Shown: positions 1 through 53,643 of the stretch, one piece after another
How the letters are laid out: each line of letters begins with the position of its first letter
How positions within the stretch are numbered: position 1 is the first letter of the stretch
Assembly: GCA_043812955.1 (NCBI GenBank)
Contig: JBDRLN010000067.1
Location: 1 to 53,643, forward strand
Length of the DNA stretch: 53,643 bases
Direction: 5' to 3'
Source: Candidatus Omnitrophota bacterium
GTDB lineage: Bacteria; Omnitrophota; Gorgyraeia; Gygaellales; Profunditerraquicolaceae
Position numbers and translations under genes: made by a program
Notes under the pieces: generated by a model
The model's input: the letters and a program-made list of their open reading frames with translations, nothing else
Database searches by the model: none
What the model was told of the DNA's origin: nothing

Positions 1-350
<350 letters not shown>

Positions 351-397
351 CTACTCCTTTTATAAAAACTACTGATTAATAAACGGCTACCTTCTAC

Positions 398-838
398 TTA
401 AATAGAATAAGCCAATGCCTGCTTTGAAGAATCCATCCGCGAAACTAAATTTTCAAAAGTTACGTTGTCAATAATATCGGAGGTGGCCTTAGAAACTTTA
501 TGCCACATTTCTTTGAATACGCAACCATTCAGGTCAACACAATTAGAATATTTTTTATCTATACAAGAAATCGGCTCTATAGGTCCGTCAATAAACCTAA
601 TAACCTCTCCGCAGGTTATCTGGCCTGGAGGCCGGGATAATAAATAACCTCCGACCTTGCCTCGCCTGCTCTGCACAAAACCGCCTTTTTTCAAATCCAA
701 CAGAACCTGCTCTAGGAATTTGATCGGAGCGTCTATATGTTGAGCTATATCATGGGTAGTGACTAAATCCTGGTCGTAATGTAGGGCTAAATCCAATACT
801 GCCTTTAAAGCATAGTCCCCCTTATAAGTAATCTTCAT
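398..838 (-). CDS. Rrf2-family transcriptional regulator (IscR/CymR-like)
   Basis: MKIT.KGDYAL, FLEQVL..LKK.GFV.SRRG..GGY winged HTH; three C-terminal Cys; SD AAGGAGG. Confidence 0.9.
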   Translation of the reverse strand: MKITYKGDYALKAVLDLALHYDQDLVTTHDIAQHIDAPIKFLEQVLLDLKKGGFVQSRRGKVGGYLLSRPPGQITCGEVIRFIDGPIEPISCIDKKYSNCVDLNGCVFKEMWHKVSKATSDIIDNVTFENLVSRMDSSKQALAYSI

Positions 839-858
839 ATACCTCCTTTGTCTATTAT

Positions 859-905
859 CTCTATCAACTTAGTAGAGTATAACACAAAGAAAAGAACATT
901 GTCAA
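859..905 (-). promoter_or_regulatory. Sigma70 promoter with overlapping Rrf2-type palindromic operator
   Basis: Minus strand TTGACA (905-900), 18 nt spacer, TGn-TATACT (881-876); inverted repeat CTCTA..TAGAG at 859-877 overlaps the -10 and start region. Confidence 0.6.
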
Positions 906-920
906 GTATTTTTTTTCACT

Positions 921-1000
921 TCAGGGACGGTTCTCAAAACAAAGCTAAAGTGTCCCCATTAAAGGGACACTTTAAGATTGAGTTGAGAACCGTCCCTGAG
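921..1000. repeat. Nested palindromic element, copy 1 (outer GGGACGGTTCTCA, inner TAAAGTGTCCCC)
   Basis: Outer and inner inverted repeats visible; inverted homologue at 35913-35990; abuts the UvrD stop codon. Confidence 0.85.
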
Positions 1001-3037
1001 TTAATCGCGGTAGTATTCTTTGAGCATTCCTAGGAAGGCTTGATCAGTTTCCGGCTTTTCTTCAAGAATATCGTCTAATGAGAGATTATCGTAATTATTT
1101 TTATCGGGAGTAACGCATTTAACAAACTTTTCTAAAATCCCTCCCTCTTCTAAAAAGCGCGATGCTGTTGTAAACACTGAACCGGCATTGTCAAAATAAC
1201 TCCTAGGTGAGCGGTCAATATGGGGCTTTAAGATAAAAAGGTTTTCTTTTGCCCGAGTCACGGCAACATAAAAAAGCCGGCGTTCCTCTTCTATCGCCTC
1301 TTCATCCTCCAGGGATAAATAGGATGGCAAATGCCCCTCTGCCGCATAAATCACAAATACCGTATGCCACTCCAGGCCCTTAGCTGAATGGATAGTAGAC
1401 AAAATAAGCGTAGAATCATCTTTATCTTTCTCTCCCGCTTCGGTAATACTTCTCTCCGGCGGCTCAAGCGCCATATCAGTCAGAAACTTCTCTAATGATT
1501 CATATCTTGAAGCAATCCGCACCAAAGAATCCAGGTCATTAAGCCGTTTATTAAAATCATCGTATTTTTCTTTTAAAAGCGGCTGGTAATATTTTAAGAA
1601 TACCCGAATCATTTCGCCGGGCTTATGTTTTAGCGGATCAATTTCCTTTAATAAACCTATAAGCGTTTTTAAACCGCTGATCTTATCAATAAACTTCGCG
1701 TCTATAGACAGGCTGTTTTTATTCGCGGTTACATCAGCGATTATCCGCTCGGCAGTTTTAGGCCCTACCCCCTTAAGTAATAACAGGGCCCTGTACCAGC
1801 TAACCTGGTCAGATGAGTTATGGACCAGACGTAAATAAGATATCACATCTTTAATATGGGCTGCCTCCACAAATTTCTGCCCGCCGTATTTGACAAAAGG
1901 GATAATACGGTTAACCAGTTCTACCTCCAGGTCATTGGAATGCCACCCCGAACGAAAGAGTACCGCGATATCGCCTAACTCAACCCCCTCTTCCCTTAAT
2001 TCCAGTACTTTATCGCAAACATACCTAGACTGGGCAAATTCATCCCGGGCATCAATAAAAACCGGAAGCTGACCACCTTTTTTTTTGGTAAAAAGATTCT
2101 TCTCAAACTTTTCTTTTGCCAGATGGATAACCTGATTAGTCATATTCAGGATAGGCTGGGTTGAACGATAATTCTCCTCTAAGGTAATAACCCTGGCATC
2201 CTTAAATAATTTAGGAAAATCCATAATATTCTTAAAATTTGCCCCCCGGAAAGAATAGATACTCTGGGAATCATCGCCTACTACCATGATATTCTTATGC
2301 TCACAAGCCAGCAGACTGACAATAAAGGCCTGCAATTTATTAGTATCCTGGTATTCGTCCACCATGATATATTTATACTTCTTCGCTAAAACCAACCGCA
2401 CATTATCATGTTCTACCAATAAATCTTTTAAATAGACCAAAAGGTCATCATAATCTAAAAGGGATTTGGAGAATTTATATTTCCTATATTCATCGTTTAT
2501 CTTATTAATCCCATCCGTCCATTCGATAAACTGAGGATATTCGTCATAAAGTGCCGCCTCGATCGGAATAGACTTATTAACACTGATTGAAATCACCTCC
2601 ATAATCGCTCTTTTGCGCGGGAAACGCTTATCCAATTTACTGAATCCTAATTGTGTACGCAGCAGATTTATCGCATCCTCCGAATCCGAACGATCGAGTA
2701 TAGTAAAATTATTGCTTATCCCCAAAAGCCTGGCATGCCGTCTTAAGACATTGTTGGCAAAAGAATGGAATGTCCCTCCGGAAACTTTCTGGCACCTCTC
2801 ATCCAAAAGCATTGACGCGCGCCTAAGCATCTCTTCCGCTGCCTTGCGGGTAAAAGTAAGCAATAGGATCTCGTCCGGCTTAATCCCTTTTTCAACCAGG
2901 TAAGCTACTCGGTATACCAGGACCCGGGTCTTTCCGCTCCCCGCGCCGGCAATAACCAGATACTGGCCTTCGGTTGAGCGCACCGCCTCAAGCTGAGCCG
3001 GGTTTAACTCTTTCTGATAATCGATTTTTTTAACCAT
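1001..3037 (-). CDS. UvrD/PcrA/Rep-family ATP-dependent DNA helicase
   Basis: AGAGSGKT, VDEYQD, GDDSQSIYSFRGA, NYRST, STIHSAKGLEW, EERRLFYVAVTRAK. Confidence 0.93.
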   Translation of the reverse strand: MVKKIDYQKELNPAQLEAVRSTEGQYLVIAGAGSGKTRVLVYRVAYLVEKGIKPDEILLLTFTRKAAEEMLRRASMLLDERCQKVSGGTFHSFANNVLRRHARLLGISNNFTILDRSDSEDAINLLRTQLGFSKLDKRFPRKRAIMEVISISVNKSIPIEAALYDEYPQFIEWTDGINKINDEYRKYKFSKSLLDYDDLLVYLKDLLVEHDNVRLVLAKKYKYIMVDEYQDTNKLQAFIVSLLACEHKNIMVVGDDSQSIYSFRGANFKNIMDFPKLFKDARVITLEENYRSTQPILNMTNQVIHLAKEKFEKNLFTKKKGGQLPVFIDARDEFAQSRYVCDKVLELREEGVELGDIAVLFRSGWHSNDLEVELVNRIIPFVKYGGQKFVEAAHIKDVISYLRLVHNSSDQVSWYRALLLLKGVGPKTAERIIADVTANKNSLSIDAKFIDKISGLKTLIGLLKEIDPLKHKPGEMIRVFLKYYQPLLKEKYDDFNKRLNDLDSLVRIASRYESLEKFLTDMALEPPERSITEAGEKDKDDSTLILSTIHSAKGLEWHTVFVIYAAEGHLPSYLSLEDEEAIEEERRLFYVAVTRAKENLFILKPHIDRSPRSYFDNAGSVFTTASRFLEEGGILEKFVKCVTPDKNNYDNLSLDDILEEKPETDQAFLGMLKEYYRD

Positions 3038-3046
3038 AGTTTTGTA

Positions 3047-3106
3047 AATGGGGGTGAGAATTATTTTTTCTAGTGAGCAGAATAAAGAAATAATTCTGAC
3101 CCCATT
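3047..3106. repeat. Palindromic element (AATGGGGGTGAGAATTATTT...AAATAATTCTGACCCCATT)
   Basis: About 19 bp imperfect inverted repeat filling the ftsA-uvrD gap. Confidence 0.75.
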
Positions 3107-3109
3107 AAT

Positions 3110-4366
3110 TTAGAAATATTCCTGATATACTTCCTGGACTTTATTAATCAGGTTGGTGATCGGGTTGCGTGAAGATTGACCGGCAGGCGGACTGAAAGAA
3201 TTATCCCTGGACAGTGCCTGACAAATCATGCCTAAACAAGGAATAAAGGCGAGATATTTCTGCCCGGAAAGTCCATTATACCTACTGATAAAAGGGGTTA
3301 TCATGGGATGGGTAATTCTGCCCAATTCCACCGGCGCTTCCATAATAGTCTCCAACATTTCTAGAAAACCCTCTTGGAGTATTCCCTTTCCACAGGCAGT
3401 CACCAGCTTTATTTCAGTAGGAGCGGCATATTTTCCCAGGGTATGCTTCAGAGTCTGGCAGATAGACCGTGATTTAGAAGTAATTATCTCAGATACTACC
3501 TTTTGTTTAATCGGATTGTAATTACTTTCTTTTCTTAATAAAATTTCTTTATCCTGATCAAAACCCTGGATATCTCCGATTATGCCGTAGGAGATCTTAA
3601 GGCCTTCAGCTAAGTCCAAAGGAATCTTTAATTCATTGCTAAGTTCCTGGGTTAGGTCATTTCCGCCCAACGGTAATACCTCTATATTTCTCAATATACC
3701 GTCCCGAAATAATAATAATTCAGTTATGTCAGAACCCATATCACAAAGGATATGCACCCCTTCTTTAAGCTTGGCTTCCAATAAAAGCTTAGCGCTAATC
3801 AAACCGGTAAAAAATATATCTCTTATCTCGTATCCGGCCTGATTAACAGTATGGACTAAAGTCTGTATGGATGATAACTTTACGCAGATCAAATATAAAT
3901 CAGTCTCTAACCTGTGGCCATATAAACCCAGGGGGTTAGCAATATTGGTCTTATCATCCACACTATACCCATAAGGTATCTTATGAATATTCTCCTCGTC
4001 AATATCCGAACCTAAGATAAACGCCTGTTCATTGGCCCGGCGCACATCAGAAGAAGTAATAACTTTATTCCCCCGCTCTGCTAATGGTATGATCGCCCGG
4101 CTATGTTTGCTGATGATATCCTGCCCGGAAACATTGGTGTAGATAAATTTAATTTTCAGGCCCGATTTGTGCTGCAGTCCCTTTAGGCATTTACCTATGG
4201 AATCCAATAAACTTACCGAATCAATAATCAAACCATTTCTAACTCCCCTAGATGATAGGCTTTCAAAATGAAGGCTGACTATCCGTTTTTTTCTGATTTC
4301 AGCAGCTACAGCCGATATCTTGCTTGAGCCTATATCCAGAGCGCAAATATAATTATTATGCAGCAT
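3110..4366 (-). CDS. ftsA: Cell division protein FtsA (divergent)
   Basis: ALDIGSSKI phosphate-1 motif, NPLGLYG.RLE, C-terminal amphipathic helix ending EYF; position after ftsQ. Confidence 0.88.
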   Translation of the reverse strand: MLHNNYICALDIGSSKISAVAAEIRKKRIVSLHFESLSSRGVRNGLIIDSVSLLDSIGKCLKGLQHKSGLKIKFIYTNVSGQDIISKHSRAIIPLAERGNKVITSSDVRRANEQAFILGSDIDEENIHKIPYGYSVDDKTNIANPLGLYGHRLETDLYLICVKLSSIQTLVHTVNQAGYEIRDIFFTGLISAKLLLEAKLKEGVHILCDMGSDITELLLFRDGILRNIEVLPLGGNDLTQELSNELKIPLDLAEGLKISYGIIGDIQGFDQDKEILLRKESNYNPIKQKVVSEIITSKSRSICQTLKHTLGKYAAPTEIKLVTACGKGILQEGFLEMLETIMEAPVELGRITHPMITPFISRYNGLSGQKYLAFIPCLGMICQALSRDNSFSPPAGQSSRNPITNLINKVQEVYQEYF

Positions 4367-5114
4367 TTTTAAATTTTACCACCGGTTCTTTAAAACGCAA
4401 GTCAATATATTTTATCTTTCTTAGATTATCTATCCCCTGGCTGAATAAACTGGACAAGATCCTAATCTTTGATTTTATATTAGCCTGGGGTATCCTGATC
4501 TCAAGGATTGAGAAAATCTGGACGTTGCCGCTCACCCTCAACGACCCCAATATAACGGCATCCGCGTGAGACTTTAGATCGATCCTTTTAATTTTAAAAT
4601 TATCCAAAGCCTTATTTGCCCTTATTTCTTTTATTATCTCGATGGCAGCCTCTAACTCCGGAATGTTATATCTCTTCCCCGGTTTTATCGCAAAAGTCGC
4701 TTTATCTAAGCCGTAAATTACCGGAAGGTCCCCTACTACTTTTGTGTCAGGAAACTCAAATATGAACAGCGCTTCATCCACATAAAAATTCCGGTATAGT
4801 TTTAAGTAGGCTATCGGAACCCGCCTTAAAAGATCAATGTAAATTTGATTTGGTATAATCCTGACCAACCTTACTAATTTATAGTGAGGATAGAAAGCTG
4901 AAAGGCGCGCTGACTCTTTCTTAAGATTAAGGCTAAAAATATTTTTTCCTGCCAAATAATAGAAATCCGCCGGATTCGCTTCCCGGCAGATAATATCCTT
5001 TATTGTAAAATAATCGGCGTTTACGATCAGCCGTGTAAAGTAAACCAGTAAAGAAACCGCGGCAAAAAAAACTATAATATTAATAATAACAACCGGCTTG
5101 ATTGCTTTTTTCAA
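4356..5114 (-). CDS. ftsQ: Cell division protein FtsQ/DivIB
   Basis: N-terminal TM, POTRA-like segment, C-terminal YIDLRF; dcw position. Confidence 0.8.
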   Translation of the reverse strand: MKKAIKPVVIINIIVFFAAVSLLVYFTRLIVNADYFTIKDIICREANPADFYYLAGKNIFSLNLKKESARLSAFYPHYKLVRLVRIIPNQIYIDLLRRVPIAYLKLYRNFYVDEALFIFEFPDTKVVGDLPVIYGLDKATFAIKPGKRYNIPELEAAIEIIKEIRANKALDNFKIKRIDLKSHADAVILGSLRVSGNVQIFSILEIRIPQANIKSKIRILSSLFSQGIDNLRKIKYIDLRFKEPVVKFKNAA

Positions 5115-6061
5115 TTATTAACCTGCCTTTGAAATGCAAGTTCAAGTAATTTAAGGCACAACTGGGGAAAATCTATGCCTATTGCCTTAGCCGCCTTAGG
5201 AAAAAGGCTGGTTGAAGTAAATCCGGGAATAGTATTAACTTCTAAAACAAAAGGGATATTATCCTCACTTAAGATTATGTCAACCCGCGAAAAACCATAA
5301 CAACCTAATAGTTTATGAGCTGATAATCCGGCATCCTGAACTTTTTTCCGGATATCGTCTTTAAGCTTTGCCGGAACTATATATTCAGTCAAGCCGAGCT
5401 GATACTTGGCCTCGAAATCGAAAAATGGCTTCTTAGGGATTATCTCTATCACCGGCAGGGCCTCTTCATCTAAAACCCCGACAGTTAGCTCCCTTCCTTT
5501 TATATATTGCTCAATAATTATCCTATCATCATAACAAAAGGCTGTATCTAAGGCCTGTTTCAAATCTTCTTCCTTTATAACTACGGACAGGCCAATACTG
5601 GAACCTCCGGTAACCGGTTTGATAACTAAAGGGGGATAGAGAATATCATCTGTGACCTTGGGATTTATTCTGAAGGTCCTTTTATCCAATACCTTATAGC
5701 TGGGAATAATTAGACCATTAGCCTTAAATATTTCGTGAGAATCAAGTTTATCCATGGCTAATCCACTGGCCTTCGGCCCTGAACCAATATAAGGTATCTT
5801 CAATCCATCCAGGATTTTTTGTATTTTACCATCTTCGCCAAAACGGCCGTGCAAAGCAATAAAGGCACAGTTTAGACTCAAAGATTTTAACAAATTAATA
5901 TTATCCTCTATATTATCTGTTTTAATATCGACCCCGGACGCATCCAGACCTATAGCCTTAAGATTATCTAAAACTGCCTTTCCGGATTTTAAGGATATCT
6001 CTCTTTCGCTGGAAGGGCCGCCCATTAAAACTCCGATTCTGCCAAAATTATTTATTTCCAT
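5111..6061 (-). CDS. ddl: D-alanine--D-alanine ligase
   Basis: GGPSSEREISLKSG, LHGRFGEDG, LEVNTIPG. Confidence 0.95.
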   Translation of the reverse strand: MEINNFGRIGVLMGGPSSEREISLKSGKAVLDNLKAIGLDASGVDIKTDNIEDNINLLKSLSLNCAFIALHGRFGEDGKIQKILDGLKIPYIGSGPKASGLAMDKLDSHEIFKANGLIIPSYKVLDKRTFRINPKVTDDILYPPLVIKPVTGGSSIGLSVVIKEEDLKQALDTAFCYDDRIIIEQYIKGRELTVGVLDEEALPVIEIIPKKPFFDFEAKYQLGLTEYIVPAKLKDDIRKKVQDAGLSAHKLLGCYGFSRVDIILSEDNIPFVLEVNTIPGFTSTSLFPKAAKAIGIDFPQLCLKLLELAFQRQVNN

Positions 6062-6933
6062 ATTTTGATTTCCGGTTCTAAGTTGATATTAAATTTTTTC
6101 TTAACTTGTTTTTTTATCATTTCCATTAACCGCTCTACATCTTTGGCTTTTGCTTTACCGGTATTAATTATAAAATTCGCGTGTTTTAAAGAAACCTGGG
6201 CACCCCCCGACTTTTTTCCTTTTAATCCGCAGGCATCAATGAGCCTGCCTGCGGAATCTGCGATCGGATTCTTAAATATACAACCCGCGGAAGGCGCTCT
6301 ATACTCCTGGCTAAAATTTCGATACTTAAGATATTCTCTTATCCTTCGGGCAATCTTATCCGGCGCAGCCTTTAGTAATTTTAATGTAACCCCCAAGACT
6401 ATATAATTCTTTAGGCTGGATTTACGATAACCAAAACTTAAGGCCTCTTTACCTAGTGTTTTAAGTCGGCAATTAGTATCCATCACCAAAATACTTTCAA
6501 CTAAATCGCCTATTTTTTTATTCTGGGCGCCGGCATTCATAACTAAAGCCCCGCCTACTGTTCCAGGAATTCCGGTTAAAAATTCTAAACCCGATAGATT
6601 TTTTTTCCGGGAAGATAAAACAATCCGGCCCAATAACGCCCCTGCTCCGACATACAGCTTATTTCCTTTAAAGACGATCTTTTTAAAATAACTGGAATTC
6701 AAGGCTATTACCGCGCAATCGACTCCCTTATCGCTGACAAGTATATTAGAGCCTGAGCCGATGACCCGGATTTTTATTTTGTTGATTTTGGCCTGTTTAA
6801 CTATATACTCTAAATCCCGCTCATTATTAGGAGAGATAAAAAAGTTCGCTCTCCCGCCAATCTTAAAGGTGGTATGTTTTTTTAATGATTCACTTTTCCG
6901 GATTTCACCGGCTAAGCCTTTGGGCCAATTCAT
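6052..6933 (-). CDS. murB: UDP-N-acetylenolpyruvoylglucosamine reductase
   Basis: HTTFKIGG, GSGSNILV, IPGTVGG...MNAGA, SAGCIFKNP, HANF, LEPE. Confidence 0.95.
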   Translation of the reverse strand: MNWPKGLAGEIRKSESLKKHTTFKIGGRANFFISPNNERDLEYIVKQAKINKIKIRVIGSGSNILVSDKGVDCAVIALNSSYFKKIVFKGNKLYVGAGALLGRIVLSSRKKNLSGLEFLTGIPGTVGGALVMNAGAQNKKIGDLVESILVMDTNCRLKTLGKEALSFGYRKSSLKNYIVLGVTLKLLKAAPDKIARRIREYLKYRNFSQEYRAPSAGCIFKNPIADSAGRLIDACGLKGKKSGGAQVSLKHANFIINTGKAKAKDVERLMEMIKKQVKKKFNINLEPEIKIWK

Positions 6934-8266
6934 CAGAGATCCTGGTTATATCCCCCGCGCCTAAAGTTATGATTAAATCCTGGGGTTGAATAGCTTTAAG
7001 AACGTAATCGATTATATCCTCTTTCGCTAAAAAAACCACATCTTTATCCGGATGATATTCTTTTATCTTTTCATAAATACTCTTTCCGGTTATGCCCGGT
7101 ATAGGCTGCTCGCTTGCGGGATAAATATCGGTAATAATAACTTTGTCCGCCGCATCAAAACTCCTGCCGAATTCATCCAACAGTAATTGTGTCCGGCTAA
7201 AGCGATGAGGCTGGAATATGGCGAATAGCCGGTTATATTTAATATTTTTTAGAGCGTCTAAGGTAGCCTTAATTTCAGTAGGATGATGGGCATAATCATC
7301 AAGTATTAAATACCTGCTATCTTTTAATTTTTGCTCCAGGCGCCGGCCAGCCCCCTTATAACCTAAGAGCGCCTTTTTAATTAAGTTAATCCCAATTTTT
7401 AATTCCAGGCCCAAGGCAATTACAGCTAGGGAATTAGAAATATTATGCTTACCCCCCAATGATAGATTAAACCTGTCCATGTATTTATTCTGATAAAAAC
7501 AATCAAAAGACGAGGTCAAGCCGTCTAATTCTATATTATCGGGATAAAATCCCGGCCCCTTGTTTAATCCGAACAGCACCGACCTCACCGGGCAATATTT
7601 TAATATAGCTTTTAAGTTTAAGTCATCACCACAGGCAAATACGCAGCCATTGGGCTTAGTCTGATAGATAAATTCTTTAAAGGCCTTTATCTCGCTATCA
7701 AAATCCCGGTAATAATCCAGATGTTCCCGGTCAATGTTAGTAATAATTGAATAATCCGGCTGATAACAAAAAAAAGACCCATCAGATTCATCTGCCTCAG
7801 CCACAAAATAATCGCCCTCACCTAAACAGGCGTTAGTATCGATATTTTTAAAAATACCACCTACGGCTATACTGGGCTTTAATCCGGCCTCTAATAAAAG
7901 ATAAGCCGCTAAAGAAGAGGTGGTAGTCTTACCATGTGAGCCTGAAACCGTGATCACGGTCTTATCCTTCATTAACTGCGCCAGGGCAAGTGCCCTGCGA
8001 ATTAAAACAACCCCGGTTTTTTTAGCCTGAATAAACTCCGAATTATCTTCTTTTACTGCCGAGGTATAAATAACCACATCCGCTCCCCTAATATTATCCG
8101 GGCTATGGCCGATAAAAATACTAATCCCCAGTTGGCTTAATTCCTTAGTGATCCTGGTTTCTTTCAGGTCTGAGCCACTCACCTTTACTCCCCTATGCAG
8201 AAGCAGCCGGGCAATCCCGCTCATTCCTATACCGCCTATACCGATTAAATGATAGTGTTTGCTCAT
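6905..8266 (-). CDS. murC: UDP-N-acetylmuramate--L-alanine ligase
   Basis: GIGGIGMSGIA, GSHGKTTT, EADESDG, DDYAHHPTE, FQPHRFSRT. Confidence 0.95.
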   Translation of the reverse strand: MSKHYHLIGIGGIGMSGIARLLLHRGVKVSGSDLKETRITKELSQLGISIFIGHSPDNIRGADVVIYTSAVKEDNSEFIQAKKTGVVLIRRALALAQLMKDKTVITVSGSHGKTTTSSLAAYLLLEAGLKPSIAVGGIFKNIDTNACLGEGDYFVAEADESDGSFFCYQPDYSIITNIDREHLDYYRDFDSEIKAFKEFIYQTKPNGCVFACGDDLNLKAILKYCPVRSVLFGLNKGPGFYPDNIELDGLTSSFDCFYQNKYMDRFNLSLGGKHNISNSLAVIALGLELKIGINLIKKALLGYKGAGRRLEQKLKDSRYLILDDYAHHPTEIKATLDALKNIKYNRLFAIFQPHRFSRTQLLLDEFGRSFDAADKVIITDIYPASEQPIPGITGKSIYEKIKEYHPDKDVVFLAKEDIIDYVLKAIQPQDLIITLGAGDITRISDELAQRLSR

Positions 8267-9045
8267 TATTTCTTTAAGTATTTCTTCCAGCCTTCTTCTA
8301 ATTCCTGTATATTGCTAAAAGGATAATTTGAAGACATGGCCTTCTGAAAATCCTTCTTATCCCTTAAATCCTGGCAAAATATAACAAACCTATCCCGGCT
8401 GAATTCTTTAACTAAATACTCAATCAGGCTGGCCGATTGGGCGTAAAAAAGGCCGATCGTATTCGTGTCCCGCATTAAATAAGGATTCATCCCGAAAAGC
8501 TGTTTTAGGGCGATTAATTTATTTTGACTAAACGCATTATTTACAATCAACTTCATCCTGGAATCAGTTAAGCTTTCCTGATAAGAAGCCACCCCCTCAT
8601 CTAGCCATACCGGGACAGCATTATTATAAAGACCTATGAATTCCCGGAAAATAATATGCCCGATCTCGTGGGGTAACAAATGCTCAAAAAATCCCTGGGC
8701 ATAAGGAAAAGAATTGATTATTTTCTGCTCTGGATTAGATATTCCCGCCGACCATCCAGGCTGGCCTGTAGCAGACCGGTACCCATTAAGATTATCATGA
8801 ATATAAATCTTAGCCCGGTTATCCCAAAGCCAGAAATTATAACGGTTATACCCTAAACTTTCAGCGATATTATTGTAAAACGACTCTGATTTATCAATTA
8901 CTTTTTGTATAAAATCTGGGGAGGCAGACTTATAGTAAACAATAAAATGGGTACTTCTTGATTCCTGCCATTTATTCGTCTCCTGAGCAGACAAATTTCC
9001 AAAAGAAAGACAAAATAAAGACAGAACTACTAAATATTTTTTCAT
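8266..9045 (-). CDS. Secreted gluzincin (peptidase MA-like) metallopeptidase
   Basis: Signal peptide; HEIGH followed by PVWLDEGVA; Y-AQS downstream. Confidence 0.75.
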   Translation of the reverse strand: MKKYLVVLSLFCLSFGNLSAQETNKWQESRSTHFIVYYKSASPDFIQKVIDKSESFYNNIAESLGYNRYNFWLWDNRAKIYIHDNLNGYRSATGQPGWSAGISNPEQKIINSFPYAQGFFEHLLPHEIGHIIFREFIGLYNNAVPVWLDEGVASYQESLTDSRMKLIVNNAFSQNKLIALKQLFGMNPYLMRDTNTIGLFYAQSASLIEYLVKEFSRDRFVIFCQDLRDKKDFQKAMSSNYPFSNIQELEEGWKKYLKK

Positions 9046-9051
9046 TTTTGG

Positions 9052-9118
9052 AAATTAGGGGACGTTTCTATTTTCTTTATCTTCTTGATTAATTAAAAAT
9101 AGAAACGTCCCTTAATTT
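9052..9118. repeat. Palindromic element (AATTAGGGGACGTTTCTATTTT...AAAATAGAAACGTCCCTTAATT)
   Basis: About 22 bp inverted repeat; the right arm encodes the last MurG residues (KLRDVSIFN). Confidence 0.8.
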
Positions 9119-10177
9119 TAGGTTTAATACCGCTTGCTTAAATAAGGCATTACTATCCTGCCTAAAGAAATTATCATAGCCTAAGCGCATCTGAATCAGT
9201 TTATCCGGCGCGCTTACTAAACTAGCCAATGACTTTTCTAAGATATCCCCCCTATCTAGCTCATTTTCATTGATTACTAGGGCACAGTGTTTATTCTCTA
9301 AGATAGAAGAATTGGCTTTTTGATGCAGGTAGGCAAAAGGATAAGGTATAATTATAGCCGGAATCTTAAAATACATTAGCTCACTTATAGTGGACGCCCC
9401 TGCCCGACAGATAACTAGATCCGCGCAGCTATAAGCATACTCCATATTATTTAAAAAAGAAAATACTTTGCCGGCTAACCCTAAATCAAGGTATTTAGCG
9501 CTTGTTGAATCAAAATCACTTGTACCGGTAATGTGGATAACCTGTAGCCTAGGTCTCCATGCCGCCAAAGACAGCGTTTTAATGAATTCTGAATTGATCC
9601 TGCGGCTGCCCTGACTGCCTCCTACAACTAAAATAGTGATCAAGTCATTTTTAAAGCCAAAGTAATCTAGGGCCTCATTTTTATCAATGATCTTCAATTC
9701 TTTTCTTATGGGATTTCCGGTAAAGATTATCTTCTGCGGATATTTCTTAAAATATGCCGCGCTCTCCCGAAAGCCAACACAAATCTTGTCCGCGAATTTA
9801 ATTAAAAACCGGTTTGCCCTGCCGGGAATAACATTCTGCTCCTGTAATAACGTCCTTATCCCGAACATACGCGCAAATAAAATCATTGGTATACCGGATA
9901 AACTGCCAAAACTAATTACTACTGCAGGCCTAAAACTCAGCAATATTCCTAAGCTTTCAAAGCTGGCCTTAATAAATTTAAAAAAAGCCGGAATATCTTT
10001 AATAGGAACAATAGAAAGATATTTGATTTTATAGGAAGATTTACCTAGGGGATACTGAATATTATTTTTTGGCAATACCAAAAGGCTTTCGCTGCTCCCA
10101 GCCTCTAAGTCTTTTAGAAAAGCTAAGGCGGGAAAAATATGCCCTCCGCTTGAGCCGGTTACAACAAGAATCCTCAC
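9089..10177 (-). CDS. murG: Lipid II GlcNAc transferase MurG
   Basis: GSSGGHIFPA, EQNVIPGRANR, GNPIR, GGSQGS, RAGASTISE; GTG start partly supplied by the repeat element. Confidence 0.93.
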   Translation of the reverse strand: MRILVVTGSSGGHIFPALAFLKDLEAGSSESLLVLPKNNIQYPLGKSSYKIKYLSIVPIKDIPAFFKFIKASFESLGILLSFRPAVVISFGSLSGIPMILFARMFGIRTLLQEQNVIPGRANRFLIKFADKICVGFRESAAYFKKYPQKIIFTGNPIRKELKIIDKNEALDYFGFKNDLITILVVGGSQGSRRINSEFIKTLSLAAWRPRLQVIHITGTSDFDSTSAKYLDLGLAGKVFSFLNNMEYAYSCADLVICRAGASTISELMYFKIPAIIIPYPFAYLHQKANSSILENKHCALVINENELDRGDILEKSLASLVSAPDKLIQMRLGYDNFFRQDSNALFKQAVLNLKLRDVSIFN

Positions 10178-10411
10178 CCCGCACCTTCTTTCTTATTCAT
10201 TCATCAAACCTTATTCTCTTTAAAAGTTAAATATACTGAAGGTGAGGGGTCACCCCGCACCTTCTTTCTTATTCATTATTTTGAAGCCATTTGTTTTAAA
10301 GTCATTTATTTTTTAGAAAGTGCGGGGCTCATCCCGCACCTTCTATATATTTAAATAGTTTTAAAAACCCTTATGTTTTAAGCATATTGAATAGAAAAAA
10401 AGGTGCGGGGC
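10177..10411. mobile_element. Three tandem MITE-like elements (TIR CCCCGCACCTTCT), each flanked by TCA/TGA
   Basis: Units 10177-10249, 10253-10328 and 10332-10411; TCA at 10174, 10250, 10329 and 10412. Confidence 0.8.
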
Positions 10412-11506
10412 TCACGGGTATTCTCCGCTTCTGCCGATATTCATTAGTATACCTACGCTAACCATATCAAATAAAAACGATGAACCGCCATAACTAATAA
10501 ATGGTAACGGCAACCCCTTAGTAGGTAAGGCCCCGCAGGAGACTCCAATATTCACTACAGCCTTAAGCGAAATCATTAAAACCAACCCAAGACTCAATAA
10601 ATAACCAAATTTATCCGGGGCATTCTTCATGATCTTGATTCCCTGCCGGATAAAAATAATATAAAGGGCGATTACCCCGATCGTCCCGACCAAACCCAAT
10701 TCCTCTCCGATAATAGAGAATATAAAATCAGTATGGGCTGCCGGAAGATAAAATAATTTCTGCATAGACTGGCCTAACCCCACACCGAATATCCCGCCTG
10801 AGCCCAAAGCCAACTGGGACTGGATAATCTGAAACCCTATCCCCTTAGGATCAACCCAGGGATTAATAAATGCCATTATCCTCATCCTGCGGTAAGGCAC
10901 ACTGAATATCAATACATAAAGCGCGGGAATAAAACTTAAAGCTATGCCCAAAAGATAATGCGGTCTCACGCCCCCGATAAAAAGCATGATAAAAACCACT
11001 ACCCCCATAGTCAAAGAAGTACCCAAATCCGGCTGGACCAGAATCAAAAGCACGGTAAATCCTAAGACGAACATCACCGGTATAAAACCCTTCCAGTTAG
11101 TTCTGATCTCGTCTTTTTTACGGGAGATAAAATCCGCCACATAGATTATTATAGCAATATTAGCCAGCTCTGAAGGCTGAAAACTGATAAACTTGAAAAA
11201 TCTAAACCACCTCCTGGCCCCGGACACCTCCCTTCCGATCCCCGGAATTAAAACCAGGATCAACAATAAAATAGAAACCAGTACTAAAGGTTTGGCATAC
11301 CTCCTAAACTTGTGATAATCAAATCCCATGACCAGGAAAGTAAGGACTATTCCAATGCCTAAAAAAGCCAGGTGCCTTTTCAAAAAAAAGAATCCGTCTT
11401 TATATTTCTCCCAGGCATAGATGGAAGAAGCGCTATAGATCATTACGATCCCTACGCAGATCAAAATAACAGTTGTCGTAAATATGCTTATTCTTATCTG
11501 GCGCAT
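10412..11506 (-). CDS. ftsW: SEDS peptidoglycan polymerase FtsW
   Basis: MIYSAS, GARRW, FQPSE, QPDLG, LPAAHTDFIF...EELG, LPFISYGGS. Confidence 0.95.
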   Translation of the reverse strand: MRQIRISIFTTTVILICVGIVMIYSASSIYAWEKYKDGFFFLKRHLAFLGIGIVLTFLVMGFDYHKFRRYAKPLVLVSILLLILVLIPGIGREVSGARRWFRFFKFISFQPSELANIAIIIYVADFISRKKDEIRTNWKGFIPVMFVLGFTVLLILVQPDLGTSLTMGVVVFIMLFIGGVRPHYLLGIALSFIPALYVLIFSVPYRRMRIMAFINPWVDPKGIGFQIIQSQLALGSGGIFGVGLGQSMQKLFYLPAAHTDFIFSIIGEELGLVGTIGVIALYIIFIRQGIKIMKNAPDKFGYLLSLGLVLMISLKAVVNIGVSCGALPTKGLPLPFISYGGSSFLFDMVSVGILMNIGRSGEYP

Positions 11507-12768
11507 TCTCTTTTTATCAAGCGATTGACTGTCTTTTTAAAAACTCTGCCCCTGTCTTCATAGCTTATAAACATATCAAAACTTGAACACATCGGCGATA
11601 ATAATACGCAATCGCCGGCAGCGGCATTTAAATAAGCCTTTTTTACAGCCTCTTCCATACTTAAGGCATAATCCACAGGTAAAGTTTTTTTAAAGGCTTG
11701 TTTTATTTTATCTCTGGCCTCACCCATCAGGATCGCCCGCTTTACTTTTTTTCGAGCCTGCGCAAGTACCAGCGAATAATCAACGCCTTTGTGCTTTCCC
11801 CCGGCGATTAAAATTATCCGGCTATTTATATTCTCTAAAGCCCAGACTGTTGATTCCGCGGTAGTAGCCTTGGAGTCATTGATAAACTTGACCTTATTTA
11901 AAACACCTACGTATTCCATCCGGTGCTCTATCCCCTTAAACTCCTTAAAAACCTTAGCGCAGAGATCTTGTTTTATCCCGAATATAGAAACCACTTTAAC
12001 TACTGCCGCCTGGTTAGGATTAAATTTAGCAGTCTTCGTAAAATTAACTACTTTCACCTTTTGCCCCCGGGCTAAACCCTTAAGTCGCTGATCATCGGCA
12101 TTTAAAACTAAGAAATCACCCTTATCCTGATTTTTAAAAATGCGTTTTTTAGCCTCTAGGTATTCCCGCATATCCTTATACCGGTCCAAATGATTTCGGC
12201 AGAAATTAAGGATGACTGAAACCCTCGGCTTGAAACTATCTGTCTTCTCCAGCTGGAACGAACTGACTTCTAAAACGACAAAATCATCTTTTTTAATTCT
12301 CCTGACTTCTCCGCAAAAAGGATTGCCGATATTTCCGCAGGTAAAAACTTTTTTTCCTGCTTTTTTCAATATTTTAGCAATCAGGGTAGTCACGGTAGTC
12401 TTGCCGTTAGAACCGGTAACCGCTATTATCGTACCGGGACATATTATACCAGCTACCTCTATCTCACTGATCACCGGTATGCCTTCTTCTTTAGCCCAGG
12501 CAATAGGTGAAGCATTATCTGGTACGCCCGGCGAAACAACTACCATGTCCCTTCCCTTTATAAACTTATGAGAATGCCTGCCTAATTCAAACTTTATTCG
12601 CGGAGATTTTAGTTTTTGGGCATTTAGACGGGTAGAATCATTATCAAGATTATCTGTAACGCTAACCCTAGCTCCCAGATTATGTAATAAATTAGCGCAG
12701 GATAAACCACTCTTAGCCAGGCCTACAATAGCAATCGCCTTACCTTTAAAATAATCTTTATTAATCAT
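11494..12768 (-). CDS. murD: UDP-MurNAc-L-Ala--D-glutamate ligase
   Basis: GLAKSG, VSPGVP, TGSNGKTT, EVSSFQL, HLDRY, INDSKAT, LLSPMCSSFD. Confidence 0.95.
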   Translation of the reverse strand: MINKDYFKGKAIAIVGLAKSGLSCANLLHNLGARVSVTDNLDNDSTRLNAQKLKSPRIKFELGRHSHKFIKGRDMVVVSPGVPDNASPIAWAKEEGIPVISEIEVAGIICPGTIIAVTGSNGKTTVTTLIAKILKKAGKKVFTCGNIGNPFCGEVRRIKKDDFVVLEVSSFQLEKTDSFKPRVSVILNFCRNHLDRYKDMREYLEAKKRIFKNQDKGDFLVLNADDQRLKGLARGQKVKVVNFTKTAKFNPNQAAVVKVVSIFGIKQDLCAKVFKEFKGIEHRMEYVGVLNKVKFINDSKATTAESTVWALENINSRIILIAGGKHKGVDYSLVLAQARKKVKRAILMGEARDKIKQAFKKTLPVDYALSMEEAVKKAYLNAAAGDCVLLSPMCSSFDMFISYEDRGRVFKKTVNRLIKRECAR

Positions 12769-12774
12769 TAAAAC

Positions 12775-13866
12775 CTATCTGATCTTTAAAGTAACTACGG
12801 TTAGCAGAGCGAGGAGGCTGGCCATTATCCAAAACCGCACAATCACCTTATTTTCCGGCCAGTTCAAGAATTCAAAATGGTGATGCAAAGGCGCGCAGTT
12901 AAAAATACGCTTTTTAGTCAGACGAAATGATACTACCTGCAGGATCACTGAAAGCGCTTCCAGGACAAATATGCCGCCGACAATAACCAGAAGCAGCTCT
13001 TTCTTGATTAAAAGGGCTACTGTGCCTAAAGCCCCACCCAAAGCCAAAGAACCCACATCACCCATAAATACCGATGCTGGATAGCAGTTAAACCATAAAA
13101 ACCCTAAACCCGCGCCTATAATACTGGCGCAAAATACCGTTAACTCACCGCTGCCTTTAATAAAAGGGACTAAAAGATAATCGCTTATCTTTATGTTCCC
13201 GCTAACATAACTTAAAACCCCATAGGCTAAGGCTACCATAACTACAATACCGATTGCCAGGCCATCCAGCCCGTCAGTAAGATTTACGGCATTAGAAGTT
13301 CCGGTAATAACCAAGATCACAAAGAATATGTAAAAAATTCCTAAATCAATAACAACATCTTTTAAAAAAGGAATGTCGATCTTGGTAGAATTACCCGAGT
13401 CAATAAAAAGTATCCCTCCTAAGATTAACCCCAAAATTATCTGGCTGCTGAATTTAGTTGTAACAGTCAACCCTTTAGAGCACTTTCTCACGTATTTTAA
13501 ATAATCATCGGCAAAACCAGTGATCCCCAGCCAGATAGTGACAAATAAAGCCAGGAGCACATATTTATTCAGAAAATCACCCCATAATAAATTAGAAACC
13601 ACAATGGATATCAATATCAATACTCCTCCCATTGTCGGAGTGCCCTGTTTCTTCTTATGCTTTTCATGCAAGGTCTTGCTGACATCCTCATTCCTTATAT
13701 TCTGCCCCATATTCCAGCGGGACAGCATTTTAATTACTAAAGGGCCAAGAATCAGGCTGATAATAAAAGCAGTCAGACAAGCCATTGCCGCTCGGAAGCT
13801 AATATAACGGAAGATATTTAGAAAAGAAACCGACTGGTGTAGGGGATAAAGCAGGTAATATAACAT
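12775..13866 (-). CDS. mraY: Phospho-MurNAc-pentapeptide transferase
   Basis: KQGTPTMGG, GFADDY, SNAVNLTDGLDGL, FMGDVGS, APLHHHFE. Confidence 0.96.
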   Translation of the reverse strand: MLYYLLYPLHQSVSFLNIFRYISFRAAMACLTAFIISLILGPLVIKMLSRWNMGQNIRNEDVSKTLHEKHKKKQGTPTMGGVLILISIVVSNLLWGDFLNKYVLLALFVTIWLGITGFADDYLKYVRKCSKGLTVTTKFSSQIILGLILGGILFIDSGNSTKIDIPFLKDVVIDLGIFYIFFVILVITGTSNAVNLTDGLDGLAIGIVVMVALAYGVLSYVSGNIKISDYLLVPFIKGSGELTVFCASIIGAGLGFLWFNCYPASVFMGDVGSLALGGALGTVALLIKKELLLVIVGGIFVLEALSVILQVVSFRLTKKRIFNCAPLHHHFEFLNWPENKVIVRFWIMASLLALLTVVTLKIR

Positions 13867-15255
13867 CTATTTTATTATCTCTCCCATTTTCAGCGAATGC
13901 GAACCTTTTATCAGGATAACGTCATTTTTGCCGGGAGCGACTTTTTTAAATAATATCTCTTTGGCTGTTAAAGAATTGCTGCAATTGTATAGATTATTCT
14001 TATTAAAACCAGCATCCCTGGCTGCTTTAAATGCCTTCCGGGATAACTTACCTACTGTTATAAACACATCGCATATCTTAGCCGCCTGCTTACCTGCCCA
14101 AAGATGAAAAAAACCCTCTTTTCTTCCCAGCTCCAGCATATCGCCCATTAAAAATATCTTTCTACCGCTGGTTTTAATACTCTCCAGAGCCGCCAGGGCC
14201 TGCCCTAATGAAACGGGGTTAGCATTATAGCTATCATCAATAAAATTTATCCCTTTAAACTTTATAGTTTTTAACCTGCCTTCAGGAAAATCAAAAGCGG
14301 ATAACCTAACAGCGCATCCATCCTTACTGATACCGAATATCCTAGCTATTGCTATAGCGGAAAGCGCGTTGTAGATATTATGATACCCTAAGGTATTCAG
14401 GGTAAATTTATGGTGGTTATTTAAACAAAAGGAAACCTTTCCCTTATCGCAAGTTATTTTAGACGCAAAAAAATCCGCTGCGCCCCTGATACCTGTACCT
14501 ATAATAACTTCATTTTTGGGTTTGGCAAAGATTTTCTTTCTTAAGCAAGGATCATCGCCATTTAGTATTCCGATACCGGGTTTACGGAGATGTTTAAATA
14601 AAGAATACTTCTCCTTTAAAACCCCCCTTAAGCTGCGCAGGTATTGTAAATGTGCTAGCCCGATATTAGTAATCACGCCTAAATTTGGCTCACAGATTCC
14701 GGACAGATTAGCTACTTCCCCGAAATGGTTTGTGCCTATCTCCAGTACCACGATATCATATTGATCATTAAGCCTTAAAAGCGTCATCGGTAAACCAATA
14801 TGATTATTCTTAGTCCCTTCATTCTTAAGCACCCTGAATTTTTTCGATAATATCCAAGAAATCATCTCCTTGGTAGTAGTTTTGCCGTTAGAGCCGGTAA
14901 CCGCGATAACCGGGACATCATACCTCTGGCGGTTAAACCTAGCTAGATCTCCTAAGGCTTTGATCGTATCCTTAACTTTGATAAATGCTATTTTTCCCAG
15001 TGACCTGGTATCTTGGTATCCTGGTCTGCTGGTGTCCTGGTGTCCTGGTAACTGATATATAATTGCTTTAGCCCCTTTGGCAATAGCCTCAGGAATAAAC
15101 TTATGGCCGTCAAAATTATCGCCTTTAATACAGATAAAGGCCTCATCTTTATTAATACTCCGGGAGTCGATGGAAAATCCTTTAACCTCAATTACAGTCC
15201 CGGAATTAATAACCCTTCCTCCTGTTGCCTTTACTATTTCGCTTAAGCTAAACAT
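13867..15255 (-). CDS. murF: UDP-MurNAc-tripeptide--D-Ala-D-Ala ligase (with in-frame repeat insert)
   Basis: IDSR, TGSNGKTTTKE, NNHIGLP, DDSYNANP, GDMLELG, IKGSH. Confidence 0.94.
   Translation of the reverse strand: MFSLSEIVKATGGRVINSGTVIEVKGFSIDSRSINKDEAFICIKGDNFDGHKFIPEAIAKGAKAIIYQLPGHQDTSRPGYQDTRSLGKIAFIKVKDTIKALGDLARFNRQRYDVPVIAVTGSNGKTTTKEMISWILSKKFRVLKNEGTKNNHIGLPMTLLRLNDQYDIVVLEIGTNHFGEVANLSGICEPNLGVITNIGLAHLQYLRSLRGVLKEKYSLFKHLRKPGIGILNGDDPCLRKKIFAKPKNEVIIGTGIRGAADFFASKITCDKGKVSFCLNNHHKFTLNTLGYHNIYNALSAIAIARIFGISKDGCAVRLSAFDFPEGRLKTIKFKGINFIDDSYNANPVSLGQALAALESIKTSGRKIFLMGDMLELGRKEGFFHLWAGKQAAKICDVFITVGKLSRKAFKAARDAGFNKNNLYNCSNSLTAKEILFKKVAPGKNDVILIKGSHSLKMGEIIK
14996..15051. repeat. 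Degenerate 8-nt tandem repeat, 7 units (consensus ACACCAGG on minus strand), inside murF
   Basis: TTACCAGG ACACCAGG ACACCAGC AGACCAGG ATACCAAG ATACCAGG TCACTGGG; encodes LPGHQDTSRPGYQDTRSLG. Confidence 0.85.
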
Positions 15256-16711
15256 TCTCTAACTTCCTCTCGGTCATCAAAATGGATAGTTTTATTTTTG
15301 AATATCTGATAATTTTCATGGCCTTTGCCCGCTACTAAGACTATATCGCCGGTCTTAGCTAAAGAAATAGCCTTTTTTATAGCCTCTCTCCTGTCAGGCA
15401 AAATGCGGTAATTATTTTTTACTGTTCCCTTAATAATATCTGCGATTATGGCATTCGGATTTTCGCTGCGGGGATTATCATTGGTAATTAAAAAAAGGTC
15501 GGCTAGGCCAGAAACTACCCTGGCCATTTTTGGCCGTTTAGTTTTATCCCGATCGCCTCCGCAGCCAAATACAACAATAATTTTCTTAGGCCGCAACTGC
15601 CTTAAAGTAGTAATGACATTTTTTAAGGCATCGTCAGTATGGGCATAATCCACGAATACGCAAAAACCTTTAGGAAAATCTATCTTTTCAAGCCTTCCCG
15701 GGACCAGAGTGATTTTTTCTAAAGCCCTCCGAATGACCTGCGGGCCAAAACCCTGAGCCATGGCCCAGCCGGCAGCGGCTAAAACATTATAAATATTATG
15801 CCTGCCAATCAGCTTAGTTTTTATATTTAATTTATGGTTTAGCCCCTTTAAGGTGAATTCCGTACCGTTAATATCCGTCTGGATATCCCGGGCATAAACA
15901 TCAGCTTTATTTTCTATTGCATAAGTAACTATTCTTTTCTGGGAAAGCATTTTTTTAAGCCTGCGGCCGTATCTATCATCAACATTAATAACGCTAAAAC
16001 TTTTTTTGCTTAAATCATTAAACAGCTTAACCTTAGATAGAAAATAATCCTCCATATTTTGATGATAATCCAGGTGGTCCTGGGTAAGATTAGTAAAAAT
16101 AGCTGATGAGAAATTTATCCCTCCTACCCTATCCTGGTCTAAGGCATGAGAAGAAACTTCTATTACCGCATAATCACACCCCTGATCTGACATTTTTTTT
16201 AACATCCCCTGTAATTCCAGAGGGCCTGGGGTGGTGTTTTTAGAAGAAATAGTCCTGGCATTAAAACGGTAATTTATTGTACCTATAACTGCCGGACAGT
16301 TTTCTGCTTCTTTTAACATGGCCTCGATTAAATAAGTTACTGTAGTTTTCCCATTTGTCCCAGTCACTCCGATCACCTTGATTTTAGAACTGGGATTTCC
16401 CGAGAATTCGCTGGCTAATTTTGCTAAAGCCTTGCGCGAGTCTTTTACTTTGATGAATAGTATCTTTCCTGATGTCTTGGTGTCCCGGTGTCCCGGTGTC
16501 CCGGTGTCTGATATATAACGGCTTTGGCCCCTTTGGCAATAGCCTCAGGGATAAACTTATGGCCGTCATACTTATTCCCTTTAACTGCCACAAAGATATA
16601 ATTATCTTTAACCAATTTAGAATTACAGGCAATACCCCTGACCTGAAAATCCTTAAAACCGGCAGGGATGAAAGCGTAATCTAAAACTTTAATCAGTTGG
16701 TAAAGAATCAT
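15243..16711 (-). CDS. murE: UDP-MurNAc-dipeptide--diaminopimelate ligase, split by a frameshift at an 8-nt tandem repeat
   Basis: N-domain in ORF 16445-16711; continues in another frame as GKILFIKVKDSRKALAKLASEFSGNPSSKIKVIGVTGTNGKTT into ORF 15243-16376 (EVSSH, DHLDYH, DYAHT, DNPR, GKGHE). Confidence 0.9.
16468..16507. repeat. 8-nt tandem repeat, 5 units (ACACCGGG x3, ACACCAAG, ACATCAGG), inside murE
   Basis: Read directly; coincides with the frameshift. Confidence 0.9.
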
Positions 16712-18413
16712 TTAAAACAATCTCCTGGTTTTGAGCCTGAGTAACCTTAAGGTATTTAAGGACATCTTCAGAGACATTTTTAAATACCGGAGCTGAAACT
16801 ACCCCTCCGAAATAATAAGGATGGGGTTCATCCAAAACTACCACTATGGCTATAGTAGGGTTTTCTATAGGAGCAAAACCGATAAATGAAGCTATAAACT
16901 GATCATGAGAATAAGCGCCGTTAGTCTCGAGCTTCTGGGCAGTCCCGGTCTTACCGGCTGCTCTAAAATTACTCATTTTGGCTAATTTACCGGTACCTCT
17001 TTCCACAACCCCGGCCATTATTTTTTTAATCCGCGAAGCAGTATCAACAGTAATGGCCCTTCTTAAGACCAGAGGAGAGAATTTATTAATAGTCTGGCCG
17101 TATTTATCCCTAATCTCCCTGACAATATAAGGTTTCATTAATTGCCCCCCATTGGCTATAACCGATACAGCCGAGGCCAATTGTAAAGCGGTTACTCCAA
17201 CTTCCTGGCCTATAGGCACTGCCCCGATAGACGTCTTAGACCAGAATCTCGGCTCTTTAATCATCCCGGATATTTCTCCGGGCATATCAATGCCTAGTTT
17301 AGAACCAAACCCGAATAATTTAACATAACGATAAATGATCTCCGGGCCTAACATCTGGGCTATTTTTGTGGTGCCGATATTGCTGGATTGTTCAATTACC
17401 TCTCTGAAGGTCAATATTCCGTGCTTCTTGTGGTCATGCAGAATGTGATTGGCTACACGGTAAGCCCCATTCTCACAGAAGAATTTATCCTCTTCATTTA
17501 CCCTCTTCTCCTCCAGCGCGGCAGACGCGGTAACAATTTTGAATACTGAGCCGGGTTCGAATAAATCGCATACTGAACGATTGCGTATTTGCTCTTTATC
17601 TACAGATTTATATTCATTTAGGTCAAATGTGGGACGGTTAGCCATAGCCAGGATCTCGCCCGTATAAGGATTCATTACCACGATACTGGCTCCCTTAGCG
17701 TGATAGGTGTTAAAAGCCTTATCCAGCTCTCTTTCGGCGATATACTGGATCACCTCATCAATGGTCAAGACCAAATCATATCCGTCTTTAGGCAAAAGCA
17801 TATTATTATAAAGATCTAATTTCTTCTGGCGGGCATCCCTTAGGATAAATGACCATCCCGGTTCTCCCTTAAGATATTTATCATAGGTTAATTCCAGGCC
17901 CTCCAACCCCGCGTTATCTAAACCGGCAAAACCGATCACCTGGCTCCCCAAGTATATATTCGGATAGCAACGCTTGCTCTCTTTAATAAAACCAATGCCT
18001 TTAAGATTAAGCTTGCGGATTGCCTGGCTTTGTTCAGCGGTTATCTTACGGGCCAGCCAGATAAACGATTTATCCTTAGCCAGCCTATCTTTTAAATATG
18101 CCTGATTTAGGTTCAATACAGACGCTAATATCTCGGTAATTAACTGTTTATCTTTTTCCTTTATATCCCGGGGAGTGGCATAAATCGAATCAACTGAAAT
18201 ATTAACTGCCTGGGGTTTAAGGTTGGTATCGTAAATAACCCCCCGGCGCGGCTCTAATTCAATAAACAGATTATGCTGTTTTTTAGCAACGCCGGCCAGG
18301 TATTCGGAACGAAAAAACTGGATATATAAAAGGCGGGTTACACAAAAAAGCAGGAAAATAATACATAATAAAAATACCGCTTCTGTTTTGCGGTGATAGT
18401 TGGCTATATACAC
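16689..18413 (-). CDS. ftsI: Class B penicillin-binding protein FtsI/PBP3
   Basis: N-terminal TM, RGVIYD, R.YP, GLEGLE, EPGSVFK (SxxK), SSN, KTGT. Confidence 0.93.
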   Translation of the reverse strand: MYIANYHRKTEAVFLLCIIFLLFCVTRLLYIQFFRSEYLAGVAKKQHNLFIELEPRRGVIYDTNLKPQAVNISVDSIYATPRDIKEKDKQLITEILASVLNLNQAYLKDRLAKDKSFIWLARKITAEQSQAIRKLNLKGIGFIKESKRCYPNIYLGSQVIGFAGLDNAGLEGLELTYDKYLKGEPGWSFILRDARQKKLDLYNNMLLPKDGYDLVLTIDEVIQYIAERELDKAFNTYHAKGASIVVMNPYTGEILAMANRPTFDLNEYKSVDKEQIRNRSVCDLFEPGSVFKIVTASAALEEKRVNEEDKFFCENGAYRVANHILHDHKKHGILTFREVIEQSSNIGTTKIAQMLGPEIIYRYVKLFGFGSKLGIDMPGEISGMIKEPRFWSKTSIGAVPIGQEVGVTALQLASAVSVIANGGQLMKPYIVREIRDKYGQTINKFSPLVLRRAITVDTASRIKKIMAGVVERGTGKLAKMSNFRAAGKTGTAQKLETNGAYSHDQFIASFIGFAPIENPTIAIVVVLDEPHPYYFGGVVSAPVFKNVSEDVLKYLKVTQAQNQEIVLNDSLPTD

Positions 18414-18456
18414 AATTGTCCGTGAATGGAAAAAATATATTTCTTATTTTTTAAAA

Positions 18457-18828
18457 CTAAGGGCCGATCGTCTTGGCTTCAACCTGTCTTTTGATACTGA
18501 ACACCCGGGATAATAGGCTTTCCCGAAGAAGTAGCTTATTGGAAGCAACTCCCGCCCCCTGCTGGCTCGAGTCTAGTTTTACCAATAAATAATTATCCGG
18601 CATTTGAAAATCATTAGATCCTAAGACCTTGCTCCCCATCCGGATCAAAGAGGTATTCTTTTTAAGATTATACCTCAATAAGGAATTCTTATCCAATAGT
18701 TCCTGAAAAAGGGCTAATTTCTTTTGGCTGACATAGGCCAGCTTAAAGACTTCGGCCTGCTGCCAGACATAAAGTACGCAGAAAAAAGTGATAAAAATAA
18801 CCAGGAATATAAACTTGGAGAATTTCAT
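18457..18828 (-). CDS. Probable FtsL-like cell division protein
   Basis: Single N-terminal TM plus leucine-rich helix; located between rsmH and ftsI. Confidence 0.55.
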   Translation of the reverse strand: MKFSKFIFLVIFITFFCVLYVWQQAEVFKLAYVSQKKLALFQELLDKNSLLRYNLKKNTSLIRMGSKVLGSNDFQMPDNYLLVKLDSSQQGAGVASNKLLLRESLLSRVFSIKRQVEAKTIGP

Positions 18829-18829
18829 T

Positions 18830-19723
18830 TTATATCCTTTGGGCAGCCCTCAGTTTTGCGCTGCGGCTGCGCTGATTCGCAGCCATCTCTTCATCTGAAG
18901 GCTCCAGCGGTTTCTTAGTAACTATTTTAACCAGGTCTGCAGCAGCAAATTTACGAAAACTTAATTTTACAATCCTGTCTTCGAGAGAATGAAACGCGAT
19001 CACGCAGATCTTGCCTTTCTCGTTCAGTAAACTAACTGACTTTTCCAGCGCGATCTCCAACACTTCCAACTCCCTATTAACAGCTATGCGCACTGCTTGA
19101 AAAGTCCGGGTAGCCGGATGAATCCGGTAATACCTGTATTTGTAAGGCACCGCCTTAACAATAATGTCGCTCAAATCAGTGGTAGTGGCTATAGCCTGCC
19201 GCTGCCTTTCAGCTACCAGACGATGGGCGATACGGTTATGCCACCTTTCCTGGCCAAAAGTCCAGAGAAGGCTGGATATCTCATCTTCATTTAAATTATT
19301 AACCAGGTCATAAGCCGAAATATAACTTTTGCGGTCCAGTCGCATATCTAAAGGCCCTTCAGTCTGAAAGCTAAAACCCCTCTGGGGATTAGCCAATTGG
19401 TAGGAAGAAATACCTAAGTCCAATAATATTCCGTCTACTTTATTAATGCTTAGACTTTTTAGGATGGAGTCGATTTCGGAGAAATTACCGTAAACAAATT
19501 CACAGGAATCTTTATAATCAGAAAGCCTGACCTTCGCTACACCTAAAGATTCCTCATCCCGGTCAATTCCAATCAGCCTACCGCCGGGAGAAATTCTCTT
19601 GATTATCTCTTCACTGTGCCCGCCGGTGCCAATAGTGGCATCAACAATGATCTTACCAGGCGAAAGGTCTAGATAATCTAGCGCTTCTTTCAACATAACA
19701 GGGGTATGATACTTAAGTTCCAT
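18830..19723 (-). CDS. rsmH: 16S rRNA m4C1402 methyltransferase
   Basis: HTPVM, DATIGTGGHS, DLGISSYQL, RGFSF, PLDMR, HPATRTFQA, FHSLEDRIVK. Confidence 0.96.
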   Translation of the reverse strand: MELKYHTPVMLKEALDYLDLSPGKIIVDATIGTGGHSEEIIKRISPGGRLIGIDRDEESLGVAKVRLSDYKDSCEFVYGNFSEIDSILKSLSINKVDGILLDLGISSYQLANPQRGFSFQTEGPLDMRLDRKSYISAYDLVNNLNEDEISSLLWTFGQERWHNRIAHRLVAERQRQAIATTTDLSDIIVKAVPYKYRYYRIHPATRTFQAVRIAVNRELEVLEIALEKSVSLLNEKGKICVIAFHSLEDRIVKLSFRKFAAADLVKIVTKKPLEPSDEEMAANQRSRSAKLRAAQRI

Positions 19724-19735
19724 TGCAAAAAACTC

Positions 19736-20182
19736 TTACTGCTGCTTGACATCTATAAGCTTCTCGGCGATCTCCTCAAAAGACTGCCGCCAATTTCCAT
19801 AAAACTCAACCCACTTCTCTTTAGACCAGATTTCGATCCTGTTGGATATGCCGGCGATTATAACGTCTTTTTTAATCTCGGCAAAATCCTTAAGGTACTG
19901 AGGCAATAAAATCCTCCCCTGCCTATCCGGGATCATATCCATAGCGCCGGAAAAATAGATCCGGTTAAAAATACGGGATTCCTGTTTGGTAAAAGAAACG
20001 GCTTTAAATTTCTGTTCCTGCTGTTTCCATTCTTCTTCCCCAAACATAAAAAGACACTTATCCAGGCCCCGGGTAACAAAGAATTTTTCAATAAAATTAT
20101 TCTTGGATACCTCGCGGAATTTAGCCGGAAGAATTAATCTACCCTTACGGTCTATAGAATGGAGAAACTCCCCGTAAAACAT
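19736..20182 (-). CDS. mraZ: Division/cell wall cluster repressor MraZ
   Basis: MFYGEF.HSIDRKGRLILP, DRQGRILLP, RIEIWS. Confidence 0.95.
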   Translation of the reverse strand: MFYGEFLHSIDRKGRLILPAKFREVSKNNFIEKFFVTRGLDKCLFMFGEEEWKQQEQKFKAVSFTKQESRIFNRIYFSGAMDMIPDRQGRILLPQYLKDFAEIKKDVIIAGISNRIEIWSKEKWVEFYGNWRQSFEEIAEKLIDVKQQ

Positions 20183-20270
20183 AAGTGAGCAGATAACTTA
20201 CGTTAATTCACTGCGTGCGTTACGTAAGTTATAGCTTCCTCCTTTTTTATGTATTAGCGTCTGCGAGCTT

Positions 20271-20347
20271 ACCCAGCACCTTTTTTGTATTCAATATCTT
20301 TTTAATGCTTAAATTTAAATCTATCCTGTATTTAAAAGGTACCGGGT
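20271..20347. mobile_element. Diverged copy of the CCCCGCACC MITE family in the mraZ leader
   Basis: ACCCAGCACCTTTT...AAAAGGTACCGGGT, 77 bp; shares CACCTTTTTT.TATTCAATAT with the reverse complement of unit 10332-10411. Confidence 0.6.
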
Positions 20348-20382
20348 GAATTTAAGCCAAACCAGTTATAACCAGGCTTAAA

Positions 20383-20445
20383 CCACTTTACTCCACTTAT
20401 CACCACTTTGTATCACAAGTATAGTATAATCTAACTACTTGTCAA
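20383..20445 (-). promoter_or_regulatory. dcw promoter with MraZ-binding GTGG repeats
   Basis: TTGACA (20445-20440), N16, TATACT (20423-20418); CCAC at 20383, 20393 and 20403 (10 bp period), matching known MraZ boxes. Confidence 0.75.
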
Positions 20446-20524
20446 GACAATATTTGACTTATTTTCTCTTAACACAATATATTGTATAGGGATACTAAAA
20501 AGGGGGTATATGTTGAGGTATAAT

Positions 20525-21439
20525 CTAGTGGGGGGAGAGGCTATTTCTGGCTTTTTTAATGTCTTTCTTAATTGCTTCTATCAAATCCAATGGATTACTG
20601 AATTTCTTATCGTTTCTAATCTTCCTGATGAACTGAATTTCTAAGTTCTGGCCATATATATTTGCGTTAAATTTAAATATGTGCGCTTCAACCCTCTTGC
20701 TCCTGGTATTTAAAAATTTCGTAAAGGTCGGGCGGGAACCGATATAACATACTCCGCCTAATGATTTATTTTTAAGAATAACCTTTACTGCGTATATCCC
20801 ATCAGGAGGTAATATCTCATGCTGGGGGATTATATTAGCCGTAGGAAAACCTAATTTTGTGGCCAGGCAGTCCCCTCTTCCTACCCTGCCTAATACACTT
20901 ACCCGACGGGATAATAATTTCGCGGCCTGGTCTAGATCGCCTCTTAAAATAAATTTACGGATCGCAGTGCTGCTTATTGGCCGGTTATTTATCTTAATGA
21001 TCTCAAAAACTTTAAATTTAAAACCACAGGTTGCCGATAGTTTTTTAAGTAATTTAAAATTGCCCCTAGCATTTTGGCCGAAAGTAAAATTCCTTCCGAC
21101 ATATACATACCGGGGATTTATTTTTTTGACCAGTATATCTTTAATAAAATCTTCTGCGCTAATCCGGGAAAATCTTTGATCAAAATTAAGCACGATACAG
21201 GCAGCGATCCCGATACGCTGGAATAAATTTAAGCGATGCTCGAGAGAATAAAGGCTGTCTTCTTTTTGGGGATGAGGGTCAAAGGTGAGTACAACACTTG
21301 AGCCTTTTATGCTCTTGGCCTGGGCAATCGCTTCCTTTAATATCAGCTTATGCCCCAGGTGCACTCCGTCAAACACCCCCATCGCCACCACCGGATTATT
21401 CAATTTACCGATATTATTTATTCCGTATATCACTTTCAT
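20525..21439 (-). CDS. ribF: Bifunctional riboflavin kinase/FAD synthetase
   Basis: GVFDGVHLGH, TFDPHP, ISSTAIR, LGFPTAN, IGSRPT; start moved to MKVIY. Confidence 0.93.
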   Translation of the reverse strand: MKVIYGINNIGKLNNPVVAMGVFDGVHLGHKLILKEAIAQAKSIKGSSVVLTFDPHPQKEDSLYSLEHRLNLFQRIGIAACIVLNFDQRFSRISAEDFIKDILVKKINPRYVYVGRNFTFGQNARGNFKLLKKLSATCGFKFKVFEIIKINNRPISSTAIRKFILRGDLDQAAKLLSRRVSVLGRVGRGDCLATKLGFPTANIIPQHEILPPDGIYAVKVILKNKSLGGVCYIGSRPTFTKFLNTRSKRVEAHIFKFNANIYGQNLEIQFIRKIRNDKKFSNPLDLIEAIKKDIKKARNSLSPH

Positions 21440-21478
21440 AATTTTTCGTTTACTAGCGATAAACACTTATCTTGTCGT

Positions 21479-21530
21479 GGGACAGTCCCCTGACCAGCCT
21501 TAACAAATAGCCTTCTACGGGGACAGTCCC
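21479..21530. repeat. Pair of GGGACAGTCCC(C) quasi-palindromes
   Basis: GGGACAGTCCCC at 21479 and GGGGACAGTCCC at 21519. Confidence 0.75.
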
Positions 21531-21643
21531 TACTTGCAATGCTCGAGTCTAATATTTATAATAGCCGAAGGTTTTCTAATGCGCGCTCCGGCAAACCTCT
21601 AAAATTATTATTAATCAAAACCGACATTATTAAATATATTATA

Positions 21644-21736
21644 TTTAGCGGGTGACCAAAGGACGGCGGCGACTGGGAGGATCCACACCGGGCGGAGGGG
21701 CCCAAGAGCTGCCTCCTTTGGGCAGGACCCGCTAAA
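21644..21736. other. GC-rich 93-nt long imperfect hairpin (unclassified structured RNA or MITE)
   Basis: TTTAGCGGGT/ACCCGCTAAA, CCAAAGGA/TCCTTTGG, GGCGGC/GCTGCC, TGGG/CCCA and TCC/GGA pair sequentially. Confidence 0.6.
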
Positions 21737-21763
21737 CCGATATTATATGAAAGATCATTGGCA

Positions 21764-22738
21764 TTATTTCAGGGTTTCTTTGATTTTATTCAGGACGCGG
21801 TTTTTGACTGAATCCAGGCTTCCTTTAATTGTGCAGCCGCTGGCGGTAAAATGCCCGCCGCCTCCAAAGGCCTTAGCGATTTCATTAACATTAACTTTAC
21901 CGTGAGAACGGAAATTAACCCTGATTTGATTATCTTTACTTAAATTCTCCTTGAACAATACAACTACCTCGGCTTCCTTAATTGCCCGGCCAAAACTCAA
22001 TATGTAATCACCTAAGTCAATAACTATTTTTTTATGCTCTTTAAGCATAGCCTTGGTCATCTCAAAATAAATCAATCTGCCGTCTGATTCCCTGGACATA
22101 CTCTTTAATACTTCACTCACCAATTGCATATCAGAAAACGGAACATCTCCGTAAAGATGCCGGTAAATCCGGGATACATCAACTTTATATTTTAATAAAT
22201 CCGAAACGATTTCATGGGTTGCGCTGGTAGTGTTCGTATAACGAAAATGCCCTGTGTCTGTTGCCAATCCCACATAAATACATAAAGCAGAATCTTTATC
22301 GATGGCAACCTCCAGCTCCTTATATATCCTATAAATCATTTCGCAACAGCAGGATGACTTTGGGTCTACCCAATTTATATCCCCAAATTTACTATTGCTG
22401 ATATGATGGTCGATATTGAGTACCGGCTTATTTGCGGTATTCAACTTGTAAACTTCGCCCGGCCGTTTTAAATCTGAGCAATCTAAAACCACAAAAACAT
22501 CAAACTTTATATTCTTGAGATTGTGACTTAGCTTACGAATAACCTTATTGCCGGGAAGAAAATCATACCCGTAAGGCAGGGAATCCTCATTTACGATAAC
22601 CGCTTTTTTACCTTTTGCCCGGAGAAGTTTATAAAAAGCCAGCTCCGAACCTAAAGCATCCCCTTCTAAATTGGTATGGCTAGTAATCAGAAAACTCTTA
22701 TTATTTCTTATTACTTCGCTTACTTTTTTTAGGCTCAC
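21764..22738 (-). CDS. nrnA: DHH/DHHA1 phosphoesterase (NrnA-like nanoRNase/pAp phosphatase)
   Basis: H.N.EGDALGS, IDHH, TDTGHF, GGGGH; follows rbfA. Confidence 0.88.
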   Translation of the reverse strand: MSLKKVSEVIRNNKSFLITSHTNLEGDALGSELAFYKLLRAKGKKAVIVNEDSLPYGYDFLPGNKVIRKLSHNLKNIKFDVFVVLDCSDLKRPGEVYKLNTANKPVLNIDHHISNSKFGDINWVDPKSSCCCEMIYRIYKELEVAIDKDSALCIYVGLATDTGHFRYTNTTSATHEIVSDLLKYKVDVSRIYRHLYGDVPFSDMQLVSEVLKSMSRESDGRLIYFEMTKAMLKEHKKIVIDLGDYILSFGRAIKEAEVVVLFKENLSKDNQIRVNFRSHGKVNVNEIAKAFGGGGHFTASGCTIKGSLDSVKNRVLNKIKETLK

Positions 22739-23162
22739 TCCGCTCTTCCTTTCTGACTTTATTCACTATTTCTTCTTTTTTAATCTTATCCCCTGCGCTT
22801 TCCTCGGCGGAAGAGTGGGGCTCGTTGAACTCCTTAATCTCATTTAATACTTCTTGGATTCTTACGCTGTATTCGCTGGAACGATCCTCCCTGAAAGATA
22901 GCTCCGGCGCCAGCCTTAATTTTACCCTTTGGCAGACTTCCTTGCGGATAAATCCCGCCGCCGAATCCAAGGCTTGCTTGGTCAACGTGTAATCTTCGTC
23001 TTTACCTAAAACGCTATAGAATACTTTGGCGTAACGCAAGTCCGGGGTTAATTCTACCGAAGTTATGGTAATAAACCCTAAGCGTGGATCTTTCAATAGA
23101 TCGTGAACTATAATACTGACTTCCCTTCTGATTGTTTCCTGGACCCTATCGTGTCTGGACAT
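22701..23162 (-). CDS. rbfA: 30S ribosome-binding factor A
   Basis: R.DRV.E.IRRE, KDPRLG, VELTPDLRYAKV, LRLAPELSF; charged C-terminal extension. Confidence 0.93.
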   Translation of the reverse strand: MSRHDRVQETIRREVSIIVHDLLKDPRLGFITITSVELTPDLRYAKVFYSVLGKDEDYTLTKQALDSAAGFIRKEVCQRVKLRLAPELSFREDRSSEYSVRIQEVLNEIKEFNEPHSSAEESAGDKIKKEEIVNKVRKEERSEPKKSKRSNKK

Positions 23163-23188
23163 TTTTACCTCTTTTTTTTCGCTGGTTA

Positions 23189-24463
23189 TTATTTAATCTT
23201 AGCTAACTTCCTGGCCAAAACCAACTCTTCGTCTTTTGTATTTACTCTATTCTCAATTCTGGCATTCAATACTTTTCTTAATATCTCCTGGTAGCGCGGG
23301 CCGGATTTAATCCCTAAGGCGTTTAAATCATGGCCGGAAATATGCAGCCTTACGCAGCCGGATAACTTAAAAAATTTATCGATTTCTTTTCTCGCATAAA
23401 GACGTAATGATTTAGACCTGATCAAAATAATCACTTCATAGCTTAAAGGCTCCAATAGATTATACACCCGGCTTAATTTTATCCGCGGTTTATTTATTAC
23501 CCGGGAGACCTTGTCACCAGACTTGATATAAGTTAATACCCTCTTTTCTATCCCGCCCGCAAATACAAATTTTTCTAAAACTTTTTTTATTTCCGGGACT
23601 TTTTGGCCATCCAACAAAGCCATGAGATAAATAACCCAATTATCCAGACGCCTGTGGTTAGGAAAAAGCCGGTTAAACCGCTTAATCTCAAGCCTTGATT
23701 CCTTTAAAAGGCTTAACCGTTTTCGCGAAAGGGATAAATCTCTGTTAATAAAACCTAAACCGCTCAACTCTCCAAGCCGCTTAAGCGCTTTTATCGGATT
23801 TTTCTCTTTCAATATCAGGATAATTTCATCACGGACCCTCTGGGGCTGGATTTTTTCAAGCCTACCTTGCCGGCTGGCTTCCTTTAATAAAAAAAGAGTA
23901 GCGGCTTCTAGACGAAAACCATACCTCTGCTCAAAACGGACAGCCCTTAATATCCGGGTAGGATCATCGACAAAACTTAAATTATGCAATACCCGGATTT
24001 TTTTATTTGCTAAATCACTTTTTCCGTTGAATAAATCAATGAACCTACCAAAGCTAGCATTAGATATACTTATGGCCATCGCGTTGATGGTAAAATCCCT
24101 GCGGAATAAATCATCTTTTAATAACCCAAAGCTTACCACCGGTAAATGTCCAGGCTTTGGATAAAATTCCCTGCGGCAGGTAGCAATATCAAGTTTTAAA
24201 TGAGGACGAATAAAACAAGTAGCAGTGCCAAACCGGCGGTGGAATACAACCCTAACTTCCAGCTTTCGACTTAGTTTTTCCGCGAAACCTAACCCATCGC
24301 CTTCCACAACTATATCTAAATCTAAATTCTTAACCCCTAATAATAGATCCCGGACAAATCCGCCGACAAGATAAACATTACAGTTTAACTCACTAGCCAG
24401 ATCCCTGATGATTAAGATCAATTCCTTAATTTCTAGCGGAAGTTTTTCTAAATATTCTCTCAT
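23189..24463 (-). CDS. Class II tRNA nucleotidyltransferase (CCA/A-adding type)
   Basis: YLVGGFVRDLL, DLD, RRDFTINAMA, DDPTRILRAVRF. Confidence 0.88.
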   Translation of the reverse strand: MREYLEKLPLEIKELILIIRDLASELNCNVYLVGGFVRDLLLGVKNLDLDIVVEGDGLGFAEKLSRKLEVRVVFHRRFGTATCFIRPHLKLDIATCRREFYPKPGHLPVVSFGLLKDDLFRRDFTINAMAISISNASFGRFIDLFNGKSDLANKKIRVLHNLSFVDDPTRILRAVRFEQRYGFRLEAATLFLLKEASRQGRLEKIQPQRVRDEIILILKEKNPIKALKRLGELSGLGFINRDLSLSRKRLSLLKESRLEIKRFNRLFPNHRRLDNWVIYLMALLDGQKVPEIKKVLEKFVFAGGIEKRVLTYIKSGDKVSRVINKPRIKLSRVYNLLEPLSYEVIILIRSKSLRLYARKEIDKFFKLSGCVRLHISGHDLNALGIKSGPRYQEILRKVLNARIENRVNTKDEELVLARKLAKIK

Positions 24464-24500
24464 CTCTCGTCTATTATCCCTGATTATTATTTCAAATCCT

Positions 24501-24597
24501 GGAGGACAGTCTCCGCTCTAACTCCCAGGGGACAGCCTCCATTGAAAATTTGAATCTTCTTTGGAGACTGTCCCCGAGGTTGCAGGAAACTGTCCCC
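24501..24597. repeat. Cluster of four GGGGACAGTCYCC-type units (two forward, two inverted)
   Basis: GGAGGACAGTCTCC, GGGGACAGCCTCC, GGAGACTGTCCCC, GGAAACTGTCCCC. Confidence 0.75.
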
Positions 24598-24633
24598 GAT
24601 CCTTGTTTTCCCCCTACCTACTACCTACTGTAT

Positions 24634-25524
24634 TTACGGCCGGGGGTGGTACGTCTTATGAATTAATTTCAACCTATCCTTATTTACATGAGTATAAAGC
24701 TGGGTAGTGGAGATATTGGAATGCCCGAGCATCTCCTGAACCGAACGTAAATCCGCCCCTCTCTCTAATAAATGAGTGGCAAAAGAATGCCTTAAGATAT
24801 GCGGCCGCATTGGTTTTTTTATCCGGGCATCCTTGGCGTATTTTTTAATCAGTTTCCAGAAAGACTGCCGAGATATTTTCTTGCCCAAACGGCTCAAGAA
24901 TAAAAAATCCGATTCTTTATTCTTTAATAAACGCGGACGGACAGTTTCTATGTATCTTTTGATACTGGACTGGGCCTTCCTCCCCAAAGGAATGATCCGC
25001 TCCTTATTGCCTTTTCCTATACAGCGTAAAAAACCAATATCGAAATTAACATTATCTTTTTTTAAATTTACCGCCTCAGATACCCGCATGCCCGTAGCAT
25101 AAAGCGTTTCCAGGATCGCCCTATCCCTTAAGCCCTGTTTATCCCGAACATTAGGCTGGGATATAAGGGACTCTACTTCATTTACGGAAAGCGTTTCCGG
25201 TATCCTCTTCCAGAGTTTCGGTGAATCTATAAGGCTTGTCGGATCGGTTTTTAAAATCCTTTCCCTGACTAGAAAACGATAAAACATCCGAATAGCTGCC
25301 AGCCTGCGGGCAATAGAATTAGCATTGATACCCTTGTCTTTTTGAAAAAGCATAAAATCAATTGTATGATTTTTAACGGTATTTGATAATTCTCTTACAC
25401 CTTTATTCTCCAAATAAGTCATGTAGGCAAACAAATCCTGCCGATAGGAAACAATGGTATTCAAAGCGAGTCCCCGCTCGACCGAGAGAAAGTCTAAAAA
25501 ATTCTGAATCAATTCTTTCATCAA
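24634..25524 (-). CDS. xerD: Site-specific tyrosine recombinase XerD
   Basis: VERGLA.NT, RDRAILETLYATGMRVSE, GKGNKER, HILRHSFATHLL, LGHSNISTTQLY, YHPR. Confidence 0.92.
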   Translation of the reverse strand: MMKELIQNFLDFLSVERGLALNTIVSYRQDLFAYMTYLENKGVRELSNTVKNHTIDFMLFQKDKGINANSIARRLAAIRMFYRFLVRERILKTDPTSLIDSPKLWKRIPETLSVNEVESLISQPNVRDKQGLRDRAILETLYATGMRVSEAVNLKKDNVNFDIGFLRCIGKGNKERIIPLGRKAQSSIKRYIETVRPRLLKNKESDFLFLSRLGKKISRQSFWKLIKKYAKDARIKKPMRPHILRHSFATHLLERGADLRSVQEMLGHSNISTTQLYTHVNKDRLKLIHKTYHPRP

Positions 25525-25530
25525 TATCCT

Positions 25531-25564
25531 GTTTTTCTCTACCTATACCTTTACCTATACCTAG
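25531..25564. repeat. NTACCT hexamer-repeat element, copy 1
   Basis: GTTTTTCTCTACCTATACCTTTACCTATACCTAG; 33/34 identical to 41688-41721. Confidence 0.8.
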
Positions 25565-26196
25565 ATTAAAAAGGGATTATTTTCTCTCTCCCTGCCTATA
25601 GTGGATGCCGGACCATGCCCTGGATAAATTACAGTCTCATCCGGAAGTTTAAAAAGCTTCTCCTTTATCGCCTGTACTAACGCAGTTTCACTGGCTCCAG
25701 GAAAATCCGTCCTGCCTATACCAGCGCAGAATAAAGAATCACCGGTGAATAAGATACCTTTAACCGGCTCTTTTAATAGCAAAGCAATTCCTCCCGGGGT
25801 ATGCCCGGGCAGATGGATCACCTCTAATTTTATCCCGCCCAAACTAATAATATCATTTTCCCGGACTTCTTTTATTACTGAATCTTTTAAAGCAAAAGGA
25901 TCCGGAGCAAAAAATCCGGACAGATTAAGGTTAGGTTCTTTTAAAAAATCCGAATCCGCCTGATGGATATACACCAAAACGCCAAATTTATCATCACAAC
26001 CGATATGGTCATAGTGTCCGTGGGTATTAATTATGATTCCGGGCTTTAGTTTATGTTTGGTTAAAACCTTCCTGATCTTAGCCTCTTCAGCTCCGGGATC
26101 AATAATTAGAGCCTGCTCAAATCCGGGCCTAGCCAAAATATAACAATTGCTTTCGACCGGTCCGACCACAACCCTCTTTAAAATCATATCAGGCAT
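25561..26196 (-). CDS. MBL-fold metallohydrolase (glyoxalase II-like)
   Basis: THGHYDH, PGHTPG, FTGDSLF, GRTDFPG, PGHG. Confidence 0.9.
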   Translation of the reverse strand: MPDMILKRVVVGPVESNCYILARPGFEQALIIDPGAEEAKIRKVLTKHKLKPGIIINTHGHYDHIGCDDKFGVLVYIHQADSDFLKEPNLNLSGFFAPDPFALKDSVIKEVRENDIISLGGIKLEVIHLPGHTPGGIALLLKEPVKGILFTGDSLFCAGIGRTDFPGASETALVQAIKEKLFKLPDETVIYPGHGPASTIGRERENNPFLI

Positions 26197-26687
26197 TTTT
26201 TAACTTTGTCGTATGAAAATTCCCTTTGAATATCTCTTTTGAGTTTTTCGGCATCCAGATGCAGGGAAGAAAGTTCCGAACCGTATATATCTTCAATGAT
26301 CCGAAATTTTAAAATATCCATTTTATTCAGGTAAATATCCAAACCCGTCTGCTTATCGGTGTTTAATAACAGCCTTAAGGCCTGAAGGCTATTTATTGAT
26401 TCCTTCACGCAATCTATCTGTTTTTTATGATTATCAGAGTTACTTAAAGAATTTATCATTTCATCATGCCAATTCTTCCAGAAAAAAAATGTGTCCCGGT
26501 ACTTTTCTTCCTTGCTTAACTGTGGAGGCTTATATTCTTCCGGGATTAAAACTAACTCCTCCGCTGTAATTTTTTCCTTAGGCTTACGGGTAAATTTACG
26601 GACAAAGGCTTCGCAACCAGTTACTGAAATTACCAGCAAAAATATTAATATCAAGTTACTAATCCGTTTCATTTTTGATTTATTCAT
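26184..26687 (-). CDS. Hypothetical lipoprotein
   Basis: Basic N-terminus, hydrophobic stretch, lipobox VTGC. Confidence 0.6.
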   Translation of the reverse strand: MNKSKMKRISNLILIFLLVISVTGCEAFVRKFTRKPKEKITAEELVLIPEEYKPPQLSKEEKYRDTFFFWKNWHDEMINSLSNSDNHKKQIDCVKESINSLQALRLLLNTDKQTGLDIYLNKMDILKFRIIEDIYGSELSSLHLDAEKLKRDIQREFSYDKVKKCLI

Positions 26688-26747
26688 TTAACTTCTCCTC
26701 TTTCCCGCCAGATCAATCTTAATAATACAGGCGGGATCCCGCTTTCA

Positions 26748-28745
26748 TTAAGATTTTAATAAGCGGGAAAAATCCTGCTCATTAATAATTTTTACGCCAA
26801 CTTTTTTAGCCTGTTTGTACTTATGCCCTGGATTATCCCCCGCTACTACAAAATCCGTATTTTTACTTACGCTGTAAGAAAAATTACCTCCTGCTTCCCG
26901 GACAATCTTTTCAGCCTGGGAACGGGTTAAACCTTTTAATTCTCCGGTAAAAACTACTGCCTTTCCGGTAAATGGGGTATTTTTTATCTGCTTAAATTCC
27001 TCTTTAAAATTAAGCCCGGAGTTTCTTAACTCTTCAATCATCTTCCTGATCTGGGGCTGGCTAAAATAATCCCTGATAGAAGCAGACATAACTTCACCTA
27101 TCTCGTATATCGCGCTAAGATCTTCTTTTTTAGACTTAATTAAATTATCCATATCCCTAAATTTTACGGCCAGGATATACGCGGCTTTTTCGCCCACATG
27201 CCTTATGCCTAAGGAATAAATCAGGCGGGATAAAGGCTGTTTTTTACTTTTTTCTATTCCCATAAGTAAATTTTGGGCTTTCTTATCTTTAAATAATTCT
27301 AGCCTTAATAGATCTTCTTTTTTAAGATTATAAATATCGGAAAAATTGCGCACTAACTTAAATTTTACCAACTGTTTTACCGCTGCCTCTCCCAGGCCCT
27401 GGATATCCATAGCTAAGCGGGAGGAAAAATGCAAGATACCCCGCTCTAATTGCGCCGGGCAAATAGGATTAATGCAGCGATAGGCAACAGCTTCTTCCTT
27501 TTCTTTAATTACCCTGCCATTGCATACCGGGCAATTTTTAGGGATTAGAAAAGGCTTCTTGCCCTTGCTCTGTACCACTTTAACTACCTTAGGGATTACA
27601 TCCCCGGCCCTCTCAATCAAGACCCGGTCTGCGATTTTCACATTCAAGCGTTTTATCTCGTCAAAATTATGCAAAGTAGCGTGTTGGATAATCACTCCCG
27701 AACACTCAACCGGTTTAAGCCGGGCAGTTGGAGTGATTACGCCGGTCCGGCCTACATTAAGCTGGATATCTAAAATTTCAGTTGTGGCTTGCCGGGCGGG
27801 AAATTTATAAGCGACTGCCCAACGCGGGCTTTTTAAAGTATACCCTAAGGCCAGCTGTCCTTTTAAATCATTCACCTTAACCACGATACCATCAATTTCA
27901 TAATCCAGCCTGTCTCTTTTCTCCTGCAGGCCCTGGCAATAATCAATAACCTGGTCAATATTCTTACAGAGCCGGTACTGCGGGTTTACCCGCATTCCCC
28001 AGTTTTTTAGTTTTTCCAGAAAATCCATCTGGCTTAATATGTTTACGCCTTGGTATTCTCCCAGGGAATGGGCAAAAAAACTAAGCCTCCTTTTAGCCAC
28101 AATTGCCGTATCCAGTAGCTTAAGGGAGCCGCTGGCAGCGTTGCGGGGATTAGCAAAAACCGCTGACGCCTCATCTTCCCTCTCTTTATTCAACTCCCGG
28201 AAGTAATTTATATCCATATAAACCTCGCCACGGATTTCAATCAAATCCGGCATATCCTTACCCCTTAAGACCAGGGGGATGGCCCGGATAGTCTTTAAAT
28301 TAGCGGTGATCTCTTCTCCGGTTTCGCCGTCTCCCCGGGTCGCGCCTGTAATCAATCTGCCATTTTCAAAAGTAAGATTGGCGCTTACCCCGTCGATTTT
28401 AAGTTCCACCAGATACTCAATTAATTTATTCCCCCTTAAGCCCTTATGCACTCGTATATCCCACTCCCTTAATTCAGTAAAAGAATAGGTATTATCCAAA
28501 GAAATCATCTTTTGCCGGTGTTTAACTGTTTTAAATCCTTTCAATATGCCGTCGGATACCCTGGCCGTAGGAGAATCATCCGATTTATACTGCGGGTATT
28601 TATCTTCCAAGCCTTTAAGCCTGCGCATTAAATCATCATATTCCTTATCGGAAATCACCGGCTCACTTAATATATAATAGCGATGATCATGCTGACGGAT
28701 TATTTCTTTCAACTCCTCGATCTTTTGTTTTATATTAACCGGCAT
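26748..28745 (-). CDS. ligA: NAD-dependent DNA ligase
   Basis: ELKIDG, TRGDG, NPRNAASG, EIDGIVVK, zinc-finger Cys, BRCT; start reassigned to MPVNIKQ (ATG 28745) to avoid overlap. Confidence 0.95.
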   Translation of the reverse strand: MPVNIKQKIEELKEIIRQHDHRYYILSEPVISDKEYDDLMRRLKGLEDKYPQYKSDDSPTARVSDGILKGFKTVKHRQKMISLDNTYSFTELREWDIRVHKGLRGNKLIEYLVELKIDGVSANLTFENGRLITGATRGDGETGEEITANLKTIRAIPLVLRGKDMPDLIEIRGEVYMDINYFRELNKEREDEASAVFANPRNAASGSLKLLDTAIVAKRRLSFFAHSLGEYQGVNILSQMDFLEKLKNWGMRVNPQYRLCKNIDQVIDYCQGLQEKRDRLDYEIDGIVVKVNDLKGQLALGYTLKSPRWAVAYKFPARQATTEILDIQLNVGRTGVITPTARLKPVECSGVIIQHATLHNFDEIKRLNVKIADRVLIERAGDVIPKVVKVVQSKGKKPFLIPKNCPVCNGRVIKEKEEAVAYRCINPICPAQLERGILHFSSRLAMDIQGLGEAAVKQLVKFKLVRNFSDIYNLKKEDLLRLELFKDKKAQNLLMGIEKSKKQPLSRLIYSLGIRHVGEKAAYILAVKFRDMDNLIKSKKEDLSAIYEIGEVMSASIRDYFSQPQIRKMIEELRNSGLNFKEEFKQIKNTPFTGKAVVFTGELKGLTRSQAEKIVREAGGNFSYSVSKNTDFVVAGDNPGHKYKQAKKVGVKIINEQDFSRLLKS

Positions 28746-28746
28746 A

Positions 28747-29475
28747 CTATTTTCCCCATAATAGCCTAGCTGCGCAAAACTCCGGTAAACCTGCCCGGAT
28801 AATCTTATCCCCGGCAGTTTTAATATCATATTCTACCCTTTTGATCCAAATCTCACTTGAGCGGGTATCGAAAATACAATACGCTGCCTTGGGGTTACTG
28901 TCACGGGGCTGACCCACACTTCCCGCGTTAACAATATATTTATTTTCTTTTTTAATCTCTACGGGAAAATCGAGCGTATAATGTATGCGCCCTGTTTTAT
29001 CCTGAATAAATACACCAGCAATATGAGAATGCCCGACAAAACAGATATTATTTTCTAATACCCTAAAGGACTTCCAGGCACTATAGCTGTCGCTGATATA
29101 GCGAAAATCCTGAGGACTATCCAAAGTTCCATGCGCCAGGGTCAGATCTTCGTTTATATAAACCAATTTCAGGGACTTCAGGAATATCCGGCCGGCTTCA
29201 TCCAGATGCTCACCAGTCCAGGCAATCGCCTCTTTGGCAAATTCATTAAAATATTCGCGAGAATATAAACCTACGCTGGCCCAATCATGGTTGCCGGCTA
29301 TAGTAACCCGGGATAATTCTTTTACCAGCCTTACGCACTCCTTAGGGTCAGCTGCATAACCAACAACGTCTCCCAGGCAAAAATACTCATCTATTTCTTC
29401 TTTTTGATAAGCCTGGATAACCCGCTCTAAGGCCTCAAGATTAGAATGAATATCAGAAAATATCCCGTAACGCAT
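28747..29475 (-). CDS. Calcineurin-like metallophosphoesterase
   Basis: SDIHSN, GDVVGY, GNHD, HG, GHSH, NAGSVGQPRD. Confidence 0.9.
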   Translation of the reverse strand: MRYGIFSDIHSNLEALERVIQAYQKEEIDEYFCLGDVVGYAADPKECVRLVKELSRVTIAGNHDWASVGLYSREYFNEFAKEAIAWTGEHLDEAGRIFLKSLKLVYINEDLTLAHGTLDSPQDFRYISDSYSAWKSFRVLENNICFVGHSHIAGVFIQDKTGRIHYTLDFPVEIKKENKYIVNAGSVGQPRDSNPKAAYCIFDTRSSEIWIKRVEYDIKTAGDKIIRAGLPEFCAARLLWGK

Positions 29476-29510
29476 GGGGCGCTGCTCTTTCGGACCAGCT
29501 AAATCTAAGA

Positions 29511-29783
29511 CTAATACCGGATCTCAAAATCTTTATATTCGCCGCCAGCCGGGCCCCACTCCAGATCAGCATCCTGGATATAGCGGGAAAAAGACTGAGC
29601 AATCCGTTCCAGGAAATCTTTCAGGGCATCCTCTCCTGCTTCAGCAACTACTTCTACCCGGCTATCGCCTAAGTTTTTTACCCAACCCCTGACGCTTAAT
29701 TCATCGGCAATATCCCGGGCAATATACCTAAAACCCACTCCCTGCACCCGGCCGGAATAATATATATGGATCTGTTTTTTCAT
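29511..29783 (-). CDS. acyP: Acylphosphatase
   Basis: GRVQGVGFR, GWVKN. Confidence 0.93.
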   Translation of the reverse strand: MKKQIHIYYSGRVQGVGFRYIARDIADELSVRGWVKNLGDSRVEVVAEAGEDALKDFLERIAQSFSRYIQDADLEWGPAGGEYKDFEIRY

Positions 29784-29983
29784 TAGTTCTTCTGTAAGCC
29801 ATTTATAACAGTGTTGATTTTACCACAAATAACAGAGGAAGGAAATCAAATTCGCAGGCTAAAAAAAACAGGGAATAAGCAGAGAGGATTTAATCAATGA
29901 GACTTAATATGCACTGCCGCTGTCGCGGCTCCCGTATCTCCCAGCACCATTCGCCCCGCTTGGAAGCAGTGCTCATTCGGCGC

Positions 29984-30037
29984 CAGCAAGACTAAATCCG
30001 GGTTTTCCTGCCTCACTATCTCAATAGCCTCTCCACT
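29984..30037 (-). pseudogene. Receiver-domain gene remnant
   Basis: Manual translation SGEAIEIVRQENPDLVLL with no start codon or phosphoacceptor Asp, directly after AAAAAAAGGAG. Confidence 0.55.
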
Positions 30038-30064
30038 CCTTTTTTTAAGAAACAGGGCTCAAGT

Positions 30065-30436
30065 CTAAATACCTAAGACTTTTTTTATTTTACTTATTTG
30101 CTCATTAATGTCACTGAATTTGGAAATAAATAAACGGTTGGCAATCTTTCCACCCCTCGCAGCTACTTCCTCTTCAGTAATGGCGCCAGTCAGAAATATT
30201 ACGGGGATATTTTTTGTCTTTTCATATTCCTGTAAATTACCCGCTATATCTCCTCCGCCTATCCCGGGCATCATTACATCCAGGACTATCAAATCAGGGG
30301 TTTCCTGGCGAGCGATCCTCAAACAACTCTCGTTGTCAGTGGCGGTAAAGACTTTAAATCCCTCCTTAGAAAGAAAATTATATAAAAGATCAACTATCTT
30401 CTTCTCATCATCTACAACTAAAATCTTTTTCCCCAT
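30065..30436 (-). CDS. Single-domain response regulator
   Basis: ILVVDDE, PDLIVLDVMMP, IPVIFLT. Confidence 0.9.
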   Translation of the reverse strand: MGKKILVVDDEKKIVDLLYNFLSKEGFKVFTATDNESCLRIARQETPDLIVLDVMMPGIGGGDIAGNLQEYEKTKNIPVIFLTGAITEEEVAARGGKIANRLFISKFSDINEQISKIKKVLGI

Positions 30437-30495
30437 GTTTATTGCTCCTTTCCCAGGTTAAACTACGAATCCTCTCGTAAATAAGCCGCACTTGC

Positions 30496-30879
30496 TCACT
30501 CTATAGCCATATGCAGCTTCTTCTTCACCGTATCTAAAAGCGAGAACAGGTCAACCGGTTTATAAATAACGTCGCCCGGGCCGAGGCCTAATTCTTTTAA
30601 CCCGGAGGAATAATACTCCTCCGCGTCAATGGAACCGGTTAAGATGATAACCGGCCTGACATCGTTTAAATTTTTCTTTTCCTTCAACACCTCTAAACCC
30701 CCTACCTTAGGCATCTTCATATCTATAACCATTAAATCCATTTCCAGGCCTGGCCTCAACAATTCAATCGCCTCTTCACCTCCTGATGCCTGAATTATCT
30801 CAAAGCCCATTTTAGCCAAAAATTCAACCAAGACCCTTCTTATCCCTTCTTCATCATCCACCACCAGGATTTTAGGCAT
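30496..30879 (-). CDS. Single-domain response regulator
   Basis: KILVVDDE, DMKMP, VIILTG, KP. Confidence 0.9.
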   Translation of the reverse strand: MPKILVVDDEEGIRRVLVEFLAKMGFEIIQASGGEEAIELLRPGLEMDLMVIDMKMPKVGGLEVLKEKKNLNDVRPVIILTGSIDAEEYYSSGLKELGLGPGDVIYKPVDLFSLLDTVKKKLHMAIE

Positions 30880-32870
30880 TATGCTTTACCCCCCCCTAAA
30901 GGCAATAGTATAGAAGCAGTGGTTCCTTTTTTCAATTCGCTTTCAAATTTTAATTCTCCGTTATGCGCTTTTATAATACCGTAACAAACTGCCAGCCCTA
31001 GACCAGTTCCTTTTTCTTTAGTGGTAAAGAACGGCTCAAATAACCTTTTTTTAGCTTCTTCCGGCATACCGGATCCAGTATCCTTAAAATCAAGCCGCAA
31101 AAAATCCCCCTCTAAAAAAGTGGTTATAGTAATAGCTCCCACGCCAGACATTGCGTCTTTAGCGTTATTAATAAGATTCATAAACACCTCTTGGATCTGT
31201 TGTTCGTCAATGGTTATAAGAGGCAGATTTTCCTGATAATTTCTTTTTATCTCTACATCGTCTAACTTAAATTGGTGTTCCATAATACCCAATACTGCCT
31301 CTATGCTCTTATTGATATCCACCTCTTTTGTTTCGCCTTTGCTGGGCCGGGAAAATTTCAGGAGCCTCCGGATAATATTCTTAGCCCTGAGGCACTCCTC
31401 CATTATAATCTTTAGGTTATTCTTTACTGCCTCGCTTTGTATTTCCTCCATCAGAGACAGCTGGGCATTTCCTGAGATAATCATCAGAGGATTATTTACC
31501 TCATGAGCCATAGACGAAACCAGCTTACCCAAAGAAGCCAGCTTCTCGGACTGAATGAGCATATCCTGGGTAAGCTTCAAATCCTCGATGTGCTGCTCTA
31601 GTTTTTCCCTGATCTGATTATTATCATCCAACATGCTGATCACTATTTTGCGGGATGTTGCCTCATCTTTCAAGGTCTCACTTAGGTTCTCTTCCACCTT
31701 CTTGCGCACGGCGATTTCTTTATTGAGATTGTCTATTGAGGTAGTGGTCTTCTGCAAATCTTCAACCATATTATTAAAGCTATCAACCAACAATCCTATT
31801 TCACCACCTGCATTAACATTTACGCGGGTAGAGAGGTCTCCTTTAGCCAGGCGATTTGCCGAAGTAACAAGGCCTACTAAAGGTATTGAAAATTGTTTTG
31901 ACATAACTAAAGCGAGTATTATTATAAGAACCGTGATTAAAAATATATAAAGAATGGAATCCTTGAAAGCATTTTTTGACTCTATATGGAATATATCTGG
32001 AGATATACCAAGCACAACCTTGAATAGCGCTTGATTATTTGAACCTATCTTAACTGTGTCGGAAACAATGTAAAAACTAAGAGGGTTATCATTTTTGAGC
32101 GAATCCGGATGTCGATAAAGCAGACTCTTCTGGCCTGGCGCAAATATTAGTTCATCATCTAAAGTAAACAAGCTTGCCACATGTTCATTATAAAATACAT
32201 ATCCATCCAAATGCTTTAAATAATCTGTCAAATCGCAGTGAAAAATCACTGCCCCTGCAAACCCACCCACCTCAGGATCATACTTGGGAGTGCCGATGAA
32301 AAAGGTAAATTTACCACCATATTCAAACGGACCCTCAAATAATATCGCGTCTATTTTTTCACGTTTTAATCTTTTAAATAAGGTATAAATCTTTGAATGT
32401 AGTATGTCGGTGGGAGGAAAGTTATCCAGCGAAACATAGTTTCTTAACCTTTTATTGCCTTTAGTTATAACCCTCTCTATACCTTTTGGATCAATGAATC
32501 TGGCTGATAAATATATCCCTCCAGCTCTATTGGTGAAATGCAAAAATAGCTGTTCAGCAAGGGGTTTAGTTAAGAGAATTTCGTCTTTTTGTGAACTTAA
32601 GAAGCTATTGAAGACAGAGCTTTTTTCTATAAAATCGCAATCCCCTCTAATGCGTGAGGTGTATATCCTATCAAAATAAGCAATAGAACTACCCAATGCA
32701 TTCGAAAATTGGGACTTTAATTCTTTCTTAATAGCTTTTTGTTTATAGAGATAATACTGTGCTCCTGTAATAACAATAATGACAATTCCTACCCCAAAAT
32801 AAGAAATAAAGAGCCGCTGAAAAATCGAAAGCCCCTTAGGTCCTTTTTTGTCTATTATCTTGTTTTGCAT
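30879..32870 (-). CDS. Membrane sensor histidine kinase (periplasmic sensor, HAMP, HisKA, HATPase)
   Basis: Two TMs, HAMP, SEKLASLG...AHEVNNPL, QVFMNLINNA, DTGSG, FFTTK.KGTGLGL. Confidence 0.92.
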   Translation of the reverse strand: MQNKIIDKKGPKGLSIFQRLFISYFGVGIVIIVITGAQYYLYKQKAIKKELKSQFSNALGSSIAYFDRIYTSRIRGDCDFIEKSSVFNSFLSSQKDEILLTKPLAEQLFLHFTNRAGGIYLSARFIDPKGIERVITKGNKRLRNYVSLDNFPPTDILHSKIYTLFKRLKREKIDAILFEGPFEYGGKFTFFIGTPKYDPEVGGFAGAVIFHCDLTDYLKHLDGYVFYNEHVASLFTLDDELIFAPGQKSLLYRHPDSLKNDNPLSFYIVSDTVKIGSNNQALFKVVLGISPDIFHIESKNAFKDSILYIFLITVLIIILALVMSKQFSIPLVGLVTSANRLAKGDLSTRVNVNAGGEIGLLVDSFNNMVEDLQKTTTSIDNLNKEIAVRKKVEENLSETLKDEATSRKIVISMLDDNNQIREKLEQHIEDLKLTQDMLIQSEKLASLGKLVSSMAHEVNNPLMIISGNAQLSLMEEIQSEAVKNNLKIIMEECLRAKNIIRRLLKFSRPSKGETKEVDINKSIEAVLGIMEHQFKLDDVEIKRNYQENLPLITIDEQQIQEVFMNLINNAKDAMSGVGAITITTFLEGDFLRLDFKDTGSGMPEEAKKRLFEPFFTTKEKGTGLGLAVCYGIIKAHNGELKFESELKKGTTASILLPLGGGKA

Positions 32871-32884
32871 ATCCTTACCTTCTT

Positions 32885-33988
32885 TTATTGCGGATATATT
32901 TCTAATGCCAAAGCCTTATCAGTATACTCCTCAATAAAATCCTTACCTGATAAGTCTATCCCCAGCATCAGCGCCCTTTCGCGATTCACCATTACTGCTC
33001 CTCTGGTAGGAGCAATCACCGGGATACTAGCTGGGTCTTTCTTTTCATGAAGTATCATATACGCCATTCTAACCGCTTCATATCCCTGTTTAAAACCAGA
33101 ATCATCAACCACCAGAAGTATCCCTTCTTGAACAAATTGTTTTTCATGCCCACAATCAGGTTTCATTATGTTGCGCAGATACCAAGCCCCTGCTTTCAAT
33201 TGGTCAACCGGATTGCCTTGCTCATCTTTAAGCGTATTGTGATTAGATATAAAGAAAGCGTCAATCTTGTTTTGCAGCCTCAAGGCTGCTGATTGCCACT
33301 CAAGATACGAATTGGTCACCACTGACTCTACGAGTTTAAAGGGAAGACTGCCTTCCTCTGCAAAGTTCTCAATTTTCTTGACCTTTGCTCTACCGGTCTC
33401 AGAATCATCTGAAAGCACAGCAAGAGTTTTAATTTCAGGAACAAGTTTTTTAAGATATTCCAAAGCCTCCCTTTCGTATCCTGATTGGTAAACACCTGTC
33501 ACATTATGTCCGGGGCGTTCAAGGGAATCAAGTAAACCATACTTTAAGGGAATTCCGTTTATTCCCCAAAAGACCACGGGTATATCAGTATCGATAAATT
33601 GGTTGCCGATATAATTTACCGCATTATCATCGCCCAAAAGAATCAAATCTGGCTTAAATTCGTTTATTTCCTCTACGATTTTGGCTGTAGCTTGTGCAAT
33701 TTCATTCTTTGCACTTTTTCGCTTGGTATCCATCCAGGCTTTTTTAATCACAATCTTATCCGTTTTCAGATAATCATTTTGCGTATATTCATCGGTTTGC
33801 GCTTTATTATCCAGGAATTTAAAATCAAGCAGAGCAGCGCAAACTCCTTTATGGGTATCCTGCGACCAAAGATATTCCCGATGATAACTACTCACTACAA
33901 ATATCCGTATCTTCTTCGGCTCTCCATAACTTACCGAGACCAGGCCGAATACAAATAATAAAACAAATATAATCTTCTCCAACTTCAC
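32885..33988 (-). CDS. Periplasmic ABC-type substrate-binding-like sensor protein
   Basis: Signal peptide, SSYH..Y.WS, PDLILLGDDNA, PVVFWGIN, NVTGV; no permease genes nearby. Confidence 0.7.
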   Translation of the reverse strand: MKLEKIIFVLLFVFGLVSVSYGEPKKIRIFVVSSYHREYLWSQDTHKGVCAALLDFKFLDNKAQTDEYTQNDYLKTDKIVIKKAWMDTKRKSAKNEIAQATAKIVEEINEFKPDLILLGDDNAVNYIGNQFIDTDIPVVFWGINGIPLKYGLLDSLERPGHNVTGVYQSGYEREALEYLKKLVPEIKTLAVLSDDSETGRAKVKKIENFAEEGSLPFKLVESVVTNSYLEWQSAALRLQNKIDAFFISNHNTLKDEQGNPVDQLKAGAWYLRNIMKPDCGHEKQFVQEGILLVVDDSGFKQGYEAVRMAYMILHEKKDPASIPVIAPTRGAVMVNRERALMLGIDLSGKDFIEEYTDKALALEIYPQ

Positions 33989-34058
33989 TATCCACCTCCT
34001 AATTTGTTTATGCTAACTTAAGCTGAAGTAGCTTACGTAAATTGCTTCAAAGAAGACT

Positions 34059-35327
34059 CTAATACGGTTTTGGCTTTCCAAGTTCCTCGCATAATTTGTT
34101 GGCTTCTTCCTTTAGCTCAAGTATGCGCCCTTCCCTGCCTACGCCAGCCTTATAAAAAACTTCCAATTCCAGTAAATGCTTCTGCGCTTCTTCTGCCATC
34201 ATCTTGCGCCCGGATATATCCCTAATAAATTGCACTAACCCGGTACTATTCCCTTTGTCGTTAAAAATAGGGGAAATGGACACTTCGAGGTATTTATTTA
34301 GGCGGGGATCGAAAAATTCTGTCTGCGCCTTTTTCCTATTCAGCTGAGCTTCTTTGCTGGGGCAATCCGGAGGCGGTTCTTTCGCCCCATGTATCAGCTC
34401 ATAACAAAGCTTTCCGATAATCTCTTTAGGTTCTAGATTAAAAGCATTAGCAAAGGCTTTGTTAACCCTGATAATCTTGAAATTCATATCCGTAATTAAA
34501 ATTAAATCCGTTATAGCATCAAAGATCACCCTCCACTCCGCTGCTACATGTTTAATTTGCTCCTCCGTCTTCTTGCGCTCGGTGATATCCTGGAAATATA
34601 AATTTGCATATCCGGCCCCTTTTATCGGCGCAATTACGACTGAAAAGATTTTACCTTCTTCTTCTTCTTCTTCTTGCCACGTCTTTCCGGCATCAAACCT
34701 CTCCTTGACCAGACAGCACCATCTCTCAGGCGCCTTTGACCCTACTTTGATGCCCCACCCGGCAAGTATCTTCAAACCTTTTTCGTTGCTATACAGGATC
34801 ATGCCATCTTCGGCTATGCGCAAGACAGGTAAAGGATTTTCTGACGGAAATCTTGCAAGACTTACTATCTCCTCCCTCTCCGCCTTCCTGCGCTCAGTGA
34901 TGTCTTCAATAGAAAGTAGGATTAGTTCTTCTTCTTTCACCCCTGCCGCTATTATTGCTGCTATTTTCTTAGGGATACGCAACTGACAGGCATTCACGAT
35001 CATGACTCGCTCGCCAATATGCTCAAATTTATGCTCGACCTCATAATTTTTCACAACTTTCTTTTCTGGTAAAATTTCTTTTAATAGCTGAAGCAGCTTA
35101 GGAATATTCCATTGCCTATTACCTAAATCAGGAAATAGCTGGCCTATTGTGTCTTTTTCTGCAACCTTAAAGGTGGCATAGAAAGATTGGTTCGAAGAAA
35201 TGATCCGTAAGTTTTTATCCAATACCAAAAACGGCTCTCTTAGTGTAGCGATAATGTTATTACTATACTCTAAGGACTCTAAGTCTATTTTAATTTTTGA
35301 CTCTTCACTCTGATTTTTATCTTTCAT
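34059..35327 (-). CDS. Multi-PAS protein with C-terminal coiled coil and no output domain
   Basis: Three PAS/PAC repeats ending DITER/DITER/DISGR; tail VGREGRILELKEEANKL. Confidence 0.8.
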   Translation of the reverse strand: MKDKNQSEESKIKIDLESLEYSNNIIATLREPFLVLDKNLRIISSNQSFYATFKVAEKDTIGQLFPDLGNRQWNIPKLLQLLKEILPEKKVVKNYEVEHKFEHIGERVMIVNACQLRIPKKIAAIIAAGVKEEELILLSIEDITERRKAEREEIVSLARFPSENPLPVLRIAEDGMILYSNEKGLKILAGWGIKVGSKAPERWCCLVKERFDAGKTWQEEEEEEGKIFSVVIAPIKGAGYANLYFQDITERKKTEEQIKHVAAEWRVIFDAITDLILITDMNFKIIRVNKAFANAFNLEPKEIIGKLCYELIHGAKEPPPDCPSKEAQLNRKKAQTEFFDPRLNKYLEVSISPIFNDKGNSTGLVQFIRDISGRKMMAEEAQKHLLELEVFYKAGVGREGRILELKEEANKLCEELGKPKPY

Positions 35328-35430
35328 TTTTCAAACTCTCCATACACCCGGTCAGATCACACCTTGGCATAAAGGATTGCCAAATGCGCCCCTTCTGGGG
35401 CGGATTGGCCGGTGTGTCACTTTCTGCAAC

Positions 35431-35467
35431 AAAAAACCCAAGGCCTGCATTTCTGCAGTGCCTTGGG
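35431..35467 (-). terminator. Intrinsic terminator/attenuator upstream of the PAS gene
   Basis: Minus strand CCCAAGGC-ACTGCA GAAA TGCAG-GCCTTGGG followed by TTTTTT. Confidence 0.65.
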
Positions 35468-35781
35468 CTAATGTTCAGTGATTAGCTAAAAGGGCTATCT
35501 TTGTTTGTTTGCTTGTTTATCGTTCTATTCTTCCTCTCCAAAGGATCTCCTTTGTGAGCCGCCTAATTAATATTATACTCTTTTATATATTGGAATCAAC
35601 AACTCTGTCCGTATTTAAGCGAATGCCCTAAGTTAAAATCTTTGCCTATTTCCATACCCTGAGCTGGCTGAACTGCACCCTGAATTTCTTAAAGAATTTC
35701 TATCTTCTGCTTTTCAGCATGAGGCACAAAAACGCAGCCGGATGAATAATTGTATGGATAGAGTCGTCCCTAAATCAATTC

Positions 35782-35859
35782 TGGTCGGGAAGGGCGGATT
35801 TGAACCGCCGGCCTCTTGCTCCCGAAGCAAGCGCTCTAGCCAAACTGAGCCACTTCCCG
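35782..35859 (-). tRNA. tRNA-Pro(CGG)
   Basis: CGGGAAG acceptor stem, D-arm GCTCAGTTTGGCTAGAGC, anticodon loop TTCGGGA, GGTTCAAATCC, encoded CCA. Confidence 0.95.
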
Positions 35860-35912
35860 TAAAATATCTTTGATTGGTTTTATCAGTATATCAGAAAAAA
35901 CAATAAAAAACA

Positions 35913-35990
35913 AGGGACGGTTCTCAGCTCGATCTTAAAGTGTCCCCGAATAGGGGACACTTTAGCCTTGGTTTGAGAACCGTCCCTGAG
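35913..35990. repeat. Nested palindromic element, copy 2 (inverted relative to 921-1000)
   Basis: Same outer and inner IRs; supplies the ribE C-terminus TQGRFSNQG and its stop codon. Confidence 0.85.
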
Positions 35991-36567
35991 TTTTGGCTAA
36001 AATATCAAACTCCAGGTTAACTTGGCCTGAAGGGCCTTTAAACCCTAAGGTAGTATTCTTTAAGGTATGCGGGATAATATAAACCGTAAAGGTATTCGAT
36101 CTTTTTTCCACAATAGTCAAACTTATACCATCGATAGCTATCGAACCTTTAGGCAAGATATAACCTAAGAATTTACCTGGAACAACTATTTCAAAACTTA
36201 AATTACCCGCTATATGATTTTTCTTACGGACCACCCCTAAGCAATCAATATGCCCGCTAACAAAATGTCCGGATAACCTATCACCGATTTTCAGGCTGCG
36301 TTCAAGATTTACCTTATCACTGATTCCTAATAATCCTAAATTAGTAACCTTTAAAGTTTCCGGCATCACTTCGAAACTCACCCAGCCCCTGTTTACAGGG
36401 GCTGGGTCTATTGCTATTACCGTAAGGCAGGCGCCGTTTACCGCGATACTATCGCCTATCTTGGTATCATCTAAGGTCTTATTAGCCTGAATCTCCAACA
36501 CGGTATTATTACCGCTTCTGGAAATTTTCTTAACTACGCCTAATTCCTCAACTATTCCGCTGAACAT
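35962..36567 (-). CDS. ribE: Riboflavin synthase
   Basis: MFSGIVEE N-terminus (start 36567), GDSIAVNGACLT, GHFVSGHID, KGSIAIDGISLT. Confidence 0.94.
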   Translation of the reverse strand: MFSGIVEELGVVKKISRSGNNTVLEIQANKTLDDTKIGDSIAVNGACLTVIAIDPAPVNRGWVSFEVMPETLKVTNLGLLGISDKVNLERSLKIGDRLSGHFVSGHIDCLGVVRKKNHIAGNLSFEIVVPGKFLGYILPKGSIAIDGISLTIVEKRSNTFTVYIIPHTLKNTTLGFKGPSGQVNLEFDILAKTQGRFSNQG

Positions 36568-37648
36568 AAGCTTCAATTAAAAAGTCTTCCCCTATTTTTT
36601 TTAGTTTTACCTCTTTTAATTTTATAGCCTGCTCTACCCTGGTAATGCCCTTACCCATAACTGAGCTTATAGCGTCCCTGCCGCCGATAATCTTATTGGG
36701 GTTGATAAAGAACATAACCTTATCTACCAGGCCGTCGTCAAATAAAGAGCCGATAAGATTTCCCCCTCCCTCCACTATAACAGAAGTTATATCCATTCTG
36801 GCTAATTTCCTGAGCATATCTTTTAGGTTTACTTCCCCGGATTTCTCCATTACATCCAGAATTTTGGCTTTCTGAGCCAGGATCTTCCTGTTTTCAGTCT
36901 CCTGGCCCGGCTGAGTAAGCAAGGTAACGATTACCACCTGGCTGTCCTTAGAAAATATATTCGCAGACTGGGGAGTACTTAGCTGGCTATCCACTATTAT
37001 CTTTACCGGATTTTTCCGGGAATACCAGGCATCCAGTTTAGGGTTATCCCTTAACACCGTATTGACTCCGACCATGATAGCGTCAAAATTCCCCCGCAGG
37101 CGATGAGCAAACCCCCTAGATTTATCCGAAGTTATCCATTTGGAATCTCCGCTATGAGTGGCTATCTTTCCGTCTAAAGACTGGGCAACTTTTACCGTAA
37201 CCAAAGGCATCTTTTTAGTAATATACTTGATAAAAGCTTCATTCATCTTCTTTAATTCTTCTTCTAAAAATCCTAACTCGACTTTGATATTCTGTCTTTT
37301 TAATATATCTATACCTTTGCCGTTATTAACCGGATTGGGATCGATCATGCCAATGATTACTTCCTTGATTCCGCTTCTTATAATTCTGTCCACACAGGGA
37401 GGAGTCCGGCCATAATGGACACAAGGCTCAAGCGTAACATATAAAGTTGCGCCTTTAGCGTCTTTTCCTGCCTCATCCAAGGCAATAACCTCAGCATGAG
37501 AAGAGCCGGCTTTCTGATGAAATCCCTTACCGATAATCCGGTTGTTTTTAACTACCAAAGCGCCAACTAAAGGATTAGGGCTGGTTTTACCCTTGGCCTT
37601 AAGAGCTAGCTTCATAGCCATCCGGATATATTTCTCGTGAATATTCAA
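36548..37648 (-). CDS. ribD: Riboflavin deaminase/reductase
   Basis: TSPNPLVG, HAE, TLEPC.H.GRTPPC, SLDGKIA, SKWIT, EGGG; TTG start at the MITE boundary. Confidence 0.95.
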   Translation of the reverse strand: MNIHEKYIRMAMKLALKAKGKTSPNPLVGALVVKNNRIIGKGFHQKAGSSHAEVIALDEAGKDAKGATLYVTLEPCVHYGRTPPCVDRIIRSGIKEVIIGMIDPNPVNNGKGIDILKRQNIKVELGFLEEELKKMNEAFIKYITKKMPLVTVKVAQSLDGKIATHSGDSKWITSDKSRGFAHRLRGNFDAIMVGVNTVLRDNPKLDAWYSRKNPVKIIVDSQLSTPQSANIFSKDSQVVIVTLLTQPGQETENRKILAQKAKILDVMEKSGEVNLKDMLRKLARMDITSVIVEGGGNLIGSLFDDGLVDKVMFFINPNKIIGGRDAISSVMGKGITRVEQAIKLKEVKLKKIGEDFLIEAYVQRNS

Positions 37649-37724
37649 CCCGCACCTTCTTTCTTATTAACCAACCCAACACCTTTTGTCTTGAAATGAC
37701 TGAATTCTTTAGAAGGTGCAGGGT
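37648..37724. mobile_element. CCCCGCACC-family MITE between the PHP gene and ribD
   Basis: ACCCGCACCTTCT...AGAAGGTGCAGGGT flanked by TCA at 37645 and 37725. Confidence 0.8.
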
Positions 37725-38540
37725 TCATCTTACGGCTTGTTTAAGTTTTTCGACTAATTCATAAGGTAGTTTTATCGAGCCAATCTTAGCCTCAGGCTTG
37801 GCACTACCATGGCAATCCGAACCTCCGGTAAGCAATAGATTGTATTTACGGCAGTAACCCTCATAAATCCCTATCATCGCCTTGGTATGTTCCGGATAAT
37901 AAACCTCCAGGCCCATTATCCCGGATTTTATAAACTCTAGGATCAAATCATTGCTCTGAAGACTGTAAGGATGGGCTAATACCGGAACGCCGCCAACATC
38001 TTTAATTAGTTTTATCGCTTCTGCCGGAAAATACCTAAAGCCTAAAACATATGCCGGACACCTGTCCCCGATATATCTATTAAAGGCCTCTCCGGTAGAA
38101 CCCACTAATCCTTCTTTAACCATAGCTCTGGCTATATGCAATCTTCCTGCCGTACCGTCTGCGGAAATATCAAATACTGCCTGCGGATCCAGTTTTAAAC
38201 CTAAATCCATTAATTTATCTAATATCCTATATACCCTGTCGACCCGGTTTTTCTTTAATAAAACCATCTTCTCTTTAAAACATTCATCCTGATAATCAAT
38301 CAGATAACCCAAGATATGCACTTCGGATTTTCCGTATTCAGCAGTAAGCTCTACCCCCGGAATAACCTCGATACTTCTACCAAGAGCAGCTTTCACAACC
38401 GGTTCAATTCCATCAACCGTATCATGATCAACCACTGATATAACTGATATCCCGAATTTAACCGCTTGCTGAATTAACTCCTCGGGAGTATACGTGCCAT
38501 CAGAATAGGCTGTATGTAAATGCAGATCAGCGAATTTCAC
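37725..38540 (-). CDS. PHP-domain phosphoesterase (YciV/TrpH-like)
   Basis: DLHLHT.YSDG, DHD, IPGVE, HILGY, GRLHIA, LAHP, GGSDCHG. Confidence 0.88.
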   Translation of the reverse strand: MKFADLHLHTAYSDGTYTPEELIQQAVKFGISVISVVDHDTVDGIEPVVKAALGRSIEVIPGVELTAEYGKSEVHILGYLIDYQDECFKEKMVLLKKNRVDRVYRILDKLMDLGLKLDPQAVFDISADGTAGRLHIARAMVKEGLVGSTGEAFNRYIGDRCPAYVLGFRYFPAEAIKLIKDVGGVPVLAHPYSLQSNDLILEFIKSGIMGLEVYYPEHTKAMIGIYEGYCRKYNLLLTGGSDCHGSAKPEAKIGSIKLPYELVEKLKQAVR

Positions 38541-38613
38541 CCCGCACCTTCTTTCTTACTCATAATACTAAAACCATTTGTTTTAAAATCATTGGATTTT
38601 AGAAGGTGCGGGG
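38540..38613. mobile_element. CCCCGCACC-family MITE between nusB and the PHP gene
   Basis: Perfect 13 bp TIR CCCCGCACCTTCT/AGAAGGTGCGGGG flanked by TCA at 38537 and 38614. Confidence 0.85.
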
Positions 38614-39033
38614 TCACTTCTCTTTCTCTATTTTTATCTTATCCAGAACACCGTTAACGAATTTAGCTGATTTTGGTTCAGAGTATTTCTTGGCCAGTTC
38701 AACTGCCTCATTTATAGATACTTTGGGCGGAATCTCTTGCCTAAAAAGTAATTCATAGGCGCTCAAGCGCAATATATTCCTATCTACCACAGCCATGCGC
38801 TCCAATTTCCAGTTAGTAGCATACTGGGAGATATCTCTATCAATTTCCGCCAAATTACAAATTACCCCTTTGACTAATTCTGCGGCAAAAACCTTAACCG
38901 AATCCTCGACTTCTTCCTCCACTCCCATCAGCCAAAAATTAGCCAAAACCACTTCCAGGTCTTTGTCTTTAGTAATATCCAATTTATAAAGAACCTGCAA
39001 AGCATATTCCCTGGCTAATGTCCTTTTACGCAT
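38614..39033 (-). CDS. nusB: Transcription antitermination factor NusB
   Basis: R..ARE.ALQ.LY, W...R...VDRNILR, INEAVELAKKY, FVNGVLD. Confidence 0.95.
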   Translation of the reverse strand: MRKRTLAREYALQVLYKLDITKDKDLEVVLANFWLMGVEEEVEDSVKVFAAELVKGVICNLAEIDRDISQYATNWKLERMAVVDRNILRLSAYELLFRQEIPPKVSINEAVELAKKYSEPKSAKFVNGVLDKIKIEKEK

Positions 39034-39048
39034 GTTGGTTTACCCCTT

Positions 39049-39516
39049 TTACTTAATCTGAGCAAACAAGTTTACCATTTCAATAGCACTTACAGCAGCA
39101 TCCTTACCTTTATTACCGTCTTTAGTACCAGCACGTTCAATAGCCTGTTCAATGGTATCTGCGGTAATAATCCCAAAAATCACAGGTATTCCGGAATCTT
39201 TAGCAACTCCGGCTACGCCCTTAGCTACCTCAGCGGCAATATAATCAAAATGCGGGGTTGCCCCCCGGATAACTGTACCTAAACAAATCACCGCGTCATA
39301 ATCCTTGGATTTAGCCGCTCTCTGGGCTACTGCGGGAATCTCAAAAGCTCCGGGAACCCAAACTACTGCCAGATCGCTCTCTTCCGCTCCGTGACGAACT
39401 AAAGTATCCAGGCATCCTGAGACCAACTGTTTGGTAATAAAATCATTGAACCTTGAGGCTATAATACCAAACCTCTTGCCTTTTGCCAGCAACTTCCCCT
39501 CAATCGTCTTTACCAT
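39049..39516 (-). CDS. ribH: Lumazine synthase
   Basis: [37 protein letters not shown]. Confidence 0.96.
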
Positions 39517-39535
39517 ATTTCCTCCTTCAATAAGT

Positions 39536-39595
39536 TAGGTATAGGTGCAGGTAAAGAAAAACTCTTTTCTATACCTATACCTTTTCCTCTACCTT
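39536..39595. repeat. Inverted pair of NTACCT hexamer elements
   Basis: TAGGTATAGGTGCAGGTAAAGAAAAAC followed by TTTTCTATACCTATACCTTTTCCTCTACCTT. Confidence 0.7.
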
Positions 39596-39617
39596 CAAAT
39601 CAATCTTTCTTAAAAAA

Positions 39618-40832
39618 TTATATGTTTAAATCGTGCCCCAGTTTCTCTTTCTTGGTCTTAAGGTAATGATAATTCAGATCATTCGGTTCAATTTCTAACG
39701 GTATTCGCTCTACAACCTTTAAACCATACCCCTCTAAACCTACAATCTTGCGGGGGTTATTCGTCAGGAGCTTGATATCCCTTAATCCTAGATCAACTAA
39801 TATCTGAGCCCCTATTCCGTAATCCCGCATATCTGGTTCATAACCTAAGGCTTCATTAGCCTCAACCGTATCTAATCCCTTATCCTGAAGGTTATAAGCC
39901 CGAATTTTATCCACTAAACCGATACCCCGTCCCTCCTGATTCATATAAAGTATAACCCCTTTTTTCTCTTTATCTATTGCCTGCATAGCCTTCTTCAATT
40001 GCCTTCCGCAGTCACAGCGCAGCGATCCAAAGACATCTCCGGTAAGGCATTCGGAATGCACCCTGACCAGAACTTTATCATTCTTCCATTCTCCTAGAGT
40101 TAGTGCGGCATGAATTTTATTATTAATCAGATCCTTATATAAAACCATCCTATAAGTCCCGTATTCAGTAGGAAGATTAGCTTCGGCAACCCGCTGCACT
40201 AATTTCTCCGACCGGCGGCGAAATTCAATAAGGCTGGCAATAGTGCAGATCTTTAAACGGTGTTTTAGGGAAAATTCATTCAGTTGGGGTAACCTGGACA
40301 TACTTCCGTCATCATTCATTATCTCGCAGATCACCCCGGCAGGATAAAGCCCAGATAACCGCATTAAATCTACGGCCGCTTCAGTATGGCCGGTCCTGAC
40401 TAAAACGCCTCCGTTACGTTCCTTTAAAGGAAAAATATGTCCTGGCCGAATTAAATCTTCGGGCTTACTCTGAGGGCTGATCAAGACTTCTATAGTCCGG
40501 GCCCGATCATAAGCGGAGATACCGGTAGTAATCCCCTTAGCCGCATCCGCTGAAATCATCCAGGCTGTAGAAAAAGGATCTTTTTTACTATTTAGGGCCT
40601 TGTCCTTAATCATCGGCTGCAATTCCAAATGCTTTAATCTCTCCTCTTCCATAGGAACACAGATCAATCCCCGGCCAAACCTGGCCATAAAATTTATATC
40701 TTCAGGACGGGCAAAAGAAGCAGCCATTATCAGGTCGCCTTCGTTTTCGCGGTCTTCGTCATCCACCACGATAACCATTTTCTTATTCTTTAAATCTTCC
40801 AGTATTTCCGGAATGCTGTTGAATATATCCAT
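39618..40832 (-). CDS. ribBA: Bifunctional DHBP synthase/GTP cyclohydrolase II
   Basis: [53 protein letters not shown]. Confidence 0.96.
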
Positions 40833-40943
40833 AATGGAGCCTAATGACTTTTTTAGTTGTTGTGCCTTGAATTATTCGGGCGGGTCCGCCTTTAACACAG
40901 GATAGCGACATCCGCCGCAGTGCTACCCTGCAAGAAGGCGGAT

Positions 40944-40973
40944 AAAAAAATCCCGAATTATGATCTTCGGGAC
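40944..40973 (-). terminator. Riboswitch expression-platform terminator
   Basis: GTCCCGAAGATCATAATTCGGGA followed by T7; its 5' arm CCCGAAGAT is complementary to the aptamer 5' end ATCTTCGGG. Confidence 0.8.
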
Positions 40974-40989
40974 TGGCAATATTACACGT

Positions 40990-41127
40990 TTATCTTCTCT
41001 CATCTAGACTTTACTATTGGCTGCTGCTTCCCACAGCATCTGTCCCGGTTACTGCCGGAACTCGTAGGCTGAGCCTGTTATACCAGGCTTACTACCAGTT
41101 GGGAATCTCACCCTTTCCCGAAGATTG
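40990..41127 (-). ncRNA. FMN riboswitch (RFN element)
   Basis: ATCTTCGGG..AGGGTGAGATTCCC.AC.GG..GT...AGCC..CGAG...AGAT...AGCC.A.AGTAAAGTCT.GATG.GAGAAGAT upstream of ribBA. Confidence 0.92.
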
Positions 41128-41133
41128 TATATA

Positions 41134-41183
41134 AGTATAACGCTAAATATTAGCTTGTCAAGTCAATTAAACGGATTTATAAT
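41134..41183. promoter_or_regulatory. Overlapping divergent sigma70 promoters (rib operon / cinA)
   Basis: Minus strand TTGACA (41161-41156)-N16-TATACT; plus strand TTGTCA (41155-41160)-N17-TATAAT (41178-41183). Confidence 0.65.
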
Positions 41184-41190
41184 TAAAGAT

Positions 41191-41658
41191 ATGGAACCCA
41201 TTGTAAATCAAGTACATGAACTCCTGATTAAGAATAAAAAAACTATTTCGGTAGCTGAATCCTGCACCGGAGGACTTATTTCTTTTCTACTTACCCAGGT
41301 ATCCGGAAGCTCCGCTTATTTTAACTTAGGACTGGTTAACTACAGTAATGAGGCAAAAAACAGGATCTTAAAAATACCCTCCTCTCTTATCGCTAAAAAA
41401 GGCGCGGTATCAAAAGAAGTAGCCAGAAAAATGGCTCAATCCTGCCGTAAAATAGCCAAAACCGATCTGGGGTTGAGTATAACCGGCATTGCCGGACCAA
41501 CCGGAGCAACCCCGGATAAACCAATAGGTACTGTTTTTATCGCTGTCTCCAGTTCCAAGATAACCGTGTGTAATAAATTTAGGTTTACGGGTAACCGCGG
41601 ACGAATAAGAAAACAAGCAGCCCTAAAAAGCCTAGAGATGCTGAAAAAACTTATTTAA
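41191..41658 (+). CDS. CinA C-terminal domain / NMN deamidase (PncC-like)
   Basis: SVAESCTGG, GSSAYF, YSNEAK, GAVS, SITGIAGP.G; start moved to ATG 41191. Confidence 0.88.
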   Translation: MEPIVNQVHELLIKNKKTISVAESCTGGLISFLLTQVSGSSAYFNLGLVNYSNEAKNRILKIPSSLIAKKGAVSKEVARKMAQSCRKIAKTDLGLSITGIAGPTGATPDKPIGTVFIAVSSSKITVCNKFRFTGNRGRIRKQAALKSLEMLKKLI

Positions 41659-41687
41659 TATGCCTAAATATCACCAGCCTAAAGCCA

Positions 41688-41721
41688 GTTTTTCTTTACC
41701 TATACCTTTACCTATACCTAG
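41688..41721. repeat. NTACCT hexamer-repeat element, copy 2
   Basis: GTTTTTCTTTACCTATACCTTTACCTATACCTAG. Confidence 0.8.
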
Positions 41722-41730
41722 TAAATTTTA

Positions 41731-42270
41731 ATGCGTACCTTTATCGCCATAGAACTTCCTAAAGAAGTTAAGAATTACTTATCTGATATCCAGAAAATAT
41801 TGGCTCCTGCCGGGGATGATGTTAAATGGGTCAAGCCTGATAATATACATCTAACCTTGAAATTTTTAGGCGAAGTAAACCTTGAAACCTTAGATCAAAC
41901 TATCCAATCGCTGGAGAAAATCGCCGCAAATAAAACAGCTTTTTGTTTCAATCTCTCCACAGTTGGGGTCTTCCCAAAAATTGAAAGCCCCAAAGTAGTC
42001 TGGATAGGAATTAATAAGGGCGGTTCTGAAATAAGGGAAATCGCCAAAGATTTAGGTAAAGCAGATTTATCCCCCCATATCACTATAGGCCGGGTAAAAT
42101 CAAAGAAAGATTTAGGAAAATTAGTGGATATTTTAAGGGTATTTGCATTAAGCCCACAGAGGGCGCTTCAGGAATTTCCGGTAAATAAAATCACCGTTTT
42201 CAAGAGCACTCTTCTGCCAGAAGGGCCTATCTACGATATCCTAAAAGAAGTAAATCTTAAAGCGGCCTGA
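41731..42270 (+). CDS. thpR: RNA 2',3'-cyclic phosphodiesterase (2H family)
   Basis: MRTFIAI, HLTLKFLG, PHITIGR, GPIY. Confidence 0.9.
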   Translation: MRTFIAIELPKEVKNYLSDIQKILAPAGDDVKWVKPDNIHLTLKFLGEVNLETLDQTIQSLEKIAANKTAFCFNLSTVGVFPKIESPKVVWIGINKGGSEIREIAKDLGKADLSPHITIGRVKSKKDLGKLVDILRVFALSPQRALQEFPVNKITVFKSTLLPEGPIYDILKEVNLKAA

Positions 42271-42716
42271 AGGATTATATTGGTAAATATACCGGCGAGA
42301 ATATCATCGCCCATTATCCCCAGGCTGCCCCTCATCTTCTGGAACCTGCTGATGGGGAAGGGCTTAAATATATCCAAAACCCTGAACAATATAAAAGCGG
42401 ATAAAACTATTTTCCAGCTGTAAGGCAAAAAAACTAAGCTTAAAAGCATACCGCAAACTTCATCTATTACTATGCAAGAGGGATCATTTCTGCCTAAAGC
42501 CCTCTCTGCCCTGCCGCAAAACAAAAAACCTAAGATCAATACCAATAACACAACCAGGATTAACCACGGCGCATTAGCCTTTAAGATAAAATATATACCT
42601 GCTGCGATGAGGCTGGCGAAAGTCCCAGAGATTACCGGGATATAGCCAATATAAAAAAAAGTGGTAATGACCTCAGTAAGGATGTTGGAGGCGGTTTTTT
42701 GATTTAATAAGGGCAT
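42231..42716 (-). CDS. pgpA: Phosphatidylglycerophosphatase A
   Basis: GYIP..SGTFAS, DPSCIVIDEVCG, FRVLDIFKPFPI, GIMGDD. Confidence 0.9.
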   Translation of the reverse strand: MPLLNQKTASNILTEVITTFFYIGYIPVISGTFASLIAAGIYFILKANAPWLILVVLLVLILGFLFCGRAERALGRNDPSCIVIDEVCGMLLSLVFLPYSWKIVLSAFILFRVLDIFKPFPISRFQKMRGSLGIMGDDILAGIFTNIILQAALRFTSFRIS

Positions 42717-42730
42717 AATTTAAGCCAGAT

Positions 42731-43309
42731 TTAAATATTGGTGATGACCTTACGATTGCCCCAAAGATAAGAAAATCCGGAATAAAGAGTCAGGATAACG
42801 GTAAACCACATAGCGATATCTATGCCCTGACGGAAAAATCTCTCCCAGTTAGGGTTCCAGATAAAGAATTTTTTCATTACCTCTTGAAAAACAATAAACC
42901 CCAGGATTATAAATATTACCACCATCTGAGATACCGTCTTATGTTTTCCTATTTTACCGGCGGATAAGACCTTGCCTTTATTCAGGGCAAAGATCCTTAA
43001 AGAGGTAATCAGGATCTCCCGGGAGATAATAATCATAAACATCCAATCTCTGACCAGATGCATCTGGACAAAAGCGGCAAAAGCCGATAATACCAGTATT
43101 TTATCAGCAATAGGATCCATTAACTTGCCGAAGTCAGTCACCATGTTCCTTTTTTTAGCGATCATACCGTCAAGCAGGTCCGAAACAGCGGCAAATATGA
43201 ATATCGCTAAGGAGAGCGTTTTAGCCCATAAACCGGATAAGGATAAAAAGAACATAAACACAAAAGTAAGGATGATCCTTAACATGGTCAATCTATTAGC
43301 TATATTCAT
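42731..43309 (-). CDS. pgsA: CDP-diacylglycerol--glycerol-3-phosphate phosphatidyltransferase
   Basis: MNIANRLT.LR, DLLDG.IA....T.FGKLMDPIADK, GKHKT; start 43309 has SD AAGG. Confidence 0.92.
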   Translation of the reverse strand: MNIANRLTMLRIILTFVFMFFLSLSGLWAKTLSLAIFIFAAVSDLLDGMIAKKRNMVTDFGKLMDPIADKILVLSAFAAFVQMHLVRDWMFMIIISREILITSLRIFALNKGKVLSAGKIGKHKTVSQMVVIFIILGFIVFQEVMKKFFIWNPNWERFFRQGIDIAMWFTVILTLYSGFSYLWGNRKVITNI

Positions 43310-43350
43310 GATCAGTTCCTTTCTTCTATAGTCAAATGGCAAGTGGTAAA

Positions 43351-43529
43351 GAGACAGGTCCCTTAGTAATAAATAATTGTGATATATAATTGTTACAATA
43401 AGGCACTTTGCACTTTTTAATGTTAATTTTATTCCTTAAAAATGCAAACTGACTCATCAGAACATATTAGATTATATAATGTTAGAGTAAAGGGACCTGA
43501 CCCTGGTCTCCCCCTGGTCTCCCTGGTCT
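43351..43529. repeat. ~150 bp AT-rich insert bounded by (A/T)CAGGTCCCTT inverted repeats, plus CCCTGGTCT x3
   Basis: GACAGGTCCCTT at 43353 and AAGGGACCTGAC at about 43490-43501; adjacent 9-mer triplication encodes the RimO tail. Confidence 0.6.
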
Positions 43530-44770
43530 TCGCAGACTAAATCATATTCCAGGGTATCTCTAACTTTAGCCTTCACAAAATCGCCGGGCTTTAATTTCCG
43601 CGTAGACCTTACATAAACCAAGCCGTCAACCTCTGGCGCGTCATACTGGCTGCGGCCTAAGTATGAATCACCCTCCTGCTCATCTATAAGGACATCGATT
43701 GTTTTACCCAGTAACTTGGAGTTTATTTCCTCAGAGATCAATTGTTGGCTAGACATTACCAGGTTAAAACGCGCAGATTTTATCTTCCCCGGAATCTGTC
43801 CCTTAAAGCCATAGGCCGGCGTACCTTCTTCGCGGGAATAGGTAAACGCGCCTAGCCTTTCAAACTTCACTTCTTTAATAAAATCCAGGAGTTCCTTAAA
43901 TTCCTTATCGGTCTCAGAAGGAAATCCCGCAATCACTGATGTGCGAATAGCTACGCCGGGAATCGCCTTACGCACTTTTTCTATTAAATTAAATATTTCT
44001 TTCTGGGTAACCTGCCGGTTCATTAATTTTAATATCCGGCTATTAATATGCTGTATCGGCAGATCAATATACTTGCAAACCCTGGGCTCATCTCTAATAA
44101 CTTTAAGTAATTCATCGCTTAAGCGTTTCGGGTTTAAATATAAAAGACGGACCCAGCCTATCCCGGGAGTAACTTTTAGGATTTTTTTAACCAGTAGGGG
44201 TAATTTCAAAGATCCGCATAGATCTAGCCCATAGCCGCTAATATCCTGACCGATAATATTTAACTCCGAAACACCCTGCTTATTTAAAGACCCCGCCCGG
44301 TCTAAAACCGCATCAGGCTCAAGGCTGATAAATTTACCTTTAATCTTAGGGATTACGCAATAGCTACAATTATTAATACAGCCTTCACAGATCTTTAAAT
44401 AAGCGAAATGCTTTGGCGTTAAAGCGTACCTCTTTCTGTCAGAGTCTATTGATATCTTACCGACAAAAGCGTCAACTTCAGGAAATTCCCGGCGCAACTC
44501 ATCTTGGTAGCGCTGAACTAAACAACCATAAACGATTATTTTCTTTAATCCTAACTTCTTTTTAAGCTTGATTAAATCTAATATCGCTTCTACGGATTCA
44601 GCCTGGGCATCTTTAATAAAAGCGCAGGTATTTAGGATGCCGACGTCGGCATTTTCAATATCCGTAATTTCATATTTTTTTAGGTTCAGGCGGCCTAAGA
44701 TCCCCTCGGAATCAACCAGGTTGCGCGGGCAGCCCAGACTTAATATACCGATCTTTGCTTTACCCACCAC
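43472..44770 (-). CDS. rimO: Ribosomal protein S12 methylthiotransferase
   Basis: SLGCPRNLVDSE, NTCAFI, CINNCSYC radical-SAM motif, YSREEGT, DAPEVDG. Confidence 0.93.
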   Translation of the reverse strand: MVGKAKIGILSLGCPRNLVDSEGILGRLNLKKYEITDIENADVGILNTCAFIKDAQAESVEAILDLIKLKKKLGLKKIIVYGCLVQRYQDELRREFPEVDAFVGKISIDSDRKRYALTPKHFAYLKICEGCINNCSYCVIPKIKGKFISLEPDAVLDRAGSLNKQGVSELNIIGQDISGYGLDLCGSLKLPLLVKKILKVTPGIGWVRLLYLNPKRLSDELLKVIRDEPRVCKYIDLPIQHINSRILKLMNRQVTQKEIFNLIEKVRKAIPGVAIRTSVIAGFPSETDKEFKELLDFIKEVKFERLGAFTYSREEGTPAYGFKGQIPGKIKSARFNLVMSSQQLISEEINSKLLGKTIDVLIDEQEGDSYLGRSQYDAPEVDGLVYVRSTRKLKPGDFVKAKVRDTLEYDLVCEDQGDQGETRVRSLYSNII

Positions 44771-44777
44771 AGGCCCT

Positions 44778-45614
44778 CTATCTTGGTATATCCAGGGTAT
44801 CTTTAGTAATCAAGATATTCTTTACTATCTGGCCTCTCCTGCCTAAAGCAGGCAAGACTTTGCCGTTTACTTCTAGATCCACGCCCCCGGCATTGCCTAA
44901 AGAAAGCTCGATTTTTTCTTTGGCCTTCCAACTCTCCCGGTTATCTTTTTTAAGGATATTCTTAAAAATAAGCTTACCGTCCAGTCTAACATCAACATAA
45001 CAATCCTCTTTAGCGTATACGCTTAAAGACACGCCTACTATAGATATTCCCTCTTTTTTGCCAGATTTATTTATTTCAGCCTTTTTTACCTTGGATAGAG
45101 GTATGGATATTTTTTTTCCCGCAGCATCAACTAATTTTGACTGAAGTGAAGTTTTCTTTATAGGCAGATTGGCCGTCGCCGGATTTAGCGACTTCTTAGG
45201 CAAGTTAAATTTAAACTTAGATAAAATATTCTTAGCGATCGCCAAAGCAGCGATTATAAATAAGATTCCCAGAATAAGAATGAATACCTTCTTTAGTTTT
45301 AATGCTGCAGCTGAAGGAATAAGTTTTAGCGATGCCTGCCGGCGAGGGAGCTCTTCCTCTTTGGATTTAGCCAAACCAGCCGAGATTTGAGGCTTTTCTT
45401 TATAATCTGAGATGTAATCATCAGGGTTGACTTCTAGGAATTCACAATAGATCTTCAAAAACCCATGGATGTATATAGGGCTTAGATTAATAAAGCTATC
45501 CTCTTCGATAGCCTTCAGGACATTTAAATGGATCTTGGTTTTTTTATGGGCCTCTTCCAGATTTAATCCTTTTTCCAACCGTATCTTTTTAAGCCTCGCA
45601 CCCCGAGAATCCAT
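44778..45614 (-). CDS. rodZ: RodZ-like protein (HTH, TM, DUF4115)
   Basis: N-terminal HTH (R.EKGL, YIHGFLKIY), TM, LGNAGGV.L.VNG; ftsK-rodZ-rimO-pgsA synteny. Confidence 0.8.
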   Translation of the reverse strand: MDSRGARLKKIRLEKGLNLEEAHKKTKIHLNVLKAIEEDSFINLSPIYIHGFLKIYCEFLEVNPDDYISDYKEKPQISAGLAKSKEEELPRRQASLKLIPSAAALKLKKVFILILGILFIIAALAIAKNILSKFKFNLPKKSLNPATANLPIKKTSLQSKLVDAAGKKISIPLSKVKKAEINKSGKKEGISIVGVSLSVYAKEDCYVDVRLDGKLIFKNILKKDNRESWKAKEKIELSLGNAGGVDLEVNGKVLPALGRRGQIVKNILITKDTLDIPR

Positions 45615-45616
45615 AT

Positions 45617-47812
45617 CTACCTTCCTCTTTTAGCCATATCCTCTTTAAGCCAGGCCTGCCTATCCACTAAAATCTTGCGCGGTTTACTTCCTTCATAAGG
45701 GCCCACTAACCCAACTTCCTCCATCATATCTATAATCCTGGCAGCCCGGGTATACCCCAGGCGCATCCTGCGCTGAAGTATAGATACCGAGGCCTGATTG
45801 CTTTCAATAATTATCCTTACCGCCTCATCATAAAGTTCGTCTTTTTCTCCGCCGGAGGAAATTGATTTACGCTGCTCTTTAAGTACCTCTTCATCATAAA
45901 CCGGATCAGCCTGAGATTTGATAAAATCCACAACTTTTTCGATTTCTCTATCCGAAACCAGCGTCCCTTGAACCCGGGTTAATTTAGCATCCTGCGGTTT
46001 TAAAAAAAGCATATCACCCTTACCCAGAAGTTTATCCGCGCCGTTCATATCTAAGACAGTGCGCGAATCGACTTTTGAGGCTACCTTAAAAGAAACCCGG
46101 GCCGGAAGATTAGCCTTGATTACCCCGGTAATTACATTTACTGACGGCCTCTGGGTAGCCAAAATCAGATGGATTCCTACTGCCCTGGAGAGCTGGGCCA
46201 AGCGGGTGATCGCGCTTTCAATCTCTTCCCGGGCAATCATCATCAGGTCCGCGAATTCATCGATAATGATTATAATATAAGCAAGCTTTTCTTTTTTCTG
46301 ATTATAAGCCTCTATATTCCTGGTCCCGGCATCAGCCAAAAGCCGGTAACGCTCTTCCATCTCATTAACTACCCAATTCAAGGCGCAGGAAGTCTTCTTG
46401 GCATCTGTAACTACCGGGCATAACAAATGAGGCAAACCGTTAAAAGGAGCTAATTCCACCATCTTAGGATCAATCATAACAAATTTCAATTCATCAGGTG
46501 AGGCTTTAAAAAGCAGGGATAAAATCAAAGAATTAACGCACACCGTCTTACCTGAACCAGTGGTTCCGGCAATCAAAATATGGGGCATATCTTCTAAACT
46601 GGCAATTACTGCTTGTCCGGAGATATCTTTACCTAAAGCTAAAGGTAGCCTGGCATCGCCTTCCTGAAATTCTTTGCTGGATAAAACTTCTTTTAAATAA
46701 ACAAAACTACTCTGGGTATTAGGAACCTCAACTCCCACCTTAGCCTTTCCCGGTATAGGGGCAACAATCCGTACGGATTGTGCCTTCATTACTAGAGCTA
46801 TATCATCACTCAGGGCAACGATACGGTTTACTTTTACCCCCGGAGCTGGTTCAAGTTCGTAACGGGTAATTATCGGCCCCCGTTCAACATCGGTAACCTT
46901 AACCGTTATCCCGAAATCATCCAGGGTTTCTTCCAGTATCCGGGCATTATTAGCCAAATCTTCTTTGATCTGCCTGGCTTCCAAAGGAGGAGGAGAATCC
47001 AAGAGATCCAGAGAAGGCAGATGATACTCATTCGTTTTGAGATTAACTGTCTTAGCCTTTGATTCAGAAACCAAAGCATTTGGTTCTTCAGCTTTAATCT
47101 TGACTTTGAGTTCTTTAGGCTTTAAAGAGAAGATGCTCTTACGCGGGCCTTTAGTTAAAACAGGCTCGGCCACAATTATGTTCGGTTTTGCCGAAACATC
47201 CCTTATTTCTCTTTCTTCGTTCACCCGGGGCTTGTCTGCCTGGTGTTTTTCTTTTCTTTTAAAAATTAATAAAAAAGGCGTAAAAATATTTTTGAGCTTT
47301 CCGCTAAACCTGGCCAACAAAGCCATAACCAATTCTTCAGTAACTAATGCCAGAGATACGATAAAACAGGTAATAAATAAAATGTAACCGCCGGGCCGGC
47401 CGAAATAATTAAAAGCAAAATCAGAAATTAGTCCTCCGAAAATTCCCGCCCGGGAAAATTTTATTGCCGGGCTCAAGATAGATATTCCGATCAGAGAACT
47501 AGAGGAAAGCAATAAAAAAAACATGCCCAAAATCCTGGGAAGGCTTAAATACGGCAGGTCATGGCGCAAGAACCTTTTACCTAACCAGAGAATAAATACC
47601 GGGATAAAATAACTTGACCAACCGAATAGATATAAGAATATTCCTGCCAGATACGCGCCGAAAGTACGGATTAAATTCTTGGGTGGGATATTCGGATGAG
47701 AGGTGTAAAAGGGCAGGTCATAAGGACTGAATGAAATTAAACTGGCTAGTATTATTAAACCCGCTGCCAGAAAACAGATACCCTTAATCTCATTTAATCT
47801 CTTCTCTTTCAC
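45617..47812 (-). CDS. ftsK: DNA translocase FtsK
   Basis: N-terminal TMs, PHILIAGTTGSGKT, IDEFADL, ATQRPS, gamma domain LQRRMRLGYTRAAR. Confidence 0.95.
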   Translation of the reverse strand: MKEKRLNEIKGICFLAAGLIILASLISFSPYDLPFYTSHPNIPPKNLIRTFGAYLAGIFLYLFGWSSYFIPVFILWLGKRFLRHDLPYLSLPRILGMFFLLLSSSSLIGISILSPAIKFSRAGIFGGLISDFAFNYFGRPGGYILFITCFIVSLALVTEELVMALLARFSGKLKNIFTPFLLIFKRKEKHQADKPRVNEEREIRDVSAKPNIIVAEPVLTKGPRKSIFSLKPKELKVKIKAEEPNALVSESKAKTVNLKTNEYHLPSLDLLDSPPPLEARQIKEDLANNARILEETLDDFGITVKVTDVERGPIITRYELEPAPGVKVNRIVALSDDIALVMKAQSVRIVAPIPGKAKVGVEVPNTQSSFVYLKEVLSSKEFQEGDARLPLALGKDISGQAVIASLEDMPHILIAGTTGSGKTVCVNSLILSLLFKASPDELKFVMIDPKMVELAPFNGLPHLLCPVVTDAKKTSCALNWVVNEMEERYRLLADAGTRNIEAYNQKKEKLAYIIIIIDEFADLMMIAREEIESAITRLAQLSRAVGIHLILATQRPSVNVITGVIKANLPARVSFKVASKVDSRTVLDMNGADKLLGKGDMLFLKPQDAKLTRVQGTLVSDREIEKVVDFIKSQADPVYDEEVLKEQRKSISSGGEKDELYDEAVRIIIESNQASVSILQRRMRLGYTRAARIIDMMEEVGLVGPYEGSKPRKILVDRQAWLKEDMAKRGR

Positions 47813-49887
47813 GCTTCCTGATTATTGCTTTCAGCCTTCTTCTTGCTCAAATTTATCCGGCCCATTTCATCTATACCGGTAACCTTGACCTTGATCTCGT
47901 CTCCTATTTTTACTACTTCCTCTACGCTCTTAACAAAGGTATTGGATAATTCTGAGACATGCACTAAGCCGTCTTTACCCGGAGCAATTTCACAGAAGGC
48001 GCCGAAATTGGTTATTCTTTTAACTTTTACCGTATATATCCTGCCGACTTCCACATCATCGGTTATAGCCCGGATCATCCGGATCGCCTCAGCCGATTTA
48101 ACCGAATCATTGGAAGCGACTAAAACTGTGCCGTCATCCTGAATGTCAATACTGGCCCCGGTGAGGGCAATTATCTTCTTAATTGTCTTACCGCCCGGGC
48201 CGATCACACCGCCGATCTTTTCGGTATTGATCATTATTTTTTCTATGCGCGGGGCATAAATCGAGAGTTCCGGACGGGGCTTATCCAGACAATTTTTCAT
48301 TTTATCCAGTATAAACAGCCTGGCCTCCTTGGACTGATAGAAACAATCCTTCAATAAATTCAAGCTTATGCCGTCGATCTTTAAATCCATCTGGACCGCG
48401 GTAACTCCCAGGGTTGTTCCGGCGGCCTTAAAATCCATATCCCCGAAATGGTCTTCCACTCCGGCTATATCGGTTAAAATAACGCTCTTGTTGCCTTCTT
48501 TAATCAAGCCTAAAGCCACGCCTCCAACCATATCTTTTACTGGCACCCCAGCATCCATCAAAGATAAACTAGCAGCGCAAACAGTAGCCATACTTGAAGA
48601 TCCGTTCGATTCAAGGATCTCAGATACCGCTCTGACTGTATAAGGAAATTGTTCTTTGGCAGGCATCACTGCTAAAAGCGCCCTCTCCGCTAAAGCCCCG
48701 TGGCCGATCTCCCTGCGCCCGGCCCCTCGCATCGGCGAGACTTCGCCAACGCTAAAAGGAGGAAAATTGTAATGGAGCATAAAAGATTTATTTTTTTCCC
48801 CTTCTAAAGCTTCAATCATCTGCTCATCATCTCCGCTGCCTAAAGTAGTAACCACCAGGCTCTGGGTCTGGCCGCGGGTAAATATAGCCGAACCATGGGT
48901 CCTGGGTAAAGATGCAACTTCGCAAGCGATCTGGCGTATTTCTTTAAATCCTCTGCCGTCTTCGCGAATATTATCTTCTAATATTGTCTTTCTAATCTGC
49001 TTCTTTTCTACTTCGCTAAGCGCTGCTTTAATATCCGGGGCCAGATAACCTTCAGAAATCAATATCTCCTCCAGTTCCTTGGCTAATAAAACCACTCCTT
49101 CTTCCCGCTCTTCTTTTTTGCTTAATTTATAAACATCCTTTAGCTTTTTTAAAGCTAATTCTTTTACTCTATTTTCTAAAACCGGATCAACGAGCCTGTA
49201 TTTAACCTTAACTTTTGACTTGCCGAGCTCTTTGGCCAATTCCTCTTGAAATTTAATTATCTCCTGGAGGCTGTCAAAACCAAATTTTACCGCCTCCATA
49301 AATACTTCTTCAGATACTTCCTTAGCCTTGGACTCCAGCATAACCACGCCCTTAAGATTCGCCACTACCACTAGATCCAGGTCTGACTTATCCATCTGGG
49401 CATAAGTAGGATTAATTGCGAAACTCCCATCGACTCTGCCTACCCGACAGCAGGCTAATGGCCCGTTAAAAGGAATATCAGATATAGATAAAGCCGCTGA
49501 TGCCCCGGTTACAGCAATGACATCCGGGTCATTAACTCCATCGCTGGATAAGACCAAAGCAATAATCTGGACTTCATTAAAAAGACCTTCGGGAAAAAAC
49601 GGGCGAATCGGACGATCGATAAGACGGCTGGTTAGGATTTCGTTTTCCGACGGCCGGCCTTCTCTTTTAAAGAAACCACCGGGAATCCTCCCGGCAGCAT
49701 AGGTCTTCTCCTGGTATTCTACCATTAAAGGAAAATAATCCTTGCCCTCAGGGGCGTCCTTAGACATACAAACAGTAACTAAAACCACGGTGCCTCCGTA
49801 TTGGATAGCAACCGAGCCATTAGCCTGTCTGGCGAGCTTACCTGTATCTAAAATTAAGTCCTCACTCCCAAATTTGATCTTATGCAT
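47809..49887 (-). CDS. pnp: Polyribonucleotide nucleotidyltransferase
   Basis: RIPGGFFKREG, RLIDRPIRP, HGSAIFTRGQTQ, ESNGSSSMA, GDMDFK, KH and S1 domains. Confidence 0.96.
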   Translation of the reverse strand: MHKIKFGSEDLILDTGKLARQANGSVAIQYGGTVVLVTVCMSKDAPEGKDYFPLMVEYQEKTYAAGRIPGGFFKREGRPSENEILTSRLIDRPIRPFFPEGLFNEVQIIALVLSSDGVNDPDVIAVTGASAALSISDIPFNGPLACCRVGRVDGSFAINPTYAQMDKSDLDLVVVANLKGVVMLESKAKEVSEEVFMEAVKFGFDSLQEIIKFQEELAKELGKSKVKVKYRLVDPVLENRVKELALKKLKDVYKLSKKEEREEGVVLLAKELEEILISEGYLAPDIKAALSEVEKKQIRKTILEDNIREDGRGFKEIRQIACEVASLPRTHGSAIFTRGQTQSLVVTTLGSGDDEQMIEALEGEKNKSFMLHYNFPPFSVGEVSPMRGAGRREIGHGALAERALLAVMPAKEQFPYTVRAVSEILESNGSSSMATVCAASLSLMDAGVPVKDMVGGVALGLIKEGNKSVILTDIAGVEDHFGDMDFKAAGTTLGVTAVQMDLKIDGISLNLLKDCFYQSKEARLFILDKMKNCLDKPRPELSIYAPRIEKIMINTEKIGGVIGPGGKTIKKIIALTGASIDIQDDGTVLVASNDSVKSAEAIRMIRAITDDVEVGRIYTVKVKRITNFGAFCEIAPGKDGLVHVSELSNTFVKSVEEVVKIGDEIKVKVTGIDEMGRINLSKKKAESNNQEA

Positions 49888-49958
49888 ACATCTCCTCTTA
49901 TTATTTTACAAAACCTGCGGGTTTATTTTATGATTTGGCGAGGATAAAGACGCAATCT

Positions 49959-49988
49959 ATCCTCACACCAATTTATTGGTGTGGGGAT
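49959..49988. repeat. Hairpin ATCCTCACACCAA-TTTA-TTGGTGTGGGGAT abutting the rpsO stop codon
   Basis: 13 bp stem with one non-Watson-Crick pair; no U-tract; CCCCACACC arm resembles the CCCCGCACC TIR. Confidence 0.6.
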
Positions 49989-50258
49989 TTACTTTCTCAA
50001 ACTGAGCTTCTCTAGAATGTGTTCATATTTAGCAATATCCTTATCCTTAAGATAATCCAAGAGCCGGCGGCGCCTGCCAACCAGACCTAATAGGCCACGG
50101 CGAGAATGGAAATCCTTCTTATGGCTTTTAAAATGGTCGGTCAGGATATTGATCCTCTCGGTTATGAGAGCTATTTGAACCTCTGGGGAACCAGTATCTT
50201 GAGAGTGGGTCTTAAAAGTATCAATGATGTTCTGTTTTTTTTCTTTGACTAAAGGCAA
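49989..50258 (-). CDS. rpsO: 30S ribosomal protein S15
   Basis: [24 protein letters not shown] start at 50258 after AGGAGGTGA gives 89 aa. Confidence 0.95.
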
Positions 50259-50279
50259 CCTCTTCACCTCCTTCTATTT

Positions 50280-51059
50280 TTATCTATTATATGTTTTTTC
50301 TAAACTTAAGTCAACAGTATTTCTTAAAACTCCTATGCCTTCAATATCAATCTCTATCATATCCCCTACAAGCATCGGACCAACGCCCGCAGGAGTTCCG
50401 GTAGATATCACATCTCCCGGCAATAAAGTCATTACCCGGGATACATAGGAAACTATTTCTGGCGCCGAAAATATAAAGTTTCGGGTGTTTGAATGTTGTT
50501 TTAATCTGTTATTCAAAAACGACTTGATCTCTAAATGCCCCGGGTCGATCCCGGTCTCAAGCCAGGGCCCCAAGGGAGAAAAGGTATCAAAAGATTTAGC
50601 CCGCGACCATTGTATATCTTTTTTCTGCAGGTCTCTGGCTGTAACATCATTAAGGCAGGTATAACCTAAGATATATTCCGACGCTTTTTGCAAAGCTATA
50701 TTCCTGGCAATTTTTTTGATTACCAAGGCTAACTCCGCTTCGAAATCGAGCCTTTTAACTCCTTTAGGGTAAATTATCGTTTCGCCTGGGCCGATCAAGG
50801 CTGTCGGTGGTTTTAAAAATATTACCGGCTCAGCCGGTAGCTTCATTTTTAATTCCCGGGCATGGTCTTTATAATTAAGCCCTACCAGAATTATTTTTGA
50901 AGGCTCAGCCGGCGCTAAGAGTTTAACCTGAGAAAGGAAAATCTTTTTTTTAAGCGGCTTTATCTTATCAAAAGGCGGATCTTTAAGGGGCCGAATATAA
51001 TCCTTATCTATGACTCCCCACTTAATTTGCTTTTTGTAAATAAATCTGGCCAGCCGCAT
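50280..51059 (-). CDS. Fumarylacetoacetate hydrolase family protein
   Basis: GLNY.DH, FLKP, DFEAELA, NDVTARD, KSFDTF, GDVISTGTP. Confidence 0.92.
   Translation of the reverse strand: MRLARFIYKKQIKWGVIDKDYIRPLKDPPFDKIKPLKKKIFLSQVKLLAPAEPSKIILVGLNYKDHARELKMKLPAEPVIFLKPPTALIGPGETIIYPKGVKRLDFEAELALVIKKIARNIALQKASEYILGYTCLNDVTARDLQKKDIQWSRAKSFDTFSPLGPWLETGIDPGHLEIKSFLNNRLKQHSNTRNFIFSAPEIVSYVSRVMTLLPGDVISTGTPAGVGPMLVGDMIEIDIEGIGVLRNTVDLSLEKTYNR
50286..50314 (-). promoter_or_regulatory. rpsO-pnp promoter embedded in the end of the FAH gene
   Basis: TTGACT-N17-TATAAT. Confidence 0.7.
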
Positions 51060-51082
51060 ATTATACTAATTCTCTAACCAAT

Positions 51083-51116
51083 TCCACCCCGTAGGTGGGC
51101 TCCACCTACGGGGTGG
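51083..51116. repeat. GC-rich hairpin TCCACCCCGTAGGTGG-GC-TCCACCTACGGGGTGG(A)
   Basis: About 16 bp perfect inverted repeat with no flanking U-tract. Confidence 0.7.
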
Positions 51117-51165
51117 ACAAATGGTTCTATCGATCCTCCGCCTGTTATTAATAAGAATACCGCGA

Positions 51166-51468
51166 TTAAGCTATTATTTTAAGAACCTCTTTTATCGGCT
51201 GCCCCTTATAGATCCCCAATTTTTTAGCCTCCCGGCTCAAGGAACCGGCATCGGCCTTTAATGATTCATTGATCGTCGAGACTCCGGTAATCTTTACAGC
51301 TGCATCTTTAAATTTATCCGCTGAGCGCATATTCAGGTAACCGCACATTACATAACCTTTAGAGCCTAAGAACAAGATCAAATTCTTACTCATCAACTTT
51401 ATACAAAACGCATCGATGCGCTTCCGGCCGCATTTAATCTTTCTGCATTTAATTTTTAGGGGAGGCAT
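51166..51468 (-). CDS. YunC/DUF1805 family protein
   Basis: KGYVMCGYLN, AVKITGV, A..LGI..G. Confidence 0.75.
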   Translation of the reverse strand: MPPLKIKCRKIKCGRKRIDAFCIKLMSKNLILFLGSKGYVMCGYLNMRSADKFKDAAVKITGVSTINESLKADAGSLSREAKKLGIYKGQPIKEVLKIIA

Positions 51469-51473
51469 AAAGA

Positions 51474-53123
51474 TCAGTTGATATTCTGGATGACCCTGGA
51501 AAATACTTTAACAATATTGGGGTCGAATTGGGTCCCGGAAGCCGATACTATAATAGCCACGGCCTCTTTTTTAGAATAAGCCTTCTGCCTGTAGGGGCGG
51601 TGGGAAATCAAGGCCTGGAATACGTCGGCGATAGCGATTATCCGCGCGCCAAGAGGAATCTCATCCCCCTTAAGGCCGTTAGGATAACCTTTACCATCCC
51701 ATCTTTCATGATGGTAAAGTATGTAAGGAATTACGCTATGCAAAAACTGGATCGGCCTAATGATGTCCACGGCGATCTGGGGATGCTTTTTTATTTCGGC
51801 AAATTCCTTTTTAGTCAGCTTTGCCGGCTTAAGCAATATATTTTCGCTTATTCCGATTTTACCTAGATCATGGAGCATCGCTGCCTGATGGATCCGCTCG
51901 ACTTCTTCCCGAGACAAGCCCATTGCCCGGGCAAGGTCAACAGCGTAATGCACTGTCTTCTCTACGTGCTCGCCGGTATAATGATCCTTTAACTCAATAG
52001 TCTTGGCAAAAGCATAGACCGCTTCAATTAAGCTCTGGTTGGAGCGGCGGGTAAGTTTCTCTATCTTCTCCTCTAATGCCTCTTCGTTAATTGTTTTTTT
52101 GGCTTCGTCAGGAGACGCGACCCGGCCATTGGTAATATCAAAAGTAGTAAAAACACTGCTGCCTCCCGATTCTTTGACTTTATTCAGGATCTGATCGGCG
52201 ATTACGATCAAGTCTTTACCCACGGATATTTTATCTTCAGGATAAGAAACAACCGACATACTTATTTTTAACTTAACTGTTTGTTTCTTATTCCCAAAAT
52301 TATACAGATTGATCGCATCTTGCAGGCGATTAGCCAGCGTAAGCGCAGTTGTCCGGTCTAATCCCGGCGAAAGAATTATAAACTCCTCTCCGCCAGAACG
52401 TATTATTATGTCATATTTACGCAACAGGCTCTTTAAAAGCTGGGCAAACTGTTTGAGCACTAGATCGCCGAATTGACGCCCATAAACATCATTAATAGAT
52501 TTGAAATAATCGATATCCAGCATAATCACTGATAATGGATGGCCGTATCTCTTAGCCCGGAATAATTCCGATTCTATAATATCTTGCAGGTAGTTGTAAT
52601 TAAAAAGTCCGGTATGCGGGTCACAGAGGGATAGCTTTTTATACTTTTTATTAGACTTCACCAAATCCATATTTAGCTGCTTAATCTTATCATCTTTGAT
52701 TTTACGGTCCGTGATATCGCGAAAGGTCTCTATTGAACCAACTATATTATGATTAGAATCATATAAAGGGGTAGCTTTACACCACAGGTAGGTTCCGCCG
52801 GGATTGAGCCGACTAATATGAACTTCGGTTATTAAAGTATCATCTTCTTTTTTTACAAAATCATACTTACCTTCTCTATCTACATCTAAATCTTTTCTGA
52901 TTGCAAAATCAATTAGTACCGGCCTTCTCTCACCATAAAAGGGAATAGCATACTCATAATCACCCTTACCTAGTATATCCTCGGCCTTGACCTTAGTCAT
53001 TTCGACAATAACCTTATTCCAGGCTATAACCTTGCCTTCTAAGTTAATAACGAAAGTGGGGTCAGGCAGGTGTTCAATAATCTCGCCTAAGTATTGATTA
53101 TCGCTAATCTGGATATCGCCCAT
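51474..53123 (-). CDS. PAS-GGDEF-HD-GYP c-di-GMP metabolising protein
   Basis: PAS (PDPTFVI..WN), D.HTGLFN, DIDYFK, GGEEF, HDLGK, HHERWDGKGYP. Confidence 0.9.
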   Translation of the reverse strand: MGDIQISDNQYLGEIIEHLPDPTFVINLEGKVIAWNKVIVEMTKVKAEDILGKGDYEYAIPFYGERRPVLIDFAIRKDLDVDREGKYDFVKKEDDTLITEVHISRLNPGGTYLWCKATPLYDSNHNIVGSIETFRDITDRKIKDDKIKQLNMDLVKSNKKYKKLSLCDPHTGLFNYNYLQDIIESELFRAKRYGHPLSVIMLDIDYFKSINDVYGRQFGDLVLKQFAQLLKSLLRKYDIIIRSGGEEFIILSPGLDRTTALTLANRLQDAINLYNFGNKKQTVKLKISMSVVSYPEDKISVGKDLIVIADQILNKVKESGGSSVFTTFDITNGRVASPDEAKKTINEEALEEKIEKLTRRSNQSLIEAVYAFAKTIELKDHYTGEHVEKTVHYAVDLARAMGLSREEVERIHQAAMLHDLGKIGISENILLKPAKLTKKEFAEIKKHPQIAVDIIRPIQFLHSVIPYILYHHERWDGKGYPNGLKGDEIPLGARIIAIADVFQALISHRPYRQKAYSKKEAVAIIVSASGTQFDPNIVKVFSRVIQNIN

Positions 53124-53129
53124 AATTAA

Positions 53130-53158
53130 ATGATAACATATTTAAATTAAGAAGTCAA
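53130..53158 (-). promoter_or_regulatory. Promoter predicting a leaderless transcript
   Basis: TTGACT-N17-TATCAT ends 6 nt before the ATG at 53123; no SD. Confidence 0.55.
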
Positions 53159-53168
53159 ACCCGCAGAA

Positions 53169-53643
53169 TCAGTACTTATAATAACTAGCCGAAATAGCCT
53201 GAGAGATATAGCGCACTGCCTCAATAATGCAGATGCGTATTGCTTTTTCCATCGGGGTATTAGCGTAGCCCGACAAACCGCCTCCTAAACCCCAGCTGCC
53301 CATAAAACCAGCCATGATCCCTCCGGAAACATCAGTTGCCTGACCTTGTACCCGGGTAGCGGCTAATACTTCGGAAGTAGAAGTATCTACGATACGGATA
53401 TCCAAAGCCATATGGGCCTTGTTCATGGCCCCGCCTAAAGCCGCACCTAACAAACCCTTTCCTATTCCACCTCCACCACCTAAACCAGCCCTACCGCCGG
53501 AGGCCTGAGGCTCAAACTCAGTTACAGCAGCAGTAATAATTAAATCTGCGGTCTTGATCTGGCCGCGCTGGGCGCCTGCTCCGGCCTGGGCAGCTCCGGA
53601 TATAGCTAATTGCTGTTCTTGCATTACCGCGTTTAATACCTGG
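53169..53643 (-). CDS. CsgG/HfaB-family protein (C-terminal part, 5' end outside window)
   Basis: ADLIITAAVTEFE, Gly-rich hairpin, DIRIVDTSTSEV, TPMEKAIR; frame stays open to the window edge. Confidence 0.75.
   Translation of the reverse strand, partial: QVLNAVMQEQQLAISGAAQAGAGAQRGQIKTADLIITAAVTEFEPQASGGRAGLGGGGGIGKGLLGAALGGAMNKAHMALDIRIVDTSTSEVLAATRVQGQATDVSGGIMAGFMGSWGLGGGLSGYANTPMEKAIRICIIEAVRYISQAISASYYKY

What the first reader, a model, noticed from the sequence alone, without database searches (positions are those of the whole stretch)
10174..38616. A MITE family that targets stop/start overlaps and rebuilds the start codon and RBS it disrupts
Seen in sequence: five 73-80 bp elements (10177-10249, 10253-10328, 10332-10411, 37648-37724, 38540-38613) have TIR CCCCGCACCTTCT...AGAAGGTGCGGGG, and each is flanked on both sides by TGA on the coding strand. 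Removing the element(s) plus one TGA each restores a classic coupled overlap at all three loci: ftsW/murG CCGTGAGGATT, PHP/ribD AGATGAATATT and nusB/PHP AAGTGAAATTC. After insertion the upstream gene keeps its TGA stop. The element's last base plus the duplicated TG forms the new GTG/TTG start, and (GAATAAGAA)AGAAGGTG provides an SD-like sequence about 6 nt upstream. The gene-proximal copies share one orientation. Inference: this is a non-autonomous element with a 3-bp TGA target duplication that is tolerated inside essential operons because it converts translational coupling into independent initiation. Its hairpin could also sequester that RBS or act as a processing site. No cognate transposase is encoded in the window.
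Basis: partly seen in the sequence, partly recalled or inferred. Interest (0 to 1): 0.88.

Follow-up and report, generated by a model that had tools for sequence, protein, structure and literature searches.

The report
Mobile hairpins that rebuild start codons
A family of about 75-base mobile hairpin repeats, probably in Omnitrophota bacteria, sits exactly in the start codons of operon genes and supplies the replacement start base and ribosome-binding site, a behaviour described before for the MIRU repeats of mycobacteria.

Summary
The five elements lie at the stated places. Each has 12-13 bp inverted ends, CCCCGCACCTTC...GAAGGTGCGGGG, and TGA on both sides on the gene strand.

Genome-wide there are 30 copies, 24 of the window's subtype. 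Of these 24, 19 are followed by TGA. In 18 the last element base plus TG is the first possible start codon of a long ORF. The duplication is 4 bp (TGAA or TGAG), not 3.

Empty sites exist. Relatives carry ATGA or GTGA overlaps at all three junctions, and one metagenome contig skips exactly 80 nt, which is the element plus 4.

The constant feature is the downstream start codon, not the stop/start overlap. Orientation is nearly fixed: 19 of 21 here, 18 of 18 in another genus. AGGTG lies at -9, the register of this genome's Shine-Dalgarno sequences. The inverted ends fold over it.

Copy number across the order is patchy, from 0 to 57. Other end sequences follow the same design. No cognate transposase was found.

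The closest known analogue is the mycobacterial MIRU, which is reported to insert at start codons. I read this as a new variant of a known kind. How translation works at these junctions is inferred, not shown.

The parts
10177..10249 (-). Element copy 1, next to murG, sense orientation. Its last base (10177, gene strand) is the G of the murG GTG start.
   Evidence: (E=1e-12).
10253..10327 (-). Element copy 2, middle of the array, sense orientation.
   Evidence: (E=4e-16). It is 68% identical to copy 1.
10332..10410 (+). Element copy 3, next to the ftsW stop, inverted relative to copies 1 and 2.
   Evidence: (minus-profile E=4e-14 against plus 9e-7). It is 65-71% identical to the other two.
10411..10414 (-). 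Direct repeat TGAG on the gene strand. TGA (10412-10414) is the ftsW stop. Further repeat copies lie at 10328-10331, 10250-10252 (3 nt only) and 10173-10176.
10175..10177 (-). murG start codon GTG, made of the last element base plus TG of the duplicated TGAG.
   Evidence: ORF 9089-10177. The frame is closed 15 nt upstream. Relatives align from residue 1-2. Glyco_transf_28 begins at residue 3.
37648..37723 (-). Element at the PHP/ribD junction, sense orientation. Its terminal base T gives the ribD start TTG (37646-37648).
   Evidence: One contig of run X1 skips 37644-37723.
37724..37727 (-). Direct repeat TGAA on the gene strand, holding the PHP stop TGA (37725-37727). Its partner is 37644-37647.
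   Evidence: In one search the joint runs 37643 to 37724, skips 80, and 4 letters fit both sides.
38540..38613 (-). Element at the nusB/PHP junction, sense orientation. Its last base is the G of the PHP start GTG (38538-38540).
   Evidence: (E=1e-17). RNA fold -38.7 kcal/mol, z -7.8.
38614..38616 (-). nusB stop TGA (left repeat, 3 nt here). The right repeat TGAA is 38536-38539.
20272..20346 (.). Degenerate copy of the AAAGGTG-arm subtype in an intergenic region, about 90 nt upstream of the ORF 19736-20182.
   Evidence: (E=0.3).

Best explanation
These are copies of a non-autonomous mobile hairpin element. It is MITE-like and 70-80 bp long. It has 12-13 bp inverted ends plus a subterminal TGAATA motif. 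The family is widespread in one order of small-genome bacteria, which named records with the same element call Candidatus Omnitrophota.

Insertion duplicates 4 bp, TGAA or TGAG. These are the last two bases of a start codon plus the first two bases of codon 2. The left copy keeps the TGA stop of an upstream gene that overlapped the start (ATGA/GTGA). The right copy, preceded by the terminal G of the element (sometimes A or T), gives a new GTG, ATG or TTG in the old frame. The inner part of the same end, GAAGGTG, puts AGGTG at -9, where this genome's Shine-Dalgarno sequences lie.

Shown: the anatomy, the duplication, the empty sites, the start-codon position, the orientation bias, the patchy spread and the repeated hits at one site.

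Inferred: (1) the rebuilt codon and the AGGTG are what the ribosome uses; (2) in the mRNA the two ends pair and mask the SD and start, and a ribosome ending at the upstream stop (0-1 nt before the 5' arm) opens the stem, so coupling is kept by unfolding rather than lost; (3) the enzyme is unknown. The fixed orientation relative to the non-palindromic TGAA, and the sharing of only the outermost bases (TGAA|CCCG) among families with different ends, favour a strand- and structure-specific mechanism over a classical double-strand DDE cut-and-paste.
For: Anatomy and copies
-.
- Own genome: 30 loci, 24 of subtype A. Of these, 19 of 24 have TGA on the right, 18 of 24 have a junction start with an ORF of at least 60 codons (14 GTG, 3 ATG, 1 TTG), and 11 of 24 have perfect 4-nt repeats.

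Start-codon preference
- By a crude gene call, 359 TGAA sites lie at starts and 1523 at other non-CDS places (1494 intergenic, 29 at stops), so 19% at starts is expected. Observed: 18 of 22 independent loci, P=4e-10.

The junction codon is the N-terminus
- An in-frame TAA lies 15 nt upstream.
- Relatives align from residue 1-2.
- Pfam domains start at residues 1, 3 and 5.

Empty sites
- A -4 overlap is present in 10 of 27 (ftsW/murG), 13 of 27 (nusB/PHP) and 13 of 27 (PHP/ribD) relatives' loci. The same-genus genome G001 is among those with a -4 overlap at PHP/ribD.
- One 357-nt contig skips 80 nt, with 4 letters fitting both sides.

Independent hits at one site
- G000 has TGAG repeats and G001 has TGAA repeats at ftsW/murG.
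- Three other genera carry elements with other ends at the same junction.
- The three array copies are 65-71% alike and one is inverted.

Replication in another genus (G182)
- 19 of 20 loci have a junction start and 14 of 20 have TGAR on both sides. 26-bp mini-hairpins are nested at an internal TGAA.

Orientation (concordant with the TGA strand)
- 19 of 21 in G000, 18 of 18 in G182, 27 of 31 in named records.

Spread
- The end motif gives 0 to 57 hits per genome across 234 genomes; the control gives about 0-2.

Shine-Dalgarno register
- AGGAG and GGAGG are 9-11 fold enriched at -13 to -9, and AGGTG peaks at -9.

Fold
- The stem pairs at least 4 of 5 SD bases in 17 of 18 copies, at -22 to -41 kcal/mol.
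Against: - No transposase is bounded by these ends, neither in the own genome nor near 26 Y1 loci, nor at IS30-like, DDE_Tnp_1 or IS1380-like genes. DDE_3 and IS110 families gave no match.
- Copies in G000 are old (median identity 0.69), so activity here may be past.
- Use of the rebuilt start, of the AGGTG and of the hairpin is untested. No RNA or ribosome data exist.
- With the 5' arm blocked in silico the energy falls to -5 to -17 kcal/mol, but weak alternative folds still pair the SD in 12 of 18 copies.
- The gene calls behind the enrichment test are a crude longest-ORF heuristic.
- All genomes are draft metagenome bins.
- Copies of the AAAGGTG-arm subtype, and copies in other phyla, have other TNNA repeats (TAAA, TCAA, TTTA, TGGA) and no rebuilt start. 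The start-codon habit may therefore be a filter acting on a looser target.
- 2 of 21 copies here are in the opposite orientation.
Confidence: 0.78

Rival explanations
1. The elements are REP/REPIN-like hairpins moved as single strands by an HUH tyrosine (Y1, RAYT or TIRYT-like) enzyme that cuts next to TGAA. They are not MITEs of a DDE insertion sequence. This rival concerns the engine, not the anatomy.
For: - Orientation relative to the non-palindromic TGAA is nearly fixed, as expected for insertion 3' of a tetranucleotide in single-stranded DNA.
- Three families with unrelated inner ends share only TGAA|(C/T)CCCG...CGGG(G/A)|TGAA.
- 26-bp copies that are nothing but the hairpin are also flanked by TGAA.
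- Y1_Tnp genes are common: 5 in G000, 8 in G182, and present in 194 of 234 genomes of the order.
- Y1 genes flanked by inverted-end repeat families are described (PMC3733652, passages read).
Against: - None of 26 Y1 loci examined (5 in G000; 21 in eight other genomes), each with at least 300 bp to 1.5 kb of flank, holds the end motif with up to 1 mismatch.
- The five G000 Y1 genes are flanked by other palindromes.
- G028 has 5-7 end hits and G051 has 6, yet neither has a Y1 match.
- Y1 genes also occur in genomes without the element, for example G049.
- Two copies in G000 are inverted.
- There is no GTAG or CGTC tag.
Confidence: 0.35
2. There is no start-codon targeting. The element inserts at any TGAA or TNNA site, and only insertions that happen to restore a start and SD survive in a gene-dense genome.
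For: - Related copies elsewhere have TAAA, TCAA, TTTA, TTGA, TGGA and TCCA repeats (15 of 39 full copies in named records).
- 87% of TGAA sites lie in coding sequence, where a 76-bp insert would be lethal.
- 5'-truncated remnants keep the 3' arm next to the gene, a mark of selection.
Against: - Among non-coding TGAA sites only 19% are at starts, yet 18 of 22 loci are (P=4e-10).
- The same junction was hit repeatedly and independently: arrays and remnants at 6 of the 22 G000 loci, and ftsW/murG filled in 5 of 27 relatives.
- Survival alone does not explain orientation, because both ends carry the same 13 bases.
Confidence: 0.2
3. The element works like a MIRU. A short ORF inside it (ATG AAT AAG AAA GAA GGT GCG GGG TGA) is translated and hands the ribosome to the gene through the GTGA overlap.
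For: - 13 of 19 TGA-flanked copies in G000 hold an ATG-started ORF that ends at the junction TGA; in 11 of them it is 8 codons long.
- It would give a reason for the fixed orientation.
- MIRUs are described in this way.
Against: - Only 5 of 21 copies in G182 have an ATG in that frame, and 11 of 21 have any start.
- The ATG is part of a TGAATA motif present at both ends.
- No SD precedes it.
- It does not overlap the upstream stop.
Confidence: 0.1
4. It is not mobile. It is a conserved regulatory RNA hairpin that evolved in place between operon genes.
For: - Strong folds (z -7.8).
- Position inside conserved operons.
- Presence at the same junctions in G000 and G001.
Against: - Empty sites and 4-bp direct repeats.
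- Nested copies.
- 0 to 57 copies within one genus.
- Copies inside RNase P RNA.
- No Rfam family.
Confidence: 0.03

Closest known systems
Mycobacterial interspersed repetitive units (MIRU; Supply et al. 1997, not held; known to me through passages of PMC12548453, and PMC3184786)
   Same: - 40-100 bp repeats between genes of operons, transcribed with them.
- Tetranucleotide direct repeats at filled sites, and empty sites in relatives.
- Imperfect inverted ends.
- Said to insert at start codons so that expression of the gene is little disturbed.
- Often in arrays.
   Different: - A MIRU is said to work through its own ORF coupled at -4. Here that ORF is not conserved. The element instead supplies one start base and an SD inside its inverted end.
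- Arrays here are diverged copies, one of them inverted, not near-identical tandem units.
- Different phylum. Sequence likeness to MIRU was not tested, because I had no MIRU sequence from a tool.
Bacterial MITEs (Correia, Nezha, Chunjie, RUP and others; reviews PMC3184786 and PMC10969869, passages only)
   Same: Small, non-coding, inverted ends, target duplication, many copies, filled and empty sites, stable RNA hairpins. Chunjie is reported (title only seen) inside an operon without disturbing it.
   Different: - No parent insertion sequence with the same ends was found.
- The target is TGAR in a start codon, not TA or 9 bp.
- Orientation is nearly fixed.
- The 2024 review has no occurrence of 'stop codon', 'start codon' or 'Shine'.
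REP/REPIN with RAYT, and TIR repeat families with TIRYT (PMC3733652, passages)
   Same: - Hairpin repeats tagged by a tetranucleotide.
[quoted passage not shown]
- Y1 genes abound in these genomes.
- Hairpin-only mini copies exist.
   Different: - The tag is TGAA, on both sides, as a direct repeat.
- No Y1 gene is flanked by these ends.
- They lie upstream of starts rather than downstream of genes.
Neisseria REP2 (PMC3184786, passage)
   Same: A repeat directly upstream of genes that carries a ribosome-binding site and a start codon.
   Different: REP2 also carries a promoter and a whole ATG. No target duplication or insertion into an existing start codon is described in the passage I read. 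No promoter-like site was found here.
IS200/IS605-type single-strand transposition (recalled knowledge, no call)
   Same: Insertion next to a specific tetranucleotide, fixed orientation, hairpin recognition.
   Different: Those elements have separate subterminal hairpins and no inverted ends. The canonical IS200-like genes examined show no similar ends.

Membership tests
MITE | Short non-coding element with terminal inverted repeats | tested here: met
   70-80 bp with 12-13 bp ends. ORF lists show no gene inside.
MITE | Target-site duplication flanking each copy | tested here: met
   - 4-nt TGAA/TGAG: perfect in 11 of 24 copies; a 3-nt match in 14 of 24.
- 4 letters fit both sides of the empty-site joint.
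- 39 of 121 pattern matches in named records have full ends plus identical 4-nt flanks.
MITE | Filled and empty sites among relatives; variable copy number | tested here: met
   0-57 hits per genome.
MITE | An autonomous insertion sequence with the same ends | tested here: not met
   No pair of ends at IS length in G000. Nothing at the Y1, rve, DDE_Tnp_1 or IS1380-like loci. Draft bins may lack IS copies.
REP/REPIN-RAYT | RAYT gene flanked by the cognate repeats | tested here: not met
   0 of 26 Y1 loci hold the end motif.
REP/REPIN-RAYT | GTAG (or CGTC) tag at one end of the palindrome | tested here: not met
   Flanks are TGAA/TGAG on both sides. GTAG-type palindromes exist in the genome, but they belong to another repeat.
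MIRU | Lies between co-oriented operon genes, at the start codon, in the genes' orientation | tested here: met
   18 of 24 copies at a start, 14 with an upstream stop within 10 nt, 19 of 21 in sense orientation.
MIRU | Internal ORF whose ends overlap both neighbouring genes | tested here: not met
   An ATG-started ORF ending at the junction TGA is present in 13 of 19 copies (G000) and 5 of 21 (G182). It never overlaps the upstream stop.
MIRU | Sequence relatedness to mycobacterial MIRU units | not tested
   No MIRU sequence was available from a tool.
Rfam RNA families | Match at gathering score | tested here: not met
   Only an FMN riboswitch and a tRNA in the window.

The most novel reading that the evidence does not exclude
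A superfamily of hairpin mobile elements shares only TGAA|CCCG...CGGG|TGAA termini, while its inner arms are free to vary as long as they read as a Shine-Dalgarno sequence. It homes in one orientation into start codons (NTG|AA) by a strand- and structure-specific enzyme not yet identified. Each element acts as a portable translation-initiation and coupling cassette. Its 5' arm begins at the upstream stop codon, so the terminating ribosome unmasks the SD and start carried by its 3' arm. This would be a mobile element that has evolved to be neutral inside essential operons.
Probability: 0.35. Interest if true: 0.82.

Novelty: new variant of a known kind. Interest (0 to 1): 0.68.

Why it matters
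It would show a second, independent solution to the problem MIRUs are thought to solve: how a mobile repeat can live inside tightly packed, translationally coupled, essential operons (cell division, riboflavin synthesis) without harm. Here the solution is to carry the missing start base and the ribosome-binding site in its own inverted end.

It offers a natural, compact 'coupling cassette' that can be tested in reporters. It explains many GTG starts and 75-nt gaps in Omnitrophota gene calls, where annotation pipelines will misplace starts. It also poses a clear open question: which enzyme recognises TGAA plus a CCCG-ended hairpin, and in one orientation.

Tried and rejected
Transposase hunt
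- Y1_Tnp, DDE_Tnp_1 (19, 44), DDE_Tnp_1_2 (20), rve (42), DDE_3 (43), IS110 (45) and IS1380-type PF13701 (53) were searched.
- Flanks of 26 Y1 loci, 5 rve loci, 7 DDE_Tnp_1 loci and 8 PF13701 loci were scanned for the ends. I also read the flanks of three canonical IS200-like genes. None fits.
- The rve proteins are IS30-like (a motif I recall, not tested) and have their own ends.
- Y1 presence does not track copy number (compared by eye, no statistic).

Other dead ends
- Mini-ORF relay: not conserved.
- Promoter in the element: 0 promoter-like sites in 10100-10500. The two 'terminator-like' hits there are junctions between array copies.
- 16S 3' end for the anti-SD: not found in the bin. SD use was inferred from k-mer enrichment instead.
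- Blocking the 5' arm in silico gave an unclear result.
- Viral contigs: 0 matches to the full pattern.
- RNA evidence: no RNA holder listed. Only contigs were laid, so nothing can be said about expression.
- Many matches in high-GC organisms lack the full ends and direct repeats. They are in line with the roughly 270 chance matches expected, and I discounted them.

Rows dropped
- One search left out L135 and L145 (PHP loci cut by contig ends) and L177 and L178 (MurG matches starting at residue 60-64) from 30 loci each.
- The 20 G182 stretches were chosen from the pairs listed, out of 55/57 end hits in that genome.

Limits on the papers
- Supplements of papers were not opened.
- Supply et al. 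1997 and Chen et al. 2008 are not held, so what I say of MIRU and Chunjie rests on review passages and a title.
- The claim that this family is not in print rests (listings).

Full report
OBSERVATION

On the + strand each reads CCCCGCACCTTC ... GAAGGTGCGGGG. TCA, which is TGA on the gene strand, stands on both sides.

The ORF lists and Pfam confirm the neighbours: FtsW (10412-11506), MurG (9089-10177), NusB (38614-39033), a PHP-domain protein (37725-38540) and RibD (36548-37648), all on the minus strand. The upstream stop codons are the left TGAs. The first possible start codons of MurG, PHP and RibD are GTG, GTG and TTG, each made of the last element base plus TG.

IS IT MORE THAN CHANCE, AND HOW GENERAL IS IT?

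The window is contig C67 of a 1.616 Mb, 79-contig, 41% G+C bin. A profile built from 19 copies finds 30 loci at E<1e-3. Of these, 24 have the window's GAAGGTG arm (subtype A) and 6 have an AAAGGTG arm (subtype B).

In subtype A:
- 19 of 24 copies are followed by TGA.
- 18 of 24 have a start codon (14 GTG, 3 ATG, 1 TTG) that begins with the last element base and opens an ORF of at least 60 codons.
- 14 of 24 have the stop of a long upstream ORF within 10 nt.
- 11 of 24 have perfect 4-nt direct repeats.

Two of the 24 are inner copies of the window's array and cannot touch a gene. In the frame of the downstream gene a TAA inside the element lies 15 nt before the junction, so nothing upstream can serve as start. 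Copies are 33-91% alike, with a median of 69%.

EMPTY SITES

I fetched the PHP and MurG loci of 40 relatives and read the junctions. Four loci cut by contig ends or matched only from residue 60 were left out.

A 4-nt overlap (A/G)TGA is present in:
- 10 of 27 relatives at ftsW/murG;
- 13 of 27 at nusB/PHP;
- 13 of 27 at PHP/ribD.

The same-genus genome G001 has AAGATGAGTATACAC at PHP/ribD, with no element. Laying contigs of three public metagenome runs on 36900-39300 gave one 357-nt contig (depth 11, about 91% alike) that runs from 37643 straight to 37724. It skips 80 nt, and 4 letters fit on either side. That is the 76-nt element plus one TTCA. The duplication is therefore 4 bp.

WHAT IS TARGETED?

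All 18 gene-associated copies sit in a start codon, but only 10-11 of them restore a stop/start overlap. C61:65376 restores TAATG. C45:17432 restores a start 5 nt after a TAG. Five others have decayed older copies upstream.

Using a crude longest-ORF gene call (1479 genes, 89% coding), TGAA occurs 359 times at called starts, about 1520 times elsewhere outside coding sequence, and 12740 times inside it. If only non-coding sites were tolerated, 19% of copies should lie at starts. The observed figure is 18 of 22 independent loci (P=4e-10).

The same junction is hit again and again:
- The window's array holds three copies that are 65-71% alike, one of them inverted.
- G000 has TGAG repeats and G001 has TGAA repeats at ftsW/murG. 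These match their different second codons, so the two insertions are independent.
- G014, G024 and G002 carry elements with other ends at the same junction.

ORIENTATION

Judged by the interior sequence, 19 TGA-flanked copies in G000 point the same way relative to the gene. Two point the other way: C66:25674 and the distal array copy at 10332-10410.

In G182, from another genus, 18 of 18 informative copies are concordant. In named records 27 of 31 are. Both ends carry the same outer 13 bases, so this bias is not explained by the rebuilt start and SD alone.

SPREAD

The 11-base end motif occurs 0 to 57 times per genome in 234 genomes of the order, against 0-2 as a rule (at most 5) for the reversed control. 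The differences are large within one genus. In G182, 19 of 20 fetched loci show a junction start and 14 of 20 have TGAA or TGAG on both sides. Some elements there carry 26-bp copies, consisting of the two ends only, nested at an internal TGAA.

In the public species collection, 39 of 121 pattern matches have full ends and identical 4-nt flanks. The 24 with TGAA, TGAG or TTCA flanks are, where I saw a title, in records titled Candidatus Omnitrophota or Omnitrophica, plus one Phycisphaerae bin. The other 15, mostly in candidate-phyla-radiation and Planctomycetia bins, have TAAA, TCAA, TTTA, TTGA, TGGA or TCCA. Titles of loci above L087 were not shown to me.

Two further families share the design:
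- A 51-bp TCCCGTTAGAAAC...GTTTCTAACGGGA element with an inner GGAGG, giving 24/23 hits in G002 against 3/8 for the control.
- An element of about 48 bp, CCCCGCCCTTCC...GGAAGAGCGGGG.

Both are flanked by TGAA and followed by a junction start.

HOW IT PROBABLY WORKS

The genome uses classical Shine-Dalgarno sequences. AGGAG, GGAGG and GAGGT are 7-11 fold enriched at -13 to -9, and AGGTG peaks at -9 (that peak includes the element copies). The element's AGGTG lies at -9 from the rebuilt start.

As RNA the two ends form a 13-14 bp stem (-38.7 kcal/mol, z -7.8 for the nusB/PHP copy). In 17 of 18 gene-proximal copies the minimum-energy fold pairs at least 4 of the 5 SD bases. The 5' arm begins 0-1 nt after the upstream stop. 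A terminating ribosome should therefore melt it and free the SD and start. This is the 'RNA unfolding' kind of coupling described in PMC12548453, where rpmI-rplT is given as an example at +52 nt.

This step is inference. Blocking 12 nt of the 5' arm lowers the energy to -5 to -17 kcal/mol, but weak alternative folds still pair the SD in 12 of 18 copies. Truncated remnants keep the 3' arm next to the gene, which fits dependence of the gene on it.

THE ENGINE

No transposase bounded by these ends was found. Y1 (HUH) genes are very common in the order, present in 194 of 234 genomes. However, none of 26 loci examined carries the ends. Genomes with elements and no Y1 match exist (G028, G051), as do genomes with Y1 and no element.

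Three things point to a strand- and structure-specific enzyme: the fixed orientation, the hairpin-only mini copies, and the sharing of only TGAA|CCCG termini among families. I rate that at about one in three.

COMPARISON WITH WHAT IS KNOWN

Rfam has no family for the element. Searches of the paper library found nothing on such elements in Omnitrophota (listings) and no MITE paper combining stop codon, start codon and coupling (listings). A 2024 review of prokaryotic MITEs does not contain the words stop codon, start codon or Shine.

The behaviour itself is not new:
- Delihas 2011 notes tetranucleotide direct repeats, empty sites and imperfect inverted ends for MIRUs, and a ribosome-binding site plus ATG in Neisseria REP2 (PMC3184786).
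- GTAG REPs often donate a TAG stop (PMC3733652).

The present family differs in three ways. Its solution is one start base plus an SD inside the inverted end, with no conserved relay ORF. It has clear inverted ends and a defined TGAR duplication. It belongs to a different phylum.

VERDICT

It also has a published analogue. I call it a new variant of a known kind. Interest is 0.68.

Noticed in passing
G000:C49:3671-4147 (locus L287 372-848): The RNase P RNA gene (class A, 181.8 bits) has two element copies built into it. Helix P3 is CCCCGCGCCUU...AGAGGUGCGGGG and helix P12 is UCCCGCACCUU...AAGGUGCGGGA, each with a 50-nt insert relative to the model. The P12 copy matches the element profile at E=1e-15. 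The hairpins seem to replace or extend variable helices of a structural RNA.
   Followed up: partly
window 40988-41129 (-) and 35785-35859 (-): An FMN riboswitch (93.6 bits) lies upstream of ribBA-ribH-nusB-PHP-ribD-ribE, so two elements lie inside a riboswitch-controlled operon. A tRNA lies just downstream of ribE.
   Followed up: no
G000: C66:129635-129979, C40:8859-9203, C65:3652-3996, C44:13248-13574, C43:20069-20299: Five RAYT/TIRYT-like Y1 genes, each flanked by its own palindromes, for example CCACCCCGTAGGTGG repeats and GGGGTCAGAA/TTCTGACCCC. Y1_Tnp matches occur in 194 of 234 genomes of the order.
   Followed up: partly
G000:C49:14017-14092: An element whose 5' half is replaced by GTAG-type palindromes (CCACCTCGTAGGTGG...). 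Only the 3' arm with the SD and the junction GTG remains in front of a 186-codon ORF.
   Followed up: no
G002 (L263 1500-1550, 2069-2119; L171) and G000:C38:3151-3203: A second hairpin family of 51 bp (TCCCGTTAGAAAC...GTTTCTAACGGGA) with an inner GGAGG. It is flanked by TGAA and gives an A|TG start. There are about 20 copies in G002. One related copy in G000 has CACG flanks and no junction start.
   Followed up: partly
L279, L280, L281, L282, L284, L285 (G002, G014): A third family of about 48 bp, CCCCGCCCTTCC...GGAAGAGCGGGG, flanked by TGAA...TGAA with a G|TG junction. One copy sits at ftsW/murG of G014.
   Followed up: partly
L201 931-956, L210 956-981, L194 779-804, L208 846-871 (G182): 26-bp copies that consist of the two inverted ends and a 4-nt loop. 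Two of them are nested inside full elements at the internal TGAA of the subterminal TGAATA motif, with TGAA on both sides.
   Followed up: no
L130, L133, L138 (nusB/PHP junction of G012, G022, G020): After the nusB TGA come 8-12 extra bases beginning CCC (GCCCCGAA, ACCCGGTA, CCCAGCCGAAA). The PHP homologue then appears to start at the overlapping ATG with a 3-5 residue extension. These may be scars of lost elements. This is speculative.
   Followed up: no
G000:C52:5373-5642 (L231) and G152, G176, G182 (L232-L234): A single-copy 330-336 aa IS30-like transposase (rve domain) conserved in four genomes. Its own ends read CTCAAGTTG...CAACTTGA and are unrelated to the hairpin elements.
   Followed up: partly
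G000:C6:8878-8956: A subtype B copy flanked by TAAA...TAAA, between a TAA stop and the next ATG (TAAATG). It sits at the same kind of junction, but the start codon is left intact.
   Followed up: no
window 38520-38600, runs X1-X3: Summed contig depth over the element is 5-7 times that of the flanks (144 against about 20 in X1). Contigs of two other metagenomes match only the element. The family is therefore abundant in subsurface, groundwater and biofilm samples.
   Followed up: no
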